Source: a virus (taxonomy: Duplodnaviria > Caudoviricetes). Taken from it: a stretch of DNA of 53,985 bases. Location of the stretch: the IMG/VR virus record IMGVR_UViG_3300045996_001810, positions 1 through 53,985 of that record; one strand, written 5' to 3'. The position numbers and the translations under genes are program-made. The notes below the pieces were generated by a model that had not been told where the DNA came from, ran no database searches, and saw only the letters and a program-made list of their open reading frames with translations. Of the stretch, positions 1 through 53,985 are shown in pieces. Within the stretch, counting starts at the first letter, position 1. Each line of letters begins with the position of its first letter.

Positions 1-126
1 ACGCGCTGCAGGCCGTGAACCTCTCCGCGGCCGCCGCGGTCGAGGTCGCGCTCGACGGACTCGAGGGCTGAGCCGTGTGGGTGATGACCACGCGCGGCTT
101 CTACAGCGCCGTCCAGCACCGCGACC
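1..126. repeat. Terminal direct repeat, identical to 53855-53980 (circular assembly overlap)
   Basis: Exact match of 1-126 to 53855-53980; last 5 nt of the window diverge; ORF at 75 restarts at 53929. Confidence 0.93.
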
Positions 127-533
127 GGCCGGGGCACGTCATGGTCCGGGCGCGGTGCCGCGCCGACCTCGATCGGCTCCTGGAGATCGTGCAGGTCGAC
201 CCGGCCCCGGAGATCGTCGCGACCCTCACGAACGCGGACTACCCCTACCGCGTGACGATGAGCGCGCCCGCGTGGGAGACCGCGCTCTACATGCTCGTGC
301 AGGAGATCACCTACCCGAACTTCAAGCACGCGGTCGCCCAGGAGCAGGGGGAGGCGCGGGAGCGGGTCTACATGCGGTGCTGGGGGGCGCTGCTAGCGAT
401 CGAGCAGGAGGACGGCGGGGTGGCCGCCGCGAAGGCGCTGCAGGCCGGCTACGCGGTCGACACAGGCTGGTGCGAGCACGAGGACTGGTGCATCCGCGCG
501 CCCGGCCACGACGGGGCCTGCGCCCCCTTCTAG
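75..533 (+). CDS. Phage hypothetical protein (MW..T.GFYS.V / VRAR / DYPYR / Y.NFK pattern)
   Basis: 152-aa ORF with GC3-rich codons; motif pattern recalled from phage hypotheticals. Confidence 0.75.
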   Translation: MWVMTTRGFYSAVQHRDRPGHVMVRARCRADLDRLLEIVQVDPAPEIVATLTNADYPYRVTMSAPAWETALYMLVQEITYPNFKHAVAQEQGEARERVYMRCWGALLAIEQEDGGVAAAKALQAGYAVDTGWCEHEDWCIRAPGHDGACAPF

Positions 534-742
534 TCGTCGAGGGGCCAGCCGGCCGCGATCAGCACCTCGACCGCCTCCCCGGGGAGGCGGTCCGCGTCGA
601 TCGCGTCGCGGAGGCCGTCGATCGCGTCGCCGTCGTCCCGGGTGCGATCGGGGGAGACCCCCGCGACGCGCAGCGCGAGCCCCTCGGTCCACTCGACCAG
701 GAGCACGTCGCCCACGTCCGGATCATGGTCAGGATGCGCCAT
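530..742 (-). CDS. Small acidic protein directly after the ART toxin domain; candidate immunity protein
   Basis: ATG at 742 with GGAGG RBS at 749-753; 70 aa, D/E-rich; function inferred from position only. Confidence 0.6.
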   Translation of the reverse strand: MAHPDHDPDVGDVLLVEWTEGLALRVAGVSPDRTRDDGDAIDGLRDAIDADRLPGEAVEVLIAAGWPLDD

Positions 743-756
743 CTCGAGCCTCCAGG

Positions 757-3700
757 CTAGACGATCATCTCGACGTAAAGCACGGTCGCCCCGCCGGTCT
801 CCTGCCGGTCCAGCACGAGGAACTGGCTGCCGCGGGGCAGGATGACCTCGTTCTCGCCCGGGTGGCTCGAGCCGCCAGTGGTGTTCGCCCAGAGGCCCTT
901 CGCGCCGGCGGGCATCAGGATCTTGAGGTGCACCTGCCCCGACCAGGTGCCGCCGTTCACGCTCGAGCTCAGGAAGCCGTTGTCCTGGATGACCTGGCCC
1001 TTGTGCGCGTGCTGCTGCCAGCCCGCGAGCGTGGTCTTGCGGGAGAGCACGACGGGTTCGGGGATCGGGTCGGTCTTCGCGATCGCCGCGTCGAGGCGGG
1101 CGGCCTTCTGCGCGATGCTGACGCTGCCGACTCCCTCCGTCGACCGCAGCTGCGAGTTGATCTCGCTGTAGAGCCCGTTCGTGTAGCCGCTGACCGCGTC
1201 GCGCTCGGGGGCGGTGAGGCGCGCCTGGTTGTCGGCCTGCCACTTCTGGAAGGCGGCGCCGGCGGCGCTGTCGGTCTTGACGCCTGCGAACTGGGCGGGC
1301 GGCTCGTTGCCGCCGTACATGGCCGGGCCCTTGGGCTTCGCGGGCGCCTTCGCGGCGGCGCTGGGGGCGCTCGCGGCGGGCTTGAAGGCGTCGACGTGCG
1401 CCTGGCGCTCGTCGGCGGGCGGGACGTAGACCTTGCCGGGGGCGGCGCCCTGGGGGACCTCGACCTTGCCGCCGGCGGCGGTCCAGGCGGTGAGGTATCC
1501 GGTGTAAGCGTCGGTGTCGGGGTCGAGGACGGCGAGCTGCCCGTCGAGGGTCTCGAACGCGGCGCCCTTGGGCATCTCGGAGAACTTGAAGCCCTGGCTG
1601 GGCTGGAGCTTGGGGCCGATGGTCGCGGCGGTCGGCTTCTCGAGGCCGGGGGAGGGGGTCGCCGGGTCCTTGGCGGTGATGGGGGAGCCGTCCGCCTTCG
1701 TGACCTTCAGCGGCGCCTTGTAGCCGCCGTAGAGCTTCGTCTTCCCGTTCGACGCCTGCACCTTGACGTGCCCCAGCGGCGTGATCTCCTGCACGGTGTA
1801 GATCCAGCCGCCCTTCTTGTACTGGATCTTGTCCCCGGGCTGCAGGTCGAGGTCCTTGAGCTTCACCGCGTCGGTGTTCATCTGCCAGCCCTTGATGGGC
1901 TTCCCGGGCTTGGCGGCGGCGGCGATCTGATCCGCCACCGCATTCGCGACGTCGGGCGCCGGCGTGGCGGGAGCGGAGGGGACGCTCGAGGCGAACACGG
2001 GCTGCGAGGGCGCCGCGGGCACGGTCACGCCCGATGGCGTCTTGAGCAGCACGTCGCCGTTCCCGTTGACGCCCACTACTTCGAGCGGCGGGCCGTCGTC
2101 CGGCGCGATCTTGACCAGCGCGCCCGGCGCGTAGTCGCTCACCTTCGCGCCCGCCGGGGCGGCCATCAGCGGCGGCCCGTCCGCGGGCTTGGGCTTGGCG
2201 GCCGCGGCGGTCTGCTTGATCGCGGCGGCCGTGTCCTGGTCGCCCTTCGCGGCGTGGTACTCCGCGGCCTTGATCGCGAGCTGGACCTTCGCGAGGGCCT
2301 TCTCGAGGCCCTGCTTCGCCGCCGACGAGTTCGGCGCGGTCTTGTACGCCTTCTCGGTAAGCGCGCCCTGGATCGCCGCCTCGAGATCCTGCAGGCCCTC
2401 CTCGTCGGCCTGCAGGTCGTGCTTGACGACCTGGTAGTCGACGCCGCCCTTCTTCATCGTGTGCGTCGTCGTCGACTTGTACTTGATCGCCTTCTCGAGC
2501 TTGCGCGACGGCGCCGGCGAGGCCAGGTCGCCGGTGTACGTGCCGGCCACGGTCTCGACGACGCCGAGGGGGATGCCGCCGATCGCGACGATGAACCGGC
2601 CGCTCTCCGGATCCCGCGGGTGGTCCGCCGGGTTCCAGTCCTTCGCCAGCGCGAGGACCTGGTCCTCGGAGTCGAGGGCGACCGGGTCGCCGTCCGCGTC
2701 GAGCGTGACCTTGTGGACGGGCTGCGCGGTGTGCTGCACGATCGCGCGGATCTCTGACTCGCCGAGGCCGGCGTCTGAGAGCTCGACGATCTTCTGCAGC
2801 ACGTCGAGGCGCCGGGCGACGACCTCCCGCTGCCCCTGACCGGGGAGCGCGCCCACGACGGCGTTACGCTTCCCGAGGACGTCGCGGGCCTGGTCGAGGA
2901 TCTGCGGCCAGGACAGGTGCCCGAACACGGGGGCGCCCTGCGCGCTCTCGCGCAGGCTCCAGAGCTCCAGCGGCGCCTCAGACAGGCTGTGCTTCGGCTG
3001 CCCCTGCGCGCGGTAGCGGAGGCCGGCGCCGTTGTCGATCCGGACCGGCGTCCCGTCGTCGCGCACGAGAATGTTGTCCTGGGTGAGGCCGGCGACGTCC
3101 CAGTTGGCCAGGACCGCGTCGGCGACGAAGTGCTTGCCGATCCGGGCGACCGCCCGGACCTTCTCGTGCCCGCGCAGGTTCCCGAGCGGGGTCGCGGCGC
3201 CGACGTGCCGGGCGACCTTCACCGGCCCGTGCTCGGTCTTGTGGAGCTGGCTGTCGGGGACGGGGACGCCGAGCGCGCGGTAGGCGCGGTCGGTCGCGTC
3301 CTCCTCGAGCAGGTGCCCGACGTGCGTGCCCTTCTTCGTCACGTACAGGTTCCCGGCCGGGTCGGACCGCAGCTGCGCCCCGGTGGAGCCGCCGAGCTTG
3401 GCGACCTCCTTGAGCGTGTCGGGGTGCGGCGTCTTCGGCGCGAACTTCCCGGCCGGCGTGCGGGGGTGCTTGGCCTCGAACTCCGCGTCGAGATACCACG
3501 CCTCGAGGGCGGCCTGGTCCTCGAGGTTGGCGGGGGCCTCGTCGTTGAGCTCGTAGAAGAGCATGCACCGGCAGCGGTCCCAGCCGTAGCAGAACGGGTT
3601 GGGGACCGGGGCGAGGGCGGGGTCGTCGAGCTGACGGAGGACGTTGTCGTCGGCCTGGGCGCAGGCGGGGCACCGGTTCGCGTCCAGGATGGACGTGTAG

Positions 3701-5877
3701 CGGGCGCCGCGGATCTCGTCGGCGAAGTCCTCGGCGGCCATCGCCCGGCCCGCGTTGAGCGCGGAGCTGGCGTTGGCTGTACCCTCGGCCTTCGCGCGAC
3801 CCGTACCGGCTTGCTCGCCGGCGGCCCGGGCGGCCTCTGGCGGGGCCCCGTTCAGCCGCCGGCGCGCGACCGTCTGCCAGACGGCGGTGATGACGGCTTT
3901 GGCGGCGAGCCACCCGGCCTTCTTGACCGGGTCGGGCGCGCCGTCGTCGGCGAGCGCGAACACGGTCTCGGGCCAGATGGCGGCGAGCTCGCGGCGGCGC
4001 TGGCCGTGCAGCTCGCGCTCCACGGCGGCGCGGCCGGTCGCGTGCAGGTCGAGCAGGATGCTCGTGTAGGCGTCCGTGAGCCCCGTGGGCGGCTCCTGCG
4101 GCCCGTCGAGGACGATGGTGGGGGAGAGGGCCGCGTCGCTCGCGGCGGCGCTCACGTAGCTCGCAGCGGCCGCCTCGAAACGCACCCGCGCGCTGTCGAG
4201 CGCGGCCCGGATCGTGTCGACGTCGACGTAGAAGTCGTGCGCGGCCGGCTGCCGCGGCTGGGGGGCGTCGAGGGTGTGGGTGCCGCCGCACCGGCAGGCC
4301 TTGCCCTCCTCGGCGTCGTGGCCGCAGTCCTTGCACCGCTTCCCGAGGACGGGCGTGGTGATCTGCAGGTCGGTCGTGTCCTCGGCCAGGGTGCGGGCCT
4401 TGCGGGAGACCTTCTTCTTCTCCCGCTTGACCGTCTTCGAACCGTCCGCGCCGCGCTTCTCCGTGACCGCCTCGTGGACCTCCTCGCCGTCCTCGCCCAC
4501 GGCGGCCGGCTGCGCGGAGGCCTGAAGTTCGGCCTGGCGGGCCTCCTCCTCGGCGGCCTTGCGCTCCTCCCGCGCCTTCGGGTCGGCGGCGGGGAGCTTG
4601 CCGACCTGGCGCAGGTGATCCTCGAGCGGGTCGTCCGCGAAGATCGCGCCCGCCCCGACCAGCTCGGCGACGTAGGTCTTGAGCTGCTCCAGGTCGCTGT
4701 CGCCCAGCGTCATCCGGAGGGCGGGGCAGGGGACGTCCGGGCCGTAGTTGAGCGTGACGAGCCGGCGGACGATCATCTGCCCGACCTCGTTGGCGTAGAT
4801 CCCACCGAACGCGCCCAGGGCCGCGGTGAAGGGGTCGCTCTGGCTCTCCGCGGTGGAGAGGGCGCCCTTGCTGCCGGAGCCCTGCCCCAGGCGCATGAAG
4901 TCCTCGCTGAAGGCGGCGCGGATCGCGTCCCGGTGCCCGTTGATCGTCGTCCAGGCGTCCCGCTTGCCGCCGCCGCCCGCACCGCCGAGGCCCATGATCT
5001 CGAACCGCCAGCCCATCTCGGGGGCCTGGTCGGCGTGCGGGCCGGGCATGATCAGGTACGCGAGCTCGCCCGCGCGGAGCAGCGCGAGCTTGCCCTCGAG
5101 GTCGGCCATCGCGCCGGGGTCCTGCGCCCCGCCGGGCGGGGGGTAGACGACGGGGAGGCCGATCGCCTCGCGTTCCTGGCCGAGCGCGTCGAGCCGTTCG
5201 GTGCCGTCCTTCAGGCTCCAGGCCTTGTAGACGGGCCGCAGCATGGAGCGGCCTTCCCAGTTGTCGCCCTCGGCGTTGACGCGGTAGTAGAGGAGGTCCT
5301 GCCGGTCGAGGTCGACGTACGCGCCGCGGCTGGTGACGAACTGCTGCAGGCCGGTGAGGTCCCCGCCCGTGTCCCTGTACCACCGGTGGATGGTGCGGGG
5401 GAGCAGGACCATGAACTTGCGGGGGGTGAGCAGCTGCCGGCCGTCGTCGCGCTTCGCCGAGGTCCAGGTGACGTCGCAGGGGAGGAAGCCGGAGCGGGCG
5501 AGCATGTTCGCGGTCTCGGCGAGGTGCTGCCCCCAGGGGGTGCGATTCGGGGTGTTCTGGGCGTAGGTGCCCATGCCGAGCGCCCATTCGACGTCGTCGG
5601 CGACCTGGCGGGCCTCGTCGTCGGCTTCCTCGCCGCCGTACGGCTCCGCGCTCCAGGTGGCGCCGACGACGGGCGCGGTCCACATGCGGACGGCGCCGTA
5701 GACGTCGGCGTCGGTCCAGTACATCTCCTCGAACTTGTCGAGGCCGGCGCGGCCGATGAGGGCGTTGTTGAGCTCGTCGTGTTCGAGGAAGCCGTCCGTG
5801 TGGTGGCGGCCGGAGTCGGTGCGTGGCCTGTCGACCGCGGGGCGTCTGCGGAGGAGGCGGTCGAGGAGGTCGCCCAT
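757..5877 (-). CDS. Portal protein fused to MuF-like head morphogenesis domain, kinase-like domain, beta-rich repeats and C-terminal VIP2-like ADP-ribosyltransferase
   Basis: N-terminal Mu gp29/DUF935-like portal (NWEGRSMLRPVYKAW; LVTLNYG); MuF Cys motifs (LDANRCPAC...NPFCYGWDRCRC); kinase-like DAVLANWDV...DNIL...RIDNG; ART R-S-E motifs (LSRK, FLSSS, GENEVILPRG). Confidence 0.85.
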   Translation of the reverse strand: MGDLLDRLLRRRPAVDRPRTDSGRHHTDGFLEHDELNNALIGRAGLDKFEEMYWTDADVYGAVRMWTAPVVGATWSAEPYGGEEADDEARQVADDVEWALGMGTYAQNTPNRTPWGQHLAETANMLARSGFLPCDVTWTSAKRDDGRQLLTPRKFMVLLPRTIHRWYRDTGGDLTGLQQFVTSRGAYVDLDRQDLLYYRVNAEGDNWEGRSMLRPVYKAWSLKDGTERLDALGQEREAIGLPVVYPPPGGAQDPGAMADLEGKLALLRAGELAYLIMPGPHADQAPEMGWRFEIMGLGGAGGGGKRDAWTTINGHRDAIRAAFSEDFMRLGQGSGSKGALSTAESQSDPFTAALGAFGGIYANEVGQMIVRRLVTLNYGPDVPCPALRMTLGDSDLEQLKTYVAELVGAGAIFADDPLEDHLRQVGKLPAADPKAREERKAAEEEARQAELQASAQPAAVGEDGEEVHEAVTEKRGADGSKTVKREKKKVSRKARTLAEDTTDLQITTPVLGKRCKDCGHDAEEGKACRCGGTHTLDAPQPRQPAAHDFYVDVDTIRAALDSARVRFEAAAASYVSAAASDAALSPTIVLDGPQEPPTGLTDAYTSILLDLHATGRAAVERELHGQRRRELAAIWPETVFALADDGAPDPVKKAGWLAAKAVITAVWQTVARRRLNGAPPEAARAAGEQAGTGRAKAEGTANASSALNAGRAMAAEDFADEIRGARYTSILDANRCPACAQADDNVLRQLDDPALAPVPNPFCYGWDRCRCMLFYELNDEAPANLEDQAALEAWYLDAEFEAKHPRTPAGKFAPKTPHPDTLKEVAKLGGSTGAQLRSDPAGNLYVTKKGTHVGHLLEEDATDRAYRALGVPVPDSQLHKTEHGPVKVARHVGAATPLGNLRGHEKVRAVARIGKHFVADAVLANWDVAGLTQDNILVRDDGTPVRIDNGAGLRYRAQGQPKHSLSEAPLELWSLRESAQGAPVFGHLSWPQILDQARDVLGKRNAVVGALPGQGQREVVARRLDVLQKIVELSDAGLGESEIRAIVQHTAQPVHKVTLDADGDPVALDSEDQVLALAKDWNPADHPRDPESGRFIVAIGGIPLGVVETVAGTYTGDLASPAPSRKLEKAIKYKSTTTHTMKKGGVDYQVVKHDLQADEEGLQDLEAAIQGALTEKAYKTAPNSSAAKQGLEKALAKVQLAIKAAEYHAAKGDQDTAAAIKQTAAAAKPKPADGPPLMAAPAGAKVSDYAPGALVKIAPDDGPPLEVVGVNGNGDVLLKTPSGVTVPAAPSQPVFASSVPSAPATPAPDVANAVADQIAAAAKPGKPIKGWQMNTDAVKLKDLDLQPGDKIQYKKGGWIYTVQEITPLGHVKVQASNGKTKLYGGYKAPLKVTKADGSPITAKDPATPSPGLEKPTAATIGPKLQPSQGFKFSEMPKGAAFETLDGQLAVLDPDTDAYTGYLTAWTAAGGKVEVPQGAAPGKVYVPPADERQAHVDAFKPAASAPSAAAKAPAKPKGPAMYGGNEPPAQFAGVKTDSAAGAAFQKWQADNQARLTAPERDAVSGYTNGLYSEINSQLRSTEGVGSVSIAQKAARLDAAIAKTDPIPEPVVLSRKTTLAGWQQHAHKGQVIQDNGFLSSSVNGGTWSGQVHLKILMPAGAKGLWANTTGGSSHPGENEVILPRGSQFLVLDRQETGGATVLYVEMIV

Positions 5878-5882
5878 CGCAG

Positions 5883-5891
5883 GCGACTATC
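5883..5891 (-). promoter_or_regulatory. GATAGTCGC late-promoter motif before portal (one of 18 copies; others start at 6417,10976,11532,20478,20763,24213,29114,29897,31385,33086,37362,38779,44008,45589,46353,48324,48833)
   Basis: Identical 9-mer, same strand, fixed short spacing to start codons. Confidence 0.8.
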
Positions 5892-5907
5892 CGCGCCGCC
5901 CGAGGGA

Positions 5908-6411
5908 TCAGGAGGCCGGGCCCCAGACGAGCAGGACGCACCCGAACGGCGGCCGCTCGTTCGGCTTGACCTCCAGCGCGTCGGGCGCGATGAAGCGCGG
6001 CCGGCCCGCGAGAAACTCGGTCCGGAGGCGCCCGCCGCGATCGCGCCATGGCTCGACGTGACGCTGCCACCAGCCCTGCTCGGTGCGGTTGGCCGGCAGG
6101 AGCATTGCGATCAGCTCGGCCTCGGTCTCGCGATGTGCCTTGATGACCCAGGGCTCGATCGAGCTGTACGGGGGGTTGCACCAAACGCGCTCGCCGGCCC
6201 AGGACTGCGCGAGGCCGTCCTCGACGGGCCCGTAGAACCGCTTGCACTTCGCGTTGTGCGGGAGCGCGCAGACGTCGATCGTGAACCCGAAGCGGAGGTC
6301 GAGGGGGCCGAAGGTCTCGGGCGTGGTCGCACGGTCGTCGACCTCGGGCCGGGCGCCGCGCGCGGTGAGCTGCTGCGGGTGGTTCTGGGCGCGGAAGCGA
6401 GCGAGCGTCAT
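5908..6411 (-). CDS. Phage Dam-like DNA N6-adenine methyltransferase
   Basis: TPETF...FTIDVCA...DGLAQSW.GERVWCNPPYS signature. Confidence 0.88.
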   Translation of the reverse strand: MTLARFRAQNHPQQLTARGARPEVDDRATTPETFGPLDLRFGFTIDVCALPHNAKCKRFYGPVEDGLAQSWAGERVWCNPPYSSIEPWVIKAHRETEAELIAMLLPANRTEQGWWQRHVEPWRDRGGRLRTEFLAGRPRFIAPDALEVKPNERPPFGCVLLVWGPAS

Positions 6412-6581
6412 GCGCGGCGACTATCGGGCCGGGGCGGGAGGACGCTGGTGGGCAGGCTCGCGTTGCACGAGCGGCAGCCGATCCCCGGGCTGCCCTCCAT
6501 CGCCCGGCGGTCGCGTTCGGGGACGAGCTCGAAGCCGCAGCGGCGGCAGTGGTCCGGCGGCTGCCCGTGCTTCCAGCCCAT
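6408..6581 (-). CDS. Small zinc-ribbon protein
   Basis: 57 aa with CRRC and CRSC; start overlaps the upstream stop (TGATG). Confidence 0.5.
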   Translation of the reverse strand: MGWKHGQPPDHCRRCGFELVPERDRRAMEGSPGIGCRSCNASLPTSVLPPRPDSRRA

Positions 6582-7246
6582 CAGGCGATCCGCTCCTGGC
6601 GGTCTTCCCACTCCGCGCCGGCGAAGAGGTCGGGCTGGGCGCTGTACTCCTCCCACGCGCGGCCGACCGCGCCGGACCCGGGGAATATGTCGTCCATCGT
6701 GTCGCCGCCGCGGGCGCCGAGGCAGTCGAAGAGCCAGTGGCAGAACGCGCGCGGCTTCATGCCGATGACGGCGCCCTTGGGGGCGCCGCCGGCCTTGAAG
6801 GTCCACTGTTCGGGGCTGAGTAGGAGCCAGTCGCGGACCATCGGGGCTCGGCGGGCGCGGCGGCGGCCGCCCCAGAGCAGGACGGGTTCCCAGCCGAAGT
6901 CGACGCTGACGCCGGGCTTCATCGGGGTCATGGGCTTGCACCAGGCGAGCACGCGGATCCCGGCCGGGCAGAGGGGTAGGACGTCGGGGAGCATGCGCGC
7001 GCCGGTGCAGAGGACCCAGCCGTGGGGGTAGTCGCGGGCGAGGCGGTCGACGAGCTCGCGGTGATCGACCTCGCCGCCGTAGTCCTCGTGGGCGCCGTAG
7101 TGCCGGCGGGCCTGGCCGGGGTAGGGCGGGTCGGCGAACGCGAACCGGAGTGGGCCGGCGTGCTCGGGCTGGCGGATGGCGGCCTCGGTGAGGCCGCGGT
7201 GCCGGCGCTGGCTGCGGGTGAGCTCGATCGGGGCGGGGTCGGTCAT
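6581..7246 (-). CDS. DNA N6-adenine/N4-cytosine methyltransferase (beta-class motif order)
   Basis: FADPPY catalytic motif precedes DIFPGSG SAM-binding motif. Confidence 0.82.
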   Translation of the reverse strand: MTDPAPIELTRSQRRHRGLTEAAIRQPEHAGPLRFAFADPPYPGQARRHYGAHEDYGGEVDHRELVDRLARDYPHGWVLCTGARMLPDVLPLCPAGIRVLAWCKPMTPMKPGVSVDFGWEPVLLWGGRRRARRAPMVRDWLLLSPEQWTFKAGGAPKGAVIGMKPRAFCHWLFDCLGARGGDTMDDIFPGSGAVGRAWEEYSAQPDLFAGAEWEDRQERIA

Positions 7247-7461
7247 CGGGCCTCGTCGGGCTGGTAGGTGATGCGCTGGTAGGTGCAGACGCCGCCGCGG
7301 GCGGTGTAGTCGCGGACGTCGGCGACGCGGGTGACGCGGCCGGCGCGGCGGCCGTCGATGTGGAGGACGTCGCCTTCTGGTTCGGCGCGGATGGCGAGGC
7401 CGAGGCGGGGGAGCCGGTCGGGGTCGACCTCGAGGTCGCCTTCGACGTGGGCGAGGGTCAT
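7243..7461 (-). CDS. Hypothetical protein
   Basis: 72-aa ORF with ATGA overlaps at both ends. Confidence 0.6.
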   Translation of the reverse strand: MTLAHVEGDLEVDPDRLPRLGLAIRAEPEGDVLHIDGRRAGRVTRVADVRDYTARGGVCTYQRITYQPDEAR

Positions 7462-7643
7462 GCGAGGGCCTCGTCGATCGCGTCGCGGAGCTGGGTCAGC
7501 TCGTCGGCGTAGAGCCGGAGCGGCCGGTCGACCTTGACCTCGAGGACGGCGGGCGGGTAGAAGCCGAGGCCGGCGCTCTCGTCGCGCTCGGGCGGTCGGA
7601 GGATGAGGTCGCCCTCCTGGAGGGCGTGCGTCCTGTTCAGCAC
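7458..7643 (-). CDS. Hypothetical protein
   Basis: Protein-like C-terminal part of the listed 7458..8003 ORF; GTG start overlaps upstream gene end. Confidence 0.5.
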   Translation of the reverse strand: MLNRTHALQEGDLILRPPERDESAGLGFYPPAVLEVKVDRPLRLYADELTQLRDAIDEALA

Positions 7644-7861
7644 CCGAGCGCCTCCCCGAGCGCGTCGTAGTCGCGGGTGAGGCCGACGTCGGCGACGCTC
7701 ACGGGCTCCGGCGGGCTGAAGTCGTGGTCCATGCGGAGGAGGTCGATGTGGGCGTCGTCGAGGGTGAGCCGGCAGATGGCGCGGCTGTCGACGGGGGTGG
7801 CGGGGCTGAGGGTGACGCCGGGGGCGACGTCGACCGTGCGGAACAGGGCGGCGTAGTGCAT
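7637..7861 (-). CDS. Hypothetical protein
   Basis: 74 aa; GGAGAGG RBS. Confidence 0.65.
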   Translation of the reverse strand: MHYAALFRTVDVAPGVTLSPATPVDSRAICRLTLDDAHIDLLRMDHDFSPPEPVSVADVGLTRDYDALGEALGC

Positions 7862-7918
7862 GGGTTTCCTCTCCGGGTGGGTCCGGGCCCGCGGGGGCGG
7901 GGCTTGACGGTGTGAAGG

Positions 7919-8128
7919 CTACGCGGCCTCGCGGACGGTCTCGGCGGTGGCCTGCATCTGCGCGAGCACGACGGCGGCGCGGTGAGCGTGCACGAACGCC
8001 CACGCGGCGGCCTCGCTCTCGAAGTGGTGGTGCCGGAACCCGGCGGGGGTGCGTTCGACGGCGGTCCAGTCGCAGGTGCCGTTGCCGCGGTGCGGGCGCT
8101 GCCGGTTCTCGAACGGGTCGCCGATCAT
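7919..8128 (-). CDS. Hypothetical protein
   Basis: ATGA overlap with 8125..8364. Confidence 0.55.
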   Translation of the reverse strand: MIGDPFENRQRPHRGNGTCDWTAVERTPAGFRHHHFESEAAAWAFVHAHRAAVVLAQMQATAETVREAA

Positions 8129-8364
8129 GCGCAGGAGCCGTCGCAGTAGACGGTCTGGCCCATCGGGTCGTGCGGCCCGGCCGGGTGGCCCTCGCACTCG
8201 GCGGGCGTGAGCCGGGCGACCTCCTCGTCGGTGATCTCCTGCTCGCGATCGGCCTGCTCCTCCGCGTTGGCGGCGTTGAGGTAGGCGCTGTCGGTGGCGA
8301 GGCGGCGCATGACGGCGCGGTCGACGGCCTTCTCGATCTGCGCCTCGGTGAGGGTGCTGGTCAT
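8125..8364 (-). CDS. Hypothetical protein, leaderless
   Basis: 79 aa; ATG 6 nt after a consensus -10. Confidence 0.7.
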   Translation of the reverse strand: MTSTLTEAQIEKAVDRAVMRRLATDSAYLNAANAEEQADREQEITDEEVARLTPAECEGHPAGPHDPMGQTVYCDGSCA

Positions 8365-8370
8365 GCCCGA

Positions 8371-8399
8371 ACCGTAACGCCTAGGGTTGACGGTGTCAA
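8371..8399 (-). promoter_or_regulatory. Housekeeping-sigma promoter TTGACA-17-TACGGT with overlapping palindrome TTGAC-N3-GTCAA
   Basis: -35 at 8394-8399, -10 at 8371-8376, palindrome at 8387-8399. Confidence 0.82.
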
Positions 8400-8419
8400 G
8401 GGTCTACCGGGGGGAGTCG

Positions 8420-8656
8420 TCATAACGCATGTTCTCGCGCGTGACGCTCGCGCACCCGGCGCGCCTCCGCGCGCTCCAGGAGGTCGATCCGCTGCCGGCG
8501 CACCTCGAGCAGCTCGTCCTTCTCGTGGATCTCCTCGTGCAGCTGGTCGATCTCCCGCTTGCGCGCGTTCAGGAGCCGGGTCATGCGGGCGGCGAGGATC
8601 GCTAGCACGAGGACCTCGGTCGCGTTGAGCAGGGCGTTGAACTCCGGCCAGGTCAT
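8420..8656 (-). CDS. Small protein with N-terminal TM segment and coiled coil, leaderless
   Basis: VLVLAILAA followed by heptad-like charged helix; TAGGCT 6 nt before ATG. Confidence 0.65.
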   Translation of the reverse strand: MTWPEFNALLNATEVLVLAILAARMTRLLNARKREIDQLHEEIHEKDELLEVRRQRIDLLERAEARRVRERHAREHAL

Positions 8657-8699
8657 GCGGCGAGCCTACGCGCCTGCACGCCGTCAAGTGTGACGGGAC

Positions 8700-9195
8700 T
8701 GTCACGACACGAACCGGCCGGGCTGTACGGCGTCTAGTCTGCGCGTCGCCGCCTCATACACCGCGGCCCTCCTCCACCGTCGAGCGCCCCCTCCCTGCAG
8801 GGCGCTCGGCACCGCCCCCGCGTCGTGCGTCCCAGAAGGGCTCCTGGCCTCAGATGGGCAGCGGCGCGGGGGAGATTCACGCCGGGGGACCAACGCACGG
8901 CCATCTACCCGCGACCCACGGGGTAGGTGAGTGGCCACCCGAGTCACGGGAGCCAGCACACGCCGCGGGGCCGTGACCCGCGTGCTGGCTCCCCCACTCC
9001 GCTCGAGCTTTCCTGGACAGATGCGCTCGAACGGGAGCAGGTCAAGCGCCGTGCCCGTCCCGGACTGCGTCCCCGGGGCGGGCGCGCGGCCTTCTACGGG
9101 GCGGGCCTGCGGGTTTCTACCGTCCCGGCCGGCCTCCGGATGGTCGATGCTCCCCGCATGACCCACCGCCTGCGGGGCTGGAAGCACTAGACTAC
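8700..9195. ncRNA. Candidate large structured non-coding RNA
   Basis: No credible ORF; at least 8 stems including 12-bp 8948-8959/8982-8993 and a long-range pair 8732-8738/9186-9192. Confidence 0.5.
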
Positions 9196-9208
9196 GGACC
9201 GGGTATTG

Positions 9209-9236
9209 GACCGTCGACGTTATGCCGTCGACGGTC
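9209..9236. terminator. 11-bp perfect hairpin just after the terminase large subunit stop
   Basis: GACCGTCGACG-TTATGC-CGTCGACGGTC. Confidence 0.6.
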
Positions 9237-9245
9237 TAGCCCGAA

Positions 9246-10970
9246 CTAGAACCGCCGGGCCCGGACCCCTCCGTGCACCGTGGACGGCACGGAGGGGCCC
9301 TCGGCGGCCGGCGCGTTCGCCCTGCCGAGGACCGGGATCGCCGGCAGCGCGAGCGCGGCGTACGCGAAGACGTCGACCTGGTCGTCGTGCGACCCGTTCG
9401 GGAACGCGAGCAGCTCCCGCTCGTACTTCGCGAGCCACGGCGCGGCGAGCGGGTGAAAGACCGTGTGCGCTTCGTAGCGGGGGACGGCGCCCATCGCCCT
9501 GGTGACCTTGTCCGTGTCGGCCTTCAAGGGCCGGATGGCGTGTCCGGCGCGGGTGAGGCCCTGCACGACGGCTTGGCCGGCGGCCTTCTCCTCGATGCGG
9601 ACGTCTGAGACCTGCCAGGCGGCTTTGGTGCGCAGGATGAACGCGCGGAGCTCGGGGTCCTCGAAGTGGTGGCGTTCGACGTCGAGGAGGACCAGGTCGC
9701 GGTCGGGGGTGACCGCCCAGTGCGCCATCACCGAGTAGTCGGCGGTCTCCTTCTCGCTCGTGGCCGTGTCGACCGTGGCGAACCGGTAGAGCCACGCCCA
9801 GCCGACCCTTTTGACGACGCCGGCGGCGTGGTCGTCGAGGAGGAGGACGTCGCCGCGGCCTTCCCCGTGCTCGTCGAGGCGGTAGTAGCGGAAGTCGGCG
9901 CGCTTGAAGATGCCGCCCTCGTCGGGGGTCGGGGTCTGCTGGAACTGGGCGCTGAAGCCGTAGCGGCCGATCGCGCGGCGTAGGAGCTCGAGCTGCGCGG
10001 TGGGGTACATCTGCGGCCAGAGCGCCTCCCCGGGCTGGCGGCCGAGCTCGTCGGGCATGCCGTAGCCGTCGTCCTCCCCCGCGATGCCGGGGAGGCAGAG
10101 GACGTCCCATTCCTCCCCGTCCACGCCCTCGCGCGTCTGGCCCTCGGGGAGCTTGCGGCCCTGCTCGTCACGGGATGGGTCGTTCGCGAGGAGCTGGCCG
10201 CTCAGGTCGAGCTCGTGCCAGCGGGTCTGCAGGACGATCGCGCCGGCGCCGGGCATCATGCGGGTTCGGGCGGTCTCGCGCCACCAGGTCGCGGTCTTCT
10301 CCTGCATCACCTCCGAGCGGGCTTCCTCGGCGTTCTTGACGGGGTCGTCGACGACGAGCAGGTGCGCGCCGTACCCGGTGATCGTGCCCCCGACACCGGT
10401 GGAGAGCATGCCGCCGCGGCGGCCGTCGATGTTCCAGTCGTCCGCCTTGCTCGACCTGGGGTCGATGTGCACCTGGAAGAGGGCGGGGCCGACCTCCTCG
10501 AGCACGTCCCGGGCCTTGCGGCCCCAGGTGCCGGCGAACGTGGTGCCGTAGCCGGCGAGGATCACGCGCAGGTCCGGGTTCGTGCCCAGGAACCAGGCCG
10601 GGGTGTAGCGCGAGATGAGCTCGCTCTTGCCGTGCCGCGGCGGCATGAAGACCATCAGGCGGGGGCCCTGCGCGTCCGGGGGCAGGATGCCCTGCGCGAT
10701 CGCGTGCTGGACGCGCTGGACCTCGGCGACCAGGCGCACGATCCGCTCGGCGATCAGGAGGAGGTGCGGGGCGGGGTGCCAGAGGGAGGCGGGGTTGGGC
10801 TCCTCCCCGAGCTGCCCCGAGTGGACGTACGCGAACCCGGCCGGCGTGCTCGCGGCCAGGCTACGGGCGAGGGTCTCGTTCTCCGGGGTCCAGAGCCGGG
10901 CGGCGGCGCTGCTCCTCAGCGGCCCGGAGGAACTCGTGCGCCTTGGCGGCGAGGGCGGGGTCGAGACCAT
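9246..10970 (-). CDS. terL: Terminase large subunit
   Basis: Walker A MPPRHGKS, Walker B LLVVDDP, RNase H-like VDTA...HDDQVD; start chosen from the promoter motif at 10976. Confidence 0.95.
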   Translation of the reverse strand: MVSTPPSPPRRTSSSGPLRSSAAARLWTPENETLARSLAASTPAGFAYVHSGQLGEEPNPASLWHPAPHLLLIAERIVRLVAEVQRVQHAIAQGILPPDAQGPRLMVFMPPRHGKSELISRYTPAWFLGTNPDLRVILAGYGTTFAGTWGRKARDVLEEVGPALFQVHIDPRSSKADDWNIDGRRGGMLSTGVGGTITGYGAHLLVVDDPVKNAEEARSEVMQEKTATWWRETARTRMMPGAGAIVLQTRWHELDLSGQLLANDPSRDEQGRKLPEGQTREGVDGEEWDVLCLPGIAGEDDGYGMPDELGRQPGEALWPQMYPTAQLELLRRAIGRYGFSAQFQQTPTPDEGGIFKRADFRYYRLDEHGEGRGDVLLLDDHAAGVVKRVGWAWLYRFATVDTATSEKETADYSVMAHWAVTPDRDLVLLDVERHHFEDPELRAFILRTKAAWQVSDVRIEEKAAGQAVVQGLTRAGHAIRPLKADTDKVTRAMGAVPRYEAHTVFHPLAAPWLAKYERELLAFPNGSHDDQVDVFAYAALALPAIPVLGRANAPAAEGPSVPSTVHGGVRARRF

Positions 10971-11526
10971 CACCGGCGACTATCTGCACCGGCGCCCCCG
11001 TTTCAGAACCCGAGAGCTCCACCTGCGCCCGCGGCCCGTACACCTGCGGGAGCCGGCGCTCGAGGAACCAGGCGGCGGCGCGCCAGTCTCCCTGCACCCG
11101 CTCCTCCCGGCGCTCCACCGTCGTGCGCGACTTCCCCCCCGGCATCGGCTCGGTCTTCGTCACGTCCCGGGTGCGGGTGTGCGGCCCCATCGCCGCCCTG
11201 ATCACCGCCAAAGCCTGCACCTCGGCGGCAGCCGTCGCGCGCGCGCAAGCCTCCATGAAGTCCACGTACGGCGCCTCACGCGGGAGCGGGTCTATGGCGG
11301 CGGTGAGCTGGGCGATGCGCTTCGCTGACTTGCCTTTGTAGGCGTCGCGGGCGGTTTCGGCGTCGGCGATGCGGGCTTTCTCGGCTTTGCCGCGTTCGAG
11401 CCAGAGGTAGAAGGTGCTCTCGCCGATGCCGGCGGCTTGGCAGGCTTCGCGGGCGTAGGCGCCGGCTTCGATGGCGGTGGTGATGCGTTGCGCGACGTTG
11501 GGGGTGAGTTTGGTCTGGCGGCCCAT
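10861..11526 (-). CDS. terS: Terminase small subunit
   Basis: N-terminal HTH (GRQTKLTP...ACQAAGIGESTFYLWL), DWRAAAWFLERR; directly upstream of terL. Confidence 0.8.
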   Translation of the reverse strand: MGRQTKLTPNVAQRITTAIEAGAYAREACQAAGIGESTFYLWLERGKAEKARIADAETARDAYKGKSAKRIAQLTAAIDPLPREAPYVDFMEACARATAAAEVQALAVIRAAMGPHTRTRDVTKTEPMPGGKSRTTVERREERVQGDWRAAAWFLERRLPQVYGPRAQVELSGSETGAPVQIVAGDGLDPALAAKAHEFLRAAEEQRRRPALDPGERDPRP

Positions 11527-11548
11527 CAGGAGCGACTATCCCCGCGGG

Positions 11549-11935
11549 CTAGGTGAGGCCGAGGTCGATGGCGGCTTCGCCGAGGGCTTTGCGGACGCTG
11601 GCGTCGGGGTGCTGCTCGAAGGTCTGGAGGCAGATGACGGCGGCCTGTTCGATGGTCTCGCCCTTGACGAGGATGCCGCCTTCCGTGGGTTTGGGGCGGG
11701 GGGTGCCGAACTTGCCGAGGCGGCGTTTGTCGGGGTCGGGGGTGTGGTAGCGGCCGTGGGCGGGGATGCGGATGGCGGCGCTGGTGTAGCCGCCGGTGAG
11801 GACGGGCGGGTCGGGCGGGGTGCGTCGGAGGGCGGGGGTGACGTCGAGTTCGGGGAGGTAGCCGACGCGGTTGAGGGCGTCGTAGAGGGCTGAGTAGTGG
11901 GCGAGGCCGGGCGGGTGCGGGGCGGTGGCGATCAC
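11549..11935 (-). CDS. Hypothetical protein
   Basis: 128-aa ORF, overlapping operon arrangement. Confidence 0.6.
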   Translation of the reverse strand: MIATAPHPPGLAHYSALYDALNRVGYLPELDVTPALRRTPPDPPVLTGGYTSAAIRIPAHGRYHTPDPDKRRLGKFGTPRPKPTEGGILVKGETIEQAAVICLQTFEQHPDASVRKALGEAAIDLGLT

Positions 11936-12132
11936 TTCTTTCGGCCTCCGGGGTTCGTGGCGTTGAAGATCACGACGGCGGTGTGCGGGTCGTAGGGGCC
12001 GCTCTTGCTGTAGGCGACGTGCGCGACGATGCGGTCGTCGCGGGCGATCTCGGCCTCGAGGAGGGCCTCGAAGCGTTGGGGGTCCATCGCCTCGACGACC
12101 TTGACCTGGGTGCGCTCGTTGGTCATCGGCAT
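11932..12132 (-). CDS. Hypothetical protein
   Basis: 66-aa ORF coupled to its neighbours. Confidence 0.6.
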   Translation of the reverse strand: MPMTNERTQVKVVEAMDPQRFEALLEAEIARDDRIVAHVAYSKSGPYDPHTAVVIFNATNPGGRKK

Positions 12133-12890
12133 CAGCGGGGTCCGATCGGTTCGGTGATGGTCATGTGGCAGCTGGCGCAGAGGCTCCAGGGGGCGACGTG
12201 GGCGCCTTGGGCGGGGTCATCCTGGACGTGGGCGACGGTGCCGTCGCCGGTGGCGTCGAGACAGCATGTGCTGATGCGGCCGTCGACGAGGACGTTCCCC
12301 CAGCCTCGTCGGAGCCATTCGCAGGGGTCGGACGGGGCGCTGACGTGCCAGTCGACCTGGCCGGCCCAGTCGAACGAGCTGACGGAGGCGCCGGCGTTGT
12401 GGCTTTGCAGGATCCCGTGCCGTTTGGCGCGTTCGATCGCGGGGCCGGCCTTCTCGGGGCGGTGGAGGCTCACGAACACCTTGACGTTGCAGCGGGCGAG
12501 CCACTCGCAGGCGGCGTCGTCGAGGAGCAGCCCGTTCGTGCTGAAGTTGAGGTAGGCGTGCGGGAGCGCGGACCGGGCGAGCGCGATCATCTCCTGCCAT
12601 TGGGGGTGCAGGAGGGTCTCGCCGATCCCGGTGATGGAGAGCTCGCCTTGGGTGCCGTCCCGGTCCAGGAACGCGGCCCACTCCAGCGCCCGCTCGAACA
12701 CGTCGAGGGTCATGTGCGTCTTGGGCTGGCCGCGGTGCTTCTCGAGCTTCGGGCTCGGGCAGTAGACGCACCGGAGGTTGCAGTGCGTGCTCACCTCGAT
12801 TTGGTGGATGCTCGTGATCCGGCGGGGGTAGGCGTCGGCGATGCATTGGGCGTTGGCGCGGCCTTCGGGTGTGAGCATGCTGTCGGTCAT
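12132..12890 (-). CDS. Radical SAM protein with C-terminal SPASM/twitch-like Cys cluster
   Basis: CNLRCVYC, GIGETLLHP, FSTNG; C-terminal C...DGRISTCC...CASC. Confidence 0.88.
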   Translation of the reverse strand: MTDSMLTPEGRANAQCIADAYPRRITSIHQIEVSTHCNLRCVYCPSPKLEKHRGQPKTHMTLDVFERALEWAAFLDRDGTQGELSITGIGETLLHPQWQEMIALARSALPHAYLNFSTNGLLLDDAACEWLARCNVKVFVSLHRPEKAGPAIERAKRHGILQSHNAGASVSSFDWAGQVDWHVSAPSDPCEWLRRGWGNVLVDGRISTCCLDATGDGTVAHVQDDPAQGAHVAPWSLCASCHMTITEPIGPR

Positions 12891-12972
12891 CGGTCCCCCG
12901 GGAACTTGGTCTTCCACCATGCCTCGAGCACGATCCCGCAGGCGAGGACGCCTAGGACGATCAGTCCTCCGG

Positions 12973-13131
12973 TCATCGCTCGGCTCCGATGAAGCGGCGT
13001 GCGCGCGGCGGGAAGCCGTACTGGATCTCGAGGTAGTGGCCGCGGCCGCGGAGCACGGTCCAGGCGACGTCGAGGCGCTCCCGGTAGATGAGGGCGAGGG
13101 CGCGGAGCGCGATCAGGCGCGGCCGGTTCAT
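12973..13131 (-). CDS. Small hypothetical protein
   Basis: 52-aa ORF filling the gap with ATGA overlaps. Confidence 0.4.
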   Translation of the reverse strand: MNRPRLIALRALALIYRERLDVAWTVLRGRGHYLEIQYGFPPRARRFIGAER

Positions 13132-13460
13132 CGGGGCCTCCGGCGCATATCGTGGTGGCGGGCGGGCGCGGTCGGGCGGGGCTGGGGCTGCGGGGGGATC
13201 TCGAGGACGCGGTGGGCGACCGGGTCGAGGTCCATCTCGATCACGGGCCCGCCGAAGTAGCCGGGGACGCGGAGGTTGGCGAACTTGAGGTCGACGGGCA
13301 TGCGCTCGCCGCCGGGCAGGATCGCGGTCAGCTCGCCCTCGAAGTCGACCACGGTGCCGTGGATCTGTATGTGCGAGCGGAGCGCGCCGTGCGGCTGCGG
13401 CCGGCGGCGGATCGGGCCCTCGGGCGCGGTCGCGGTCATCGGCGTGGGCTCAGTCGTCAT
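13128..13460 (-). CDS. Hypothetical protein
   Basis: 110 aa; GAGAGG RBS. Confidence 0.6.
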   Translation of the reverse strand: MTTEPTPMTATAPEGPIRRRPQPHGALRSHIQIHGTVVDFEGELTAILPGGERMPVDLKFANLRVPGYFGGPVIEMDLDPVAHRVLEIPPQPQPRPTAPARHHDMRRRPR

Positions 13461-13659
13461 CGGGGGTGTCCTCTCGTCGCCTCGGGTGGTGGGCCAGGAA
13501 GCGCGCGAACGCGCCCGTCAGGAAGAGCGGCACCTCGCCCGTGTTCTCGATCCACCAGGAGATGTGCACCTGCTGGCCGGGCTGCAGGAGCCGCGGCTGC
13601 ACCGTGCTCGATTGCAGCTCGGCGGCGTGCGTGAAGATCGGGAACTCGTCGAGGTGCAT
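13450..13659 (-). CDS. Hypothetical protein
   Basis: 69 aa; TGATG coupling to the VRR-NUC gene. Confidence 0.5.
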   Translation of the reverse strand: MHLDEFPIFTHAAELQSSTVQPRLLQPGQQVHISWWIENTGEVPLFLTGAFARFLAHHPRRREDTPDDD

Positions 13660-14081
13660 CAGAGCTCGAGCGGCTCCTGGCCGGGGAGCCGCTGGTCCGG
13701 GCTCTCCGCGGGGACGGTCTTGTGCCCGAGCCGGGCGGCGATCCGGTCCCAGTCCGAGGGGCGCCAGAGGTGAACCTCCTGGCCGCACGCCTCGAGCTCG
13801 GCGAGGAGCCGGGTCTGTTCGGGGTCCACGCGGCCCTTCTCGGCCTTGAGCTCGGCGAAGAGCATCTGGCCGGTGCGGACGTGCCAGAGCGTGACGTCGG
13901 GCCAGCCCTTCGTCACGGTCTGCTTGACGTAGACGACGCGGCCGCCGCGCATGCGGGGGACGGGCCGGTTGTCGGGGGCGTGGAAGTGCCGCCAGCCGTG
14001 GTGGGCGGCGTACTGGAGGACGCGGGTCTGGAACTCGCTCTCGGGCCGCTCGCGGCGGCGGGTGGGCTTCCCGGCCGTCAT
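13659..14081 (-). CDS. VRR-NUC family nuclease
   Basis: ESEFQ...GWPDV...FAELK.EKGRV..EQ...WRPSDW. Confidence 0.88.
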   Translation of the reverse strand: MTAGKPTRRRERPESEFQTRVLQYAAHHGWRHFHAPDNRPVPRMRGGRVVYVKQTVTKGWPDVTLWHVRTGQMLFAELKAEKGRVDPEQTRLLAELEACGQEVHLWRPSDWDRIAARLGHKTVPAESPDQRLPGQEPLEL

Positions 14082-14470
14082 CGCCAGGACCCGTCCCCGG
14101 GCGGGGCGAATCCGCCGGGGCGCGGGTCGGCCCAGGCGGCGCGGTCCTCGAGCTGGCGGACCTTGCTCGCGTAGCCCTGCGCGCTGACCTGCCAGGCGAT
14201 CGCGGTCTTCTCGGCTTCGGCGGCGCGGCGCTCGGCGCGGAGGAGCCGGCGGGCTACGACCGTCGCGCAGCCCCACGCGACCGCGAGCTGCCAGCCGGTC
14301 TCGGGGATCGTCACCACGGAGAGGACCGCGCAGACCGCGAAGAGGTGCCAGGTCTCGACGCGCATGATCGCGCGGTGCGTCCCCGCCAGCGCCCGCCAGG
14401 CGAGCAGGCCGGCCCAGGCGGCGCAGGCGATGATCTGCCGGACGGGGGTGCGGAGGGTCAGGCGGGCCAT
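14078..14470 (-). CDS. Membrane protein with C-terminal coiled coil
   Basis: 2-3 hydrophobic segments; GGAGG RBS. Confidence 0.6.
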   Translation of the reverse strand: MARLTLRTPVRQIIACAAWAGLLAWRALAGTHRAIMRVETWHLFAVCAVLSVVTIPETGWQLAVAWGCATVVARRLLRAERRAAEAEKTAIAWQVSAQGYASKVRQLEDRAAWADPRPGGFAPPGDGSWR

Positions 14471-14472
14471 GG

Positions 14473-15693
14473 TCAGGCCTCCTCTCGGGTTGCGGTGCCG
14501 CCGGTGAGTTGCTCCCAGCGGTTCACGATCACGTCGCAGTAGGCGGGGTCGATCTCCAGGCCGCGGCAGACGCTGCCGGTCTTCGTCGCGGCGAGCAGCG
14601 TGGAGCCGCTGCCGAGGAAGGGGTCGGCGACTACGCACCCGGCGGGGGCGTGGCGCTCGAGGAGGTCGACGAGGAGCGGGACGGGCTTCTGGGTCGGGTG
14701 CTGCCGGCCGCGCGCGTCCTCGCCGAACATGCCGAAGTGCAGGTGCCGGAGCAGGTCGCGCTTGTGCGGGACGCGGCTCCAGATGAGCTCGAAGCCGGAC
14801 CCGAAGCCGCGGTCGGCTGACTCGGTGAGGCGCTTGTCCCAGACGAGCCAGGAGCCGGCGCGGGGGTCGGGGTCGAGGCTGGGGCGGTAGTAGTCGGCGC
14901 CGAACCAGAGCTGCTCGCAGTCGCCGAAGTAGGCGACGTGGAAGGCGGCGTCGAAAGGCTGGTCGTCGCCGTGCACGGGCCGGTGGACGGCGCCCGGGGC
15001 GAGGGCCTGGCCGTTGCCCCAGCCGGACCGGTCGGTGTCGAGGTCCATGCCGTAGGGCGGGTCGGTGAGCACGATCCCGACGTCGACGCCGGCGAACGCC
15101 CGGTCGAGCTGCAGCACGTCCGAGGAGTCGCCGCAGACGACCAGGTGCTCCCCGAGGCGGATCAGGTCCCCGGGCCGGGTGACGGGGTCGTCGGGGATCT
15201 CGGCGGCGGCGTCCGCGGCGCCGGGGTCTCCCCCGTCCCCCAGGGCGTCGCCGGCGTTGGTGCCCTCGATCAGGGCGGCGAGGTGGTCCTGGCTGAACCC
15301 GAGCGTGTCCAGGGCGGCGCCGGCCTCGGCGGCGGCGTTGAGGAACACGGTCAGCGCCTCGTTCTCCCACTCGCCGAACGGCTGGTTGTCGCGGACTGCC
15401 CACTCGTACGCCTGGGCGTCGGTGAGGCTGACGGTGAAGGTGGGGATGGTCTCCCAGGCGAGGTCGTCGCGGGCGACGGTCACGCGCTGGTTGCCGGCGA
15501 TGATGTAGCCGGTCTCCTCGTGCAGGATGACCGGGCGGGCCCAGAGCATGCCGGGGTCGCGGGAGAGCGCGCGCTGGAGCTGCTCGCGCTGCGCCTGGGT
15601 GATGAAGCGCGGGTTCGCGGGGTGCGGGGTGAGCTCGCCGATCGGCCGGAGCTCGGGCACGATCCGCGACGCGGCGAAGTCCGGGGTGCTCAT
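14473..15693 (-). CDS. ParB-like domain fused to DNA N6/N4 methyltransferase
   Basis: LTPHPANPR...IIAGNQR...DN (ParB); TDPPYG, HPTQKP, DPFLGSGSTL (MTase). Confidence 0.9.
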   Translation of the reverse strand: MSTPDFAASRIVPELRPIGELTPHPANPRFITQAQREQLQRALSRDPGMLWARPVILHEETGYIIAGNQRVTVARDDLAWETIPTFTVSLTDAQAYEWAVRDNQPFGEWENEALTVFLNAAAEAGAALDTLGFSQDHLAALIEGTNAGDALGDGGDPGAADAAAEIPDDPVTRPGDLIRLGEHLVVCGDSSDVLQLDRAFAGVDVGIVLTDPPYGMDLDTDRSGWGNGQALAPGAVHRPVHGDDQPFDAAFHVAYFGDCEQLWFGADYYRPSLDPDPRAGSWLVWDKRLTESADRGFGSGFELIWSRVPHKRDLLRHLHFGMFGEDARGRQHPTQKPVPLLVDLLERHAPAGCVVADPFLGSGSTLLAATKTGSVCRGLEIDPAYCDVIVNRWEQLTGGTATREEA

Positions 15694-15784
15694 CGGTCCA
15701 CCCAGGGGACGCCCATCATGTCGAGCGCGTTCGCGCCGCCCTCGCCGACCTGCCGGCGAAGCTGCGCGTGGAAGTCGGGGTCGA

Positions 15785-15901
15785 TCATGCCGCAATCCAG
15801 ACCGTCGCGAGGATCAGGCACCCGTAGAAGGCGACGTCGTCGCGGTCCCGCAGGTGGTAGGCCGCGGCGCAGAGCCAGAAGATGGCGAGGATGGTCTCCA
15901 T
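15785..15901 (-). CDS. Tiny hydrophobic protein
   Basis: 38 aa METILAIFWL..., coupled overlaps. Confidence 0.4.
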   Translation of the reverse strand: METILAIFWLCAAAYHLRDRDDVAFYGCLILATVWIAA

Positions 15902-16170
15902 CAGGCGATCTCGAACGCGGTGGGCGTGGAGGCGCGCAGGACGTCGATCGCTCGCCGGAGGGCGGCCGGGCTGGCGCCGGTGCGGGCCTGGATCTCGGAG
16001 CGTTTGAAGCCCATCGCGGCGAGGACGGCGACCTGGCAGCACAGGTCGATCTGCGGCCGGTAGTGGGCGCCGACCGCGGCGCGGAGCTCGCGCAGGAACC
16101 GGCTCTCGACGCCGGCGCGGGCTGGCGGGTCAGCCTGCGGTGCTTGGGGTGCGGACGGGGACGAACTCAT
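15901..16170 (-). CDS. Small HTH protein resembling sigma-70 region 4
   Basis: AMGFKRSEIQARTGAS aligns with AMGYSHAEIGETFGVS of the full sigma at 45593; own GGAGG RBS at 16175-16179. Confidence 0.6.
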   Translation of the reverse strand: MSSSPSAPQAPQADPPARAGVESRFLRELRAAVGAHYRPQIDLCCQVAVLAAMGFKRSEIQARTGASPAALRRAIDVLRASTPTAFEIA

Positions 16171-16720
16171 GCGGCCTCCGGGCGTTGTGCAGGGCGTTGT
16201 CGAGCCCAGTGCCCATCACGCGGCGCATCCCGCTCTGCTGCATCGCCCGCTCCGCGATCCCGTCGAGGCTGACCGGCGCCTGGTCATAGATCCAGGAGCG
16301 CCGGCCAGACTCGGGGTCGGTCACGTAGCGATGCTCGGGATGGAGCCGGTGCCATGCGTCCCCGAGCTTGCGGGGGAGGTACATGGCGGCGTACCCGCTG
16401 AATCTGCCGTCCTGCTGGTAGCCCTCGCGGCGCGGCTCGAACTTGCGGTCGAGCTCGCACATGATCGCGAGGCCCTCGAGCTTGAGCTCTTCGAACTCGC
16501 CTTCCTCCAGACCGGGGAGGGCGCGTTGGATGGTGGCGGCGACGAAGTTCTCGACGTCGTCGACGTCACGGAGGGCGAAGGGGCTGGCCAGCATTCCTCG
16601 GGCGGCAGGGGCGGGGTGGGTGCCGGGGCTCCCCTGCTGGCCGACAGGGCTGCCCGGGCGGGGCGGTGGGTCACCCTGACTTGTACTGGCCGCGGCGGCG
16701 TCCGTGGGGTGTTTGGACAC
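16130..16720 (-). CDS. Truncated sigma-70-like protein (region 2 and SLD motif, no region 4)
   Basis: RKFEPRR...RFSGYAAMYL...DAWHR resembles regions 2.2-2.4; APVSLD resembles region 3.2; start uncertain. Confidence 0.62.
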   Translation of the reverse strand: MSKHPTDAAAASTSQGDPPPRPGSPVGQQGSPGTHPAPAARGMLASPFALRDVDDVENFVAATIQRALPGLEEGEFEELKLEGLAIMCELDRKFEPRREGYQQDGRFSGYAAMYLPRKLGDAWHRLHPEHRYVTDPESGRRSWIYDQAPVSLDGIAERAMQQSGMRRVMGTGLDNALHNARRPHEFVPVRTPSTAG

Positions 16721-16805
16721 ATGGCCGATATCGCTCCGAAATCGCGACCGTTCCAGGCATCCCCGGTTTGGGGTAGGCCGCTGGTGGTGCGTGCACCACC
16801 ACGGA

Positions 16806-17615
16806 TCACGCGGCCTCCCTGAGCGCCAGGCCGAGCACGCGGCGGGCGAGCCGGTGATGGTGCTCGCTGCCGCCGGTGAACGCGGCCTCCCCGGACTGGA
16901 CGTCGAAGCCGGCCAGCTGCAGGCGGATGCCCCAGTCGTGCCAGGCGCTCTCCCCCATCGCCGCGGCGACCGCGGGACGTGACTGCTCCCAGGCGGCGGC
17001 CTCGGCGGCCGTGGGGGGCCGGAGGGTCGCGGCGGTGAGGGCGGCCTGGTCGCGTTGGCGGCGCGACCCGGCCCGTGCCCGACCGGCCCGCTCGGAGAGG
17101 GAGGCGGGTCCGGCTCCCCCCGCTTGCGGGGGGCTGGGGGGGTTCTTTCCCTCCCTCCCTACTTCCTTCACCCCATTAACACGCGAGGGATTCTGTCCCC
17201 CCGCGGGGAGAGTAAAGGGGACAGTTTCGGGGACAGTTTCCGCCCGCCGTTTCTCTACCCACGCGGGGACAGTTTCGGCCATCAGGGGACGGGCGCCCTC
17301 CGGCGGCGTCACCCGCCGCCGGCGCACCCGCGGCCCCCCCGCGGTCAGGTCAGGCAGCCGGTAGACGGTCGGCTTGCCGCGCCCGCCGCCCTTGCGCTCC
17401 ACCTCGAGCTCCCCGGCCGCGACGAGGTCCCGGACGTAGCCGGGGAACTTCGACGCGGTCACGTTGGCCTCGAGCGCGAGCTGCGCCTGGGGGACGGCGA
17501 CGAGCCGGTCGGGGTCCTCGTGGTGGGCGTGGTAGGCGATCGCGAGCAGCACGCACCGGGCGCGCCCCTCGCTGCGGCTATACGCGAGCACCTCCGCGAC
17601 CGCTTGAACGCTCAC
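16806..17615 (-). CDS. Replication initiator-like winged-helix protein
   Basis: SRSEGRARCVLLAIA.HA...LVAAGELEV...VYRL N-terminal wHTH; internal iterons; position in replication module. Confidence 0.7.
   Translation of the reverse strand: MSVQAVAEVLAYSRSEGRARCVLLAIAYHAHHEDPDRLVAVPQAQLALEANVTASKFPGYVRDLVAAGELEVERKGGGRGKPTVYRLPDLTAGGPRVRRRRVTPPEGARPLMAETVPAWVEKRRAETVPETVPFTLPAGGQNPSRVNGVKEVGREGKNPPSPPQAGGAGPASLSERAGRARAGSRRQRDQAALTAATLRPPTAAEAAAWEQSRPAVAAAMGESAWHDWGIRLQLAGFDVQSGEAAFTGGSEHHHRLARRVLGLALREAA
17144..17276. repeat. Putative replication origin: three GGGGACAGTTTC iterons, an inverted partial copy and an AT-richer tract
   Basis: Copies at 17217, 17229, 17265; inverted TTCTGTCCCC at 17191. 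Confidence 0.7.
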
Positions 17616-17953
17616 CCGGAGCCCTCCGTTACGCTTTGGGACGGTTTCACGCCCCGCACCGCGGCCAGCATCAACAAGGCCCCGCTCACGCACGCACCGA
17701 CCAGCGCGTCGCGCTCCTCCTCCGAGAGCGCCTTCGCGTCCGGGTCCGCGATGGTCTCCCCGTCCCCCATGAGCAGGTCGCACACGTCGTAGAGGTCCTC
17801 CGCGGCCGGCCCGTCCAGGCCGATCAGGAGCAGGGAGAGCGCGGCGAACTCGTCGCCCTCCCCCTCCTCGAGCTGGTCCCGGTAGCCGGGCGCGAGCGCC
17901 TGGATGCGGGCGGCGAGCGCGGTCGCCCCGTCGAAGAGCTCCTCCCGGGTCAT
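17612..17953 (-). CDS. Hypothetical acidic helical protein
   Basis: 113 aa MTREELFDG..., overlapping both neighbours. Confidence 0.6.
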   Translation of the reverse strand: MTREELFDGATALAARIQALAPGYRDQLEEGEGDEFAALSLLLIGLDGPAAEDLYDVCDLLMGDGETIADPDAKALSEEERDALVGACVSGALLMLAAVRGVKPSQSVTEGSG

Positions 17954-18270
17954 CGGGTCGCCCCGACCATCGGCAGGGCGAGCACGGTGACGGCGGCGAG
18001 CCGGAACCGGTTGACGCTGCGGTCGAGCTTCAGGAGGACGCACACGCGGTCGTCGTCCAGGAGCAGGAAGATGCCCGCGGCCCTCGCTGACGGGCCCAGC
18101 CACCGGGGCGGGGTCATGGTCACATGCGCGCTGCGCGCCGCGCAGAGGGCCCGCAGCGCGGCCTCTGCGCGATGGTCGGGGACGCCGCGCCGCTCGGCGA
18201 ACCGGGCGAGCTCGTGGCGGGTGAAAGCGATCGGCCACCGGCCCACGGTGGCCTCTAGGACGGCGCTCAT
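17950..18270 (-). CDS. Hypothetical protein (FTRH..RF.ER, weakly RelE/BECR-like)
   Basis: 106-aa ORF; fold assignment is speculative. Confidence 0.45.
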   Translation of the reverse strand: MSAVLEATVGRWPIAFTRHELARFAERRGVPDHRAEAALRALCAARSAHVTMTPPRWLGPSARAAGIFLLLDDDRVCVLLKLDRSVNRFRLAAVTVLALPMVGATR

Positions 18271-18278
18271 CGCACGCC

Positions 18279-19289
18279 TCACGCCGCCGCCTGGGCCTCG
18301 GGCTCGGCGGCCGGCGGCGGCTGGAGCCGTTCCGCGGCCTGCGGGTACAGGCCGCAGTAGGTGTCCACGATCGCCGACACCGCCGCCGCCGTCCCGAGGC
18401 TGGGCCGCTTCGTGCCGGTGACGGCGCACAGCGCCTTCCACAGCGCCTTCATCGCGTCGACCTTCTCCGCGTCGTTCTCGGCGCCGACGAGGACCGCGAG
18501 CTTGCGCGCGAGGTCGCGCTGGGCGCCCTCCCCCATCGGCTCGGCCTGCTCGAGCGCGGCGATCTGCCAGTCGTTGAGCTGGATGCCCTGCTCGCTCTCG
18601 GGGATCTCCTCCGCGGGCGTCGGGTTGTACCCGGCGAGGTGCACCACCCAGCCGATCGCGCGCCGGTACGCGCGGCTCTCGGCGCGGGTCTCGGCCATGC
18701 TGCGGACGGCGTAGTCGTCGCGGTTGGCCCACGTCTTCTCCGTCCGGGAGCACATCGCTTCGGCGCGGCCGACGACGACCCCGGCGGGGGTGCGGACCTC
18801 GACGCACGCCTCCCAGTCGTACCCGTCGAACTCCGCGGTCGAGCCCTGCTTGGTGATGCGGACGCTGCGGCGCAGCGGCTCCCCGCTCGCGGGATCCCGG
18901 ACGATCCGGGTCCAGACGGTCTCCGCGTGGAGCGCCTGCCCGCCCAGCGCGCCGAGCATCGTCCCGGCGGCCTGCCAGCCGCCGACCTCGACGTGCTTGC
19001 GGTTGCCGCCCAGGTTCTTCGCGAGCCCGGCCTGCTCGATCAGGTTCGCGAGCGGACGCGCGATCTGATGCGCCTTCGCGAGGATCTCCTCGGGCTGCTC
19101 GGCGCGGATGACAGCGCCGGCGGCCCCGTCGACCACGGCGAGCGCGGTGCTGGCCGCGGGGGCCTGGGGCTCCTCGACGACGGTCCCTTCGATGACCGGG
19201 CCGGGCGCGTCGGCGGTCGGACGGTCGTCCGTTTCGCCCTGGGCGGGGTTGTTCGGCGCCTCGGGGTGTGTCACGCTTCCACTGTCCAT
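18279..19289 (-). CDS. Single-strand annealing (recombinase-like) protein
   Basis: AEAMCSRTE...SMAETRAESRAYR...AGYNPTPAEEI; GAGGAGG RBS. Confidence 0.65.
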   Translation of the reverse strand: MDSGSVTHPEAPNNPAQGETDDRPTADAPGPVIEGTVVEEPQAPAASTALAVVDGAAGAVIRAEQPEEILAKAHQIARPLANLIEQAGLAKNLGGNRKHVEVGGWQAAGTMLGALGGQALHAETVWTRIVRDPASGEPLRRSVRITKQGSTAEFDGYDWEACVEVRTPAGVVVGRAEAMCSRTEKTWANRDDYAVRSMAETRAESRAYRRAIGWVVHLAGYNPTPAEEIPESEQGIQLNDWQIAALEQAEPMGEGAQRDLARKLAVLVGAENDAEKVDAMKALWKALCAVTGTKRPSLGTAAAVSAIVDTYCGLYPQAAERLQPPPAAEPEAQAAA

Positions 19290-19401
19290 GAGCTTTCCTC
19301 CTCGTGGGCACGTCGGTCGGGCGGTGGGTCGCGCGGCCGACACTCTTCATTTCGTTGGGCTGGGCGTGGCGTCAGGGGTGGCGCCGCGCCCGGTCAGCGA
19401 C

Positions 19402-19620
19402 CTACGCCGCCGCGGAGGCGGGCTCTGCGGCGTCCTGCTCCCAGTAGGCGAGCACCTTCTCGGCGCGCTCGAGCACAGCGGAGCGGGCCGGGCGCAGCCC
19501 GGCCTCGAGGTTCTGCAGCTGGGTCACGCTGCACTTGGCGGCGATCGCGAGCTGCACGCGGGTCACGCCGAGCGCCTCGCGACGCTCCCGGAGCCCGGCG
19601 GCGGTGGTGGTGGCGTTCAT
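19402..19620 (-). CDS. XRE/Cro-like HTH regulator, leaderless
   Basis: LRERREALGVTRVQLA..AKCSVTQLQNLEAG; TAGGTT 7 nt before ATG. Confidence 0.8.
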   Translation of the reverse strand: MNATTTAAGLRERREALGVTRVQLAIAAKCSVTQLQNLEAGLRPARSAVLERAEKVLAYWEQDAAEPASAAA

Positions 19621-19704
19621 GGGCGGGAACCTACTCGGGCCCCCGGCGGAATCGCCACCACTTGACACCGTACCGTCACACACGCCCCGCGGCGGGGCCG
19701 CGGG

Positions 19705-19869
19705 CTACCGGCGGAAGAGGCCGACCAGGGCGGTGCCGAGGACCACGATCGCGCCCGCGACGATCTCGGTCATCTCCACGCCCGCCTCGCCGGCGACCCA
19801 GAGGAGGACGACGGTCGCGGCGCCGCCGACCGTCACGGTCGACACGCTCGTTTGGTTGCTGGGGTTCAT
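19705..19869 (-). CDS. Holin-like two-TM protein
   Basis: 54 aa, two hydrophobic helices and basic C-terminus, directly after endolysin. Confidence 0.7.
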   Translation of the reverse strand: MNPSNQTSVSTVTVGGAATVVLLWVAGEAGVEMTEIVAGAIVVLGTALVGLFRR

Positions 19870-20474
19870 GCTGTCACCCGCAGGTAGTCGCGGACCAGGC
19901 TCTTGGCCCGGACCTTGATGTAGACGCCGTCGCCGCCGGTCGAGGAGTCGCTGCGGGCGCCGGAGGCGCCCGTGTTGCCCTCGATCGTGGTGATCGTGCC
20001 GTCCCCGTTGTCCTTCACGAACAGGCCGGTGTGGTCGAAGGTGAAGCGGACCATGTCCCCCGGCCGCGGCTGGCTGGTCGGGTCCACGCCGGCGACGTCC
20101 ATGTAGCGGACCGCGCGCGTGTAGCCGCGCCGGACGATCGTCGACCCGGCATGCCCGTAGCACCAGATGTTGAAGTCCACGCACCACGGTTCGGGGACCA
20201 CCCCGCCCGCGTAGCGGATGATCTCCTCGACCTTCGCTCCCCGGTTGTTGCTGCCGTGCTCCATGACGCCGACCAGGCGGCCGGCCTCCACGAGCGCGCG
20301 GGCGGCGAGGCCCTGGGTCTTGCGCGCGGCCTCGAGCTCGGCGTTGAGGGCCTTGAGCGCGGTCTCCGCGGCGCGGAGCTTGCGGTTCCAGAGGCGCGCC
20401 TTCTTGCGGCGCAGATGGCGGCGGCCGCGCCACTTCTCACGGGCGGCCTTGATGACGTCTATCGAGCGGGGCAC
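19866..20474 (-). CDS. Endolysin, CHAP/NlpC-P60-type cysteine peptidase with basic coiled-coil N-terminus
   Basis: PWCVDF, PGD...DHTGLF, TIEGNT. Confidence 0.85.
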   Translation of the reverse strand: MPRSIDVIKAAREKWRGRRHLRRKKARLWNRKLRAAETALKALNAELEAARKTQGLAARALVEAGRLVGVMEHGSNNRGAKVEEIIRYAGGVVPEPWCVDFNIWCYGHAGSTIVRRGYTRAVRYMDVAGVDPTSQPRPGDMVRFTFDHTGLFVKDNGDGTITTIEGNTGASGARSDSSTGGDGVYIKVRAKSLVRDYLRVTA

Positions 20475-20495
20475 GCCGCGACTATCCGGCGTGTT

Positions 20496-20756
20496 TCAGA
20501 AGGCGCCGAACACCGCGGCCAGACCCGCGGTCAGGAACGCGCCCGCCGCCGCCGACGCCGTCCCGATCAGGAACGGCGCCCGCCACGCCTTCGCCTCCGT
20601 GAGCCCCTCCATCCGGCCCTCGAGCCGCTCCCGGAACGCTTCCAGCCGCGTCACGCGACCGTTGGTCTTGACCGCCTGGGCGTGGATCTCGTCGAGCTTT
20701 CGGTCCTGCGCGTCCATGCGCGCGAGCACGAGCTCGACAACGTCGGGGCTGCTCAT
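20496..20756 (-). CDS. Coiled-coil protein with C-terminal TM (lysis cassette)
   Basis: KTNGRVTRLE plus hydrophobic tail; upstream of endolysin. Confidence 0.7.
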   Translation of the reverse strand: MSSPDVVELVLARMDAQDRKLDEIHAQAVKTNGRVTRLEAFRERLEGRMEGLTEAKAWRAPFLIGTASAAAGAFLTAGLAAVFGAF

Positions 20757-20766
20757 ACGCCCGCGA

Positions 20767-22341
20767 CTATCCCGACGCGGTCGCCGCCGCTACCCGCGCC
20801 TGCAGGGTCTCGATCAGGTCCGCGCCGGAGTCGAACTCGACCGTCGTGCGCGGCTCCCCCTTCTCCACCCGGACCGACAGGCGCTTGACCCGGAACGCGT
20901 CCAGCCGGCCCGTGCCGTCCTCGAGCAGCGACCCCGACGTCGGGATCCCGGCGATCTGCAGCCGGTCCCGGCCCGGCCGCAGCCGGTGCGCCGGCAGCGG
21001 CCCCCCGGCCGTCGTCTGGATCATCGCCGGCAGCCGGCACGAACCGGCCATGCGGGTCTGCAGCTGCGACGCGGCCAGGGTCATGGTGCCCAGCGCGGTC
21101 GCGTAGTCCGCGCTCCCCGCCCCGGCGTCGATCACGAGCTGCTGATCCAGGCCCGCCGGGAGCCGCGGGTGCGTCTTGGCGACCTCGACCTGGCCGGGGC
21201 TGCCGGCGGCGTCGGTGTAGTTGACGATCGCCTCGTCGAACATCGCGGAGAGCTTCTCGGTCAGGTCGAGCTCCTGCACCTGGTCGTAGCGGACCATCGC
21301 GGTTGCCTCCGTGGGCGGCGGCGCGAACACGAACCGGGGTGTGTCCTCCAGCGCCCCGCCCGGCCACACGCCCCAGTGCCAGCCGCCGAGCAGCACCGCC
21401 AGGTCGTCGATGACCTGCTCCGGGTTGACCACGTCCCGGTAGACGAGGTGCGGCAGGGTCAGCCCGTTCTCGGCGATCTCGAGCTGGAACCCGGCGCGGC
21501 TGCGGATCGCGGCGTGCCGGGCGACGTCGGTCGCGTAGACGCCCTCGCTCGCGGCGGTCGAGCCGCGCAGCGTGAGGCCGTGATCGCCGATCACGCGCAG
21601 GTTTCCCCACTCGATCCAGTAGCGCATGCTCGCCTGGCCCCCCGTGACCGGATACTGCAGATAGCACATCGCGAACCGCTTGGGGCCCGCCCCGTCGCTC
21701 GTCAGGGTCCCCGACCCCGACGCGGCGGTCGTGAGGTCGGCGCCGGCCTGGCGGGCCCCGCCGGTGTCCCCGTCGAGCTCCCAGAGCTCGAGCGCGCCCA
21801 CGAGGTTGCCCGCGAGGAGGTTGCTGGAAATCGCGAAGTCGCTGCGGACCTCACTTATCGCGTTCCCAGGCCCGGCGTCGTACCATGCCTCGGAAGCGAT
21901 GTTCGTCGACCACGCGCCGACGATCGCCGTGTGCAGCTCCGGGCTGCCGGTGCTGTCGGCGATCACGGCCGGCGCCTCGCCGACGAGCAGCGATCCGGCG
22001 AGAAGCGCGGCGCGGCGGGTGCCGCTCGGACCGCGCCAGGCGGACAGTGCCCGGTCGATGTAGACCATCGAGTACGGGTTGCGCTTGAAGGCGACCGCCC
22101 GGCCGACCGCGGTGACGTTCGCCGAGGCGCGGGCGCCCTCGTGGCGCTGGCCGGGCTCCTCCACCTCCCCGTCCCAGATGGGCTCGACCCCGTCGAACAC
22201 GGTCACGCGCGCGCCGGGCCGGGGGGCGGGGCCCGCCTGGATCTGCGCGGTCAGGGTCTCCGGCCCGCCCGGGTCGTTGCTGGTGAACTCGAAGGTCGAG
22301 AGCCGGCCCGCGACCCCGTCGATGACGCACTGGAGCGGCAT
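20767..22341 (-). CDS. Minor tail protein (hub/Tal-like)
   Basis: 524 aa, beta-rich, second gene after tape measure in the tail module. Confidence 0.7.
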   Translation of the reverse strand: MPLQCVIDGVAGRLSTFEFTSNDPGGPETLTAQIQAGPAPRPGARVTVFDGVEPIWDGEVEEPGQRHEGARASANVTAVGRAVAFKRNPYSMVYIDRALSAWRGPSGTRRAALLAGSLLVGEAPAVIADSTGSPELHTAIVGAWSTNIASEAWYDAGPGNAISEVRSDFAISSNLLAGNLVGALELWELDGDTGGARQAGADLTTAASGSGTLTSDGAGPKRFAMCYLQYPVTGGQASMRYWIEWGNLRVIGDHGLTLRGSTAASEGVYATDVARHAAIRSRAGFQLEIAENGLTLPHLVYRDVVNPEQVIDDLAVLLGGWHWGVWPGGALEDTPRFVFAPPPTEATAMVRYDQVQELDLTEKLSAMFDEAIVNYTDAAGSPGQVEVAKTHPRLPAGLDQQLVIDAGAGSADYATALGTMTLAASQLQTRMAGSCRLPAMIQTTAGGPLPAHRLRPGRDRLQIAGIPTSGSLLEDGTGRLDAFRVKRLSVRVEKGEPRTTVEFDSGADLIETLQARVAAATASG

Positions 22342-24209
22342 CAGGCGCGGTGGTAAAGGAACCGCTCGGTCACACGCACGTCGACGCCGATCACGCCGTC
22401 CGTGGAGCCGCCGTCGAGGGGCAAGTGCAGCGCGACCACGCGCTCGGGCTGTGAGGCGTGCGGCTTCGCGAGCGGGACTCGGCCCGCGGTCTTGCTGTCC
22501 AGCCGACCGGTGAACGCGGACGCCGACGTCTTGCGGACCACGGCACCCGAGCCCACATACTCGACCTGGTCGGCGGGGTTGATCGCGACACTGGGCAGGT
22601 ACTCCACATCGATCGCCCGGAACGCGACCTCTACGGCGCCGGACGTATATGCGCCGTAGGCAGCCTGGCCGGCGAACGCGGCGTCAGCGGCGCTCGCCCC
22701 GATGGATGCGAACAGCGTCCCGCGGAAGAACACGGCGGCGCTCAGGACGGGCCCTTGCGCCCGGAAGCGCAGGTCGCCGTCCGTTATCCCCGAGGCGTTG
22801 CGGCTGGCGATAATCGACGCGGAGAAGCCCGGGGCGCCGACCCCGCCGTAGAGCAGGTTGAGCACCGGGAGGGTGCCCACGTACCCCAGGCGGGCGAAGA
22901 AGCCGACGCCCCCGCCGACCTTCCCGAGAGCCACCCCGGCGGTCGCGCCGGGTGTGAGACCGACCGCCCCGCCGGCGCTCTCGATGTTCAGGTCCGCGGT
23001 GGACGGGTGGCCGAGCTGGGCGGCGCCGACGAACAGGGCGCTGGAGGCGGGCGCCCCCCAATACAGGCTCCCGGTGATCGCCAACGGCAGCCGGGTCGCG
23101 ACGGCGACGCTCGGGACCGTCCACGCGCTGCCGTAGTCGTCGATCCCGCCGAACAACTGCTCGTCACGCCCGAGCGGTTTGCGGGGCGTGTCCACGGTGA
23201 TCGCGAGCCGGTCCTCCGGGAACACGAGCAAGTGGCTGATCTCCGCGCGCTGCTCCTGGGTGAGGTATACGCTCACGGTCGGATTGCGGGTGCTGTCAAC
23301 TGCGAGCACGCCCAGGTCGACGGTGCCCCACCCGGCCGCCTGGTAGACGGTGGCCGCGCGCGGCGCCTCGAGCGGCCGGCCCTCCTGATCGCGTGCGCGT
23401 ACCTGCGTGAATCCCACTCCCCGGCGGGTCAGCGCGAAGAGCCGATTGCGGCCCTCATACGTGGAGGCCGGGGACAGGTGCACTACCCCGATCGCGGTCT
23501 CCCCCGTCGTCGTGGTCGCGGTGATCGCCTGCGACCCGGCCGCGCCGGACGCGCCGACCCGGGCGGCGTTGCCCTGCAGAGTGATGCTCGCGGCCGGCCA
23601 GGTGTGCAGGTAGCCGGTCGGCACCACGGCGACGCCGGTGATACGGCCGTCGCCGGGGATCTGAGAGCCGACCCGGACGGCGACGTCCAAGAGCGCGTCC
23701 CGGTCCCCGGCGACCGACGCGAGCGCGGCCTCCAGGGTGGGGCCAGTGCCGGCGGCGGTCGCGGCGATCCTCTGCGTGCCGGTCGAGCTGTACGGGGAGC
23801 ACGTCACCCGGATCGTGCCGTTGACCCGCAGCGCCCCGGCCCGCCGGTAGTCGTAGTCGGGCTCGAAGCGGGCGAACAGGACGTTGAAGTAGCTGCTCAC
23901 GGTCGCGCCGTCCTCGCGCCACTCGAGCACCTTCGCGACGGCGAGCCGCCGGTTGACGTCGGCCAGGAGCCCGTTTAGGCCGTCCTTGTCGTCGGTGAAG
24001 GTGGCCGTCTTGAGCGGGGTGAGCGTGACCGGCAGGATGAACTCGCGGTTCCCCGCGGCGAGGCTGATGAGAGGGTCGCCCTCGATCCCGCCGGTCTGCC
24101 CGAACTCGGCCTGGAGGATGTCGGGGTCTGACGGAGCGAGCCCCTCCCCCTGGTTGACGCGGGTGTAGGTCCAGAAGTCGAACCCGTCGACGCTGAAGAT
24201 CGCGGCCAC
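22341..24209 (-). CDS. Distal tail (Dit-like) protein with insertions
   Basis: 622 aa; NREFILPV...VTCSPY N-terminal pattern; synteny. Confidence 0.65.
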   Translation of the reverse strand: MAAIFSVDGFDFWTYTRVNQGEGLAPSDPDILQAEFGQTGGIEGDPLISLAAGNREFILPVTLTPLKTATFTDDKDGLNGLLADVNRRLAVAKVLEWREDGATVSSYFNVLFARFEPDYDYRRAGALRVNGTIRVTCSPYSSTGTQRIAATAAGTGPTLEAALASVAGDRDALLDVAVRVGSQIPGDGRITGVAVVPTGYLHTWPAASITLQGNAARVGASGAAGSQAITATTTTGETAIGVVHLSPASTYEGRNRLFALTRRGVGFTQVRARDQEGRPLEAPRAATVYQAAGWGTVDLGVLAVDSTRNPTVSVYLTQEQRAEISHLLVFPEDRLAITVDTPRKPLGRDEQLFGGIDDYGSAWTVPSVAVATRLPLAITGSLYWGAPASSALFVGAAQLGHPSTADLNIESAGGAVGLTPGATAGVALGKVGGGVGFFARLGYVGTLPVLNLLYGGVGAPGFSASIIASRNASGITDGDLRFRAQGPVLSAAVFFRGTLFASIGASAADAAFAGQAAYGAYTSGAVEVAFRAIDVEYLPSVAINPADQVEYVGSGAVVRKTSASAFTGRLDSKTAGRVPLAKPHASQPERVVALHLPLDGGSTDGVIGVDVRVTERFLYHRA

Positions 24210-24228
24210 GCCGCGACTATCCGCCCCG

Positions 24229-24693
24229 CTAGATGCGGCCCGCCGCCGCCGCCATGTTTCCTTCTGGCGGGGCGCCGCCGGGCTGGCACCACGGATGCAC
24301 GCCCCGCCATCGCACGCTCGAGCGGCCGGAGGCGTAGACGACCTCGTCGCGGGTCAGCATGCCCTCCGAGAGCATCACGCCGCGGTGGCCCCGGTGATAG
24401 TGGTCGTGGCCGACGATGTGCCCGGCCTCGTGCAGGATCGTGTCGCAGAACGGCGGCCACTCGGCGAGCTCGCGGCGGCGCTGGTTGAGCTCCACAGCGC
24501 AGTCGCCCTCCCAGGCGCGCCCGAGCGCGTCGGCGCGCAGCCGCCCCCATCGGACCGTGATGCCGTCCGGGCAGGTGTCCTGCAGGGCGGTGCCCCACAT
24601 GCGCTCGGCGAGCCGTTCCGCCCGGTCGGCCCGGTCCGCGCTCGCGGGGGCGGCCAGGAGAAGGAGCGCGAGAAGGGCGAGCAAGAGGGGCAT
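24229..24693 (-). CDS. Secreted metzincin-type zinc metalloprotease (moron)
   Basis: Signal peptide MPLLLALLALLLLAAPASA; HEAGHIVGHDH...GVM matches HExxHxxGxxH plus Met-turn. Confidence 0.75.
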   Translation of the reverse strand: MPLLLALLALLLLAAPASADRADRAERLAERMWGTALQDTCPDGITVRWGRLRADALGRAWEGDCAVELNQRRRELAEWPPFCDTILHEAGHIVGHDHYHRGHRGVMLSEGMLTRDEVVYASGRSSVRWRGVHPWCQPGGAPPEGNMAAAAGRI

Positions 24694-24699
24694 GCGACA

Positions 24700-24729
24700 A
24701 CCGTAGCCCCCGCCGCTAGACGCTGTCAA
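24700..24729 (-). promoter_or_regulatory. Housekeeping-sigma promoter TTGACA-18-TACGGT, leaderless
   Basis: -35 at 24724-24729, -10 at 24700-24705, ATG 6 nt downstream. Confidence 0.8.
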
Positions 24730-24755
24730 TCCCCCCTCGGGGTGAACTCGTGTCT

Positions 24756-27700
24756 TTAGCGGCGGCCGTTGGCGGCGGCGATCAGCGCCCGCGTGCGCTG
24801 CCCCGTCCGCTGGCTCACGACGTCGACCGGGCGGCCGTCCACCGTCGCCGACGCCCGGCCGTCCCGGTCCACGATCACCGTGACCTGCGGGGCCGCCACG
24901 CTCACCGGCGCGGGCCGGGCCTGGCCGGTCCCGTACGGGCCGTTCGGGTCCGGGGTGATGGTCTCCCCCGGGTGCACGACGGCGAGCTGCGTGTTGCCGA
25001 CGACCCGGCCGCCGTGCGCGAACGTGCCCAGCGACCGCTGTCCGAGGATGCCGGCGAAGCTCGAGAGCGCCCCGAACTGCTGGCCGGCGAGCCGCTCCCC
25101 CGCGATCGTCTGCGCGCCGATCTCGGCCAGGATCCGGTCGCGTTCCTCGCCCATCGCGATCGCGGGGTCCTGCCCGCGGGCGTCCTGGAGGTCCCCGAGA
25201 ATGTCGAGCCGTTCCATGCCGACCAGCTGCCCGCGCGCCCCGGCGAGGATCTGGCCGCTCAGGGTCTCCATGAGCGGCAGGACCTCGCCCTGGCCGCGCA
25301 GCCCGGCCCGGACCTCCGCGGCCCACCGGGCGAGCTCGCCCTCCCAGAAGCGGTGCGCGTAGGACTCGCCGCTGGAGTCAGTCAGGGGCGCCGGGCCGGC
25401 GGTCAGGCCGGGGGCGCCCTTGAGCGGCACGCCGCCGAGGTTGACGACGTTCTTCGCGGGGACCAGCGACCCGCGCGGCCGCTTCGCGCGCGCCTTCGCG
25501 GCGGCCTCCGCAGCCCGGGAGCGGTTACGGTTCTGGCGGCGGTTGAACCTGACCCGGGCCGGGAGCCCGGCGGCGGCCCGGCCGACGCGGCCGCCCCGCG
25601 CGTACCCCTGCCCGTTGGCGTCGACGATGTGCCCGTACCGGGCGATCATGTAGTTGATCGCGGCGACGAGGTTCGCGAGCGGATGCCGCTGACTGTTGGG
25701 CAGGCTCGGGTCCCGGTAGGCCTGGAAGGTGGAGCCGATGACCTGCGCGAGGCCGATGGACGGGTCGCCGTTGGCGGCGTTGACGTCCCAGTTGTTGACG
25801 GCGTTGGGGTCGCCGCCGGACTCCTGCATCACCCGCCGGAAGAGCGCGGCGGCATTCCCGGGCGTGTAGTGGCCGGTCATGCGGAGCGCCTGCTCGATCA
25901 GCGAGCGCAGGGCGGCGTCGCCCATCGCGGCGCCGCCCATCTGGCCGCCCCCGCCGCCGGCGCTCATGTTCGTGAACGCCTTGGCCAGGCTCGCGTTCGC
26001 CCCCGCGGCGACCGCGGCGACCGCGGCCTGCCCGGCCGCGCCCACGGCGCCGCCGGGCCCCGTCCACTTGGGGGCGGCGATCTGCTCGAGCGCGGCCATC
26101 GCCCCGCCGCCGCCGGCGCCGAGGTCAACGTGGAGGTGGTCGAAGTGGTCCGGCACCCGCCAGAGCGTGTGCCAGCCCTTCGCGCGGAGCATGGCGTTGA
26201 GGCGGTCCAGGGCGGCGGGCTCCCCGCCGGGGAACGTGTCGGCGTTGACGTCCAAGGCGCCGGCCTTGTAGTGCCAGCCGCCGGGGGCGTGCCCGCCGGT
26301 GACGCCGCCGAACGCGGGGTGCTCGCCGACCGCGTACCCCATGCTCTGAATCCACTTGCCGAGACCGACGATGCCGCCGCCCTGCATGCCCTTGCCGTGC
26401 CCGCCGCCGACCCAGTGCGGCTTGTTGACGCGCTGGAAGAGCCCGTCGAGGTCGGTCCCGAACGTGGTGGCCAGGGCGGCGTTGATCACGTCCTGCTGCG
26501 GGCCGTTGACGATCGCCTCGCCGAGCCCGACCCGGATGAGCTGGGTGTCCTGCCCGGCCTGCCCGGGCTTGCCGATGAACCCGCCGCCGGCCTTGCCCTG
26601 CACGTTGTTGCTCGCGACGTTGTCCGAGTCGGCGTTACGCTTCCCGGTGAGGGTGTCCCGCCCGTCGATGTAGCGGCTAGCCTGCTCCCCGGTGATCCCG
26701 TACATCGCGAGGTTCTTGCGCATCAGCCGCTCGATCTCGCGCATCCCCTCCTTCGTGGAGAGCGTGCCCTCGCGCATCGAACGCTTCACGTTGATGATCG
26801 CCGCGTCGAAGTTCTTGGACAGCGCGCTCTTGCCCTCCGAGCTGGAGGCGTCCATCTCCGTCTTGATCGCGCGCATGCTCAGCCGCACGTTCGTGCGCAG
26901 CTGCTCGACACTGTTGCTGACGCCCTTGCGCATCCGGTCGATCGTGCCGGCGACCTTGAGCGCCCCCTCCGTCGTGACCTTCGTGTCGATCTCGACGGCG
27001 ACGTCCTGCATCGCGAGCTTCTGCAGCGCCTCGACGCGCTCGATCACCCGGGGGAGGTCCTGGGTCGCCGCCTGCCGGGCGTCGTCGGAGAGGTCGTCGA
27101 ACGCCTTGTCGATCGGGACGTAGGCGCCCTTGAAGCCCTCGCCGGTGTCGCGGACCTGGTCGCCGAGCGCCTTCAGGCCGGTGACGTCACGGCGGCGGAC
27201 GAGCCGGTCGAGTTGCTCGTTGTACTTCTCCAGCGCCTTGCTCTCCCGGCCCTCCTCGAGGGCGCGGACGCCGCTGTAGGCGGCGACCCCGGCCGCCCCG
27301 GCGGCCATCCCCCACGGGCCGCCGAGCACGCCCAGGCCGGCGCCGATCGCGCCGCGGGCGCCCGCCTTGGCCACCGCCCCGCCGACCGCCCCCCCGGCAG
27401 CACCGCCCGCGCCGGGGGTCCAGACCATCGCGCCGCCCTTCCCGCGCGTCCACGAGCCCGCCGCCGCCCCCGCCGCCGCGCCCAGCACGCTTCCGGCCCC
27501 GGCCGCGGCGCCCACCCCGCCCGCGACCGTGCCCGCGGTCTTCAGCCGCTTGATCAGCGTGTCGACGCCGCTGATCGCCGCGCCGATCCCCAGGATCTTG
27601 TAGAGGGTCATCCCCGCCAGACCCACGCTCAGGGCCTCCTTGAGGCCCGGGCCGCCTATGTCGATGAGCCAGGTGATCCCGTCGACGACGTCCCCGATCA

Positions 27701-29108
27701 GCTCGACGGCCAGGGCGAGGCCGCCGCCGTCCTCGGAGAGCTCCGCGAAGAGCTCCACCACGCTCACGAGCGTGTCGATCAGCGCCGGGCCCAGGGTGGT
27801 CGCGAGGTTGTCGAGCGCCTCCTCCAGGGCCGGGACGAGCTCCTCACGGATCTGCCGGATCAGCTCCGGACTGTTCTCGTTCCCGCCGAGCCTCGCCCAC
27901 GCCTCCGCGAGGTCCCCGATCAGGCCGGCGACCTCCTCCGTCGCTTCCTTCGCGTGGTCGAAGTAGTCGGCCATCTCGTTCTGGCCCTCGACCGACCCGG
28001 TCCACTCCTCCCAGCGGCCGGTGACGTCCTCGAGGGACTGCATGAGATCGCGGCCGGACTCGTAGCCGGCGCCGCCGATGTTGACCAGCGTGCCGATCAG
28101 GTTCCCGCCAATGTCGTGGAGGTCCTGCAGCACCCAGCGGGTCTCGCGGAAGAACGCGGCGGTCTCCCCGCTCTTCTCGCCCGCCTGCGCCCACGCCTCG
28201 ACGTTCTCTGAGCCGGCCTTCGCGGCCTGGGTGAGCCAGGACACGAACGGGTCGGCGGCCACCAGGACGTCCCCGAGCGCGTCGACCAGGTTGAGCGCGG
28301 CGTCGCCGAGGTCCTCGAGCACCTCCGCGTTACGGTTCCCGATGACCTCCATCTCGCGGCCGAACTCGCGGCCGCCGACCATCCGGCCCGCCTGCTCGGC
28401 CACGTACCCCATCGCGTCCCCGGTGCGCTCCAGCACGCCCTCGAGCACGTCGAGGTTGCGCAGGGCCGCGTCCCCGCCCGCCTGCACGCCCGGGAACAGG
28501 CCGCGCGCGGACGCGGCCGTCAGGCCCTCCGCGACCCCCCGGTTCTGGCCGATCCACTTCACGAAGTCGCGCTGCTCCGCGGAGAGCTCGCGCATCGCCT
28601 GCCGCGCCTTCTTCGCGCTCTCCTCGGTCCCGTCGAGCGCGTCGGTCTGCGCCTTCAGGGCGTCCCCGACGCCGCGCGAGGCGACCAGGACGGTGCCGAG
28701 GCCCTGCCCGAGCGCGGTGTAGCTCTGCGCGACCCCGACCACGGCGCCCGCGGCCGGCGCGGAAGCGGCGATGATCGCGGTCAGGCCGGCGGCGACGTCG
28801 AAGAGCGCGTCCGCGGCCAGGCCGGCGCCGGCGCCGAGCGCCGGGAACTTGATCAGCCCGATCGCGTTACGGGTGAAGGTGAACTTCTGATTGACCCGGT
28901 TAAGGGTCGTGTCCAGGCCGCGCAGCCGGACGTCGAGGGCGTCGACGTCGCGCGCGTTCGCGCGCGTGGTCGCCCCGTACTTCTGCTGGCTCTTGTCCGC
29001 CGTGGCGGCGGCCTTGTCGACCGCCTGGATGGAGGCGATCGCCTGGCCGGCGGCGGCGCCGAGGTCCTTCGCGTCGCCGGTGATCTCGACGTGGATGCGG
29101 TCGGCCAT
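24756..29108 (-). CDS. Tape measure protein with M15-like peptidase motifs and lytic transglycosylase (SLT) domain
   Basis: 1450 aa, Ala/Gly-rich helical; WHYKAGALD...HFDHLHV; QESGGDPNAVNNWDVNA..GDPSIGLAQ. Confidence 0.92.
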   Translation of the reverse strand: MADRIHVEITGDAKDLGAAAGQAIASIQAVDKAAATADKSQQKYGATTRANARDVDALDVRLRGLDTTLNRVNQKFTFTRNAIGLIKFPALGAGAGLAADALFDVAAGLTAIIAASAPAAGAVVGVAQSYTALGQGLGTVLVASRGVGDALKAQTDALDGTEESAKKARQAMRELSAEQRDFVKWIGQNRGVAEGLTAASARGLFPGVQAGGDAALRNLDVLEGVLERTGDAMGYVAEQAGRMVGGREFGREMEVIGNRNAEVLEDLGDAALNLVDALGDVLVAADPFVSWLTQAAKAGSENVEAWAQAGEKSGETAAFFRETRWVLQDLHDIGGNLIGTLVNIGGAGYESGRDLMQSLEDVTGRWEEWTGSVEGQNEMADYFDHAKEATEEVAGLIGDLAEAWARLGGNENSPELIRQIREELVPALEEALDNLATTLGPALIDTLVSVVELFAELSEDGGGLALAVELIGDVVDGITWLIDIGGPGLKEALSVGLAGMTLYKILGIGAAISGVDTLIKRLKTAGTVAGGVGAAAGAGSVLGAAAGAAAGSWTRGKGGAMVWTPGAGGAAGGAVGGAVAKAGARGAIGAGLGVLGGPWGMAAGAAGVAAYSGVRALEEGRESKALEKYNEQLDRLVRRRDVTGLKALGDQVRDTGEGFKGAYVPIDKAFDDLSDDARQAATQDLPRVIERVEALQKLAMQDVAVEIDTKVTTEGALKVAGTIDRMRKGVSNSVEQLRTNVRLSMRAIKTEMDASSSEGKSALSKNFDAAIINVKRSMREGTLSTKEGMREIERLMRKNLAMYGITGEQASRYIDGRDTLTGKRNADSDNVASNNVQGKAGGGFIGKPGQAGQDTQLIRVGLGEAIVNGPQQDVINAALATTFGTDLDGLFQRVNKPHWVGGGHGKGMQGGGIVGLGKWIQSMGYAVGEHPAFGGVTGGHAPGGWHYKAGALDVNADTFPGGEPAALDRLNAMLRAKGWHTLWRVPDHFDHLHVDLGAGGGGAMAALEQIAAPKWTGPGGAVGAAGQAAVAAVAAGANASLAKAFTNMSAGGGGGQMGGAAMGDAALRSLIEQALRMTGHYTPGNAAALFRRVMQESGGDPNAVNNWDVNAANGDPSIGLAQVIGSTFQAYRDPSLPNSQRHPLANLVAAINYMIARYGHIVDANGQGYARGGRVGRAAAGLPARVRFNRRQNRNRSRAAEAAAKARAKRPRGSLVPAKNVVNLGGVPLKGAPGLTAGPAPLTDSSGESYAHRFWEGELARWAAEVRAGLRGQGEVLPLMETLSGQILAGARGQLVGMERLDILGDLQDARGQDPAIAMGEERDRILAEIGAQTIAGERLAGQQFGALSSFAGILGQRSLGTFAHGGRVVGNTQLAVVHPGETITPDPNGPYGTGQARPAPVSVAAPQVTVIVDRDGRASATVDGRPVDVVSQRTGQRTRALIAAANGRR

Positions 29109-29221
29109 CAGCCGCGACTATCCGGCCCCTCGGGTAGCCTCCCCGAGGCCCGCTCCAGTGCTCCGGACCCGGAGCGGCCCCGGCCCCCGGCGCCCGAGCG
29201 CGTCGGGGGGCGGGGGCACCA

Positions 29222-29859
29222 CTACTGGCCGCGCAGGGCGCGGCGCTGCGCGTCAAGGTCCTGGAAGTTGTCCCGCGAGGCGGGCGTCCACTTCTCCGGG
29301 TCCGGCTCGCCGCCCTCCCGGTGCCGGTTGATCGCCCGGATCCACCCCTGCAGCTCCAGCCAGCCCATCACCCGGCCGTCCGCCCCGGGGGCGCGCCAGA
29401 AGTCATGGCGCCACCCGAACTCGCGGCACAGCGGCGCGATCAGGTCGAGGAACGGGACCCGGTCGACCGCTTCCTCGAGGCCGGCGTCCTCGTCGACCTC
29501 GACCTGGGCTTCGCCGCCGGCTTCGCCTTTCCCTCAGCCCTCTCACGGGCCGCGGGGCTGTAGATGTACCCGACCGCGAGGACCATCTCGTTCACGCCGA
29601 GCGGGAGCCGCTCGAGGTCGGGCTGATGCAGCCGGAACAGGGCGAGCAGCTCGTCGTGCAGCTGCAGGTTGAGCTCCTGGGTCGCGCCCTCGGCCTCCCC
29701 CGCCGAGGCGGTCTGCGCGCGCTCACGGAGCGCCAGGAGCTTCACGTACAGCGGCGCCGGCAGGTCGCCGGGGAGCCGGTAGGTCTCCCCGTGCAGGATC
29801 ACGTCGATCGGGTCGGCGGTGACGCCGGACTCGTCGAGGTTGATGACCAGGTGTGCCAA
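29222..29859 (-). CDS. Tail assembly chaperone (short form 29440-29859; -1 frameshifted long form to 29222)
   Basis: TTG start with GAGGAG RBS; in-frame G GGA AAG slippery site at 29527-29533; open -1 frame to 29222. Confidence 0.85.
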
Positions 29860-30047
29860 GGGTTTGCGCTCCTCGCGGGCGGGTAGACGGGCGCGAGCGA
29901 CTATCCGGCGCGTTTCAGAAACCCGGATGGGTGACGAAGATCCCCCCGAGGGGGGAAGCGCGGGCGCGATACGTTCGCGTGGTGACAAGACCCCATAATC
30001 CGGGCGGTGGGTCAACCCCCGGCGGTCTTGTCACAGTGGAAGCACCC

Positions 30048-30086
30048 CCGCGGGACCCTCGGCCGGGCGGCCGAGGGTTCCCGCGG
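30048..30086 (-). terminator. GC-rich hairpin after the major tail gene
   Basis: CCGCGGGACCCTCGGCC / GGCCGAGGGTTCCCGCGG inverted repeat. Confidence 0.65.
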
Positions 30087-30092
30087 ACCCTG

Positions 30093-31115
30093 CTAGACGA
30101 TGTTGGCCTGGGAGGCGTGCACGACGCGGGCGATCACCGACGTGGTCGGGCTGGCGTACGTCATCGCGGCGACGTCGATGTAGACGGTCTTGCCGTCCGG
30201 GTCGAGCTTGTTGACCTTCGCCCCGACGAAGTGCAGCTGCGGCAGGCTCAGGTCGAGCTGCCGGAACGTGGTCGCGGTCGCGTCCTCCGACGTGTTGCGC
30301 ATCACCGCGCGGAACGAGCCGGTCGCCAGGGCGAGCGGCACGACGGTCCCGCCGCCGTACTTGATCGCGTCGTAGAGGGTGGCGCCCTCGTACTTCAGCG
30401 TCAGGTCCAGGTCGTAGTCGGCGTTGAGCTCGATGACGTCCTCACGGAAGAGCTCCGTGGTCTGGATGCCGTCGTCGACGTTGCGCTTCGCGGAGAACTT
30501 GAACTTCGTGATCTTCGTGTTGCCGGCCCCGTTGAGCACGTAGGACCCGCGCGGGAAGAACACGGGGTCGACGCTCTCGCGGGTCGCGGTCAGCGCCGAC
30601 GCCGCGGCGTTGCGCCGGTACGGGGTGCCACCGCCGATGACCGCGAACGAGAGGCGCGCCGGCGAGCCGGCCTCGGCCTCGAGGTCCAGGGTCGTGATCT
30701 TCGCGTTGCTGACCCGCTCGATCTGATCGGAGAACTTCTGCTCGACCGTCCAGTACGGCAGGGTCGCGGCGGGGATCAGCTCCGTGCGCTGGCAGCCGGT
30801 CGGGATCCCGTTCGCCGCGGAGGCGACCTCCGGCGTGCCCGACTTGGCGCCCAGGACGCCGGCGAAGCCGTACAGCGACAGGTTCGAGCGGGCGTTGCCG
30901 TTCGCGGCCCCGTCCATCTTGATCATGCGCTTGTAGCGGAAGGCGACCTCCTGGCCGTCCCCGCCCTCGCGCTCGCTGACGACGTCCTCGTCGAGCTCGA
31001 GCGCCGTCCCGTCCTTGTGCTTGAGGAACAGGAACGTGGTCGCCTCGGTGTCCTTCGCGGACTGCTTGCCGATCGCGAAGTAGTCGCCGGGCTGGTTGGT
31101 CGAGTAGCCGGGCAT
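30093..31115 (-). CDS. Major tail tube protein
   Basis: 340 aa, beta-rich, YFAIGKQS N-terminus; immediately upstream of chaperone and tape measure. Confidence 0.82.
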   Translation of the reverse strand: MPGYSTNQPGDYFAIGKQSAKDTEATTFLFLKHKDGTALELDEDVVSEREGGDGQEVAFRYKRMIKMDGAANGNARSNLSLYGFAGVLGAKSGTPEVASAANGIPTGCQRTELIPAATLPYWTVEQKFSDQIERVSNAKITTLDLEAEAGSPARLSFAVIGGGTPYRRNAAASALTATRESVDPVFFPRGSYVLNGAGNTKITKFKFSAKRNVDDGIQTTELFREDVIELNADYDLDLTLKYEGATLYDAIKYGGGTVVPLALATGSFRAVMRNTSEDATATTFRQLDLSLPQLHFVGAKVNKLDPDGKTVYIDVAAMTYASPTTSVIARVVHASQANIV

Positions 31116-31378
31116 CAGGCGCTACCTCCGGCCGCGGCCGGGGCGGCGATCGTGGCCTCGGGGGCGGGGTTGCCCTCGGGCTCGGGCTCGGACTCGGCGT
31201 CGGCTCGCTTCGCGGCGGCCTTGGCGGCCTTCTCGTCGACGGGCTTCCAGTTGTCGGACGCGAGCGCCTCTCCGGGGGGGACGAGGTACTCGTCGCCGTA
31301 GCGGAGCTGCGCCCCGCTGGCGGTCACGACGTCGCCGGGGCCAACCCAGCGTGCGGGGATCAGGGCGCGTTCGCTCAT
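31115..31378 (-). CDS. Small virion-region protein
   Basis: 87 aa MSERALIPARWVGPG; start defined by the motif at 31385. Confidence 0.65.
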   Translation of the reverse strand: MSERALIPARWVGPGDVVTASGAQLRYGDEYLVPPGEALASDNWKPVDEKAAKAAAKRADAESEPEPEGNPAPEATIAAPAAAGGSA

Positions 31379-31416
31379 ACGCCCGCGACTATCCGACCCC
31401 ACAGAGGCCGGGAACG

Positions 31417-31445
31417 CCGGAGGGCGCCCGGCGGGCGCCCTCCAG
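31417..31445 (-). terminator. 13-bp hairpin closing the tRNA-like transcript
   Basis: CTGGAGGGCGCCC-GCC-GGGCGCCCTCCGG. Confidence 0.6.
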
Positions 31446-31446
31446 T

Positions 31447-31501
31447 TGCCTAGCCTTCTCGGCCACCGCGGCGTGCGCCGCGACCCGGACTCGAACCGGG
31501 G
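31447..31501 (-). ncRNA. Circularly permuted tRNA-like module (T-arm, closed acceptor stem, D-arm)
   Basis: CCCGG-TTCGAGT-CCGGG; TCGCGGC-GCAC-GCCGCGG; TG-GCCGAGAAGGCTAGGC. Confidence 0.72.
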
Positions 31502-31503
31502 TA

Positions 31504-31574
31504 TAGCGCGCCGGGGTGCTGCCCCCCGCGCCCCGGGGTTATGAGCCCTGGGTAGGCGCTGGCCTTCGCGCGCA
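31504..31574 (-). tRNA. Degenerate initiator tRNA-Met(CAT)-like element
   Basis: GGG-CTCATAA-CCC anticodon arm; 1:72 mismatch over a 6-bp acceptor stem; A73; short D-loop, non-canonical T-loop, no CCA. Confidence 0.55.
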
Positions 31575-31580
31575 CGGTGA

Positions 31581-31586
31581 AGCGTA
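31581..31586 (-). promoter_or_regulatory. -10 element TACGCT in front of the tRNA-like RNA
   Basis: CGTTACGCT context as at 49976-49984; 6 nt before the predicted 5' end. Confidence 0.55.
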
Positions 31587-31599
31587 ACGGATGGCCCGG

Positions 31600-32130
31600 T
31601 CAGCCGACCTCGGAGCGGCGGGCCCACATCACGAACGTGGACCACATGACCAGCTGGCCGCCGTGATCAGGGTCGCGCATCGCCGGCCCCCACTGGACCG
31701 TCCGGGCCCCGGTCCCCCACGCCCCGTCGCCGGTCTCAGACGCCGACGTCCCCAGCGCCCGGCCGCGCAAAGCGACGGACGCGACCGCGCCGAGGTAGCG
31801 GCGCATCGCCCTGGGGAGGAGCCGGTACTCCGGCGAGAAGAGGTAGACGACGATCCCGAGCTCGTGGTAGCCGGTCACGTCTGAGCCGGTGTCGTCCTCC
31901 AGGCGGCTCTCGACGTCCAGGATCCCGAGGACGGGCCCGTTGCCGAGGTAGGGCTCGAGCTCGCCGGGCGGGGGGGCGTGGTCGAGGTAGTAGCCGGGGG
32001 CGGCCAGGAGCGCGGCGTCCTCCGGTTCGAGGCCCGACGCGCGCGACGCGAGCTCGGCGGGCAGCTCTGACTCGAGGCGGTCGAGGAGCGTGGCCACGAG
32101 CGGCGTGTTGAGCCGGAACTGGGTGCCCAT
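31600..32130 (-). CDS. Tail terminator-like protein
   Basis: 176 aa; synteny between neck and tail tube genes. Confidence 0.6.
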   Translation of the reverse strand: MGTQFRLNTPLVATLLDRLESELPAELASRASGLEPEDAALLAAPGYYLDHAPPPGELEPYLGNGPVLGILDVESRLEDDTGSDVTGYHELGIVVYLFSPEYRLLPRAMRRYLGAVASVALRGRALGTSASETGDGAWGTGARTVQWGPAMRDPDHGGQLVMWSTFVMWARRSEVG

Positions 32131-32621
32131 CAGCGTGCCCCTCCGAGCGGCGCCGTCCGGCGGATCGCGGTCAGCCACTCGCTGAAGACCCGGTCCACCG
32201 CGTTACGCTTCTGCGCGTCGGTGAGGGCGAGGATCTTGCGCTGCGGCATGTGAATGGTGCCGTCCTGGTGGTAGCCGGCCTTCTCGTCGACCGGGTGGTA
32301 GACCATCTTCTTCGGCGTCACGACGACCGCGGCGCCCTTGTTGAGCATCGCCGCCTTCATATCGCCGGAGGCCTCGAGGATCGGCTTCGGCCCGTACCGG
32401 GCGAGCTTCCACGCCGCGTACTCCGGCGACAGGGGGGTCCAGGGGTGGCCGAGGCCTCCCTTGCCCTCCGTCGCGAACTGCTGCTCGACGGCGTCGAGGA
32501 TGACGTCGGCCATCCGGTCCAGCGGCTCGGAGAGGTCCTGCGCCTCCTCCCCGTAGACCTGGAAGGCGCGGCTGATCTGCTGCTCGCCGCTGACGGCGAA
32601 GCCGACCCTGACGAACGGCAC
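32130..32621 (-). CDS. Virion morphogenesis/neck protein (Mu gpG-like)
   Basis: WTPLSPEYAAWK...ILEASG...YHQDGT.HMPQRKIL. Confidence 0.85.
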   Translation of the reverse strand: MPFVRVGFAVSGEQQISRAFQVYGEEAQDLSEPLDRMADVILDAVEQQFATEGKGGLGHPWTPLSPEYAAWKLARYGPKPILEASGDMKAAMLNKGAAVVVTPKKMVYHPVDEKAGYHQDGTIHMPQRKILALTDAQKRNAVDRVFSEWLTAIRRTAPLGGAR

Positions 32622-32623
32622 GC

Positions 32624-33082
32624 TCAGAACTCCTGGTCGACCGTGAAGAACGACGACCGCGACGAGGCGATCCCGGCCTCCTCCAGGGTCTTCGCTCGCG
32701 CGTACGCGCCCCCGGCCGTGCTGCTCTTCGCCGCGTCGAGCTCGATCGTCGGCCCGCTCGCGCGCGGGTCGAGCTTGTTGAGCCAGGAGATGAAGTCACG
32801 CTCCGCGGCCTCCCCCTGCACACCGGCGGGCTTCGGCCCGGGCGCGCTCTTCTCGACCATCGAGAGGGCGCCGATCGCGTTCACCGTGCGCAGGAGCCGC
32901 AGCGCCGACGTGGCGGTCGTCGCGACGGGAAGCTCGTAGCCGGCCGCCCGGAGGACCCCGTCGAGGATGATCTGGCTCTCCTCGAGGAACCCGAACACCG
33001 CGGAGGCGTTGGGCTTGCTCGAGGCGGTGAACGTGCGCGCGGGCGCCCGGTGCTGGACGTCGATCAGGGTCGCGTAGGCCAC
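32624..33082 (-). CDS. Head-tail adaptor (Mu gp36-like)
   Basis: MAYATLIDV...ILDGVL..AGYELPV. Confidence 0.75.
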   Translation of the reverse strand: MAYATLIDVQHRAPARTFTASSKPNASAVFGFLEESQIILDGVLRAAGYELPVATTATSALRLLRTVNAIGALSMVEKSAPGPKPAGVQGEAAERDFISWLNKLDPRASGPTIELDAAKSSTAGGAYARAKTLEEAGIASSRSSFFTVDQEF

Positions 33083-33089
33083 GAGGCGA

Positions 33090-33185
33090 CTATCCCCGCC
33101 GGTGGCCGCAATGGATGCACCGGCGCCGCTCGAGCAGGTTCCACCGGCCGCAGAACGTGCACCACCACCAGGGGGACCACCTCAT
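33090..33185 (-). CDS. 31-aa Trp/Cys-rich zinc-finger micro-protein
   Basis: WWWCTFCGRWN...CIHCG; ATGA overlap. Confidence 0.45.
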   Translation of the reverse strand: MRWSPWWWCTFCGRWNLLERRRCIHCGHRRG

Positions 33186-34777
33186 GCCGCCGCCAGCACG
33201 CCGAGCGCGGCCAGGTCGCTCACCTCGCGCGCGACCCCGTCCCACCCGAGCTCCGACGCGGCGGGCGGCCCGTGCAGCTGCGCGTACCGTTGCTGGTCCG
33301 GGTCGGTGAGACCGCGGACGACCTCGGCGATGAACGCCTCCCGCCACCCGGCGCTCGCCGGGTCGCCCTGCACCAGCGCCCCGACCTTCACGGTCTCCCG
33401 CAGCGCACCCCACGCCGACGCGACGACGACGCACCCGGCAGCCTGCGCCTCCATCGCCCCGATACACGAGGTCTCGTGGAAGGGGATGCCGTGCGGCGTG
33501 TTGTAGGACGGCGCGCACCACACGAGGCTCTCGCGCATCAGCCGCGCGAGCGCGGGCTGCGACTGGGACTCGAGGAGCTCGACGCCGGGCTGGTCGGCGA
33601 GCCGGCGGACCTCCGCGGCGTGCTGGCCCACGGTGTGGTCCTGGGCGGCGATCCGCCAGTACACCGGCGAGTAGCAGGCGGCGAGCTCGGCGAACGGGAC
33701 GCCGGCCTTCTCGGCCTGGCGGCGGATCGTTGGCCACCACCGCAACAGGAGGTCCAGGCCCCGGTCCGGGCTGGAGGTGTAGAGGACGCGCGGCTGGCGG
33801 GCGAGCTCGGGGCCGGAGAACCGGTCGAGGTCGATGCCGTTACGGATCCGGCGGATCTTGCCGTCGAGGAACGGGTACATGCCGCGGACGTGCCCCTCGT
33901 GCCACGCGGAGAGCACGAGCACGTCGTCGATCCGCGCGGCGCGGGCGGGGGTGAGCCGGTCGCCGCAGTCGGTGTCGTGCAGCCAGAGCATCCGCCGGCG
34001 CGCCCGCGCCGGGCGGTCGAACACCTCGGGCACCCGTGAGCTGATGAGGAGGTCGACGGGGGCGAGCGGGTCGAAGACGGCGTGGTGGCGGTAGATGACG
34101 TCGCGGTGCACGCACTCCTCGACGTCGCCGTAGACGGTGACGACCCAGCCCAGGTCCGACAGGGCGGACGCGAGCCGGATCGCGGCAGTCTCCGACCCGC
34201 CCAGGCCCTTGCGCTCGGGGTCGTTCGGGCTCCACTTCTGCCAGCCGGGCCCGGTGTAGATCGTCGCGGTCCCGACCCGCTGGACGGGCTGGTAGGAGCC
34301 GAACGTGACCGTGTCCTCCCCGACGCCCATATCCAGGAGGGTGCCGCGGCGCCGGAGCTCGTCGGCGAGGTCGATCGCCCGGTAGGCGCGGAGGTGGTGC
34401 GGGTTGTGCCCGTCGCCGAACGCGCCGTCAGGGGTGCTGACGTAGATCCGGCCGCCGGGGGCGAGCATGCGCTCAGCCACGCCGAGAAGTGAAGCAGGGT
34501 CGGGGACGTGCTCGATCAGCTCGAACAGGATCACCGCGTCGTAGGTCCCGGCCTCGAACAGGCGCGGCGCGTCCTCGGCGAGGCCGACCTTCGCCCGGCC
34601 GTCGACGCGGCCCTTGGTCTTGCGGCGCAGCCGCCGGATCCGGGCGTTGCAGAACGCGACCGCGTTGGCGTCGGCGTCCAGGGCGTCGACGGTGATGGGG
34701 CCGGGGTGCTCGCGGGCGGCCCAGGCGGTGACGTGCCCGTCCGAGGCGCCGAGGTCCAGGACCCGTAGGCGCTTCAC
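33182..34777 (-). CDS. Class I SAM methyltransferase fused to GT-B (GT4-like) glycosyltransferase
   Basis: VLDLGASDG, FELIEHV, YVSTP; GLGGSET, YTSSPDRGL, ETSCIGAMEAQAAG. Confidence 0.88.
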   Translation of the reverse strand: MKRLRVLDLGASDGHVTAWAAREHPGPITVDALDADANAVAFCNARIRRLRRKTKGRVDGRAKVGLAEDAPRLFEAGTYDAVILFELIEHVPDPASLLGVAERMLAPGGRIYVSTPDGAFGDGHNPHHLRAYRAIDLADELRRRGTLLDMGVGEDTVTFGSYQPVQRVGTATIYTGPGWQKWSPNDPERKGLGGSETAAIRLASALSDLGWVVTVYGDVEECVHRDVIYRHHAVFDPLAPVDLLISSRVPEVFDRPARARRRMLWLHDTDCGDRLTPARAARIDDVLVLSAWHEGHVRGMYPFLDGKIRRIRNGIDLDRFSGPELARQPRVLYTSSPDRGLDLLLRWWPTIRRQAEKAGVPFAELAACYSPVYWRIAAQDHTVGQHAAEVRRLADQPGVELLESQSQPALARLMRESLVWCAPSYNTPHGIPFHETSCIGAMEAQAAGCVVVASAWGALRETVKVGALVQGDPASAGWREAFIAEVVRGLTDPDQQRYAQLHGPPAASELGWDGVAREVSDLAALGVLAAA

Positions 34778-35538
34778 GCGGCCTCGCAGAGGCGCTCGAG
34801 GCGGTCGAAGACGTGGTCGGGGCAGGTGCCCTTGAGCTCGGCGACGAGGTCCAGGAGCGCGTCCGCGTAGCGTTCGCGCAGCGGCGTCCTGATGTAGTCG
34901 AGCGCGGGCTGCAGCGGGAGCGGGTCGGTGTGGAGCGTGGTCGTGGTCTCGCCCGCGGTGTAGCCGGCGGCGGCGATTTCGTCGGCGGCGGCGTGCAGCT
35001 GCCGGCGGATCTCGTCAGGGTCGCTGACGACCTCGACCTCGGCGGCGCCGGCGGCGACCGCGTCGGTGATCTCCTGGTCGGCGAGCGGCTCCGCGGGGTC
35101 GCCCACGACGGGCCCGAACTTCCAGACGGTGCTCGGCCGGCCCGAGCCGGTCCCCAGCTTCCCCGCGCGGTGCGCCCGGGGCGGGGTCTCGTCGGCGAGG
35201 TCCCGGAGCATCCCGGCCGCGCTCGCCCGGGACGTGCCCACCGCGTTCGCGACCTCGGTCGCGGTCGCGGGCCCGTTGGCCTGCAGCCAGTCCGCGACCC
35301 GCTCGAGCATCGGCTTCTCCTCCATTGGGGTGATCCTCCTCACTCGTACGGTGGGGTCGGCGTGCGCCGCCCGCACGCGATCGCCGAGCGCACGAATGCG
35401 CCGGTCCATCTCCTGCGCGCCCACCGCCTCGCGCGCCGGGTACTTGCCCGCGACGACGCACTTGCTGCAGCGGCCGCCCGCGTCGCGCGCGGGGCGCTTG
35501 CCGCAAGCACGGCAGTCACCACTCGCCGGTGCGGTCAT
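34774..35538 (-). CDS. Zn-finger plus winged-HTH protein
   Basis: CRAC...CSKC; GPATATEVANAVGTSRASAAGMLRDL. Confidence 0.6.
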   Translation of the reverse strand: MTAPASGDCRACGKRPARDAGGRCSKCVVAGKYPAREAVGAQEMDRRIRALGDRVRAAHADPTVRVRRITPMEEKPMLERVADWLQANGPATATEVANAVGTSRASAAGMLRDLADETPPRAHRAGKLGTGSGRPSTVWKFGPVVGDPAEPLADQEITDAVAAGAAEVEVVSDPDEIRRQLHAAADEIAAAGYTAGETTTTLHTDPLPLQPALDYIRTPLRERYADALLDLVAELKGTCPDHVFDRLERLCEAA

Positions 35539-35715
35539 CGCTCGTGGTCATGCCGTCGTCGCGGTCGTAATCCGCCGGGCCGCGGGCCTCCACCGCCTCA
35601 CGGAGCCGGGCGTGCGCGCGGCGGAACGCGGCCTGCCGGTTCCAGCGGACGATCGCCTGGTCGAACGCGATCACCGCGACCGCCCCCAGGACGGCGCCCG
35701 CGAGCCACCACCGGA

Positions 35716-37149
35716 TCACGCCGCCACCTGCTCGGCCTGCTCGGCGAGACCCTCCAGAAGGAACCGGGCGCGGGGCAGGCCTGCGGCGAACCGGTAAGCG
35801 TCCTTGTCGCCGAGGAAGTCCTCGGGCTTCTCCCCGCCGTCTGAGTAGTGCTCCGCGTACGCCTTGGCGTCCGTGGCGAACAGGAGCCGCTGGCGCAGCT
35901 CGGAGCGGGCGGCGACGACGCCGGGGTGATCCTTCGCGAAGTACGGGGCCGCCTCGAGCACGGCGAGCGCGTTGACCTGCTCGTCGTGGGCGACGAGGAC
36001 CTGCGCGAGCTCGATCACCCGCTGCGCCGCGAGGGCGCGCTTGCGCTGCGGCCGCCACGTCGCGAGCGCGTTCGCGACCCGGTCATCGTGCGCCAGGGCG
36101 AGCGCCTCCTCCCCGACCTGGATCGCCTCGTCGAGCCGGCCCTGCTCCCCCAGCGCGCCGGAGAGCACGAGGCGGGGGAGGAACGTGTAGTCGAGCGGGT
36201 TGACGATCAGGAGCGTGTCCGGCGCGCCGAGCTCGAGCACCCGGCGGCACCACGTTTCGGCGTGCTCCCACTCCCCGCGGCGGTAGTGCCCCTCCGCGAG
36301 CGTGAGGTAGCTGTCTGGCCACTCCGGATGGACCTTGAGCGCCTGCAGGGCGAGGTCGATCGCTTCGTCGACCCGGCCCTGGTCGAACAGGCACCCGGCC
36401 ATCTTGCGGTGCACCTGCGCGCGCTCCTCAGGCCAGCCGGTCTCCACGGCCAGGTACTTCGCGAACCAGTCCAGCGCCTCGTCGTGCTCGCCCACCGCCG
36501 CGTGCTCGGTCCCGAGGTAGGAGAGCACGCGCGGGTTGTCGGGCTCCTCGGCGACCCAGGCGGTCAGGATCCGCCGGTTGCGCTCGGAGCTGCTCAGTCC
36601 GTGCTGCGGCGGCGGCTCGTGGCGCCACTCGATCACGTCAGGGCCGACCCATTCGATCCGGCCGGCGATGACCTGCGCCTCGTGCACGCGGTTGGCCCAG
36701 TGGGTGACGCCGGCGCGGACGATCCGTTCGCGCTTGAGGTAGCAGACGCACTGGCCGGTCTCGTCGCGGGCGTAGTCGTAGCCGGCGCCGTAGGCGTGCA
36801 GGTCGAGGGGGGCCTGGGCGACGAGCGCCCGGAGGTTCTGCGCGCCGATGATCCGGTCGTCGGCGTCGACCCAGACGCGCCAGTCGGTCGTGAGCTGGTT
36901 GTCTGCCGCGTTGCGGGCGGCGGCGAAGTCGTCGACCCAGTCGAACTCGCCGATCACGAGCTCGGTGAGCACGCCGGCGGCGCGCTGCTCGGTCGCGAAC
37001 CGGCGGACGACGTCCAGGGTGCCGTCCGTCGATCCGGTGTCCACGATCGCGACCTGGTCGACGTGCTCCCAGAAGCTCGCGAGACACCGTTCGATGATCG
37101 CCGCTTCGTCGCGGACGATCATCGCGACCCCAACGGTCGGGCGCCTCAC
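35716..37149 (-). CDS. GT2 glycosyltransferase with TPR repeats
   Basis: AMIVRDE, VDTGSTDGT, DDFAAARN, WVDADD, RVHE, then TPR-like helices; GTG start overlaps upstream stop. Confidence 0.9.
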   Translation of the reverse strand: MRRPTVGVAMIVRDEAAIIERCLASFWEHVDQVAIVDTGSTDGTLDVVRRFATEQRAAGVLTELVIGEFDWVDDFAAARNAADNQLTTDWRVWVDADDRIIGAQNLRALVAQAPLDLHAYGAGYDYARDETGQCVCYLKRERIVRAGVTHWANRVHEAQVIAGRIEWVGPDVIEWRHEPPPQHGLSSSERNRRILTAWVAEEPDNPRVLSYLGTEHAAVGEHDEALDWFAKYLAVETGWPEERAQVHRKMAGCLFDQGRVDEAIDLALQALKVHPEWPDSYLTLAEGHYRRGEWEHAETWCRRVLELGAPDTLLIVNPLDYTFLPRLVLSGALGEQGRLDEAIQVGEEALALAHDDRVANALATWRPQRKRALAAQRVIELAQVLVAHDEQVNALAVLEAAPYFAKDHPGVVAARSELRQRLLFATDAKAYAEHYSDGGEKPEDFLGDKDAYRFAAGLPRARFLLEGLAEQAEQVAA

Positions 37150-37355
37150 CCGGAGGTCCTCGGCCAGAAGGACCCGGAGGAGGCGCCCACCGCTCGGGCG
37201 ATCCGCTCTTGCGAGCTCGGTCCGGGACGATACCCGGACTCGCACATGGAAACGAGGGAGACCGCGCAGCCGGCCGCCTGGGCGACGTCGACGAGGCGCA
37301 TGTTCTGCGCCTTCCTTGCGGCCTTGAGGGGGTGCAGGGGGGCGGTGGGTGTCAC
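37146..37355 (-). CDS. XRE-family HTH protein
   Basis: LKAARKAQNMRLVDVAQAAGCAVSLVSMCESG. Confidence 0.82.
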   Translation of the reverse strand: MTPTAPLHPLKAARKAQNMRLVDVAQAAGCAVSLVSMCESGYRPGPSSQERIARAVGASSGSFWPRTSG

Positions 37356-37417
37356 GCGGCGGCGACTATCCGGCCCGTTTCAGAAATCCTGTCCCCCGCT
37401 TGCGTTACGGTTCCGGC

Positions 37418-37636
37418 ATGACCGCCACCTACGGATTCGCGCTCACCCCACCGACGCCGACGCCCTCCACGGACGCGATCGCCGTGGAGCGCGGCGATGC
37501 CCTGCCCCACGTAGGCGAGTGGGAGATCACCTTCACTCTCGCGGCGGGGTTCACGGAGGAGGACGCCTTCGAGCTCTACGAAAGGCTCGAGCGCCACCCG
37601 GCGGTCTCAGGCGCCGTCCTCGCCGGGCGCCCGTGA
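37418..37636 (+). CDS. Small leaderless hypothetical protein
   Basis: TACGGT at 37406-37411, 6 nt before ATG. Confidence 0.6.
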   Translation: MTATYGFALTPPTPTPSTDAIAVERGDALPHVGEWEITFTLAAGFTEEDAFELYERLERHPAVSGAVLAGRP

Positions 37637-37878
37637 CGCGACTGCGGCCGGACTCCGGGCCCGGCGCCGCCTGCCAGTGCGGCCGGCCCGACTGCATCAT
37701 CCCGGACGGGAAGCGCGCGCACGCGAAGTTCGCGTCGGTCGGCTGCAAGCAGCTCGCCTACCGGCGCCGGGTCGAGGACCCCCGACTCAGGGAGGAGACC
37801 TCCCGGGCGTTCTGGCGCGGGATCCCCGCGGTGCGGCCCAGCCTGCCCGGATACCGTCCGAACCGCTCGAAAGCGTAA
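37633..37878 (+). CDS. Small Cys-rich protein (CGNR-like finger)
   Basis: CQC...C...KFAS..CKQLAYRRR; GTGA overlap. Confidence 0.55.
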   Translation: MTRLRPDSGPGAACQCGRPDCIIPDGKRAHAKFASVGCKQLAYRRRVEDPRLREETSRAFWRGIPAVRPSLPGYRPNRSKA

Positions 37879-37880
37879 CG

Positions 37881-38396
37881 CTACGCGGGACGGGCCACGT
37901 ACAGGCCCATCTCCGCGGCCGCCCCGCCGCCGGCGACGCGGACCGTCCACGGCCCGTAGCAGTCCGGGGTGAGCACCGCGACGTAGCAGTCGCCCTGCGC
38001 CTCGGCGAGAAGGCCGCGCGCGGGCGCCCCCTCAGCCGGGGACTGCGCCGTGAACGTCAGCCCCGGCCGGGCGGGCCGCCCCTGCAGGTCCGTGAAGCGC
38101 GCCTCGAGCCGGAGCGCCTGCCCCAACGGATACCCGGCGGGCGGCTGCCCCGGCGCGACCGACAGGGCGCAGGTGAGGACCTCCGGAGGGCGCGCCTCGC
38201 CCACCTGGAGCTCCTCCTCCGTCCCGTCGAACCACCGCAGCCGGTAGGTGCCCGGGACGGGCGTCCAGAGCTCCACGCGGCCCCTACGGTCCACCGGGAT
38301 CCGGAGATGCAGGCCGGTCGGCGTGTCCACCTCGAGGTGGCCCTCGCCGCGGAGCCGGACCAGGTCGCCGGCGCGGTACTCGCGGCGGACCGCCAT
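37881..38396 (-). CDS. Hypothetical beta-rich (Ig-like) protein
   Basis: 171 aa; TGATG coupling. Confidence 0.55.
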   Translation of the reverse strand: MAVRREYRAGDLVRLRGEGHLEVDTPTGLHLRIPVDRRGRVELWTPVPGTYRLRWFDGTEEELQVGEARPPEVLTCALSVAPGQPPAGYPLGQALRLEARFTDLQGRPARPGLTFTAQSPAEGAPARGLLAEAQGDCYVAVLTPDCYGPWTVRVAGGGAAAEMGLYVARPA

Positions 38397-38731
38397 CAGT
38401 CGAGGTCGGCGAGGATCTCGACGCTGAAGTAGCCGTCGTTCGGGAACGTCTGCACGCTCGGCGGGGTGCTGCCCGCGTCCCAGGTGACCTCCCACTCGCC
38501 CTGGTACTCGCCGGCCTGGTCGGTGTCCCCCGCGGCCCACTCGTACTCGACGGCGCCGCCGGCCGCGGACGTGACCGCCGCGGCGCCCTCCACCACGGTC
38601 GAGGGGGACTCGAGCTTGAGGATCAGCCGCACACTGTCGGCCGCGGTCAGGTCGACGGGGGTGCCGTCGTCGTCCAGGACGGCGCCGAGGGGCGGGTAGG
38701 TGTCGCCGGTCTTGATCGTGAAGTCAGCCAA
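38396..38731 (-). CDS. BppU-like virion structural domain protein
   Basis: IKTGDT.P...VDLT...VEYEW.AGDT...GEYQGEWEVTW...TFPNDGY. Confidence 0.72.
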   Translation of the reverse strand: MADFTIKTGDTYPPLGAVLDDDGTPVDLTAADSVRLILKLESPSTVVEGAAAVTSAAGGAVEYEWAAGDTDQAGEYQGEWEVTWDAGSTPPSVQTFPNDGYFSVEILADLD

Positions 38732-40001
38732 TGGTCACTCCGCTCGCGCGCTCGTCGGCGGTGACGCCGGTGTCGAGCGCGACTATCCCGACCCCGTAGC
38801 TCGACGAGCCCACGGTCACGCCGCGCGATCCGCCGTTCGTGACGGTCACGTTCGTCGGGCCGGTGATCTCGGGCGCTGCCGCCCCGCCGGAGCTCACCGC
38901 GGGGGCGGGCGCGTCCCCCGCCCCGGTGGCGGCAGGGGCGGTCACGCCCGCCCCCGCGGCGGCCGCGGGGGCGGGCGCCGCGCCGGCCGCGTCCGCGGCG
39001 GGGGCAGTCAGGGCCGCGTCCGCCGTCACCGCGGGGGCTGGGGCGTCGCCGGCGCCGTCCGCGACCGCGTCATCCGCGTCCGCGTCGACCGTCGCGTTCG
39101 CGCCGGTGGAGACCCCGGGAATCGGCGCGTCGCCGGCGCCCGTCGCGGCCGGGGCGGTCACTTCCGCGCTGGTCTCGTTCCCGGAGAGCGGCGCCTGCCC
39201 GGACGCGGTCGCCGCCGGCGCGCTCACGGTCGCGTCCGCCGCGACCGCCGGGGCGGGGGCGTCCCCGGCCGCGTCGGCGACCGCGTCGTCGGCGTCCGCG
39301 TCCACGGTGGCGTCCGTGCCGCCGCCGCCTGCGGACGGGTTGACCGAGAACGCGAATCCGAGGCACCGGTAGTTCGACAGCGACGATGGCGTGCCGGTGA
39401 CGCTGAGGTCCCCGGTCGCGCCGGTCACGGCGTCGAGGTACGCGGCACCCAGGGAGAGGTCGGCGCCCGTGTCGGTGACCGCATCGAGCAACTCGGTGAA
39501 CGTCCCCGGGTGTGTGAACGCGGCCGCCCCGGTCGCGGTGCCCGACGTGGCGTCGTTGTCGAAGCCGACATACGCGGCGTAGACCCGCTTGCTTGTCCCC
39601 GCCGTGATGCCCGGGATGGTGAGCGCGCCGTCGCCGGTCGCGCTGTTGCCTTCCAGGCCGATCACGTCGATGGCGTCGGTGCCGTCGAGGTCCGGGTCGA
39701 CCCAGGCGATCGCCATGTTGACGTCGTTGGAGCCGATCGTGTTCAGCGTGAACGACGTGGGGTCGCCGGTCTGCATGATCCGGTGGAAGACCGCGATCGC
39801 GACGATCGTGCTAGTGCGGACGCTGAGGATCGTGTCCCAGTCGGTGTGCGCGCCGAAGGTCTCCGTCGACATCTGCTTCGTGCCCGCGAGCACGAAGATG
39901 CTGTCCCCGGGGTTCCAGTCGACGCCCTCGGTCCCCAGCGGGACGCTGAGGGTGCCCGGAGTCGTCGCCGTGGCGGCAGGCGTACCCACGACAGGAGCCA
40001 T
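38724..40001 (-). CDS. Ala/Thr/Gly-rich fibre-like protein with internal repeats
   Basis: Duplicated ATVDADADDAVAD.AGDAPAPAV.ADA and VTAPAATGAGDAP. Confidence 0.65.
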   Translation of the reverse strand: MAPVVGTPAATATTPGTLSVPLGTEGVDWNPGDSIFVLAGTKQMSTETFGAHTDWDTILSVRTSTIVAIAVFHRIMQTGDPTSFTLNTIGSNDVNMAIAWVDPDLDGTDAIDVIGLEGNSATGDGALTIPGITAGTSKRVYAAYVGFDNDATSGTATGAAAFTHPGTFTELLDAVTDTGADLSLGAAYLDAVTGATGDLSVTGTPSSLSNYRCLGFAFSVNPSAGGGGTDATVDADADDAVADAAGDAPAPAVAADATVSAPAATASGQAPLSGNETSAEVTAPAATGAGDAPIPGVSTGANATVDADADDAVADGAGDAPAPAVTADAALTAPAADAAGAAPAPAAAAGAGVTAPAATGAGDAPAPAVSSGGAAAPEITGPTNVTVTNGGSRGVTVGSSSYGVGIVALDTGVTADERASGVTIG

Positions 40002-41257
40002 TAGGGCAGCCCTCCGGTCTCGGTCTCGACGTGGTCAAGCCACGCGCGGGTCAGGTTCCGTAGCCGCTCCTGCGCGTCCGCCGCGCCCAGGTCGGCCGAC
40101 GTGCCCGGCTCGGGCATGAACGGCTTACGGACCGTGTCCGCGTGCTCGCGGGAGATGTCCATGCGCTGCCAGGCGGTCGAGAGCATCGCCCCGGGGCTCG
40201 CGTCCGCTGCCCGGACGGGCACCCAGTCGTCGAGCTCGGCCTCGAGCCAGACGGTGCGGTCGGTGTTGTGCCGGTCGGTCTCGTTGACCGCGACCGGCTG
40301 CGACAGTGCCGACAGAGCGTTGAGCTCGTCGTCCACGGTGCTCGCGCCCATGACGTTGAGGTGCACCCAGCAGATGTCTGTGACCGCGTTGGTCAGCGGC
40401 CCGGGGACGGTCCGGCTCGAGCAGCCGATCGCGGGCCGGTTCGGGTCCGCGCCCCACGAGTCGATGAAGTATTCGACCATCTGCGCGGCGCCGGCGTCGG
40501 TCTTCCAGATGTCGGCGTGGCCGGACGCCCAGTTGCCGGAGGGGTCGTCCCCGGACTCGTTGGCCAGGTCGATGACGACGTTCCGGTAGCCCTTGCCCTT
40601 GAGCCACGCGATGAACGTGTCGATGCCGGCCTCGTAGTTGTCGGTGGTCGAGAGCCACCGGCACTGGCGGGCGTAGTAGAGCTGCACGCAGGCGAAGACG
40701 CCCTCCGCAGCGGCGGCTTCGATCGCGGCCTCGTGGCGCGCCATGTGGTTCGCCTTCAGCGCCGTGCCGCCGGCCTCGAACGCGGACGGCGCCCCGCCCG
40801 AGAGCTCGTACTGGATGCCGGACGCGCCGTCGTCGATCGCGGCGTCCGCCTCGTTGTTGATCGGGTTGCCGCACTCCAGCCCGAACGAGATGCAGTGTAC
40901 GCCCGCCTCCCGGTATGCCGCCAGCTGGTCGATGAAGTGCTCCGTGTTGCGGTCCGCTTCGGCCTCGGTCACGTCGCCGTCCTGCGTGACCGCGCCACCG
41001 TCGTTCTGGCCCCACGTCAGGTTGGCCCAGCGGGCCGTGACCATCGCGCCCTCGTAGCCCTTCCCGGCGTTCTGCGCGTGGCTGTAGGTCGGCTCCCAGT
41101 CCGCCGCGGCCGCCTGGTCTGCGCCCGTGTACGACACGTAGAACTTGCGCTCGTCGTAGCTGGACACGCCCTGGGCATCGTTCAGCTGCGCGCCCGTCGC
41201 GACCGCGAGCTGGTCGGAGGGGATGGTGGCGCGCCCGATATACACGCTGATGCTCAC
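40001..41257 (-). CDS. Glycoside hydrolase-like TIM-barrel protein (clan GH-A-like)
   Basis: IDLANE and VAVNET as candidate catalytic glutamates. Confidence 0.55.
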   Translation of the reverse strand: MSISVYIGRATIPSDQLAVATGAQLNDAQGVSSYDERKFYVSYTGADQAAAADWEPTYSHAQNAGKGYEGAMVTARWANLTWGQNDGGAVTQDGDVTEAEADRNTEHFIDQLAAYREAGVHCISFGLECGNPINNEADAAIDDGASGIQYELSGGAPSAFEAGGTALKANHMARHEAAIEAAAAEGVFACVQLYYARQCRWLSTTDNYEAGIDTFIAWLKGKGYRNVVIDLANESGDDPSGNWASGHADIWKTDAGAAQMVEYFIDSWGADPNRPAIGCSSRTVPGPLTNAVTDICWVHLNVMGASTVDDELNALSALSQPVAVNETDRHNTDRTVWLEAELDDWVPVRAADASPGAMLSTAWQRMDISREHADTVRKPFMPEPGTSADLGAADAQERLRNLTRAWLDHVETETGGLP

Positions 41258-42762
41258 AGCTCGTCCATGCCGGCGTCAGGCGTCCCAGAGCGGGCGTCGC
41301 CGTCGTAGTCGGTGGCTGGCGGGCTGGTCGGGTTCCCCGCGTTGTTGCCCGACGATAGGTGCAGGTCCCATGCGGCCCGGTCGGTGAACGTGAAGGTCTG
41401 GCCGCTCGCGTTGTTGCCGTCGTCGCAGCTCGCGTTGAAGGCGGCGCCCTCGGTCCGGTTGTACGTCCACGAGTAGGACGGCGCCTCCACGGAGCAACCG
41501 GGCGTGTCGTCGAACAGGTTGGAATCGACCCGCACCCCCAGCCCGCCCTCCGGACACTCGCCGGTGACGTGGCTGCCGCCGTCCACAAACGTGTTGAAGC
41601 GGATCAGCGCCTCGCAGCCGTTGCCGGAGGTGTCGCTGGAGAAGTGGATGGTGGCCTTCTCCGAGGAGCCGGCGCGGCCCGGGCAGTCGGCCTCGTCGGG
41701 GTCGTTGTCGTTGTCGCCGGTGCAGCCGTTCTCGGTGATCCCGGCGTAGGTCATCCCGAACGAGTTGTTGACGAGCTCGACGTCCCGGATCGTCGAGTCG
41801 CCGTGGATATTGAAGCTGATCGTCGCGGTGTTGCCGAGGTTCTCCTCCCACCGGTTGCCCTCCACGAGGAGCCCGTCGACGCCCTGGACGTGCAGCGCCT
41901 CCCGGTGGCAGTCACCATCGGAGCAGGTGACCGGCTTCCATATCTCGTGGAAGTAGTTGTCGCGGACGATGATGTCGGCGGACGGGGTCGCCTCAGACGG
42001 GCAGGAGGAGGTCTCGCCGGGCGGGATCGCGGTCCCGCCCCACGGCGAGCTCACCGTGGGGACGCCGGAAGCGACCCGGTCGGTGAACTCGTTGCCCTCG
42101 AAGGTCAGCTCGAACCCGCAGCGGACCAGGAAGCCGGCGGCCTTGATCTCCCGGACGGTGATGTCCCGGGAGCCCGGGCGCATGACGATATTGGAGTCGT
42201 CGAAGTTGACGCTGTTGGTCAGCTGCCAACGGCCGCCGTCCCCGTCGATCGTGATGTGCTTCGGCGCGACCGCGCCGGTGGTCGCGGCCCCCTGGAACTC
42301 GAGGTCGGCCATCAGCACGGTCGTACCGGGGGAGGGCCGGAACGTCGTGTCGGTGTCCGCGGTCTTGCCGGTGTCGCCGCGGACCAGGTCGGTCGTGGTG
42401 CCGTAGTCGCAGGTGGTCGTGTCGCAGCCGAGCAGCACGAGGTCGCCGCCGGAGTCGGACGCGGCCTGGTAGGCCTCGGCGACCGTGTCGCAGTCCTCGT
42501 TGGCGGCGACGGCGGCCGCGTAGCTCTCGGGGTTGGACGCGCGCACGCAGCTGCCGCCTGCCTCGGTGATCCACAGGTTCGCCAGCTCGTCGTCGCCCGT
42601 GACCCCCGGGAACGGGGACGTCGCGGCGGCCAAGGCCGCCGGGGACACGGTCGTCGCGTTCTTGATGACGACCGGGGAGCCGATGAAGACGCTGACGCCC
42701 TGGCCCTGGGCCGGCGCGGCGAGCGCCAGGAAGAGCCCGAGCGCGGCCAGGAGCGCGCGCAC
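41254..42762 (-). CDS. Signal-peptide-bearing parallel beta-helix (pectin-lyase-like) protein
   Basis: MRALLAALGLFLALAAPAQG; repeated ..V..N.F (TFEGNEF, IVRDNYF, LVEGNRW, IRFNTF); DYDGDAR...DAG C-terminus. Confidence 0.72.
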   Translation of the reverse strand: MRALLAALGLFLALAAPAQGQGVSVFIGSPVVIKNATTVSPAALAAATSPFPGVTGDDELANLWITEAGGSCVRASNPESYAAAVAANEDCDTVAEAYQAASDSGGDLVLLGCDTTTCDYGTTTDLVRGDTGKTADTDTTFRPSPGTTVLMADLEFQGAATTGAVAPKHITIDGDGGRWQLTNSVNFDDSNIVMRPGSRDITVREIKAAGFLVRCGFELTFEGNEFTDRVASGVPTVSSPWGGTAIPPGETSSCPSEATPSADIIVRDNYFHEIWKPVTCSDGDCHREALHVQGVDGLLVEGNRWEENLGNTATISFNIHGDSTIRDVELVNNSFGMTYAGITENGCTGDNDNDPDEADCPGRAGSSEKATIHFSSDTSGNGCEALIRFNTFVDGGSHVTGECPEGGLGVRVDSNLFDDTPGCSVEAPSYSWTYNRTEGAAFNASCDDGNNASGQTFTFTDRAAWDLHLSSGNNAGNPTSPPATDYDGDARSGTPDAGMDEL

Positions 42763-42772
42763 GGGACCCCGC

Positions 42773-43690
42773 CTACGTGACGTCGATGACGACGACGCCC
42801 GTGCTGTCGAACGTGATCTGGAACGTGCCGGCCGTCGTGCTGACGGTGGCGCCGAAGTCGATGCCGGCGATCAGCGGGTCCGTCGAGGAGGCGCCGCCGG
42901 TGTTCTGCCAGACGATCGCGTCCGTCGCCGAGATCGTCGACGTCGCCCAGCTCGTGTCGGAGGCGTCGCAGCGGACCTGATCCGAGGCGGTGTCGTACGT
43001 CGGCGCCGAGCAGGTGAGCGTGTTACCCAGGCTCGTGTAGTTGGTGCCGGTGACCTCGGACGCGGACACGTCGTCGAAGTAGTCGTGCGTGTCGAAGTCC
43101 GCGCTGTAGCCGGTGTGCAGCGAGCACTGAATCACGCTCGTGTCCCAGTCCCACACCGACGTGCCGCCGAGCATGTTCTTGAGCGGGACGCCGTAGAGGG
43201 CGGCGGTGACGGCGTTGATCGGGATGCCGCGCTCGCGGAGCTCGTCGAGGACCTTGAGCCACTCCTCGGGGACCTCGGCGAGCTTGACGGCCTGCCGGAT
43301 GAGCGCCTGCCGGCGTTCGCGGTCCTCGTCGATGAGCTCGAGGCTCTCCACGGTGAACGGGGAGGCCTGGTGGTGCTGGGCGAGCTTGCCGCGCAGCCGC
43401 GCGGACCCGGTCCCCGGCCCGCCGGTGAAGATCACGCGGCCCGAGTCGTCGAACCGGTAGTCGGCCAGGACCTTGTCGTAGTCGGCCCCGTTGAGGCCCT
43501 GCCGGACCAGCACGCCGCCATCGGTCTGCTCCCAGGCGCCGCCCTCGTCGGCGTCCAGGCTGTAGGCGACCTGCTCGGCCTCCACACGGGCGATCTCGGC
43601 GCGCGCCTCAGCCTCCGTCGCGGCGCGGACCGCGAGGTGCCGGGTGTGATCGGAGTCGGGGGCGCGGAGGATCGCGGCGTACTTGGGCAT
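42773..43690 (-). CDS. Putative virion structural protein
   Basis: C-terminal WDWDT...THDYFDDV...EVTGTNYT...IDFG pattern recalled from phage structural proteins. Confidence 0.6.
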   Translation of the reverse strand: MPKYAAILRAPDSDHTRHLAVRAATEAEARAEIARVEAEQVAYSLDADEGGAWEQTDGGVLVRQGLNGADYDKVLADYRFDDSGRVIFTGGPGTGSARLRGKLAQHHQASPFTVESLELIDEDRERRQALIRQAVKLAEVPEEWLKVLDELRERGIPINAVTAALYGVPLKNMLGGTSVWDWDTSVIQCSLHTGYSADFDTHDYFDDVSASEVTGTNYTSLGNTLTCSAPTYDTASDQVRCDASDTSWATSTISATDAIVWQNTGGASSTDPLIAGIDFGATVSTTAGTFQITFDSTGVVVIDVT

Positions 43691-44004
43691 CAGGAGGAGG
43701 CCTTCCGGGAGCGGGTCTTCTTGGGCGCGGGGCCGGTCGGGACCGGGCCCCGGTCGCCGCTGACGTCGCGCACCAGGTCAGGCGCGGGCGCGGCCGTGGC
43801 GCGCTGGCCCGCGCCGCAGCCGCAGCCCTCGCCGGCGCACGGTTCGCAGTAGGCGCGGCCGCGGGCGATCAGGTCGGCGTGATCCAGGGCCCGCTCGCGG
43901 CCGGCGAAGCTCACGGTCTCCGGGAGCTCGTCGCCCGCCCGGGCGATCCCGTCCGTGAACCGGGGGTCGTGCACGAGCAGGTCGGTGGCGGCGTAGACGG
44001 GCAC
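43690..44004 (-). CDS. Small hypothetical protein with Cys cluster
   Basis: Start defined by the motif at 44008. Confidence 0.6.
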   Translation of the reverse strand: MPVYAATDLLVHDPRFTDGIARAGDELPETVSFAGRERALDHADLIARGRAYCEPCAGEGCGCGAGQRATAAPAPDLVRDVSGDRGPVPTGPAPKKTRSRKASS

Positions 44005-44011
44005 GCCGCGA

Positions 44012-44335
44012 CTATCCGACCAGGCCGCGCCAGGCCACTAGGACACCGGCGAGGGCGCGCATCGCGCGCTCGTAGGCGTCGCAGGCGTCCGCGTCCCCCG
44101 CGAGCATCCCCGGCCGGTTCTTCTGCGCCCACCACAGCGCGTAGTTCCGGGCGTCCGCGAGCTCCTCGGCGACCTCGCGGAGCCACCCGTCCTGGGAACG
44201 CGGCCGGACGCCGCCCGGGTGAGCGCGGCCGTCCGCGTACGCGCCGATCCCGCCGTCGCTGACCAGGCCGACGCTGCGCGCGGCCAGGTCGGTCAACTCC
44301 CGCTCGAGCTGGTGGTCGCGCGCTACGACGGTCAC
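44012..44335 (-). CDS. MazG-like (all-alpha NTP pyrophosphatase) small protein
   Basis: WLREVAEELADARNY motif; GTGA overlap. Confidence 0.5.
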   Translation of the reverse strand: MTVVARDHQLERELTDLAARSVGLVSDGGIGAYADGRAHPGGVRPRSQDGWLREVAEELADARNYALWWAQKNRPGMLAGDADACDAYERAMRALAGVLVAWRGLVG

Positions 44336-45582
44336 GTCAGGCCGGCGGTGGGCGTGATGTAGCGCACGTCGGTCATGCGCTGCGCCCTCTCGTCGAACGT
44401 CACGAGCAGCTGGCAGGGGCGCTCGCCGCCGCCGAAGTTCTTGAGGGTCCACTCGTCGCAGCCCTTCAAGCTGCCGTTCCCGATGATCCGGCCGCCCTGC
44501 ACGACGTTGGCCTGGTGCCAGTGCCCGAAGAGGAAGTGGTCGATCGGGAACGGGTAGCTCGCCTGCAGCGTGTTCGTGCGGCGCATGATCCCGCCCCACG
44601 GCACCCCCGGCATGCTCGAGCGGACCCCGTCGCCGTGGAAGACGTAGCAGCGGCGCCCGGCGACCGTGTGCAGAAGCGAGCCGCGGCCGATCTCGAACGA
44701 GCTGATGTTGCCGACCCGCTTGACGATCTCGCGGGTGAAGCACGCGGCGACCCAGTCCATGTTCTCGTGCGGGTTCTTCGCCGCCGGCTTGCGCTCGAAG
44801 CGCGGATGGTTGCCCTCCACCGCGAACACGCGCACGTCGGGGGCGAGGGCGGCGAGCCGGGAGAGGATCTCGGCCTGCAGGTAGGCGATCTTGACGCCCT
44901 GCTCGGCCATCCCGAACTGGTTGGTCTCCTTGATCTCCTCGTGGTTGGCGCCCGAGCACATATCGCCGATGAAGCCGACGTCGAGGCCGGAGAGCGCGGG
45001 CATCTTGCGCATGTGGCTCTCGACGCCCTTGAGGACCTCCTCGACCCGGGCGAGCTGGATCTCCCAGTCGTACTCGTTGAGGTCGTTGACGACCTGCCGG
45101 TCGACCCGTTCGCCGCCGTGGAAGTCTGAGAGCATCAGGAGCGCCCGGTGGTGCGCGCGCGAGGGCCGCTTGGGCGCCTTCTCGGGGAGGGGGAGGGGCC
45201 GCCAGCGGATCCGGTCGATGGCGCCCTCCATCGCGAGCATGAGCCGCTCGTCGGCGACTGCGGCCTTCCGGTGCCGGGTGAGCGCCTGCCGGAGCTCGGC
45301 GTTCTCGGCCTGCAGGACGTCTTCCCGGGACGGGCCGGCCTGCTCCTCCCCGTCCGGCTGGGTGCCCACGGCGCGGCGGCGGCGCTCCGCGGACGTGCGG
45401 GCGGCGAACTGGTCGTTGAGGCCGAGCTTCTTGATCCGGCTCTTGACCGCCTCGGCGCTGACGCCCTCCATGCCCGTGACGGCGTGGAGGCGTTGGGCGA
45501 GCTCCGCGGTGCTGACGCACCCCTGGGCGAGCTCGAGGAGCTGCTCGCTGGGGGGCCAGACGTACTGGGGGCGGCCGGCCAT
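44332..45582 (-). CDS. Calcineurin-like metallophosphoesterase with N-terminal HTH/coiled coil
   Basis: SDFH, GD, GNH, FHGD, GHWH motifs; start defined by the motif at 45589. Confidence 0.85.
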   Translation of the reverse strand: MAGRPQYVWPPSEQLLELAQGCVSTAELAQRLHAVTGMEGVSAEAVKSRIKKLGLNDQFAARTSAERRRRAVGTQPDGEEQAGPSREDVLQAENAELRQALTRHRKAAVADERLMLAMEGAIDRIRWRPLPLPEKAPKRPSRAHHRALLMLSDFHGGERVDRQVVNDLNEYDWEIQLARVEEVLKGVESHMRKMPALSGLDVGFIGDMCSGANHEEIKETNQFGMAEQGVKIAYLQAEILSRLAALAPDVRVFAVEGNHPRFERKPAAKNPHENMDWVAACFTREIVKRVGNISSFEIGRGSLLHTVAGRRCYVFHGDGVRSSMPGVPWGGIMRRTNTLQASYPFPIDHFLFGHWHQANVVQGGRIIGNGSLKGCDEWTLKNFGGGERPCQLLVTFDERAQRMTDVRYITPTAGLT

Positions 45583-45592
45583 GCCCCGGCGA

Positions 45593-46168
45593 CTATCCGG
45601 GGGCGCCTGCGAACCCTGACCCCATGCGGCGGCGCGCTGCGCCGGCCAGCTGGCACGCGCGCGTCGCGCTGACCCCGAAGGTCTCGCCGATCTCCGCGTG
45701 GCTGTAGCCCATCGCCTGCATGACCAGGGCGCGCCGCTCGCGCGCCGGGAGCTGCCGGAGCGCGTCGCGGACCTCGGCGTCGCGCGCCTGTTCGGCGACG
45801 TCGTGCGAGTCGGGGAGCGTGTCCCCGCGGCGGACCGTGCCGCCGTCGTCGGTGATGAAGGTCTCGTCGAGGCTGACGAACCGCCAGTCGGCCTCACGCT
45901 TCTGATAGTCGCGGCCCTGGCCGCGGAGGGCGCGGTTCTCGACGCGCATCGCGTCGATCACCGCGGTCGTGCACCGCCGCCACGCCCAGGTAGTGAACGT
46001 GGCGCCGCGGGCGGGGTCGTAGACGTGCGCGGCCCTGACCAGGGCCAGGAGCGCGACAGCGTGCGCGTCCTCCATGCCGATCCCGTTCGCGGCAATCTGG
46101 GTCCGTAGCCGGTTCACGACGGCGCCCGCGACGGCCATGTTGGCCTCGGCGAGCTCGGCGGCGGTCAT
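45593..46168 (-). CDS. Phage sigma-70 family sigma factor (regions 2 and 4)
   Basis: YDPARGATFTTWAW...IDAMR; VSLDE; LPARERRAL..AMGYSHAEIGETFGVS. Confidence 0.88.
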   Translation of the reverse strand: MTAAELAEANMAVAGAVVNRLRTQIAANGIGMEDAHAVALLALVRAAHVYDPARGATFTTWAWRRCTTAVIDAMRVENRALRGQGRDYQKREADWRFVSLDETFITDDGGTVRRGDTLPDSHDVAEQARDAEVRDALRQLPARERRALVMQAMGYSHAEIGETFGVSATRACQLAGAARRRMGSGFAGAPG

Positions 46169-46347
46169 ACGCGCGTCCACCGGGGCGGCTTGAGGTCGTA
46201 CTTGCGGACCTTGAGGACGCCGATGTTGCCGTGCCCCGGGACGCGGAGCAGGCCGCGGACGAACTTGTCGCCCTCGTCGCGGACGGTCATGGTCACGCGG
46301 GAGCCGGAGAAGCGGAAGGTGGCCCCGAGGTGCGCCGATCGGTCCAT
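46165..46347 (-). CDS. Small basic hypothetical protein co-transcribed with the sigma gene
   Basis: 60 aa; motif at 46353; ATGA overlap. Confidence 0.65.
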   Translation of the reverse strand: MDRSAHLGATFRFSGSRVTMTVRDEGDKFVRGLLRVPGHGNIGVLKVRKYDLKPPRWTRV

Positions 46348-46395
46348 CGCCGGCGACTATCGGACCGCCTTCTCGGCCCCTGACCCCTGAAACGG

Positions 46396-46423
46396 CGAGA
46401 GCCCGCCGATGGGCGGGCTCTCG
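46396..46423 (-). terminator. Terminator hairpin after major capsid gene
   Basis: 12-bp perfect stem CGAGAGCCCGCC/GGCGGGCTCTCG followed by CCGTTT. Confidence 0.75.
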
Positions 46424-46446
46424 AACGTCCAGGCTGGAGGAGGGGC

Positions 46447-47400
46447 CTAGAGGGTGTCGCCGATCTCGTAGCCGAGCTCGGGCGCGCAGACCTTCTCGTC
46501 GACGCACTCCCACGCGCGGATATTGTCGACGGGCGGGTCATCCGAGCGCCACCGGTCGACCTCCTCCGGCAGCGCCTTGAACGAGTAGCCGACCGAGGGG
46601 ATGCCCCAGCCGCCGCCGCGCGGGCTGACGTGCAGGAGCCGGACGCTGTCGCCCCAGATTTCCGTGAGGTCGGTCACGGTGGCGCCCTCGTTGCCCGTGT
46701 CGTACAGGGCGCCCTGCGGGACGACGACGTCCATGCCCCACAGCTTCGACGGGAGGATGAACTCGCCGGTGCTGAGGATCTGCTGCGCGTTGACCGTGTA
46801 CTTGAGCAGCTCCCTGATGTCCTGCTGCACCGCGACCTCCGCGGCGACCAGGTACGGGATCACGATGACGTTCGGGACGCGGCCGGTGCGCTTGTAGACG
46901 GCGAGCTTGCCCGTCTTGACGTCGGCCTCGATCGTCGCGGCGTCCGTGTTCCACTTGTTCGACGTGTTGGCGCCCAGGGTGAGCGACCCGCCGTTCGAGG
47001 TGGTGCGCAGGAGCTGGGCGGCGCGGACCTCGCGGGCGAGCGCCATCTGCCCGAGCAGGTGCTCGAGCTTCTGCATCTCGAGCTTGAGCGCGGCGTGCGC
47101 CTGACGGCGCTCCTTCGCGGTGATCGTCGCCTTGAGCCGGAAGTCCTCGCAGAGGAAGCTGTCCGTGCTCCACTCGAACGCGACCTCGGGGGTCTCGGCG
47201 CGGTCGGCGACCCGGGACTCGGCGAGCACCCGGAACCAGTACTCCTTCGTGAAGACCGGGTACTGGCCGGCGTCCTTGTCCACGGTGATGGACGGCAGGA
47301 CCCGGTTGTAGATGAAGCCGTCCGGGGTGTAGCGGCGCGCGACCTCCGTGAGGACGGGGTCGATGATCTGAAGATCGCGGGTGTTGTTCGCGTAGGCCAT
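46447..47400 (-). CDS. Major capsid protein
   Basis: 317 aa, IDPVLTEVA...ELGYEI; GGAGG RBS; follows protease and decoration genes. Confidence 0.85.
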   Translation of the reverse strand: MAYANNTRDLQIIDPVLTEVARRYTPDGFIYNRVLPSITVDKDAGQYPVFTKEYWFRVLAESRVADRAETPEVAFEWSTDSFLCEDFRLKATITAKERRQAHAALKLEMQKLEHLLGQMALAREVRAAQLLRTTSNGGSLTLGANTSNKWNTDAATIEADVKTGKLAVYKRTGRVPNVIVIPYLVAAEVAVQQDIRELLKYTVNAQQILSTGEFILPSKLWGMDVVVPQGALYDTGNEGATVTDLTEIWGDSVRLLHVSPRGGGWGIPSVGYSFKALPEEVDRWRSDDPPVDNIRAWECVDEKVCAPELGYEIGDTL

Positions 47401-47418
47401 GGTGGTCTCCCGCCTCCG

Positions 47419-47859
47419 TTACGGGGTGCCGGAGAGGGGGCGGGGGTTGACGTAGAGCGAGAAGACCTCGCCGGCGGCGGCGGGGGTCTCGGACTGGCCG
47501 ATCGTGTACCGCAGGGAGCCGGACGCGGCCGCGACGGGGCCCATCGCCCCGTTGCTCGAGGCGATGTTGACCTCGGCGCCGACGCCGATGGAGGCGCCCG
47601 CGACGACCTTGACGGTGTTGCCCTGGCCGTGCACGGTGACGGCGGCCGGGTACTCGGCGCCGGACGCGGCGGGCTGCGCCTTCGCCAGGGCGATGCCGAG
47701 CGGGAGCTCGTTGTAGGTGGCGATCGGGAGCACCGCGCGCGGCTGGGTGCCGGTCGGGGCGCTCTTGACGGGCATGGCGCCGCCCCCCGAGAGGGGGCCG
47801 ACGAGGGTCGCGATCGCGATGCCGGGGAACTTGACCCCGTTGTGGCGCTCGTGGGCCAT
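47419..47859 (-). CDS. Capsid decoration/cement protein (DUF2190-like)
   Basis: Gly/Ala-rich, VKVVAGASIGVGAEV...IGQSETPAAAGEVF; synteny. Confidence 0.75.
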   Translation of the reverse strand: MAHERHNGVKFPGIAIATLVGPLSGGGAMPVKSAPTGTQPRAVLPIATYNELPLGIALAKAQPAASGAEYPAAVTVHGQGNTVKVVAGASIGVGAEVNIASSNGAMGPVAAASGSLRYTIGQSETPAAAGEVFSLYVNPRPLSGTP

Positions 47860-48317
47860 CAGACGTTCTCCTCGGCGAGCAGGTAGACCGCGTCGGCGAA
47901 CGAGATGTTCTTCTCGGCGGCGAGGGTCTTGGCGCGGGCGGCGAGCGCCTCACGGTCCCCGGCGGCGTCCTCGCCGGCGGGGGCCGGTTCGCCCTTGGGC
48001 TCGGTCTTGACGACCGGGGGGAGCTCGTCGAGGGTCTTGACCGCGAGGTCGAGGTCGACCTCGGCCAGCTTCTCGAAGCCGGACTTGGACGCGGGCGCGA
48101 CGCGGCCCTCGTCGAGCGCCTTGGCGTAGGCGGTGGCGAACCGGTCGGTGGCCGCGGTCTCGCCGGCGGCCGCCTTGACCAGAAGGTCGGCGTGCTCGTC
48201 AGCGGAGAGCAGGACCATGCCGGAGGTCTCGGGGCGCGCGTCGATCGCGTCGAGGATCTGGGCCTCGTCCGCGTCATCGGCGAGCCCGAGCTTGGTGGCG
48301 ATGGCAGAGAGGCTCAT
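47859..48317 (-). CDS. Nested in-frame scaffold protein (MSLSAIATKLGL...)
   Basis: Internal ATG preceded by the late motif at 48324. Confidence 0.7.
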   Translation of the reverse strand: MSLSAIATKLGLADDADEAQILDAIDARPETSGMVLLSADEHADLLVKAAAGETAATDRFATAYAKALDEGRVAPASKSGFEKLAEVDLDLAVKTLDELPPVVKTEPKGEPAPAGEDAAGDREALAARAKTLAAEKNISFADAVYLLAEENV

Positions 48318-48827
48318 ACGCCCGCGACTATCCGACCGGTCCGGCTGGGCGGCGACCGCCTCGAAGTCCTCGCTCAGGCTGATCGCGGGCATCCGCTTGC
48401 GCAGGAACGGCCGGTTGGTCAGGCCGGCGCCGAGCAGCGTCTTGCCGCGGTCGACGCCGTGCTCGTCTTTCCACGCCCCGACGAACGTGGGGGAGATGTA
48501 CCGGTACTCGCCGTTACGGATCGCCTCGGCGCCGGCCGGGGTGAACTCGACGTCGGCCAGGACGTGCTCGCCCTCGACGACCAGGTCACGGATCCAGCCG
48601 GCGGCCTTCGTGCCCTTCCCCTTCTCGGGGGAGTGGTCGAAGTCGATGAGCGCCTCCCCGTTGAAGTGCTCGGCGAGGTTGCGCTTCCAGCTCGCGGCGT
48701 CCTCGGGAGTGATGGAGAACTCGCCGTAGCGGCGGTCCTTGAAGCGGTCCAGGCGCGCGACGGGGATCCGCTTACGGCGGCTGTCGTCGAGCGTGGTGGG
48801 GGCGTCGGCGATCGCGAACAGGTCCAT
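47859..48827 (-). CDS. Mu gpI-like prohead protease with C-terminal scaffold
   Basis: IDFDH...AAGWI...EYRYISPTF...AGLTNRPF. Confidence 0.92.
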   Translation of the reverse strand: MDLFAIADAPTTLDDSRRKRIPVARLDRFKDRRYGEFSITPEDAASWKRNLAEHFNGEALIDFDHSPEKGKGTKAAGWIRDLVVEGEHVLADVEFTPAGAEAIRNGEYRYISPTFVGAWKDEHGVDRGKTLLGAGLTNRPFLRKRMPAISLSEDFEAVAAQPDRSDSRGRMSLSAIATKLGLADDADEAQILDAIDARPETSGMVLLSADEHADLLVKAAAGETAATDRFATAYAKALDEGRVAPASKSGFEKLAEVDLDLAVKTLDELPPVVKTEPKGEPAPAGEDAAGDREALAARAKTLAAEKNISFADAVYLLAEENV

Positions 48828-48854
48828 CGCCGGCGACTATCCGGCCGCGGGCCC

Positions 48855-48884
48855 TTGACGCCCCGCCCCCCACCCGGCTACTCT
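48855..48884 (+). promoter_or_regulatory. Rightward promoter TTGACG-18-TACTCT
   Basis: Divergent from the protease late motif; precedes the plus-strand cassette. Confidence 0.72.
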
Positions 48885-48954
48885 GTACGTTGTCAAGAGG
48901 GCGTGAGGAGCGCGGACCCACCCGCGGCGCCCCAATCCACGAGGAGGACCCATC

Positions 48955-49317
48955 ATGGGGGCAGACCCATCCTGCACCGATGGGCGGCGCGTGCCCGCCG
49001 ACCACCCTGACCGGCTCACGGCCGACAGGGCCTACCGTCACGCCGCGAGCCGCGGCGAGCCGCTCTCGCAGCGGATCACTCCCCGCCAGGTCGCGCAGGT
49101 ACGCGCCGCCCTGGCCCGCTACCCGGAGCGCGATCAGCGGCTCCGGGCGGCCGACCTGGACGCGTTCGTGACCGGGGTGCGGCCCCGGCGCGATCTGCCC
49201 GTCCAGGTGCAGCGCGACCTCGCGTCGTTGACGCGGGAGGCGAAGACCAGCGCGGCGCTCTGGCCCCGCAAAGTCGGCGCGATCGTCCAGGCAATCGTCA
49301 GCGAGCAGACACGTTGA
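48955..49317 (+). CDS. Hypothetical protein
   Basis: 120 aa; GAGGAGG RBS. Confidence 0.6.
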   Translation: MGADPSCTDGRRVPADHPDRLTADRAYRHAASRGEPLSQRITPRQVAQVRAALARYPERDQRLRAADLDAFVTGVRPRRDLPVQVQRDLASLTREAKTSAALWPRKVGAIVQAIVSEQTR

Positions 49318-49433
49318 CCAGGAAACTCTCAACCGGTCAGGGCGTCCGCGCGATGGACGCCAGTAGACCCACCGCCCCGAGGGCGCGGGCCGCCGAGGAG
49401 GCGGCCCGCGCGCTCCGTCACGGAGGAGGAACC

Positions 49434-49967
49434 GTGAGCCCTACCGCCCTACTGGCCGAGCCCGTCGCGTGCCCGGTCTGCTTCACCCCCGGCTGCGAGC
49501 GCGAGCACCGCGACTGCAGCCCCCGCCCCGCCCGCGCCCAGGCGCAGGCGCGCGCCCGGAACCTGCTCCGCGGCGGCGTGAGCCCGACCGCGGTCGCCGA
49601 GGTCATGCGCCACGACTACCCCGCCGGCGGCTGGACGCTCGAGGCGGTCCTCGCCCTGGAGGAGCCCGGCGCGCTCGTCACGGGCGCCGGCCTCGAGGTC
49701 GACGCGCCGAACCGGACGGTCGCGGTGAACGGGCAGCTCGTCCGGCTGACCCGGATGGAGGCGGCGGCACTCGCCTACCTCGCCGCCCGGGTGGACCGGC
49801 TCGTGTCCCGGGACCTGCTGCTCACGGAGGTGTGGGGGTGGCCGCCCGGGCTGCGCACCCGCGCTTTGGACACGCACCTCGTCCGGGTGCGGCAGAAGCT
49901 CGCGGCGGCGGGCTGGCCGGGCCGGATCGAGTCGGTCCGCGGCTCCGGCTACCGGTTGACACCGTAA
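49434..49967 (+). CDS. OmpR/PhoB-type winged-helix DNA-binding protein lacking a receiver domain
   Basis: LTRMEAAALAYL...VSRDLLLTEVWG...RALDTHLVRVRQKL...IESVRGSGYRL; GGAGGAGG RBS. Confidence 0.85.
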   Translation: MSPTALLAEPVACPVCFTPGCEREHRDCSPRPARAQAQARARNLLRGGVSPTAVAEVMRHDYPAGGWTLEAVLALEEPGALVTGAGLEVDAPNRTVAVNGQLVRLTRMEAAALAYLAARVDRLVSRDLLLTEVWGWPPGLRTRALDTHLVRVRQKLAAAGWPGRIESVRGSGYRLTP

Positions 49968-49984
49968 ACCCGGAGCGTTACGCT
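49956..49984 (+). promoter_or_regulatory. Promoter TTGACA-17-TACGCT
   Basis: Consensus spacing; overlaps near-palindrome TTGAC-ACC-GTAAA. Confidence 0.78.
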
Positions 49985-50053
49985 TCAACGTGCCCTGGCC
50001 CCGCCGGACCCACCCGGCGGGGCACCGACCCACCAGGAGAAGAGGAAACCCAC

Positions 50054-50354
50054 ATGGCCGGAGTCAAGATCCTGCCCGCCGTCCAGGCGCAACGCGACAA
50101 GGTCGCCGAGCGGCTCGAGGAGCACCTGCGTCTCCCCGACGCGCTCGACGCCGACGAGCGGGCATGGCTCGTCAGCGACGCGCTGGACACGATCCGCAGC
50201 CTGCAGGCCGAGATCCGGTCGCTGCGCGCCAAGCGCCACGCCCGCGACTGGCTGCTCCGCCCGCGACTGCGCCGCCCACGGCGACGCGGTCGGCGCCCAC
50301 CGCTGCATCACTTCGGCCCTCGAGGGCCCCGACTTCGACGAGCGCACCCGATGA
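50054..50354 (+). CDS. Hypothetical protein, apparently frameshifted near 50249
   Basis: RBS present; codon bias moves to the +1 frame after 50248. Confidence 0.45.
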
Positions 50355-50464
50355 CGTTCCTCACCCTGCTCGCCGCCGTCTACCTGACGGCCGCGGCCGT
50401 CGTCGCCGCCCTGCACTGGGCGCTGCACCACGGACCCGTCCGCCCCCAGCGCGAGGAGGCGTGA
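50351..50464 (+). CDS. Small TM protein
   Basis: MTFLTLLAAVYLTAAAVVAALHW. Confidence 0.5.
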   Translation: MTFLTLLAAVYLTAAAVVAALHWALHHGPVRPQREEA

Positions 50465-50661
50465 TGGACCGGACGGCCACGGCGCGCGTGTCGCACATGG
50501 CCGACGAGGCGCTGCGCGAGCAGATGCGGCTCTGTGAGGAGGAGGCCGACCTCGCCTACGAGGCGGGGGACCGGGAGTTCGCGTCGGGGGCGAGGACGAT
50601 GGCGCAGGCGTGTGCGCAGGTCCTCGCTCGCCGGCATGCCCGCGAGCCGGTCGCCGCATGA
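50464..50661 (+). CDS. Hypothetical protein
   Basis: 65 aa; GAGGAGG RBS. Confidence 0.6.
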   Translation: MDRTATARVSHMADEALREQMRLCEEEADLAYEAGDREFASGARTMAQACAQVLARRHAREPVAA

Positions 50662-50957
50662 GTCGCGCCCGGCCGCGGCGCGATCTCGCGCTCGAGCAGG
50701 CCCCCCGGCCCGTCCGGGCCGGCCCGCCTATGCCGCCCCTGGATCTCCACTACCAGGAGGCGCTCGCCGCGCGTCGCGGCGGGCAGCACGCGGTCGCGCG
50801 GGATCTGCTCGCGTTCCATGATCCGCTCGACCCGCTCGAGGTGGAGCGCAAGGCCGAGCAGCTGTACGGGTGGTGCCCGGCGGGCACCGTGACACTGGAG
50901 GAGTGCGAGGAGGCCGCCAGGCGCGTCCTCAGAGGAGGGAAGCTATGGGCAGGCTGA
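50658..50957 (+). CDS. Hypothetical protein
   Basis: 99 aa; ATGA overlap. Confidence 0.55.
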   Translation: MSRARPRRDLALEQAPRPVRAGPPMPPLDLHYQEALAARRGGQHAVARDLLAFHDPLDPLEVERKAEQLYGWCPAGTVTLEECEEAARRVLRGGKLWAG

Positions 50958-51003
50958 CGGCGGGAACCGAACCCGCGCGCCGTTCCCTACGTGAGGACGT
51001 CGC

Positions 51004-51627
51004 GTGACTCGGTATCGGACAATCGTCGTGGACCCGCCGTGGCCGTATGACGAGGGCTTCGCTGGCCTCTGGGGACCTTGCACGTCCGCGGAGGTGGCCG
51101 CCGGCTGGAAATCGAACGTCCAGCGTGCGGTCACCCCGACCGGATACCCGACCATGTCGCTTGACGACATTCGCGCGCTGGACGTTGGGGGTCTCGCAGA
51201 CAAAGACGCACGGATCTTCATGTGGGCCACACAGCGGTACTTGCCTGACGCGTTCGACATCCTGGCCGCGTGGGGGTTCCGGTATAAGCAGACGTTCGTG
51301 TGGCACAAGTTGCCCCCGGTGAGCCCGTTCGGCGGGTCGCTTGCCCCAAACAACGCCGAGTTTGCGCTTGTGGGCGTCAAGGGTTCGCCGCCTGTGCTCT
51401 CGCGAGCCAAGAGCTGCATCCTGGCGACCCCCGGGAACGCCGGGCGCCGGAAAGATAACGGTGCCGGACCGAACAAGCACAGCCGCAAACCGGACGCGTT
51501 CCTGGACATGGTCGAGCAGGTGTCGCCGGGGCCGTACGTGGAGCTCTTCGCCCGGCGCGCGCGCTTCGGCTGGGACTACTGGGGAAACGAGAGCCTTGGG
51601 ACTGCAGAGTTAGGAGAGGTGGCCTGA
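51004..51627 (+). CDS. MT-A70 family adenine methyltransferase
   Basis: IVVDPPW, YPTMSLDDI, FMWAT, HSRKP, YVELFAR. Confidence 0.92.
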   Translation: MTRYRTIVVDPPWPYDEGFAGLWGPCTSAEVAAGWKSNVQRAVTPTGYPTMSLDDIRALDVGGLADKDARIFMWATQRYLPDAFDILAAWGFRYKQTFVWHKLPPVSPFGGSLAPNNAEFALVGVKGSPPVLSRAKSCILATPGNAGRRKDNGAGPNKHSRKPDAFLDMVEQVSPGPYVELFARRARFGWDYWGNESLGTAELGEVA

Positions 51628-51628
51628 A

Positions 51629-51910
51629 ATGGAGAAGCAGAAGAGTGTCGAATCTGGGGTGGATCTCATCGCTGCGGAACGGGCGCGACAAGTGTCTGCC
51701 GAAGGCTGGACGGCAGAGCACGATGACGGGCATACGCATGGCGAGCTTGCCGCTGCTGCCGCCGCGTACGCATGGCCCTACGCCCCTGCGCTGTGGCCGT
51801 GGGGCGACGGGTTCAAGCCGACGTCACGCGAGCGCGACCTTGTCCGCGCTGGCGCGCTGATCGCCGCAGAGATCGACCGGCTGCGGAGGGCCAAACTGCA
51901 TGTCGCTTAG
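51629..51910 (+). CDS. Conserved phage hypothetical protein
   Basis: IAAERARQV..EGWT.EHDD...WPW...DLVRAGALIAAEIDR pattern. Confidence 0.8.
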   Translation: MEKQKSVESGVDLIAAERARQVSAEGWTAEHDDGHTHGELAAAAAAYAWPYAPALWPWGDGFKPTSRERDLVRAGALIAAEIDRLRRAKLHVA

Positions 51911-52310
51911 GAGGCGGACCTCGCTACGGCGCTACCTCGCCGTCATTCAGGACGCCCGCGGCTACCCCGCCAGCGACGAGCCGCTGCCAGCGCCCCCCGA
52001 GGGACCGATACAGCCGCTGATCGTCTCGGTCGTCAAGGCCGACGAGCACGATGCAGAGGTGGAGATGCTGCGGGCCGCTCTCGCGGAGGCATATCGTCGC
52101 AACGCGCTCGTCGTGGCTGGCGCGTGTGACGAGGTATCGGCCGGCGTCGGCGGTGATTCCGCTACCGGGCCGTACCTCTACGTCGAGCGCGGCGGCTTCA
52201 TGCTGCACCTCTACCTTCGCTGGTTCACGCTGCCGTGGCAGCACGGTCTGTACTGGGGCTGCACGCTCAGAGCGCGAGGCCGCTACCTGTTCTCGCGGAG
52301 CCGAATCTGA
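51900..52310 (+). CDS. Hypothetical protein
   Basis: 136 aa; GGAGG RBS. Confidence 0.5.
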   Translation: MSLRRRTSLRRYLAVIQDARGYPASDEPLPAPPEGPIQPLIVSVVKADEHDAEVEMLRAALAEAYRRNALVVAGACDEVSAGVGGDSATGPYLYVERGGFMLHLYLRWFTLPWQHGLYWGCTLRARGRYLFSRSRI

Positions 52311-52552
52311 TGCCTGATTCCATAAGGCCGGTTCGCGAGCCTACGGACGATAGCTCTACGGCGCTACGCCGGGTGGCCGACGAGCTCGCCAACATCAGGC
52401 GGGGCGTTGACTGGAACGCCCCGCCGCCTCGCACGCTTTACGCGGCGCTGCGCTCTACCGAATCAGTGGCTCGGCGCGCCTTGGGGGAGAGGCTGCCGGA
52501 CGACATCTGCCACGGCGGCAAGTTCACGTCGATCAGCGAGCAACGCTCGTGA
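52310..52552 (+). CDS. Hypothetical protein
   Basis: 80 aa; TGATG coupling. Confidence 0.45.
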   Translation: MPDSIRPVREPTDDSSTALRRVADELANIRRGVDWNAPPPRTLYAALRSTESVARRALGERLPDDICHGGKFTSISEQRS

Positions 52553-52600
52553 AGAGCTCTTCTGTCAACTTGACGCCGTGAACCCCTGTACGCTCCCGTC

Positions 52601-52831
52601 ATGGCCCAGACTCCCCAGCCGCCGCCCTCCCCAGCCCGGCCCGGCTCCCTGGCCGGGCTCGCCGAGATCGCCGAGCTCGCCGGCGTCAGCCGGCAGCGCG
52701 CGCTGCAGCTCGCGAACCACCCGCGCTTCCCCCGCCCCCGCGACCAGTTGCGCTCCGGGCGCGTGTGGGATCGCGACAAGGTCCAGGCGTACCTCGAGCG
52801 CACGCGCGGGCCCGGTGCCGATCAGGCCTGA
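52601..52831 (+). CDS. AlpA/excisionase-like HTH regulator, leaderless
   Basis: LAGLAEIAELAGVSRQRALQL...FPRP...GRVW; TACGCT 6 nt before ATG. Confidence 0.8.
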   Translation: MAQTPQPPPSPARPGSLAGLAEIAELAGVSRQRALQLANHPRFPRPRDQLRSGRVWDRDKVQAYLERTRGPGADQA

Positions 52832-53219
52832 GAACCGGGCCCTGTACGGGCCCGAGTGGGACCGGCTCGCCGCGCGGTTGAAGGCCGAGCGGGCCGGTCA
52901 GCGCTGCGAGTGCCGGGGGGAGTGCGGGCGGCCGGCGGACGGCGGCACGGTCGGGCACCTGGTCGAGGACGGGCGCTGCGGGAAGCGCGCCGGCCAGCTG
53001 TACGTGAGCACGTCGGGGCGGCACGTCACGGTCGTGTTGACGGTCGCGCACCTCGACCACGATCCGGAGGTGTGGCCGCCCGACGAGGCCAGGTTGCGGG
53101 TGATGTGCCAGGGCTGCCATCTGCACTATGACCGGGAGCATCATCGGCATTCGCGGGCGGTGGCGACGGCGTGCGCGATGGAGGCGGCGGGGCAGACCCG
53201 CCTCCCCCTCACCCCTTGA
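52815..53219 (+). CDS. HNH endonuclease-like protein
   Basis: RCECRGECG...VLTVAHLDHDP...MCQGCHL.YD. Confidence 0.8.
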   Translation: MPIRPENRALYGPEWDRLAARLKAERAGQRCECRGECGRPADGGTVGHLVEDGRCGKRAGQLYVSTSGRHVTVVLTVAHLDHDPEVWPPDEARLRVMCQGCHLHYDREHHRHSRAVATACAMEAAGQTRLPLTP

Positions 53220-53244
53220 CATCGTCAAGAGGCTGCGTTACGGT
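53216..53244 (+). promoter_or_regulatory. Promoter TTGACA-17-TACGGT with perfect TTGAC-N3-GTCAA palindrome
   Basis: -35 at 53216, -10 at 53239, ATG at 53252. Confidence 0.82.
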
Positions 53245-53251
53245 TCCGCCT

Positions 53252-53467
53252 ATGACCCACCGCCCCAGCATCCTCAAGGCCGTCAGCAACGGCCGGCCGC
53301 TCGCCCTCCCCGCGGGCCCGGACGGCGCCGCGGTCCGCCTCACCGCCGTCAGCCGCCCGTCCAGCGCGGCGCCCGGCCGTCGCAAGGTCGCGCTCGCCGC
53401 GCCGGTCCGGATCGACGGGAAGCTCGCGGGCGCGGTCTTCTCCGAGTTCCGCGTGGAGCTCAACTGA
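53252..53467 (+). CDS. Hypothetical protein, leaderless
   Basis: 71 aa after consensus promoter. Confidence 0.65.
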   Translation: MTHRPSILKAVSNGRPLALPAGPDGAAVRLTAVSRPSSAAPGRRKVALAAPVRIDGKLAGAVFSEFRVELN

Positions 53468-53742
53468 TGGCCACGATCGCCCCGCACGGCCACGGCGCCG
53501 TCATCGACTGGCTCGAGCAGCTGGAGCCCGCGGAGCGGTTCGAGTTCGGCCCCCGCTACCCGCGGCTCTCCCGCGCCCAGGTCGAGGAGCTCGCGCTCAT
53601 CGTGCGCGCGCACGGCGGCCCGGAGCTGCTCTCCACGCTGGAGGCGCTCGCCGACGCCCTGCAGGCCCGGCAGGCGCCCGTGTCCTGGCCGTGGAAGCTG
53701 CGGCAGGCCCGTATCTACCACCCCGACCTCCTGGAGGACTGA
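53467..53742 (+). CDS. Hypothetical protein
   Basis: 91 aa; TGATG coupling. Confidence 0.6.
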   Translation: MATIAPHGHGAVIDWLEQLEPAERFEFGPRYPRLSRAQVEELALIVRAHGGPELLSTLEALADALQARQAPVSWPWKLRQARIYHPDLLED

Positions 53743-53745
53743 CCC

Positions 53746-53925
53746 ATGCCCGAGACCGTGACGAAGGCGCAGAAGGCGCTCCGGGACGCCCGGGTGGCGC
53801 TGCAGGTCGCCGAGGCCGCCCTGGAGGCTGGCCGGCGCGCGGAGGCGCACGCGCACGCGCTGCAGGCCGTGAACCTCTCCGCGGCCGCCGCGGTCGAGGT
53901 CGCGCTCGACGGACTCGAGGGCTGA
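53746..53925 (+). CDS. Small Ala-rich helical protein
   Basis: 59 aa; GGAGG RBS; runs into the terminal repeat. Confidence 0.6.
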   Translation: MPETVTKAQKALRDARVALQVAEAALEAGRRAEAHAHALQAVNLSAAAAVEVALDGLEG

Positions 53926-53985
53926 GCCGTGTGGGTGATGACCACGCGCGGCTTCTACAGCGCCGTCCAGCACCGCGACCTCGAG

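Follow-up and report, generated by a model that had tools for sequence, protein, structure and literature searches.

The window, that is the whole 53,985-nucleotide stretch of viral DNA analysed here (IMGVR_UViG_3300045996_001810), carries on its minus strand a single long open reading frame (ORF) near one end. The protein that it encodes, hereafter P0001, has the part order portal, linker, MuF-like region, kinase-like domain, spacer modules and ADP-ribosyltransferase (ART). The features of this gene and of its surroundings are the following.

757..5877, minus strand: whole ORF of P0001, 1706 aa, ATG at 5877 and TAG at 757
4483..5877, minus strand: Mu-type portal domain, aa 1-465; Pfam match aa 47-420, i.e. 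4618-5739
4231..4482, minus strand: charged linker, aa 466-549, with the Cys cluster C515xxC518...C528xC530 at 4288-4335
3511..4230, minus strand: MuF-like region, aa 550-789; homologous core aa ~689-773 (3559-3813)
3442..3468, minus strand: HPRTPAGKF motif, immediately ahead of the kinase-like domain
2680..3510, minus strand: atypical protein-kinase-like domain, aa 790-1066; confident fold aa ~815-1052
2593..2622, minus strand: HPRDPESGRF motif, immediately past the kinase-like domain, conserved in the homologues P0002-P0004
2245..2622, minus strand: alpha/beta module, aa ~1086-1211; pLDDT 60-80, no clear fold match
1675..1887, minus strand: small beta module, aa ~1331-1401; pLDDT 70-80, SH3/Tudor-like at best
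1390..1632, minus strand: second small beta module, aa ~1416-1496; pLDDT 85-89
799..1227, minus strand: predicted C3/VIP2-type ART, aa 1551-1693 (PF03496)
9246..10973, minus strand: large terminase (TerL), PHROG 38 (E 7.7e-101), upstream of the fusion gene
47859..48827, minus strand: Mu-like I head protease, PF10123 (107.4 bits) and PHROG 328
75-533, plus strand: convergent ORF adjoining the 3' end of the fusion gene, matching no family

The ORF is genuine. GC3 is 0.97 and GC2 0.49 over its full length, and in each 50-codon window GC3 (0.86-1.00) lies above both GC1 and GC2; the coding frame therefore stays constant from end to end. Three homologues from separate contigs, P0002 (1688 aa), P0003 (1558 aa) and P0004 (1754 aa), share 44-51% identity with P0001 and keep the identical part order, each in one ORF, which argues that P0001 is not an assembly chimera. 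Two runs of public soil reads contain 0.18 and 0.08 of the sampled words. Read contigs from two soil studies match exactly over 208 nt (3483-3690) and 460 nt (3538-3997), with other exact pieces at a few further places, all contigs being short and of low depth. No contig from the two runs spans the portal-MuF junction, so that the reads neither back nor question the fusion there, and the read "joints", with sides of ~20 letters, appear to be chance GC-rich matches.

The fusion gene comes from a soil phage of high GC that is siphovirus-like and whose head module is of the Mu type; relatives are found in Solirubrobacterales genomes. The first 20 kb of the window have no nucleotide match among isolate phages, and no terminal repeat of 20-399 bases is present in the record, which is rated 63% complete. 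Mu-like_Pro, scaffold and MCP span 46447-48827; in relatives the gene order is TerL, portal::MuF, I protease, scaffold and MCP, with the I protease 0.02-4.5 kb downstream of the portal-MuF gene. The sole portal match and the sole MuF match of the record both fall within the fusion ORF, and no second portal (PF04860, PF05133) is found in it; at this completeness, a second portal gene could lie beyond its ends.

Domains of the fusion protein

The portal domain matches PF06074 (Portal_Mu) with 89.1 bits against a cut-off of 23.9 (E 4.5e-25, profile positions 2-332 of 336), a match recovered at 4618-5739 by a six-frame search and shared by 6/6 members of the family; PHROG 113 (portal) also matches (E 2.5e-35). 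Only C515 and C518 of the linker cysteines are invariant among the 6 family members, and in the relative P0006 a 2H phosphoesterase is inserted at the linker position.

The MuF-like region follows the portal in the same ORF. Its PF04233 match stays below the curated cut-off of 29.6 bits, with 15.1 bits for the whole protein and 18.5 bits (E 0.0035) for the segment, and this weak match is seen in only 1/6 family members; the six-frame match lies at 3574-3807 (E 1.3e-5). A jackhmmer search seeded with a bona fide MuF reaches aa 646-808 (E 5.8e-6), P0001 alone passing among the 6 members. By hhalign, the 6-sequence family alignment matches 59 MuF domains, gathered with a Pfam-positive protein as seed, over 80 columns (Prob 95.7%, E 9.2e-9, aa ~689-773), with the cysteine motifs of the core, C736xxC739 and C769-R-C771, aligned. 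A search of the phage collection with the MuF part gives the single record MW202444 (E 7e-5), and no record of that collection covers at least 80% of P0001.

For the kinase-like domain, Pfam gives no match on aa 790-1066 even at E <= 10, the profiles of PI3_PI4_kinase (PF00454) and of the HipA-like families PF07804 and PF20613 are unmatched in P0001, and a PDB sequence search with the segment yields a best E of only 0.27. Its AF2 model has a pLDDT of 88.6 and a pTM of 0.86 and keeps a helical C-lobe. With this model Foldseek finds at least 500 PDB matches at E <= 0.001, those listed being kinases, and VIA gives Z 13.1 for CtkA (rmsd 3.7, 200 aligned), 12.7 for CotH, 12.3 for PI4KIIalpha (17% identity) and 11.7 for both RioK1 and HipA. 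The motifs LGGSTGA (828-834), NWD (925-927), D934-N935 and IDNG (947-950) lie at 3028-3393 of the window. The candidate catalytic residues are the G-loop 828-834, K848, E859, D927, D934, N935 and D948 of IDNG, assigned by motif order and conservation and not by residue-level structural superposition; all are invariant in 24 and 44 sequences. Just ahead of the domain, HPRTPAGKF occupies the alignment columns of NCGTGxGGF motifs in P0024 and P0046.

At 50% identity the kinase-like family comprises 3645 representatives. It appears to be distantly related to PI3_PI4_kinase without belonging to that family: PF00454 matches one of the best 147 of the 3645 (E 8.4e-4), and in one Atlas neighbour cluster it is present in 16% of members. 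In P0007, which has five copies of the domain, summed E values reach 1.7e-18 for HipA_C and 6.5e-12 for HipA_2, no single stretch passing. Pfam partners among the same best 147 representatives are Phage_Mu_F (61), ADPrib_exo_Tox (32), NUDIX (24) and a portal family (11); judged by these architectures, the domain is a habitual cargo of head proteins. In 50,697 isolate genomes 19 records match it, every one labelled either "hypothetical protein" or "ADP-ribosyltransferase" from the neighbouring domain. The Ct_MAD domain of Jamet et al. was considered as a name for it, and the text of that work offers no distinguishing feature.

The spacer (aa 1067-1530) yields a weak model (pLDDT 59.6) built from only 4 sequences. 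Foldseek finds no match to it at E <= 0.001, and Pfam none to its segments even at E <= 10. For the module at aa ~1331-1401, VIA ranks the TraI translocation-signal domain first (Z 6.3), followed by EF-P and Tudor (Z ~5); in the spacer it gives only small barrels of SH3/Tudor/EF-P type (Z <= 6.3), all below the level the tool treats as meaningful, so that the spacer is assigned no fold. The earlier note on this DNA had placed three beta-rich repeats at ~2150-1430. Two of the three are modelled confidently as beta modules, but the three are not repeats: pairwise local alignments within aa ~1240-1496 score no higher than shuffled sequence (z = 0.49, -0.72 and -0.51; 148/500, 403/500 and 362/500 shuffles reach the observed score), the last z being that of the two beta modules, which show no sequence similarity to each other.

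The ART domain matches PF03496 (ADPrib_exo_Tox) with 59.3 and 66.9 bits against a cut-off of 23.4, and also PHROG 3895; PHROG 802 ("Alt-like") matches aa 1544-1615 (E 2.7e-6). Among PDB sequences it matches C3stau2 (1.4e-8), Lmo0066 (1.6e-7) and VIP2 (1.9e-6). R1613 (1039-1041), S1637-S1639 (961-969) and E1675-N-E1677 (847-855) align with their counterparts in these three proteins and are conserved in P0002-P0004. The domain is predicted to be an arginine-type (ExE) enzyme of the C3/VIP2-like group.

Apart from the repeats, the reading put forward earlier agrees with these results: one uninterrupted ORF, a portal at ~5877-4560, a CxxC/CxC linker at ~4340-4280, a MuF-like domain at ~4230-3540 (by hhalign, though under the Pfam cut-off), PI3K/HipA-like kinase motifs at ~3400-2950 (as a fold) and an R-S-E ART at ~1250-760. 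Taken alone, the four-part architecture of portal, MuF, kinase-like domain and ART is held with high confidence.

Relatives and published fusions

The portal-MuF scaffold is constant, and the C-terminal cargo differs between relatives. Four proteins of the 6-member family carry kinase plus ART and two a 2H phosphoesterase; among 10 ORFs scanned, one has a zeta toxin and six LPD1, all LPD1 matches being below the cut-off. Portal and MuF lie in one frame at 14/18 related loci, several with little or no recognisable cargo. In L005 and L006, whose portals are the most similar among the IMG/VR relatives (48-50% identity), MuF (299 and 316 aa) is a separate gene and comes next after that of the portal (607 and 595 aa). 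Relatives also occur in MAG contigs of bacteria, one of them 484 kb long, which makes it probable that some are prophages.

Portal-MuF fusions, MuF-ART fusions and polyvalent proteins joining effectors to portal or MuF are already published. In Microbacterium phages of subclusters EA3, EA5 and EA8 and cluster EB, portal and MuF-like minor capsid protein form one gene (PMC7302621); these fusions are described there without effectors, whereas P0001 adds 920 residues with the kinase-like domain and the ART. MuF-VIP2 ART fusions are known from gene 4 of Microbacterium phage Percival, cluster EJ and the Enterococcus faecalis prophage EFV toxin (PMC7302621, PMC5576092). Like P0001, these have a C3/VIP2-type ART after MuF, are predicted virion components and vary in C-terminal cargo; unlike in P0001, MuF is a separate gene adjoining the portal, and the descriptions mention no kinase-like domain. 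The word "kinase" occurs 0 times in the main text of PMC5576092. The scaffold of P0001 also shares MuF and a variable C-terminal toxin domain with the MuF polymorphic toxins (Jamet et al. 2017).

The polyvalent proteins (Iyer, Burroughs, Anand, de Souza and Aravind 2017; 2022 viral NAD/ADPr survey) have several effector domains per polypeptide, encoded beside virion genes, and include fusions of PBECR, 2H and Nudix domains with MuF and portal domains, for which packaging and injection were proposed (PMC5512222, PMC9503650). P0001 fits this description: its portal and MuF carry two effector-type domains, one kinase-like and one ART, within a head module. The kinase clade of Iyer et al. 2017 lacks the whole C-terminal subdomain and is found mainly in Verrucomicrobia-Chlamydia and Bacteroidetes (PMC5512222); compared with that description, the kinase-like domain of P0001 keeps a helical C-lobe and has other motifs. 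The proposal that effectors fused to MuF or portal are packaged and injected thus dates from 2017 and 2022 (PMC5512222, PMC5576092, PMC9503650). New are the combination of portal, MuF, kinase-like domain and ART, which is absent from the main-text descriptions compared here, and the unnamed kinase-like family.

Phage Mu resembles the record in its PF06074 portal, its PF10123 protease and the position of MuF after the portal. However, its portal gp29 and gp30 (F) are separate genes without kinase or ART, and Mu is a transposing myovirus, whereas the record here carries a 1450-aa tape measure. Gp117 of Pseudomonas phage Dolphis (1222 aa, annotated "ADP-ribosyltransferase"; relatives Touem01 and Jeremy) has a kinase-like domain followed by an ART, with 41% identity to P0001 over 125 aa and 30% over 149 aa, respectively; unlike in P0001, Pfam detects neither portal nor MuF in it, and it lies away from the annotated portal gene in the stretch shown. 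In T4, Alt is made as a protein of its own that goes to the prohead core in some tens of copies and is not known to form part of the portal. This head-carried ART is injected with the DNA and modifies the host RNA polymerase (PMC9503650, PMC5512222).

Proposed delivery of the tail and alternative readings

The portal is a virion component with a copy number fixed at twelve, and its C-terminus (crown) faces the head interior, so twelve tails would enter each prohead. In the model that we consider fairly probable, P0001 is a polyvalent virion protein whose cargo is loaded, cleaved off and ejected. Each prohead would acquire the C-terminal tails together with the portal to which they belong, no targeting signal of their own being needed. 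The Mu-like I protease of the record, the candidate enzyme for this step, would sever them during maturation, by analogy with Mu portal gp29, whose last 124 residues are missing from the virion structure, a loss that the authors credit to protease I (PMC11915804). Because a cargo covalently joined to the portal cannot exit the head, the tail would have to be cut first. The freed MuF-kinase-ART pieces would then leave along with the DNA, and the kinase-like and ART domains may modify host targets by phosphorylation and ADP-ribosylation in the first moments of infection, to take over the host or to counter its defences in a T4 Alt-like way. The earlier note had proposed that about 12 copies are loaded into the head through the portal. 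This number is favoured, since the record holds a lone portal gene, every portal subunit would be made from the fusion gene and ~12 copies would enter each prohead. Against it stands the best-studied MuF, SPP1 gp7, of which a capsid contains 1-2 copies instead of 12 (PMC5576092).

The tail could instead stay covalently on the portal, so that twelve MuF units make up a body inside the head with a structural or DNA-handling role, or act only in the producing cell before assembly, so that the enzymes are not injected. The fusion is indeed common in the lineage, and its occurrence with little or no cargo indicates that it is useful without effectors; moreover, SPP1 gp7 binds both portal and DNA (PMC5576092), and no cleavage site is identified in the fusion protein. 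We nevertheless regard this reading as unlikely, as the cargo after MuF is swapped between relatives (kinase plus ART, 2H, zeta toxin, LPD1), which is the pattern of delivered effectors and not of structural parts, the kinase-like and ART pair exists without a portal in Dolphis gp117, and protease I reportedly removes the C-terminus of the Mu portal (PMC11915804).

Variable toxin domains at the C-terminus after MuF, ARTs being 14% of the MuF toxins surveyed in PMC5576092, would also be expected of a polymorphic toxin as understood by Jamet et al. 2017, by which a temperate phage delivers a growth-arresting pair to non-lysogens while an immunity protein shields lysogens. The probable prophages among the MAG relatives and the convergent ORF at the 3' end of the gene are consistent with such a life style, but the record (63% complete) contains no integrase or resolvase, and no immunity gene is recognised in it. 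The convergent ORF itself has no family and no homologue in the 18 related loci; these loci are themselves without kinase/ART cargo, so this absence says little. On balance a toxin-immunity role appears rather improbable.

It is also conceivable that most portal subunits are tail-less. Translation that begins at an internal start or ends prematurely, or cleavage that precedes assembly, would then give plain portal and a few MuF-effector copies. Such an arrangement would resemble the separate portal and MuF genes of L005 and L006 and the 1-2 copies of SPP1 gp7 (PMC5576092). It is very doubtful given 1706 codons without a stop or frame change, a codon bias that is uniform across the junction and a fusion that is kept at 14 related loci. 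Finally, spurious long ORFs are common in high-GC DNA, overlapping frames of 1283 and 1089 aa are present here and read support is thin, but an artefactual origin of the long ORF, through chimeric assembly, an overlooked frameshift or a frame that happens to be open in DNA of 73% GC, is already close to refuted and scarcely credible, in view of the GC3 sustained throughout, four Pfam- or fold-verified domains in one frame, the part order of three independent homologues and the two soil-study contigs that match exactly over 208 nt and 460 nt.

Significance for phage infection

The preferred model, a polyvalent protein cut from the portal and ejected with the DNA, may be extended in a way that we put forward tentatively and think doubtful. 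The portal would be a loading device whose twelve tails are cut by the protease and co-injected, and the kinase-like domain would represent a large class of virion-delivered effectors that, with ART, NUDIX and 2H domains on MuF or portal scaffolds, counters host immunity in concert with NAD/ADP-ribose and nucleotide chemistry. The kinase-like domain could, for instance, phosphorylate a nucleotide signal or an ADP-ribosylated target, and not be an ordinary protein kinase.

Phage proteins co-injected with DNA precede phage gene expression, which makes them candidates for first-line counter-defence and host takeover. Two predicted enzymes covalently tied to a twelve-copy portal offer a test case for how internal cargo is dosed, released and ejected. 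Moreover, the kinase-like domain is very common, yet unnamed by Pfam and by phage genome annotation, and its substrate, once identified, would annotate thousands of phage proteins together.

A single frame from portal to ADP-ribosyltransferase

The record (53,985 bases, class linear, 63% complete according to CheckV) has a GC content of ~73% along its entire length. Such high-GC DNA yields many long spurious frames, for example overlapping frames of 1283 aa and 1089 aa in this record, and the 1706-aa frame has first to be shown to be a gene.

757-5877, (-): fusion ORF, ATG at 5877, TAG at 757, 1706 aa

Its overall codon-position GC is 0.97 at the third position (GC3) and 0.49 at the second (GC2); GC3 stays at 0.86-1.00, above GC1 and GC2, in all 50-codon windows, and the same windows reveal no frame shift at the domain boundaries. 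Among 5.8 billion proteins searched by word index, five relatives of the product (P0001) were found, three of them full-length at 44-51% identity (P0002, 1688 aa; P0003, 1558 aa; P0004, 1754 aa) and sharing its Pfam ends, portal and ADP-ribosyltransferase (ART), and two shorter (P0005, 1028 aa; P0006, 989 aa). The six proteins align collinearly up to '...FYELNDEAPA(N/Y)L' (P0001 aa ~785) and diverge beyond. Because GC3 is steady across the boundaries and the homologues are collinear, the ORF is very unlikely to stem from a chimeric assembly or an overlooked frameshift. The one-ORF polyprotein described in an earlier note is thus borne out by the GC3 profile and the three full-length homologues, and the portal, MuF-like and ART domains proposed there were recovered as well. 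Public reads added nothing to this, as they gave only short contigs, none of which spans the portal-MuF junction.

The portal is matched by PF06074 Portal_Mu (aa 47-420, 89.1 bits, cut-off 23.9) and by PHROG 113. A six-frame search of the record found no other Portal_Mu match, no PF04860 or PF05133 portal, and a single MuF-like match, also within the fusion ORF. The charged linker (aa 466-549) carries C515xxC518...C528xC530, of which only the first two cysteines are invariant in the six family members. A 2H phosphoesterase (PF13563/PF02834) is inserted within this linker in P0006, and P0005 has the same kind of domain, but located after MuF. The MuF region of P0001 misses the Pfam threshold of 29.6 bits, scoring 15.1 to 18.5. 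When the Pfam-recognised MuF region of P0010, another protein carrying the kinase-like domain, was used to seed jackhmmer against 153 proteins, it matched 70 of 147 unrelated proteins and P0001 aa 646-808 (E 5.8e-6), but none of P0002-P0006. Aligned by hhalign to 59 of the MuF domains found in this way, the six-sequence family alignment gave Prob 95.7% and E 9.2e-9 over 80 columns (P0001 aa ~689-773), with the CxxC and CRC motifs in register. We accept the region as a MuF homologue at the profile level, though it is below the Pfam threshold.

The ART segment matches PF03496 at 66.9 bits and, among PDB sequences, C3stau2 (1.4e-8), Lmo0066 (1.6e-7), VIP2 (1.9e-6), C3bot, CdtA and Certhrax, with R1613, S1637-1639 and E1675-N-E1677 as candidate catalytic residues at the aligned positions. 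ExE motifs in this family are associated with transfer to arginine, and QxE motifs with transfer to asparagine. The spacer before it (aa 1067-1530) is poorly folded in a model from four sequences (pLDDT 59.6); an alpha/beta module (aa ~1086-1211) and small beta modules (aa ~1331-1401 and ~1416-1496) stand out, for which fold searches returned only weak SH3/Tudor/EF-P-like matches (Foldseek E >= 2.5e-3, VIA, an exhaustive fold search of the PDB, Z <= 6.3). Three beta-rich stretches had been read as repeats, the one part of the earlier observation that did not stand: they share no mutual sequence similarity (z 0.49, -0.72, -0.51).

The kinase-like domain and its partners

No Pfam family matches aa 790-1066 even at E <= 10, and a PDB sequence search gave no match. 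When 1.84 billion representatives were scanned in full with HMMER, the domain was recognised at E <= 1e-3 in 3645 of them (1695 at <= 1e-10, 410 at <= 1e-30), in proteins of 206-3416 aa and at varying positions. In a 24-sequence alignment, L39, G41, T43 and G44 of the LGGSTGA loop are invariant and G40, S42 and A45 nearly so; K848, E859, D920, D927 (in NWDV), D934-N935 and D948 (in IDNG) are also invariant, and 44 further sequences show the same conservation. An AlphaFold2 model from this alignment (pLDDT 88.6, pTM 0.86) gave at least 500 Foldseek matches in the PDB at E <= 0.001, the matches listed all being kinases, with a bacterial kinase complex (7vkb), CtkA, HipT, actin-fragmin kinase and RioK1 at the top. 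VIA placed CtkA first (Z 13.1, rmsd 3.7, 200 aligned), then CotH (12.7), PI4KIIalpha (12.3, 17% identity), RioK1 (11.7), HipA (11.7), actin-fragmin kinase (11.4) and MavQ (10.6). Among BFVD viral models, a protein of 1201 aa named 'Phage portal protein, HK97' matched best (E 5.4e-21, TMq 0.77, 37% identity), ahead of proteins from Gordonia phages, others called 'ADP ribosyltransferase' and two named as PI3K/PI4K catalytic domains; the ESM Atlas neighbours were viral hypothetical clusters, one with PF00454 in 16% of members. In P0007, which has five copies of the domain, the summed HipA_C E is 1.7e-18. The earlier designation as a PI3K/HipA-like kinase is right at the level of the predicted fold (CtkA, PI4KIIalpha, HipA), but the domain is a member of neither Pfam family.

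Pfam families in the best 147 of the 3645 representatives (P0001 family left out; batches of 44, 51 and 52; one protein may count under several families)
Phage_Mu_F: 61/147
ADPrib_exo_Tox: 32/147
NUDIX: 24/147
PF01129 ART: 13/147
Portal_Mu: 5/147
Phage_portal: 5/147
Phage_min_cap2: 4/147
2H phosphoesterase: 3/147
Phage_portal_2: 1/147

By phmmer, an ART homologous to that of P0001 occurs in 18 of these 147, mostly directly after the kinase-like domain. From these counts the domain is a habitual MuF cargo, often accompanied by ART or NUDIX and joined to three portal families. Among isolate genomes, only 19 of 50,697 records contain it, and the features at these places are named either 'hypothetical protein' or 'ADP-ribosyltransferase'. 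In Pseudomonas phage Dolphis, gp117 (1222 aa) pairs the kinase-like domain with an ART as P0001 does, but without a detectable portal or MuF. Two giant polyvalent proteins carry several copies, five with an ART in P0007 (3416 aa) and three with NUDIX, tyrosine phosphatase and SH2 domains in P0008 (3130 aa).

A motif with the consensus HPR-x(3-4)-G-[KR]-F lies on either side of the domain:

aa 804-812, window 3442-3468, (-): HPRTPAGKF, before the domain
aa 1086-1095, window 2593-2622, (-): HPRDPESGRF, after the domain, kept in P0002-P0004

Two other carriers of the domain, P0024 and P0046, have NCGTGxGGF in the alignment columns of the first motif; each of the two motif types occurs in 7 of 153 proteins. 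The flanking HPR motif may mark the limits of the domain, or a site for docking or cleavage.

Genomic setting and related loci

5908-6411, (-): Dam methylase, between terminase and portal fusion
9246-10973, (-): large terminase (TerL)
24756-29108, (-): tape measure, 1450 aa, with tail genes
46447-47400, (-): major capsid protein (MCP), far end of record
47419-47859, (-): scaffold, far end of record
47859-48827, (-): Mu-like I protease (PF10123), far end of record

The portal fusion lies at the left end of the record and protease, scaffold and MCP at the right (gaps 1-757 and 48827-53985). In 18 related loci, TerL and portal::MuF are followed by I protease 0.02-4.5 kb beyond, then scaffold and MCP, so the head module is split here by the contig ends. 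This division suggests a circularly permuted genome, and the record may be nearly complete even though CheckV puts it at 63%. A search for terminal repeats of 20-399 bases found none, and no integrase or resolvase was matched in the record. Relatives turn up in MAGs of Solirubrobacterales and Capillimicrobium, in one case on a contig of 484 kb, which points to hosts among the Thermoleophilia and to some copies being prophages.

Between portal fusion and head protease, a gene for a winged-helix Trans_reg_C protein (49314-49967, (+), E 9.8e-17) runs on the opposite strand. ORF 75-533 (+), of 152 aa and with a GC3 of 0.98, converges on the fusion gene at the latter's 3' end and matched no Pfam or PHROG family; it sits where an antidote or immunity protein against the ART or kinase cargo might be expected. 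A ParB-like/DNA methyltransferase fusion (14473-15795, (-)), the Dam methylase and a glycosyltransferase-like gene amid structural genes (35716-37245, (-)) have possible anti-restriction or surface-modification roles.

Portal and MuF share a single frame in 14 of the 18 related loci (probable duplicates being L007/L017 and L012/L013), and are separate genes ~130-220 bases apart in L005 (7986-10836) and L006 (7995-10953); L011, cut by the contig end, and L014, without a MuF match, are counted in neither class. Because L005 and L006 keep two genes and their portals are the most similar to that of P0001 among IMG/VR loci, the fusion is evolutionarily labile. The kinase/ART cargo occurs in none of the 18 loci. 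Pfam searches of ten of their ORFs gave one zeta toxin (92 bits), six LPD1 (all below cut-off) and three with nothing after MuF; the zeta-toxin kinase (PF06414) is in L004:171-3584, in one 1138-aa frame with portal and MuF. Together with the 2H phosphoesterase of P0005 and P0006, these domains display the cargo swapping that is the hallmark of MuF polymorphic toxins and polyvalent proteins.

Precedents and a possible route into the host

The type of system is already known. In Iyer et al. 2017, PBECR and 2H domains are fused to MuF and portal, and packaging and injection are argued (PMC5512222); the features described there for a kinase clade differ from those of the P0001 domain. A 2022 survey describes fusions of Nudix with MuF and portal, of Alt/VIP2 ARTs with MuF, and of ARTs with proteins of the head or portal (PMC9503650). 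MuF toxins were defined by Jamet et al. 2017, with ARTs making up 14% of them and portal-bound SPP1 gp7 given as 1-2 copies per capsid (PMC5576092), and Jacobs-Sera et al. 2020 reported Microbacterium phages with portal-MuF and MuF-VIP2 fusions (PMC7302621). In the texts searched, we found no description of the kinase-like family as MuF or portal cargo. What is new is the joining of these four parts, together with how large this unnamed family is and which partners it keeps.

The earlier note had about 12 copies loaded through the portal and injected, which is partly supported: as the fusion is the only portal gene seen, twelve tails would enter each prohead, loaded by the portal, whose C-terminus is inside the head. 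A portal-joined tail cannot be ejected, so a cleavage step has to be added. The virion structure of Mu lacks the last 124 residues of the portal gp29, a loss that its authors ascribe to protease I (PMC11915804). Given this loss, and since the phage studied here has the same portal and protease families, its I protease would cut the tails off the portal. Past the synthesis of twelve tails as part of the portal we infer every step, and by this analogy we favour portal loading, release by I protease and ejection of the freed tails with the DNA, after which host targets would be phosphorylated and ADP-ribosylated.

Follow-up and report, generated by a model that had tools for sequence, protein, structure and literature searches.

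A phage-specific word at gene starts that is probably a −35-less promoter for leaderless mRNAs

The nine-base word GATAGTCGC is probably a −10-type phage promoter that lacks a −35 element and would give leaderless mRNAs. We observed the sites with their geometry, found them conserved and confined to the phage, and infer from these features that transcription initiates at them. The window, the whole stretch of 53,985 nucleotides analysed here, is a complete 54-kb phage genome of 73% GC, and the only runs holding its sequence are two soil DNA metagenomes.

An all-or-none word ahead of gene starts

GATAGTCGC occurs in the window as 18 exact copies on the minus strand and 1 on the plus strand. An earlier note on this DNA had listed the 18 minus-strand coordinates, each of which is an exact match, and had placed all copies on that strand, so overlooking the 19th. 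It had estimated that chance would yield about 0.1 copy per strand; 100 dinucleotide-preserving shuffles, both strands pooled, gave a mean of 0.32 copies and a maximum of 2, and none reached 19. Matches with at most two mismatches number 191 against 184.6 expected, so that the window holds no degenerate copies beyond expectation, and CGC directly follows GATAGT on its 3' side in 18 of 18 minus-strand cases. The word is all-or-none in its behaviour. The copies are:

48833..48841, minus strand: copy 1; the Mu-like protease, which heads the minus-strand arm, has its ATG (48827) 5 nt downstream
48324..48332, minus strand: copy 2; within the protease ORF, in-frame ATG at 48317
46353..46361, minus strand: copy 3; 60-aa gene, then the ECF-like sigma gene; preceded by a hairpin (12-bp stem) that follows the capsid gene
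45589..45597, minus strand: copy 4; 416-aa gene (PHROG exonuclease); its TAG ends the sigma gene
44008..44016, minus strand: copy 5; a GTG follows after 3 nt; its TAG ends the upstream 107-aa gene
38779..38787, minus strand: copy 6; 47-nt leader, GGAG, TTG start
37362..37370, minus strand: copy 7; GTG 6 nt downstream; 69-aa XRE-type HTH gene, ahead of glycosyltransferase genes
33086..33094, minus strand: copy 8; 152-aa head-tail gene
31385..31393, minus strand: copy 9; 87-aa gene, then tail tube; behind a 13-bp-stem hairpin
29897..29905, minus strand: copy 10; 37-nt leader, GAGGAG, TTG; gene between tail tube and tape measure, by position a tail assembly chaperone
29114..29122, minus strand: copy 11; tape measure protein, 1450 aa, SLT domain
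24213..24221, minus strand: copy 12; 622-aa tail gene
20763..20771, minus strand: copy 13; 86-aa gene; its TAG ends the upstream 524-aa gene
20478..20486, minus strand: copy 14; CHAP-domain lysin
11532..11540, minus strand: copy 15; small terminase
10976..10984, minus strand: copy 16; large terminase, starting at a GTG 2 nt or an ATG 5 nt downstream
6417..6425, minus strand: copy 17; Dam-type methyltransferase
5883..5891, minus strand: copy 18; 1706-aa portal fusion protein
45904..45912, plus strand: antisense copy within the sigma gene

The plus-strand copy is probably a chance occurrence, since reversed-pattern controls for the 7-mer gave 0–2 hits per record. Pfam and PHROGs confirm the Mu-like protease, the nested scaffold start, the tape measure, the CHAP lysin, the terminases, the portal fusion and the glycosyltransferases as targets. 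Structural, lysis and glycosylation genes had all been named earlier, but the set is not purely structural and lytic: the Dam methylase, the PHROG 'exonuclease', the small XRE regulator and the sigma operon belong to it too.

Distances were counted from the 9-mer to the next start codon of an ORF with high GC3. Sixteen of the 18 minus-strand copies lie 2–6 nt ahead of an ATG or GTG, with GATAGT itself 6–9 nt ahead: 3 nt at four sites (every one GTG), 5 nt at seven (10976 included, with a further GTG at 2 nt) and 6 nt at five. None of these 16 has GGAG, GAGG or AGGA within 20 nt of the start, and the other two copies precede leaders of 37 nt (29897) and 47 nt (38779) that carry GAGGAG or GGAG ahead of TTG starts. 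This division is as first described. Genes lacking the motif have GGAG-type words or overlapping stop and start codons. Several motif-adjacent genes begin 99–221 nt after the preceding gene, and translational coupling is therefore unable to serve them. From sequence, the case that the motif takes the place of the Shine-Dalgarno element is supported. The in-frame ATG at 48317 opens a nested, scaffold-like C-terminal product of 152 aa; this internal copy recurs in relatives at a constant spacing of 6 nt, so that its TAG stays out of frame.

Conservation and the upstream palindrome

Uncultured relatives, among them a Solirubrobacterales prophage, retain GATAGYC ahead of the corresponding genes; they include proviruses, one of them on a 484-kb host contig. 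Of 126 gene-strand copies in 13 sequences, 96 have an ATG or GTG 2–7 nt after the 9-mer, a placement seen at 5.5% of control positions; these 96 starts comprise 79 ATG and 17 GTG. The modal family spacing from GATAGY to the start codon is 8 nt (d = 5; 48/96). Five relatives' records and the window each have 12–18 copies on the gene strand against 1–2 on the opposite strand. The motif with a leader also recurs at orthologous sites of relatives, with leaders of 37–97 nt; these copies carry a Shine-Dalgarno element, and motif function would therefore not depend on adjacency to the start.

The family core is GATAGYC with a weak G..CS flank. In the window this flank (G at −5, C at −2, G at −1) had gone unremarked. 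The final three bases of the word are constant within a genome and differ between genomes, and the sister lineages L021 and L052 have C as the sixth base (GATAGCC). The sister lineage L056 carries GAGCCGATAnTCG, also written GAGCCGATA(A/T/C)TCG, which amounts to a hexamer GATAnT; it has 7 copies on the gene strand and 0 on the opposite strand, 4 of them N6–7 upstream of ATG starts. In a 3.9-Mb host MAG, 12 of 21 pattern hits fall inside a 34-kb prophage, 5 of 7 places examined outside it are unlike gene starts, and no regulon-like concentration of the word was found there. One host gene does show TTGCTT-N16-GATAGT-N9-ATG. These distributions support a phage-specific motif.

Upstream of position −5 the information profile of the 18 copies is flat, in keeping with the earlier statement that no −35 is shared. 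That statement needs one amendment: a subset carries a palindrome, TTTC-N-GAAA, which had been missed. This companion, TTCTGAAAC, stands at 4 of the 18 copies:

37377..37385, minus strand: palindrome, centre 12 nt before copy 7
29912..29920, minus strand: palindrome, centre 12 nt before copy 10
20493..20501, minus strand: palindrome, centre 12 nt before copy 14; its TGA ends the upstream gene
11000..11008, minus strand: palindrome, centre 21 nt before copy 16

In six genomes, 31 of 38 TTC[AT]GAA palindromes lie within 45 nt of a motif copy, where about 1 is expected. Forms with a central T and with a central A are both found, which fits a dimer site on double-stranded DNA. The centre is mostly 12–13 bp upstream of the motif, with a range of 7–32 nt upstream, or 25–27 nt downstream of the motif's start. 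The palindrome may thus be an operator for a dimeric regulator, and the obvious candidate binder is the small protein encoded behind copy 7:

37146..37355, minus strand: 69-aa XRE-type HTH protein (65–73 aa in the family), kept in 6 of 6 genomes compared

A prophage setting brings to mind asymmetric repressor sites that, co-oriented across the late region, would silence read-through in the lysogen. Cluster A mycobacteriophage stoperators, mentioned in PMC3203893, offer the precedent. Such sites, too, are many, asymmetric and co-oriented at gene boundaries of temperate actinophages. The relatives here are proviruses, and three copies in the window overlap stop codons. Stoperators are not known to keep a fixed few-base distance to start codons or to mark internal starts. 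A roadblock would need neither the 2–7-nt distance kept here nor a copy at an internal in-frame start; it would leave the translation of 16 genes lacking a Shine-Dalgarno element unexplained, and we found no conserved repressor of matching asymmetric specificity, the XRE protein suiting the palindrome better. We consider this explanation very unlikely.

A promoter or a signal in RNA

The geometry of the motif, so far as sequence can tell, matches that of four host-type leaderless promoters in the same genome:

24691..24729, minus strand: TTGACA-N18-TACGGT-N6-ATG, 154-aa SprT-like gene
8362..8399, minus strand: TTGACA-N17-TACGGT-N6-ATG
49956..49992, plus strand: TTGACA-N17-TACGCT-N5-GTG
53216..53254, plus strand: TTGACA-N17-TACGGT-N7-ATG

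In each of these the −10 hexamer lies 5–7 nt before the ATG or GTG, so leaderless mRNAs are in use in the host. Without a Shine-Dalgarno element, translation is known to begin from a start codon placed at the mRNA 5' end. As a promoter, the word would let RNA polymerase open the AT-rich GATAGT island within 73% GC DNA and begin transcription 6–9 nt downstream, at the ATG/GTG or 1–3 nt ahead of it. Each of the 16 genes, the nested in-frame scaffold start included, would then have its own leaderless mRNA, translated without a Shine-Dalgarno element, and at the two conserved leadered sites the same element would lie ahead of a Shine-Dalgarno-bearing leader. Of the promoter interpretation proposed earlier, sequence and comparison support phage specificity, the lack of a conserved −35 and the replaced Shine-Dalgarno element, and the host-type geometry speaks for it too; 'promoter' and 'late' we continue to infer.

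The letters of the word speak on both sides. A −10 element of the sigma70 type needs A at position 2 and T at position 6, and GATAGT has both. Against a promoter stand its initial G, where sigma70-type elements begin with T, and its nine invariant bases, more than is usual for recognition by sigma region 2. In sigma70-type elements the T at the sixth position is the best conserved base, and the sixth-base C of two lineages does not fit a canonical T at −7. The modal spacing is 1–3 nt longer than the N5–7 of the host-type promoters, which might mean many mRNAs with a 1–2-nt leader or a shifted register, and the variable distance to the palindrome also counts against a promoter.

Elements of this geometry are known from Deinococcus-Thermus, where a −10 motif lies adjacent to ORFs (PMC12340547). 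As the motif is described there, a −10 a few bp before the ORF suffices, with leaderless mRNA, a requirement on ORF spacing and no Shine-Dalgarno element; unlike the word studied here, that element is a generic TANNNT used by the host holoenzyme genome-wide (PMC12340547). The 7–9-bp word of the window is, by contrast, phage-confined and stands beside ordinary TTGACA/TACGGT promoters. Middle and late transcripts of the Thermus phage phiYS40 are reportedly leaderless.

The word might instead act in RNA, as a start-associated sequence on polycistronic mRNAs that substitutes for a Shine-Dalgarno element in recruiting ribosomes or a phage factor, or that is cut by a sequence-specific endoribonuclease to give leaderless mRNAs. 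We judge this unlikely, and distinctly so, although position, orientation, copy number and ATG preference are all as in the Start Associated Sequences (SAS) of Cluster K mycobacteriophages and, as SAS/ESAS, Cluster EF Microbacterium phages, for which the authors, in the passages on these motifs, favour a role in translation and leave function open (PMC3203893, PMC7302621). The descriptions given there have much in common with the window: actinobacterial phages; an asymmetric word of unusual conservation with 10–19 copies per genome, in a single orientation, 3–7 bp ahead of mostly ATG starts; the upstream gene's stop codon sometimes within the word; one stray copy on the other strand; and a second, symmetric element just upstream of some copies. 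GATAG is in both words (Cluster K, GGGATAGGAGCCC). Moreover, our word occupies the usual place of the Shine-Dalgarno element, an RNA partner with G could tolerate the T/C transition between lineages at position 6, and the modal spacing exceeds that of the host-type promoters.

Several observations nonetheless oppose a role in RNA. SAS, as described, include the Shine-Dalgarno core AGGAG and base-pair with the 3' end of 16S rRNA, whereas the window's word has no such core and its complement, GRCUAUC, is nowhere in the 16S rRNA of the host MAG. SAS are reported from the non-structural arm behind gaps of >50 bp; the window's targets are mainly virion and lysis genes, some without a gap. The Shine-Dalgarno leaders at orthologous sites speak against a role that depends on adjacency, the linked palindrome with central T or A points to recognition of double-stranded DNA, the L056 variant resembles a plain −10 hexamer, and the conserved genes include no nuclease candidate. 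Copy 1, within a 150-bp divergent spacer at the head of the protease-capsid operon, would require another promoter; by eye we saw no second minus-strand candidate in the spacer, only a plus-strand TTGACG-N18-TACTCT read as a promoter pointing the other way. In favour of a promoter, perfect hairpins lie 22–30 nt ahead of copies 3 and 9 (12- and 13-bp stems; z = −2.4 and −3.0), and the genes downstream would then need re-initiation.

Candidate readers of the promoter

If the word is a promoter, it would be read by a phage-supplied specificity factor and not by the host's general holoenzyme alone. The earlier note spoke of 'each phage sigma', but we found a single sigma70-family gene in the window:

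45593..46180, minus strand: ECF-like sigma, 195 aa, regions 2 and 4, downstream of copy 3

A recognisable sigma70-family factor as reader, be it this protein, a host sigma28/WhiG-type factor or the primary sigma, seems unlikely to us. The position of the sigma gene would give positive feedback, and both copies flanking it have GGGGTCAGGG, that is, GTCAGG 17 nt upstream of GATAGT; the host gene with TTGCTT and the L056 variant also favour a known sigma. The −10 element of sigma28 (FliA/SigD/WhiG) type is GCCGATAA/T; the L056 form contains this consensus, and the main family, which with its flank reads (C/G)(C/G)GATAG, comes close. In contrast to sigma28 promoters, neither the window nor L056 has a TAAA-type −35 15 nt upstream, and the main family has an extra G and an invariant GTC. 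The host MAG lacks a regulon of the word outside the prophage, and final bases that are constant within but variable between genomes fit a co-evolving phage factor. As for the ECF-like sigma, it is probably not the reader: three near-complete relatives with 13–15 motif copies (G002, G003, G004) have no homologue of this sigma and no Sigma70_r2 hit over cut-off. ECF promoters, furthermore, need a −35, none being conserved here, and taking GTC as an ECF −10 would, from the observed spacings and ECF geometry, place the start inside the ORFs.

Weak evidence makes a hallmark protein of the phage family, adjoining a small HTH protein, the better candidate:

16130..16594, minus strand: 154-aa protein, candidate sigma-region-2-like reader
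15901..16170, minus strand: 89-aa HTH protein, overlapping the end of the 154-aa gene; homologues weakly sigma-region-4-like

The pair may, as a tentative suggestion by analogy, form the reader in an arrangement like that of T4 gp55. T4 late promoters are read by gp55 with gp33. Those promoters likewise have a strictly conserved −10-only word with no −35, placed nearly gene by gene before late genes, and the minimal, region-2-only architecture of the phage sigma is what we propose, by that analogy, for the 154-aa protein. The T4 word is TATAAATA, its transcripts have Shine-Dalgarno leaders and activation needs the sliding clamp, all of which differ from the window.

Searches with the 154-aa protein gave no hit in Pfam or PHROG, nothing below E 0.27 among PDB sequences, no Foldseek match at E ≤ 0.001 in PDB or BFVD and an hhalign probability of 0.07% against three sigma sequences; the 89-aa protein of the window had no family hit. 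Eight of ten longer homologues of the 154-aa protein that were scanned had no family or weak, mostly HTH-type hits (E 0.003–0.09), none over cut-off. The family is present in the window and, at E ≤ 1e-49, in 7 of 18 loci searched, every one with GATAGTC; this co-occurrence is not independent, as motif and gene are both inherited with the phage lineage. L056, with its variant word, has only a distant homologue (E 1e-12). The predicted fold is confident (pLDDT 86.6), sigma region-2 chains recur among the weak Foldseek hits, and the nearest named ESM-Atlas clusters are viral 'sigma factor' clusters, with a score of 0.95. Among the ten longer homologues, the homologous stretch of P0311 gives a Sigma70_r2 hit below threshold, and P0246 has an added HTH of the GerE/sigma-r4 type.

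Distribution of the word in the window

An earlier note listed 18 copies of a 9-mer, GATAGTCGC, and held that all of them lie on the minus strand. All 18 listed positions carry the exact word, but an exact-match scan of the window also returned a 19th copy on the plus strand (45904), antisense within the sigma gene. Shuffles of the window give a chance expectation of 0.32 copies. Near-matches with one or two mismatches stay at background (191 versus 184.6 expected), and on the minus strand CGC directly follows GATAGT in every case (18/18). Within the window the motif is an all-or-none word. In 18/18 copies the hexamer shows the A (position 2) and T (position 6) of a sigma70-type -10, whereas position 1 is G in all copies and not the T of such an element. 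The flank is weak (G at -5, C at -2, G at -1), and information content is below 0.55 bit at all positions from -50 to -6, in agreement with the note's view that no -35 is shared.

Sixteen copies hug an ATG or GTG, as had been described: the start codon follows at 2-6 nt, a Shine-Dalgarno word occurs within 20 nt in 0/16, and the ORFs opened behind these copies have coding-type GC3. At the 3-nt spacing the start codon is GTG in 4/4 cases. The other two copies, at 29897 and 38779, precede leaders with a ribosome-binding site, again as noted; their distances to TTG starts with GAGGAG or GGAG are 37 and 47 nt. Genes of the window without the motif mostly bear a Shine-Dalgarno sequence or overlap the preceding stop codon.

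The window spans 53,985 bp (73% GC) and its record is complete; nearly all its genes lie on the minus strand, running from 48.8 kb to 0.76 kb.

Minus-strand genes of the window, in order
1, minus, 47859-48827: Mu-like protease, with a nested in-frame start at 48317
2, minus: capsid
3, minus: 60-aa gene and ECF-like sigma
4, minus: PHROG 'exonuclease'
5, minus: tail-fibre-like genes
6, minus: small XRE regulator and two glycosyltransferases
7, minus: head-tail genes, tail tube and 1450-aa tape measure
8, minus: tail genes and CHAP lysin
9, minus: motif-free 8-kb block with replication-initiator-like gene, DNA methylase, VRR-NUC and radical-SAM gene
10, minus: small and large terminase
11, minus: small genes, a set without motif
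12, minus: Dam and 1706-aa portal fusion

A plus-strand block of 6 kb (48.9-54 kb, on to 0.5 kb), encoding an OmpR-type winged-helix protein and an MT-A70 methylase, lies between portal and protease; in the relatives the portal adjoins the protease. No Rfam families or tRNAs were found in the window.

The 1706-aa protein (757-5877, minus) fuses a Mu-type portal domain (residues 47-420) to a C-terminal ADP-ribosyltransferase-exoenzyme-like domain (residues 1551-1693), compared with portals of 952-1101 aa in relatives. The protease/scaffold pair (47859-48827, minus; internal start 48317) is nested and in frame like Mu I/Z, with one motif copy per start; in the relatives G002 and G003 two in-frame ATGs each have a motif copy, the copies being just 68 nt apart. 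The small-terminase ORF (10861-11526, minus; GC3 lower, 0.86) overlaps the start of the large terminase (9246-10973, minus) by 113 nt, and a TGA at 11003-11005, within TTCTGAAAC, ends another frame; the overlap may reflect a frameshift or a mis-set end. There are three DNA methyltransferase genes: Dam-type (5908-6411, minus), N6_N4_Mtase (14473-15693, minus) and MT-A70 (51028-51627, plus).

Conservation among uncultured relatives

We found no close cultured phage. Megablast of 10 kb of the window against the phage collection gave no match, tblastn with the large terminase reached 37% identity at best, and tblastn with the ECF-like sigma had Geobacillus virus E2 as its sole match (24%). A 20-nt probe of motif plus spacer gave 0 matches in viral_contigs and 0 in genome_contigs. 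In the protein collection the capsid has 182 homologues, which come from metagenomes, and a 154-aa protein has 222. Loci of relatives were collected through capsid alignment and include four IMG/VR proviruses of 47-51 kb; another is a prophage from a Solirubrobacterales MAG, where its contig measures 484 kb (capsid identity 52%).

GATAGTC occurs in these relatives in 12-15 gene-strand copies versus 0-1 on the opposite strand. The copies precede orthologues of the small recombinase, terminase, portal, protease and internal scaffold start, and further ones precede tail genes, the tape measure and the small XRE gene that follows the capsid. Across 13 sequences, 96/126 gene-strand GATAG[TC]C copies have ATG or GTG 2-7 nt past the 9-mer, versus 5.5% of control positions, and the commonest distance is 5 nt (48/96). 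The internal protease copy of the relatives is invariably 6 nt from the start, a distance at which the TAG in the word does not fall in frame. Each genome has one form of the final three bases, and this form varies among genomes (CGC, CGG, CCG, CAG or TCG after GATAGT). Two lineages, L021 and L052, have GATAGCC, with C at hexamer position 6. In lineage L056 the word is GAGCCGATAnTCG (hexamer GATAnT), present in seven copies on one strand versus none on the other; four of them lie 6-7 nt upstream of ATG starts. The observation is confirmed, and it applies across an entire group of temperate actinobacterial phages that are uncultured.

The motif is also phage-specific. The pattern GATAGTCG-N3-7-RTG has 21 matches in the 3.9-Mb host MAG, 12 of them within the 34-kb prophage; the reversed-pattern control has three. 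Of seven non-prophage places examined, five are antisense-like or non-coding and two open coding-like ORFs, one of the latter with TTGCTT 16 nt upstream.

A pattern scan for GATAGCC-type phages gave 32 single-match loci, with no related genes beyond chance methylase or glycosyltransferase matches. Two soil DNA metagenomes, and no RNA run, contain the sequence, at 11-14% of sampled window words; the matching contigs, short and identical at ~3x depth and mixed with high-GC noise, were useless for conservation.

The best conserved genes of the group include the glycosyltransferases and the radical-SAM protein, the capsid being less conserved. The GT2-TPR glycosyltransferase and the methyltransferase-GT1 fusion (33182-37245, minus) both have homologues in 5/5 relatives compared (48-58% identity), and the radical-SAM protein (12132-12890, minus) in 4/5. 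In four relatives (G002, 6752-7327, locus L092; G003; G004; and the G006 prophage of the Solirubrobacterales MAG) the first motif-driven late-arm gene encodes, as read from sequence, a tyrosine-recombinase-like protein of 191-197 aa. A homologue of it was not found in the window.

The promoter reading and its rivals

The earlier note took the motif for a -35-less, leaderless late promoter. A -10-type promoter is the best supported reading and probably the correct one, although details of that proposal have changed. The window contains four host-type promoters (TTGACA-N17/18-TACGGT or TACGCT) that end 5-7 nt ahead of ATG or GTG, and the host therefore reads leaderless mRNAs; a fifth -10-like element, TAGGCT, lies 6 nt ahead of the ATG at 8656. 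The phage thus has an ordinary promoter class alongside the motif class. The geometry of the motif is close to that of these host-type leaderless promoters, with GATAGT ending 6-9 nt from the start codon in the window (family mode 8 nt); an actinobacterial leaderless promoter of the TANNNT-N6-RTG type would have its hexamer end 5-8 nt from the start. Motif genes without a Shine-Dalgarno sequence are separated from the gene before them by as much as 221 nt and so need a 5'-terminal start codon. The combination of motif and leader recurs at the same two sites in relatives, hence motif function is independent of adjacency. Copy 1 (48833; numbering runs down to copy 18 at 5883) stands in the divergent spacer from which the capsid operon begins, where by eye the one other promoter-like signal is TTGACG-N18-TACTCT on the plus strand. 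Strong hairpins lie ahead of copies 3 and 9, a palindrome resembling an operator goes with the word, and the L056 word looks like a plain extended -10.

Several points count against a promoter: the modal spacing exceeds the host-type one by 1-3 nt, the hexamer opens with G, position 6 is C for T in two lineages, 9 invariant bp exceed what sigma region 2 usually reads, and the palindrome-motif distance is not constant. They leave an RNA-level role, either a translation signal like the Start Associated Sequences (SAS) of Cluster K and EF actinophages or a processing site, as an unlikely alternative. SAS are likewise asymmetric conserved words in one orientation, 3-8 bp before starts, but they carry a Shine-Dalgarno core that pairs with the 16S 3' end, whereas the motif has no GGAG and no complement in the 16S of the host MAG (GRCUAUC is absent; CCUAUC alone occurs, at position 236). 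The second SAS element, ESAS, which lies directly upstream of part of the SAS copies, is a pair of 17-bp inverted repeats; the motif's companion is a single 9-11-bp palindrome by 4/18 window copies. The same points leave a stoperator-like repressor site a very slight chance. Stoperators bind the prophage repressor and recur at the operator of the early promoter; no stoperator-type repressor was identified, and the plus-strand block (48.9-54 kb) has no motif copies.

The motif is akin to known kinds of element: SAS, leaderless -10-adjacent ORFs and -10-only phage late promoters. T4 late promoters and phage phiYS40 are precedents for the promoter reading. As in the T4-type late system, a conserved -10 word comes without a conserved -35. 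For ORF-adjacent -10-only promoters there is a precedent in Deinococcus-Thermus (PMC12340547). If the motif is a promoter, a single 9-bp signal would supply a high-GC phage with a separate transcript and a translation start for nearly every late gene, the nested scaffold included, and no -35 or ribosome-binding site would be required. The motif can serve to annotate start codons and nested genes across a large group of phages not yet cultured. It is also a tractable comparison for the SAS of mycobacteriophages and Microbacterium phages, whose function has been open since 2011 (PMC3203893).

Other signals were considered around the motif. GGGGTCAGGG was rejected as a -35, having just two exact copies in the window and 16 with one mismatch versus 10.3 expected. 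The exact pair (45614-45623 and 46378-46387, minus) places GTCAGG 17 nt upstream of GATAGT and is limited to the two motif copies flanking the sigma operon. A T-run terminator scan gave 5 versus 3.6 expected, which makes it uninformative at this GC content. In the divergent spacer (48842-48960), the plus-strand TTGACG-N18-TACTCT leads, through a leader with GAGGAGG, to the ATG at 48955, a back-to-back arrangement in which the plus-strand promoter region overlaps the 20-50 nt upstream of motif copy 1. At the tail-assembly-chaperone gene the leader after the motif is 71-97 nt in relatives (G002 26892, G003 21245, G004 23182, G006 prophage 42524) and just 37 nt in the window (29860-29905). Parts of the relatives' leader are conserved, among them CACCACCUCC, which resembles the 3' end of 16S rRNA, and words of the GGAG kind; this leader may be a self-pairing translational control element.

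Candidate readers and the adjoining palindrome

Three proteins of the window come into consideration as the factor that reads the motif.

45593-46180, minus: ECF-like sigma
16130-16594, minus: 154-aa protein
15901-16170, minus: 89-aa helix-turn-helix (HTH) protein, from a gene overlapping that of the 154-aa protein

The ECF-like sigma is an unlikely reader. It has a homologue in 0 of the five relatives G001-G005. Among five records searched, Sigma70_r2 exceeds the cut-off only in the window and G001; G002-G004 carry 13-15 motif copies yet have no Sigma70_r2 over cut-off. ECF promoters combine a GGAAC-like -35 with a GTC -10 over a 16-17-nt spacer. Here the -35 is not conserved, and GTC as -10 would place the transcription start inside those ORFs that begin 3-6 nt from the 9-mer. 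A scan of the window for GGAAC-N15-18-CGATA/CGTC/GTCT gave five scattered matches, none tied to a gene start.

The 154-aa protein is the better candidate, as a lead and not a demonstration. It clusters with homologues in 4/5 relatives compared; the exception, G001, is a record that begins in the portal gene and is without the terminase region. Its A3 profile matches L049, L114 and L118 and, distantly, L056 (1e-12). Locus L057 has neither the 154-aa gene nor the motif, and the GATAGCC loci L021 and L052 do not cover this gene neighbourhood. The T4-type late system uses a phage-encoded sigma with region 2 and without region 4. The 154-aa model is confident (pLDDT 86.6) and its weak Foldseek list has sigma region-2 chains at ranks 3, 19, 20, 29, 30, 33 and 40 (E at least 0.8 throughout), and in the ESM-Atlas the closest clusters that bear a name are small viral ones called 'sigma factor' (0.95); but the protein had no match in Pfam, PHROG or PDB sequences, and hhalign against three sigmas gave a probability of 0.07%. 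Ten longer homologues were scanned. A C-terminal HTH of GerE/r4 type occurs in one, and in a second the part homologous to the 154-aa protein matches Sigma70_r2 below threshold; eight have no family or weak matches (E 0.003-0.09), all under cut-off. The 89-aa HTH protein has weak Sigma70_r4_2 likeness in 2/5 homologues, and this likeness is absent from the window's own protein.

As a possible new sigma-like factor of minimal size, the 154-aa protein is a specific candidate that can be tested. A broader and rather doubtful proposal would be that widespread, uncultured temperate phages of Solirubrobacterales-like Actinomycetota run all of morphogenesis and lysis from 12-18 start-fused -10-only promoters. 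The reader would be a new two-part minimal sigma, region-2-like (154 aa) and region-4-like HTH (89 aa), from overlapping genes; the word would co-evolve with it (GATAGTC, GATAGCC, GCCGATAnT), and the same logic would explain the SAS of cultured actinophages. About 150 nt before the 154-aa gene (16700-16760, minus) lies GAGCGATATCGG, which resembles the L056-type word, and a hairpin, GGTGGTGCACGCACCACC, lies behind the gene preceding it.

A palindrome accompanies part of the motif copies. In the window its four occurrences, TTCTGAAAC, each lie closely upstream of a motif copy. In six genomes, 31/38 TTC[AT]GAA palindromes fall within 45 nt of a motif (~1 expected); they are 9-11 bp long, and their centre mostly precedes the motif by 12-13 nt but in some cases lies 25-27 nt past its start. 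The centre base is T in some and A in others, the pattern expected of a dimer site on DNA. An XRE-type HTH gene of 65-73 aa is kept in 6/6 genomes, always behind a motif copy, and in 5/6 that copy has an adjoining palindrome. The XRE protein (69 aa in the window) is a candidate binder of the palindrome TTTCTGAAAC. The motif-driven XRE gene has a small paralogue of 72 aa (19402-19620, minus), which lies behind TAGGTT-N7-ATG, and the relatives too have two small XRE genes each.

What the first reader, a model, noticed from the sequence alone, without database searches (positions are those of the whole stretch)
31447..31501. Circularly permuted tRNA elbow (Y RNA/YrlA topology) between neck and tail genes
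Seen on the minus strand, in this order: C48, T-arm CCCGG-TTCGAGT-CCGGG, acceptor 3' strand TCGCGGC, 4-nt loop GCAC, acceptor 5' strand GCCGCGG, U8, D-arm GCCGAGAAGGCTAGGC. The tRNA 3' half therefore precedes the 5' half, with U8, A14, G15-C48, G18G19 and TTCGA retained, a closed acceptor end and no anticodon. Known: bacterial YrlA Y RNAs and permuted tRNA/tmRNA genes have this topology. I see no Ro60/Rsr gene here and no G3-U70 alanine identity. Inference: a tRNA mimic or decoy.
Basis: partly seen in the sequence, partly recalled or inferred. Interest (0 to 1): 0.88.

Follow-up and report, generated by a model that had tools for sequence, protein, structure and literature searches.

The report
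Orphan permuted tRNA-like element in phage
A recently inserted 201-base non-coding cassette between the neck and tail genes of a high-GC soil phage carries a tRNA-shaped module wired in the same permuted order as bacterial Y RNAs, but with no Ro protein gene in the contig, so it is probably a free-standing tRNA mimic or a leftover of rearranged tRNA genes.

Summary
On the minus strand lie a T arm (31500-31484), a 7-bp acceptor-like hairpin closed by GCAC (31483-31466), U8-G9, and a 3-bp D arm (31463-31448). ARAGORN and Rfam find no tRNA, tmRNA or YrlA. A covariance model built only from Rsr-linked YrlA modules ranks it first in the window (32.6 bits, E about 6e-8; next hit 16.5 bits). A structural filter passes 19-85 of 20000 shuffles.

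The module is the core of a 201-nt insertion (31401-31601). A roughly 96% identical relative in two soil metagenome runs lacks the insertion. So do 5 of 6 more distant relatives; the sixth carries unrelated DNA there.

It is not a YrlA member in the strict sense. I found no Ro60-binding helix, no TROVE gene in the 63%-complete contig, and no Rfam hit.

Similar T arm, closed acceptor, D arm modules occur in other phage contigs, three of them rated 100% complete and lacking TROVE.

Best reading (0.42): a tRNA-derived, Y-RNA-type tRNA mimic, transcribed with the late genes and recognised by tRNA enzymes. Rivals: an inert relic of a tRNA dimer (0.28), a cis processing or stability element (0.18), a true permuted tRNA (0.05). 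No expression data exist.

The parts
31401..31601 (-). 201-nt non-coding insertion that holds the whole element
   Evidence: in runs X1 and X2 one contig each (3 other letters and 1 gap over 31328-31400) joins 31400 to 31602 with 4 other letters between. X1 also holds an identical contig covering 31229-31544. Relatives have 17-29 nt here.
31585..31597 (-). GGGCC...ATCCGTTA, resembling the 5' signature of actinophage Y RNAs
   Evidence: 1 match in the window (0.01 expected). Elsewhere the pattern is found in Ro-locus phages L126 (x2), L129 and L133, and in L333. The pattern was written after seeing the window, so this is weak evidence.
31556..31573 (-). D-arm-like hairpin; imperfect direct repeat of the real D arm, 109 nt upstream of it
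   Evidence: repeat D1, 76% over 17 nt.
31534..31550 (-). Hairpin with loop CUCAUAA (CAU); looks like an initiator/Met tRNA anticodon arm; 4 of 5 stem pairs
   Evidence: The same 13-mer occurs in ARAGORN-called phage tRNA-Met genes. It is also 85% complementary to the start-codon region 31373-31385 (I3).
31506..31533 (-). V hairpin (8-9 pairs, 6-7 nt loop), followed by the 5-nt linker UAUAC ending in the C48 analogue
   Evidence: -22.2 kcal/mol. It sits where the V stem-loop of YrlA sits.
31484..31500 (-). T arm, 5 bp plus loop TTCGAGT
31466..31483 (-). Acceptor-like helix, 7 bp (one G-U), closed by tetraloop GCAC
   Evidence: -12.3 kcal/mol.
31447..31465 (-). U8, G9, D arm (3-bp stem, loop with A14, G15, G18G19), A26
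   Evidence: aligned to the model D arm; the fourth pair is not standard.
31417..31445 (-). 13-bp GC hairpin in the place of an anticodon arm; terminator-like but without a U tract
   Evidence: I1; -29.4 kcal/mol. One search finds no consensus terminator.
31387..31394 (-). GGATAGTC, conserved about 10 nt upstream of the small ORF's ATG in relatives; lies outside the insertion
   Evidence: Seen in the window, L001/L135, L003 and L134. Promoter -10 or leaderless start is inference.
31600..32178 (-). Upstream structural-module gene of unknown family; its C-terminus aligns to the end with homologues
   Evidence: A1; no PHROG or Pfam hit. The next gene upstream, 32130-32621, is Neck1/tail completion (phrog_26, PF05069).
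30093..31378 (-). Small conserved ORF (31115-31378) and tail tube gene (30093-31115)
   Evidence: N-termini align; PF18906 at 4e-10; tape measure gene 24756-29108.

Best explanation
The element is the core of a tRNA-derived, circularly permuted tRNA-like RNA of the Y-RNA (YrlA) type. It entered this phage as part of a 201-nt non-coding cassette between the last neck-side gene and the small ORF plus tail tube gene.

Shown:
- The sequence anatomy: V hairpin, 5-nt linker, T arm, closed 7-bp acceptor, U8-G9, D arm, then a long GC hairpin where the anticodon arm would be.
- Its improbability by chance.
- Its presence or absence among close relatives.
- The lack of a Ro60/TROVE gene and of a recognisable Ro60-binding helix.

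Inferred:
- It is transcribed on the minus strand with the late structural genes; I found no promoter of its own.
- The T and D loops dock into a tRNA elbow, so host enzymes that read tRNA shape act on it.
- Because its acceptor helix has 7 pairs, like the M. smegmatis YrlA that RNase P cuts, RNase P most likely cleaves in the GCAC loop 5' of G31472. That would give a nicked, two-piece tRNA-shaped RNA whose 3' piece could be trimmed and receive CCA.
- The RNA would then act in trans as a mimic or decoy for an elbow-binding or acceptor-binding factor, independently of Ro60.
For: (1) Sequence and folding.

(2) Model R1 was built from 5 YrlA modules next to TROVE genes, without the window. It gives 32.6 bits, E about 6e-8, over the full length 1-64, and this is the best of 67 listed hits; the next scores 16.5 bits. 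Five held-out Rsr-linked modules score 34.7-51.5 bits.

(3) Chance controls.

(4) Class-level pairing on 12 modules including the window: 97.9% of cells paired, 12 of 16 pairs changed on both sides, 0 of 500 shuffles as high, and slid controls 30-50% paired. The alignment is fitted to the model.

(5) The same topology recurs. 39 of 1931 T arms in phage loci pass the filter, against 53 of 9655 shuffles; 26 of the 39 lie outside any ARAGORN tRNA, and many have tetraloops. Nine records holding such modules have no TROVE match, three of them rated 100% complete (G159, G160, G165); the control L120 record does match.

(6) L210 shows the same order, tRNA-Met then module (50.3 bits) then GC hairpin, collinear with the window's cassette.

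(7) The V hairpin plus 5-nt linker ending in C sits as in YrlA.

(8) The module is intact while the adjoining tRNA-Met-like part is degenerate: no matching 5' acceptor strand, and an altered loop in the hairpin at the T-arm position.

(9) Literature, passages only: YrlA resembles a permuted tRNA with a closed acceptor. The 7-bp M. smegmatis form is cut by RNase P and receives CCA. Y RNAs lie next to tRNAs in some bacteria.
Against: - No transcript evidence; no RNA run holder was listed.
- There is no homologue of this particular element, so no covariation for it alone. The 24-mer across T arm and acceptor has 0 matches in viral contigs, and blastn against phage records gives no match.
- Rfam YrlA gives no hit at E<=10.
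- R1 scores tandem tRNA junctions 24-62 bits (503 hits), so the score does not prove a Y-RNA-type gene.
- The D stem (GCC/GGC) differs from the D stem that Wang 2018 describe as conserved among YrlAs.
- No helix joins the 5' and 3' ends. The MFE of the whole gap (z -1.87) uses other pairings for the acceptor strands.
- The insertion is recent, so intactness in this phage says little about selection here.
- No sigma-70-type promoter or consensus terminator was found.
- The contig is rated only 63% complete, so an Rsr gene elsewhere is not excluded.
Confidence: 0.42

Rival explanations
1. Inert relic. The 201 nt are a fragment of a rearranged or tandemly duplicated tRNA(-like) gene array, picked up by illegitimate recombination. 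The T arm and 3' acceptor strand come from copy 1, and the 5' acceptor strand and D arm from copy 2 of the same tRNA. They pair only because both copies had the same acceptor. There is no function.
For: - Tandem tRNA junctions look just like this to model R1. Chen 2014 warn of the same false positive.
- Identical tandem tRNA genes only 4 nt apart exist in Actinomycetota (tRNA-Asn pairs in L149, L151).
- There is a weak 109-nt periodicity: the D-like repeat, 76% over 17 nt.
- Upstream lie a CAU anticodon-arm look-alike and a hairpin at the position of a T arm.
- The closest relative, L134, carries a tRNA cluster with a duplicated tRNA 3' end in the same module.
- The insertion is dispensable in a close relative.
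Against: - No canonical parent was found. Neither ARAGORN nor Rfam sees a tRNA on either side.
- No unpermuted tRNA with this acceptor pair was found in the 401 Actinomycetota genomes searched.
- The loop GCAC is not a discriminator base plus CCA.
- The module is flawless while its flanks are degenerate.
- Stand-alone modules with tetraloops recur in other phages above the shuffle rate.
Confidence: 0.28
2. Cis-acting RNA element of the late operon. The stack of hairpins, with a tRNA-like RNase P site, cuts the polycistronic neck-tail transcript. It leaves the tail mRNA with a structured 5' end, or attenuates read-through, so changing the ratio of neck to tail proteins.
For: - It lies on the coding strand between two co-oriented genes that in 5 of 6 relatives are only 17-29 nt apart.
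- No promoter of its own was found.
- A -29.4 kcal/mol hairpin lies 38 nt upstream of the next start codon.
- The CAU hairpin is 85% complementary over 13 nt to the start-codon region of the small ORF (I3).
- The weak Rfam resemblance to mascRNA (12.1 bits, E 3.2) only recalls the principle of tRNA-like 3'-end processing.
Against: - No U tract after the hairpin and no consensus terminator.
- Relatives manage without any such element.
- The 13-nt complementarity may be chance; two-copy matches often are (tool note).
- Nothing here requires a complete T-loop/D-loop elbow for a mere hairpin function.
Confidence: 0.18
3. True circularly permuted tRNA gene. After RNase P and 3' processing, with or without ligation of the outer ends, the pieces form an aminoacylatable tRNA that uses the CAU hairpin or the V hairpin as its anticodon arm.
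For: - The 3'-half-before-5'-half order is that of permuted tRNA genes.
- Computed re-permuted constructs are called tRNA by ARAGORN: tRNA-Ser(gga) at default settings, and tRNA-Met(cat) with a 22-nt 'intron' only at a relaxed threshold; tRNA-Leu(cag) in 64 constructs.
- Class-II-like tRNA-Met(CAU) genes with long variable arms are common in viral contigs: 30 of 49 pattern sites lie within an ARAGORN-called tRNA, 28 of them tRNA-Met(cat).
- Four AT-rich phage modules have a canonical anticodon arm exactly 5 nt before the T arm, plus flanking inverted repeats.
Against: - The junctions of my constructs are arbitrary, and ARAGORN also 'calls' the re-permuted form of a genuine YrlA (L120, 79 constructs).
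- The V loop GGCAGCA lacks U33.
- The CAU hairpin lies 37 nt from the T arm, has an A-C mismatch, and is not joined to the D arm.
- No end-joining motif or RNA ligase gene was looked for or seen.
Confidence: 0.05
4. attP core or other tRNA-gene fragment used for integration.
For: Phage attP sites often copy the 3' part of a host tRNA (established knowledge). Relatives G152 and G153 are classed as proviruses. In L210 the tRNA-Met plus module lies right after an integrase gene.
Against: - No tyrosine or serine recombinase family match in the window.
- The site lies inside the structural operon.
- A 5' tRNA half follows the 3' half, which no attP needs.
- No matching tRNA was found in the 401 genomes searched.
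Confidence: 0.03

Closest known systems
YrlA, the tRNA-like Y RNA of bacteria and phages (Rfam RF02553; Chen 2014; Wang 2018)
   Same: Order V hairpin, about 5-nt linker ending in C, T arm with UUCGA, acceptor-like helix closed by a loop, two bases, D arm with GG. The tertiary-contact nucleotides can be placed. It occurs in actinophages. It scores within the range of held-out Rsr-linked modules with model R1.
   Different: No Ro60/TROVE gene in the contig. No GNCGAAN0-1G motif in a helix formed by the 5' and 3' ends. The anticodon-stem analogue is a closed local hairpin. D stem GCC/GGC in place of the conserved GCUC/GAGC. No Rfam hit. It sits inside a structural operon as a recent 201-nt insertion.
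M. smegmatis YrlA (Chen 2014, passages)
   Same: A seven-pair acceptor-like helix, the feature the authors give as the reason why RNase P cuts that RNA and CCA is added.
   Different: That RNA is bound by Rsr and encoded beside it. Cleavage of the window's element is untested.
Junction of two tandem tRNA genes (dimeric tRNA)
   Same: T arm and 3' acceptor strand, short spacer, 5' acceptor strand, U8, D arm. Indistinguishable to R1.
   Different: Neither flanking tRNA is complete here. The two acceptor strands pair 7/7, seen in 1 of 119 junction-type sites. The spacer is a 4-nt loop.
Circularly permuted tRNA genes of red algae and some archaea (recalled; the papers in the listing were not read)
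   Same: The 3' half is encoded before the 5' half.
   Different: Those have a bulge-helix-bulge at the termini, are spliced into a circle and give a normal decoding tRNA. No such motif or enzyme is known for bacteria or seen here.
Two-piece (permuted) tmRNA (recalled)
   Same: Permuted order of the tRNA-like domain; T arm present.
   Different: ARAGORN finds no tmRNA, Rfam tmRNA gives no hit in the window, position 3-70 is C-G and not G-U, and there is no tag reading frame.
Stand-alone T arm, closed acceptor, D arm modules in other phage contigs (found here: L210, L323, L314, L087, L066, L295, L335 and others)
   Same: Same topology, often a tetraloop, not called as tRNA, and no TROVE in the records searched.
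   Different: Most lie inside tRNA gene arrays. Several have a closing helix from their 5' and 3' flanks, or a canonical anticodon arm upstream. Homology to the window's element is not shown.

Membership tests
YrlA (RF02553) | T arm with UUCGA-type loop, then a closed acceptor-like helix, then a D arm with GG, in that order | tested here: met
   (full-length alignment to R1, 32.6 bits).
YrlA (RF02553) | Reaches Rfam's gathering score (69 bits), or at least gives a significant hit | tested here: not met
   No YrlA row at E<=10 in the 501-nt or 81-nt searches. Caveat: genuine Rsr-linked actinophage YrlAs score only 21.7-45.6 bits.
YrlA (RF02553) | Ro60-binding module: GNCGAAN0-1G on the 5' strand of a helix formed with the 3' end | tested here: not met
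   By eye and by folding. CGAAGG is present at 31567-31562, but the first motif position differs and no partner strand was found. GGGCC...ATCCGTTA at 31597-31585 lacks the CGAA part.
YrlA (RF02553) | Encoded next to an Rsr/Ro60 (TROVE) gene | tested here: not met
   PF05731: 0 matches in the 53985-nt record; the controls ring. The record is rated 63% complete, so absence from the whole phage is not shown.
YrlA (RF02553) | Binds Rsr; modified by TruB and DusA | not testable with these tools
   Needs immunoprecipitation and modification mapping.
tRNA (RF00005 / ARAGORN) | Contiguous cloverleaf with an anticodon arm between the D and T arms | tested here: not met
   ARAGORN finds 0 genes. Rfam gives only a truncated 3'-half hit, 12.3 bits, E 3.1.
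Circularly permuted tRNA gene | Re-joining the halves restores a canonical tRNA with a proper anticodon loop | tested here: inconclusive
   ARAGORN calls some constructs, but it also calls a genuine YrlA so treated. The V loop lacks U33, and the CAU hairpin is misplaced.
Circularly permuted tRNA gene | Processing motif that joins the outer ends (bulge-helix-bulge or equivalent) | not tested
   No such motif is defined for bacteria. None was noticed in the flanks.
tmRNA (one- or two-piece) | G3-U70 alanine identity, tag reading frame, detection by ARAGORN or Rfam | tested here: not met
Intrinsic terminator | GC hairpin followed by a U tract | tested here: not met
   0 sites in 30900-32300. The tail after the 13-bp hairpin reads GGCGUUCC.
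Phage attP on a tRNA gene | Integrase nearby and identity to the 3' end of a host tRNA | tested here: not met
   PF00589 and PF00239: 0 matches in the window. No tRNA with this acceptor in the 401 genomes searched. The host is unknown.

The most novel reading that the evidence does not exclude
The element is one member of a widespread, undescribed class of Ro60-independent, circularly permuted tRNA(-like) genes carried by phages. They lie mostly in tRNA arrays, and here one is mobilised into a structural operon. Host RNase P and 3'-end enzymes would process them into nicked or re-joined tRNA-shaped RNAs. These could serve either as decoys for host factors that attack or sense tRNAs, or, for the members with canonical anticodon arms and flanking inverted repeats, as functional permuted tRNAs. 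The latter would be the first in bacterial viruses.
Probability: 0.15. Interest if true: 0.85.

Novelty: new variant of a known kind. Interest (0 to 1): 0.55.

Why it matters
Y RNAs of the YrlA type are known only as partners of Ro60/Rsr, and they were searched for only next to its gene. An intact YrlA-type tRNA-like domain that travels without a Ro60-binding stem and without Rsr suggests the tRNA-shaped half can act, or at least persist and move, on its own. The similar orphan modules in phage contigs rated complete point the same way.

That bears on an open question: which factor reads the conserved elbow of these RNAs.

Nature also provides the experiment. Near-identical phages with and without the 201 nt coexist in the same soil samples. 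If the element proves to be only a relic, it still documents how tRNA-dimer junctions can seed Y-RNA-like genes.

Tried and rejected
- blastn of 801 nt against phage records gave no match. With E<=10 on 161 nt, the best hits in Streptomyces Camvirus phages (Endor1, Amela and others) covered only a T-arm-like hairpin in an intergenic gap, with no acceptor or D arm. Rejected as homologues.
- Exact 24-mer in viral contigs: 0 matches.
- Relatives found through the tail tube protein were all distant: 36-52% identity in viral contigs (4 loci), 51-55% in genome contigs (2), 43-47% in metagenome contigs (5). None carries the element. In L136-L139 my regular expression did not find the small ORF, so their gap length was not measured.
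- Rfam YrlA search of 151 Actinomycetota genomes gave 53 with sub-threshold hits. Of 35 loci inspected, 31 were ordinary tRNAs or tRNA pairs, 2 lay beside TROVE genes, and 2 had neither. It served only to harvest two training sequences.
- L158 lies in genome G049, flagged unpublished.
- Promoter and terminator consensus scan: nothing.
- The look-up of sequencing runs: no RNA holder listed.
- ARAGORN on re-permuted constructs is not discriminating.
- Rfam at gathering threshold on 10 loci with orphan modules gave 181 matches. The 150 rows shown hold only tRNA, tmRNA and GOLLD; 31 lower-scoring rows were not shown.
- Search for a terminal helix or Ro-binding stem by folding: only 4-5 bp options.
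- blastn-short of the 201 nt against the window found no second copy.
- Structure prediction, complex prediction and the protein atlas were not used; no protein question arose.
- Supplementary tables of Chen 2014 (lists of phage YrlAs) could not be seen. They might already list RNAs like those in L125 or L126.

Full report
**1. What is there**

The window is a 53985-nt virus record, about 73% G+C, rated 63% complete. The region belongs to a minus-strand structural module:
- Neck1/tail-completion gene 32130-32621 (phrog_26, PF05069).
- A conserved gene of unknown family, 31600-32178.
- A small conserved ORF, 31115-31378.
- The tail tube gene 30093-31115 (PF18906).
- The tape measure gene 24756-29108.

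The small ORF starts at the ATG at 31378, because its N-terminus aligns with the N-termini of homologues. The upstream gene ends at 31600 and aligns to its end with homologues. So 31379-31599 is a true 221-nt intergenic gap, and the 176-aa ORF that crosses it is spurious.

Around the module lie further hairpins:
- One with loop CUCAUAA (31550-31534).
- A 'V' hairpin (31533-31506), followed by a 5-nt linker ending in C.
- A 13-bp GC hairpin (31445-31417, -29.4 kcal/mol) where an anticodon arm would follow the D arm.

**2. More than chance**

- The T-loop motif is expected 0.14 times per window.
- Given a T arm, the rest of the module arises in 85 of 20000 shuffles of the local sequence, or 19 of 20000 if the loop must be 8 nt or shorter.
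- Among 119 phage sites of the tandem-tRNA-junction type, acceptor complementarity was 7/7 once, 6/7 three times, and 5/7 or less in the other 115. The single 7/7 case, L120, lies directly upstream of a TROVE gene (PF05731, 2e-33) and is a YrlA by Rfam at sub-threshold score (28.6 bits).

**3. Standard detectors**

- ARAGORN finds no tRNA or tmRNA.
- Rfam at gathering threshold finds nothing in the window.
- At E<=10 on 501 nt and on 81 nt, Rfam gives no YrlA or tmRNA hit. It gives only a truncated tRNA 3'-half hit (12.3 bits, E 3.1) and a mascRNA hit (12.1 bits).
- Rfam's YrlA model is weak on high-GC actinophage Y RNAs. RNAs beside Ro genes in L125/L120, Gordonia phage Cashline and two mycobacteriophages score 21.7-45.6 bits against a cut-off of 69.

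**4. An independent model**

I aligned five YrlA tRNA-like modules that sit next to TROVE genes: two from one viral contig, one from phage Cashline and two from bacterial genomes. The window was not included. From these I built model R1.

- With filters off, the window's best hit is 31444-31506(-): 32.6 bits, E about 6e-8 (rough calibration), full length. The next hit scores 16.5 bits, at 47371-47447.
- Five held-out Rsr-linked modules score 34.7-51.5 bits.
- The same model scores junctions of ordinary tandem tRNA genes 24-62 bits (503 hits at E<=0.01 in 100 loci). R1 therefore shows tRNA-module likeness, not Y-RNA identity.
- On the 12 modules aligned to R1, window included, 97.9% of cells pair and 12 of 16 pairs change on both sides. 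No shuffle of 500 reaches this, and slid controls pair at 30-50%. The alignment is fitted to the model, and the rows are a class, not proven homologues.

**5. A recent insertion**

- Relatives found through the tail tube protein are distant, 36-55% identity.
- Five of them (L001, L002, L003, L004, L135) have 17-29 nt between the two genes.
- L134 has 445 nt of unrelated sequence there.
- L136-L139 were not measured.

Two soil metagenome runs from two studies hold parts of this stretch. Laying their contigs on it shows, in each run, one short contig that matches 31328-31400 with 3 differences and 1 gap. That contig then continues at 31602 with four other letters between. This is a close relative without 31401-31601.

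Run X1 also holds a 316-nt contig identical to 31229-31544, the filled form; it may come from the window's own source sample. So the element is a 201-nt presence/absence difference between near-identical phages. The short gap of the distant relatives makes insertion the likelier direction.

The cassette is single-copy in the window. Just downstream of the insertion lies GGATAGTC, about 10 nt before the ATG. It is conserved in the window, L001/L135, L003 and L134 and may be a -10 element or a leaderless start; that is inference.

**6. Relation to YrlA**

Chen 2014 (passages read) describe YrlA as T, acceptor-like and D stem-loops, often with a V stem-loop upstream of T, plus a Ro60-binding module with GNCGAAN0-1G. 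[quoted passage not shown] They stress conserved T and D stems, and note that Y RNAs lie next to tRNAs in some bacteria.

The window's element has the V, T, acceptor and D order, the 5-nt linker and the 7-pair stem. It lacks three things:
- A TROVE gene (also none in the relatives' records or in one related MAG).
- A helix between its ends.
- The conserved D stem.

One further resemblance is weak. The pattern GGGCC...ATCSGTTA, which I wrote after comparing the window with Y RNAs of Ro loci, occurs once in the window, at the 5' end of the insertion (0.01 expected). Elsewhere it occurs in Ro-locus phages L126 (twice), L129 and L133, and once in L333, among 348 loci. Because the pattern was fitted to the window, this is only a lead.

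**7. Relation to tRNA genes**

The upstream hairpin carries the 13-mer typical of Met/initiator anticodon arms; it occurs in ARAGORN-called phage tRNA-Met genes. The D-like hairpin 109 nt upstream is an imperfect repeat of the D arm.

Viral contig L210 has an intact tRNA-Met (708-782), followed at once by a T, closed-acceptor, D module (781-841; 50.3 bits) and a GC hairpin. It aligns collinearly with the window's cassette, at roughly half the positions identical. In L210 the cassette follows an integrase gene, and its record has no TROVE.

This suggests the window's cassette is a tRNA-Met-plus-module unit in which the tRNA part has decayed. No unpermuted tRNA with the same acceptor pair was found in the 401 Actinomycetota genomes searched. 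Computed re-permuted constructs are called tRNA by ARAGORN, but so is a genuine YrlA treated the same way, so this test does not discriminate.

**8. Orphan modules elsewhere**

- In 237 phage loci rich in tRNA genes, 39 of 1931 T arms are followed by a perfect closed helix of 6 bp or more and a D-like arm. Shuffled downstream sequence passes 53 times in 9655.
- 26 of the 39 lie outside any ARAGORN tRNA. 6 are junctions of two called tRNAs, and 7 are mixed.
- Many have tetraloops.
- Nine records holding such modules have no TROVE match, among them three rated 100% complete (G159, G160, G165). The L120 control does match.
- Four AT-rich cases have a canonical anticodon arm exactly 5 nt before the T arm. 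By that criterion 5 of 26 pass, the fifth being the genuine YrlA L120, against 109 of 5200 shuffles. These four also have flanking inverted repeats.
- I found no paper on such orphan modules or on permuted tRNA genes in phages in three full-text searches. For most papers only the listings were seen, and supplements were closed.

**9. Verdict**

The best-supported reading is a tRNA-derived, Y-RNA-type tRNA mimic that came in on a small cassette and works, if it works, without Ro60. RNase P cleavage in the GCAC loop is its most testable predicted step. An inert relic of a tRNA dimer and a cis-acting processing element remain serious rivals. Nothing here shows expression.

Noticed in passing
L027 (minus strand, T arms near 3178 and 664), L117 (minus, near 6511), L276 (near 2590 and 9821), L292 (minus, near 4359), L295 (near 748), L335 (near 2772, 2938, 3065): AT-rich phage tRNA arrays hold T arm, closed acceptor, D arm units that ARAGORN does not call. 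Several have a canonical anticodon arm 5 nt before the T arm. They also have complementary flanks: GGAAAC...CAGCAA upstream and GTTTCC downstream. They look like circularly permuted tRNA genes broken at position 26/27.
   Followed up: partly
L210:708-900: An intact tRNA-Met is directly followed by a YrlA-type module and a GC hairpin, just downstream of an integrase gene. The record has direct terminal repeats and no TROVE match.
   Followed up: partly
L125:1822-1884, 2067-2183, 2338-2468 (same as L120, minus strand): Three Y-RNA-like genes lie in tandem upstream of one Rsr/TROVE gene in a viral contig.
   Followed up: partly
L180-L228 (one search set): Phage tRNA-Met(CAU) genes of 84-97 nt with long variable arms are common. 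30 of 49 pattern sites lie within an ARAGORN-called tRNA, 28 of them tRNA-Met(cat). All keep the GGGCTCATAACCC anticodon arm.
   Followed up: partly
L134:1018-1320 (minus strand): The closest relative by tail tube protein (55% identity) has a tRNA-Ser/His/Ile cluster on the opposite strand, right beside the same structural genes. It also has a tandem duplication of about 40 nt of the tRNA-Ile 3' end, and a 445-nt insert of unrelated sequence at the site of the window's cassette.
   Followed up: partly
L323:7387-7800 and L335:9181-9694: GOLLD RNAs (200.9 and 156.3 bits) lie next to tRNA arrays that also hold orphan permuted modules. L323 also has a tmRNA at 6248-6649.
   Followed up: no
window 33182-34777 (-): A 531-aa fusion of a SAM methyltransferase domain and a glycosyltransferase group 1 domain sits inside the structural module. 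A weak PHROG hit is labelled tRNA methyltransferase (2e-06).
   Followed up: no
window 31373-31385 and 31534-31546: The CAU hairpin is 85% complementary over 13 nt to the start-codon region of the small ORF. This may be chance or an anti-start pairing.
   Followed up: no
window 47371-47447 (+): Second-best R1 hit (16.5 bits), with a 26-nt insert in the 'T loop'. Probably not tRNA-like.
   Followed up: no
L176:2490-2530 and L177:2490-2530 (Streptomyces phages Endor1 and Amela): An unannotated, perfect T-arm-like hairpin (6-bp stem, loop TTCGAGT) lies in an intergenic gap of Camvirus phages, with no other tRNA parts.
   Followed up: partly
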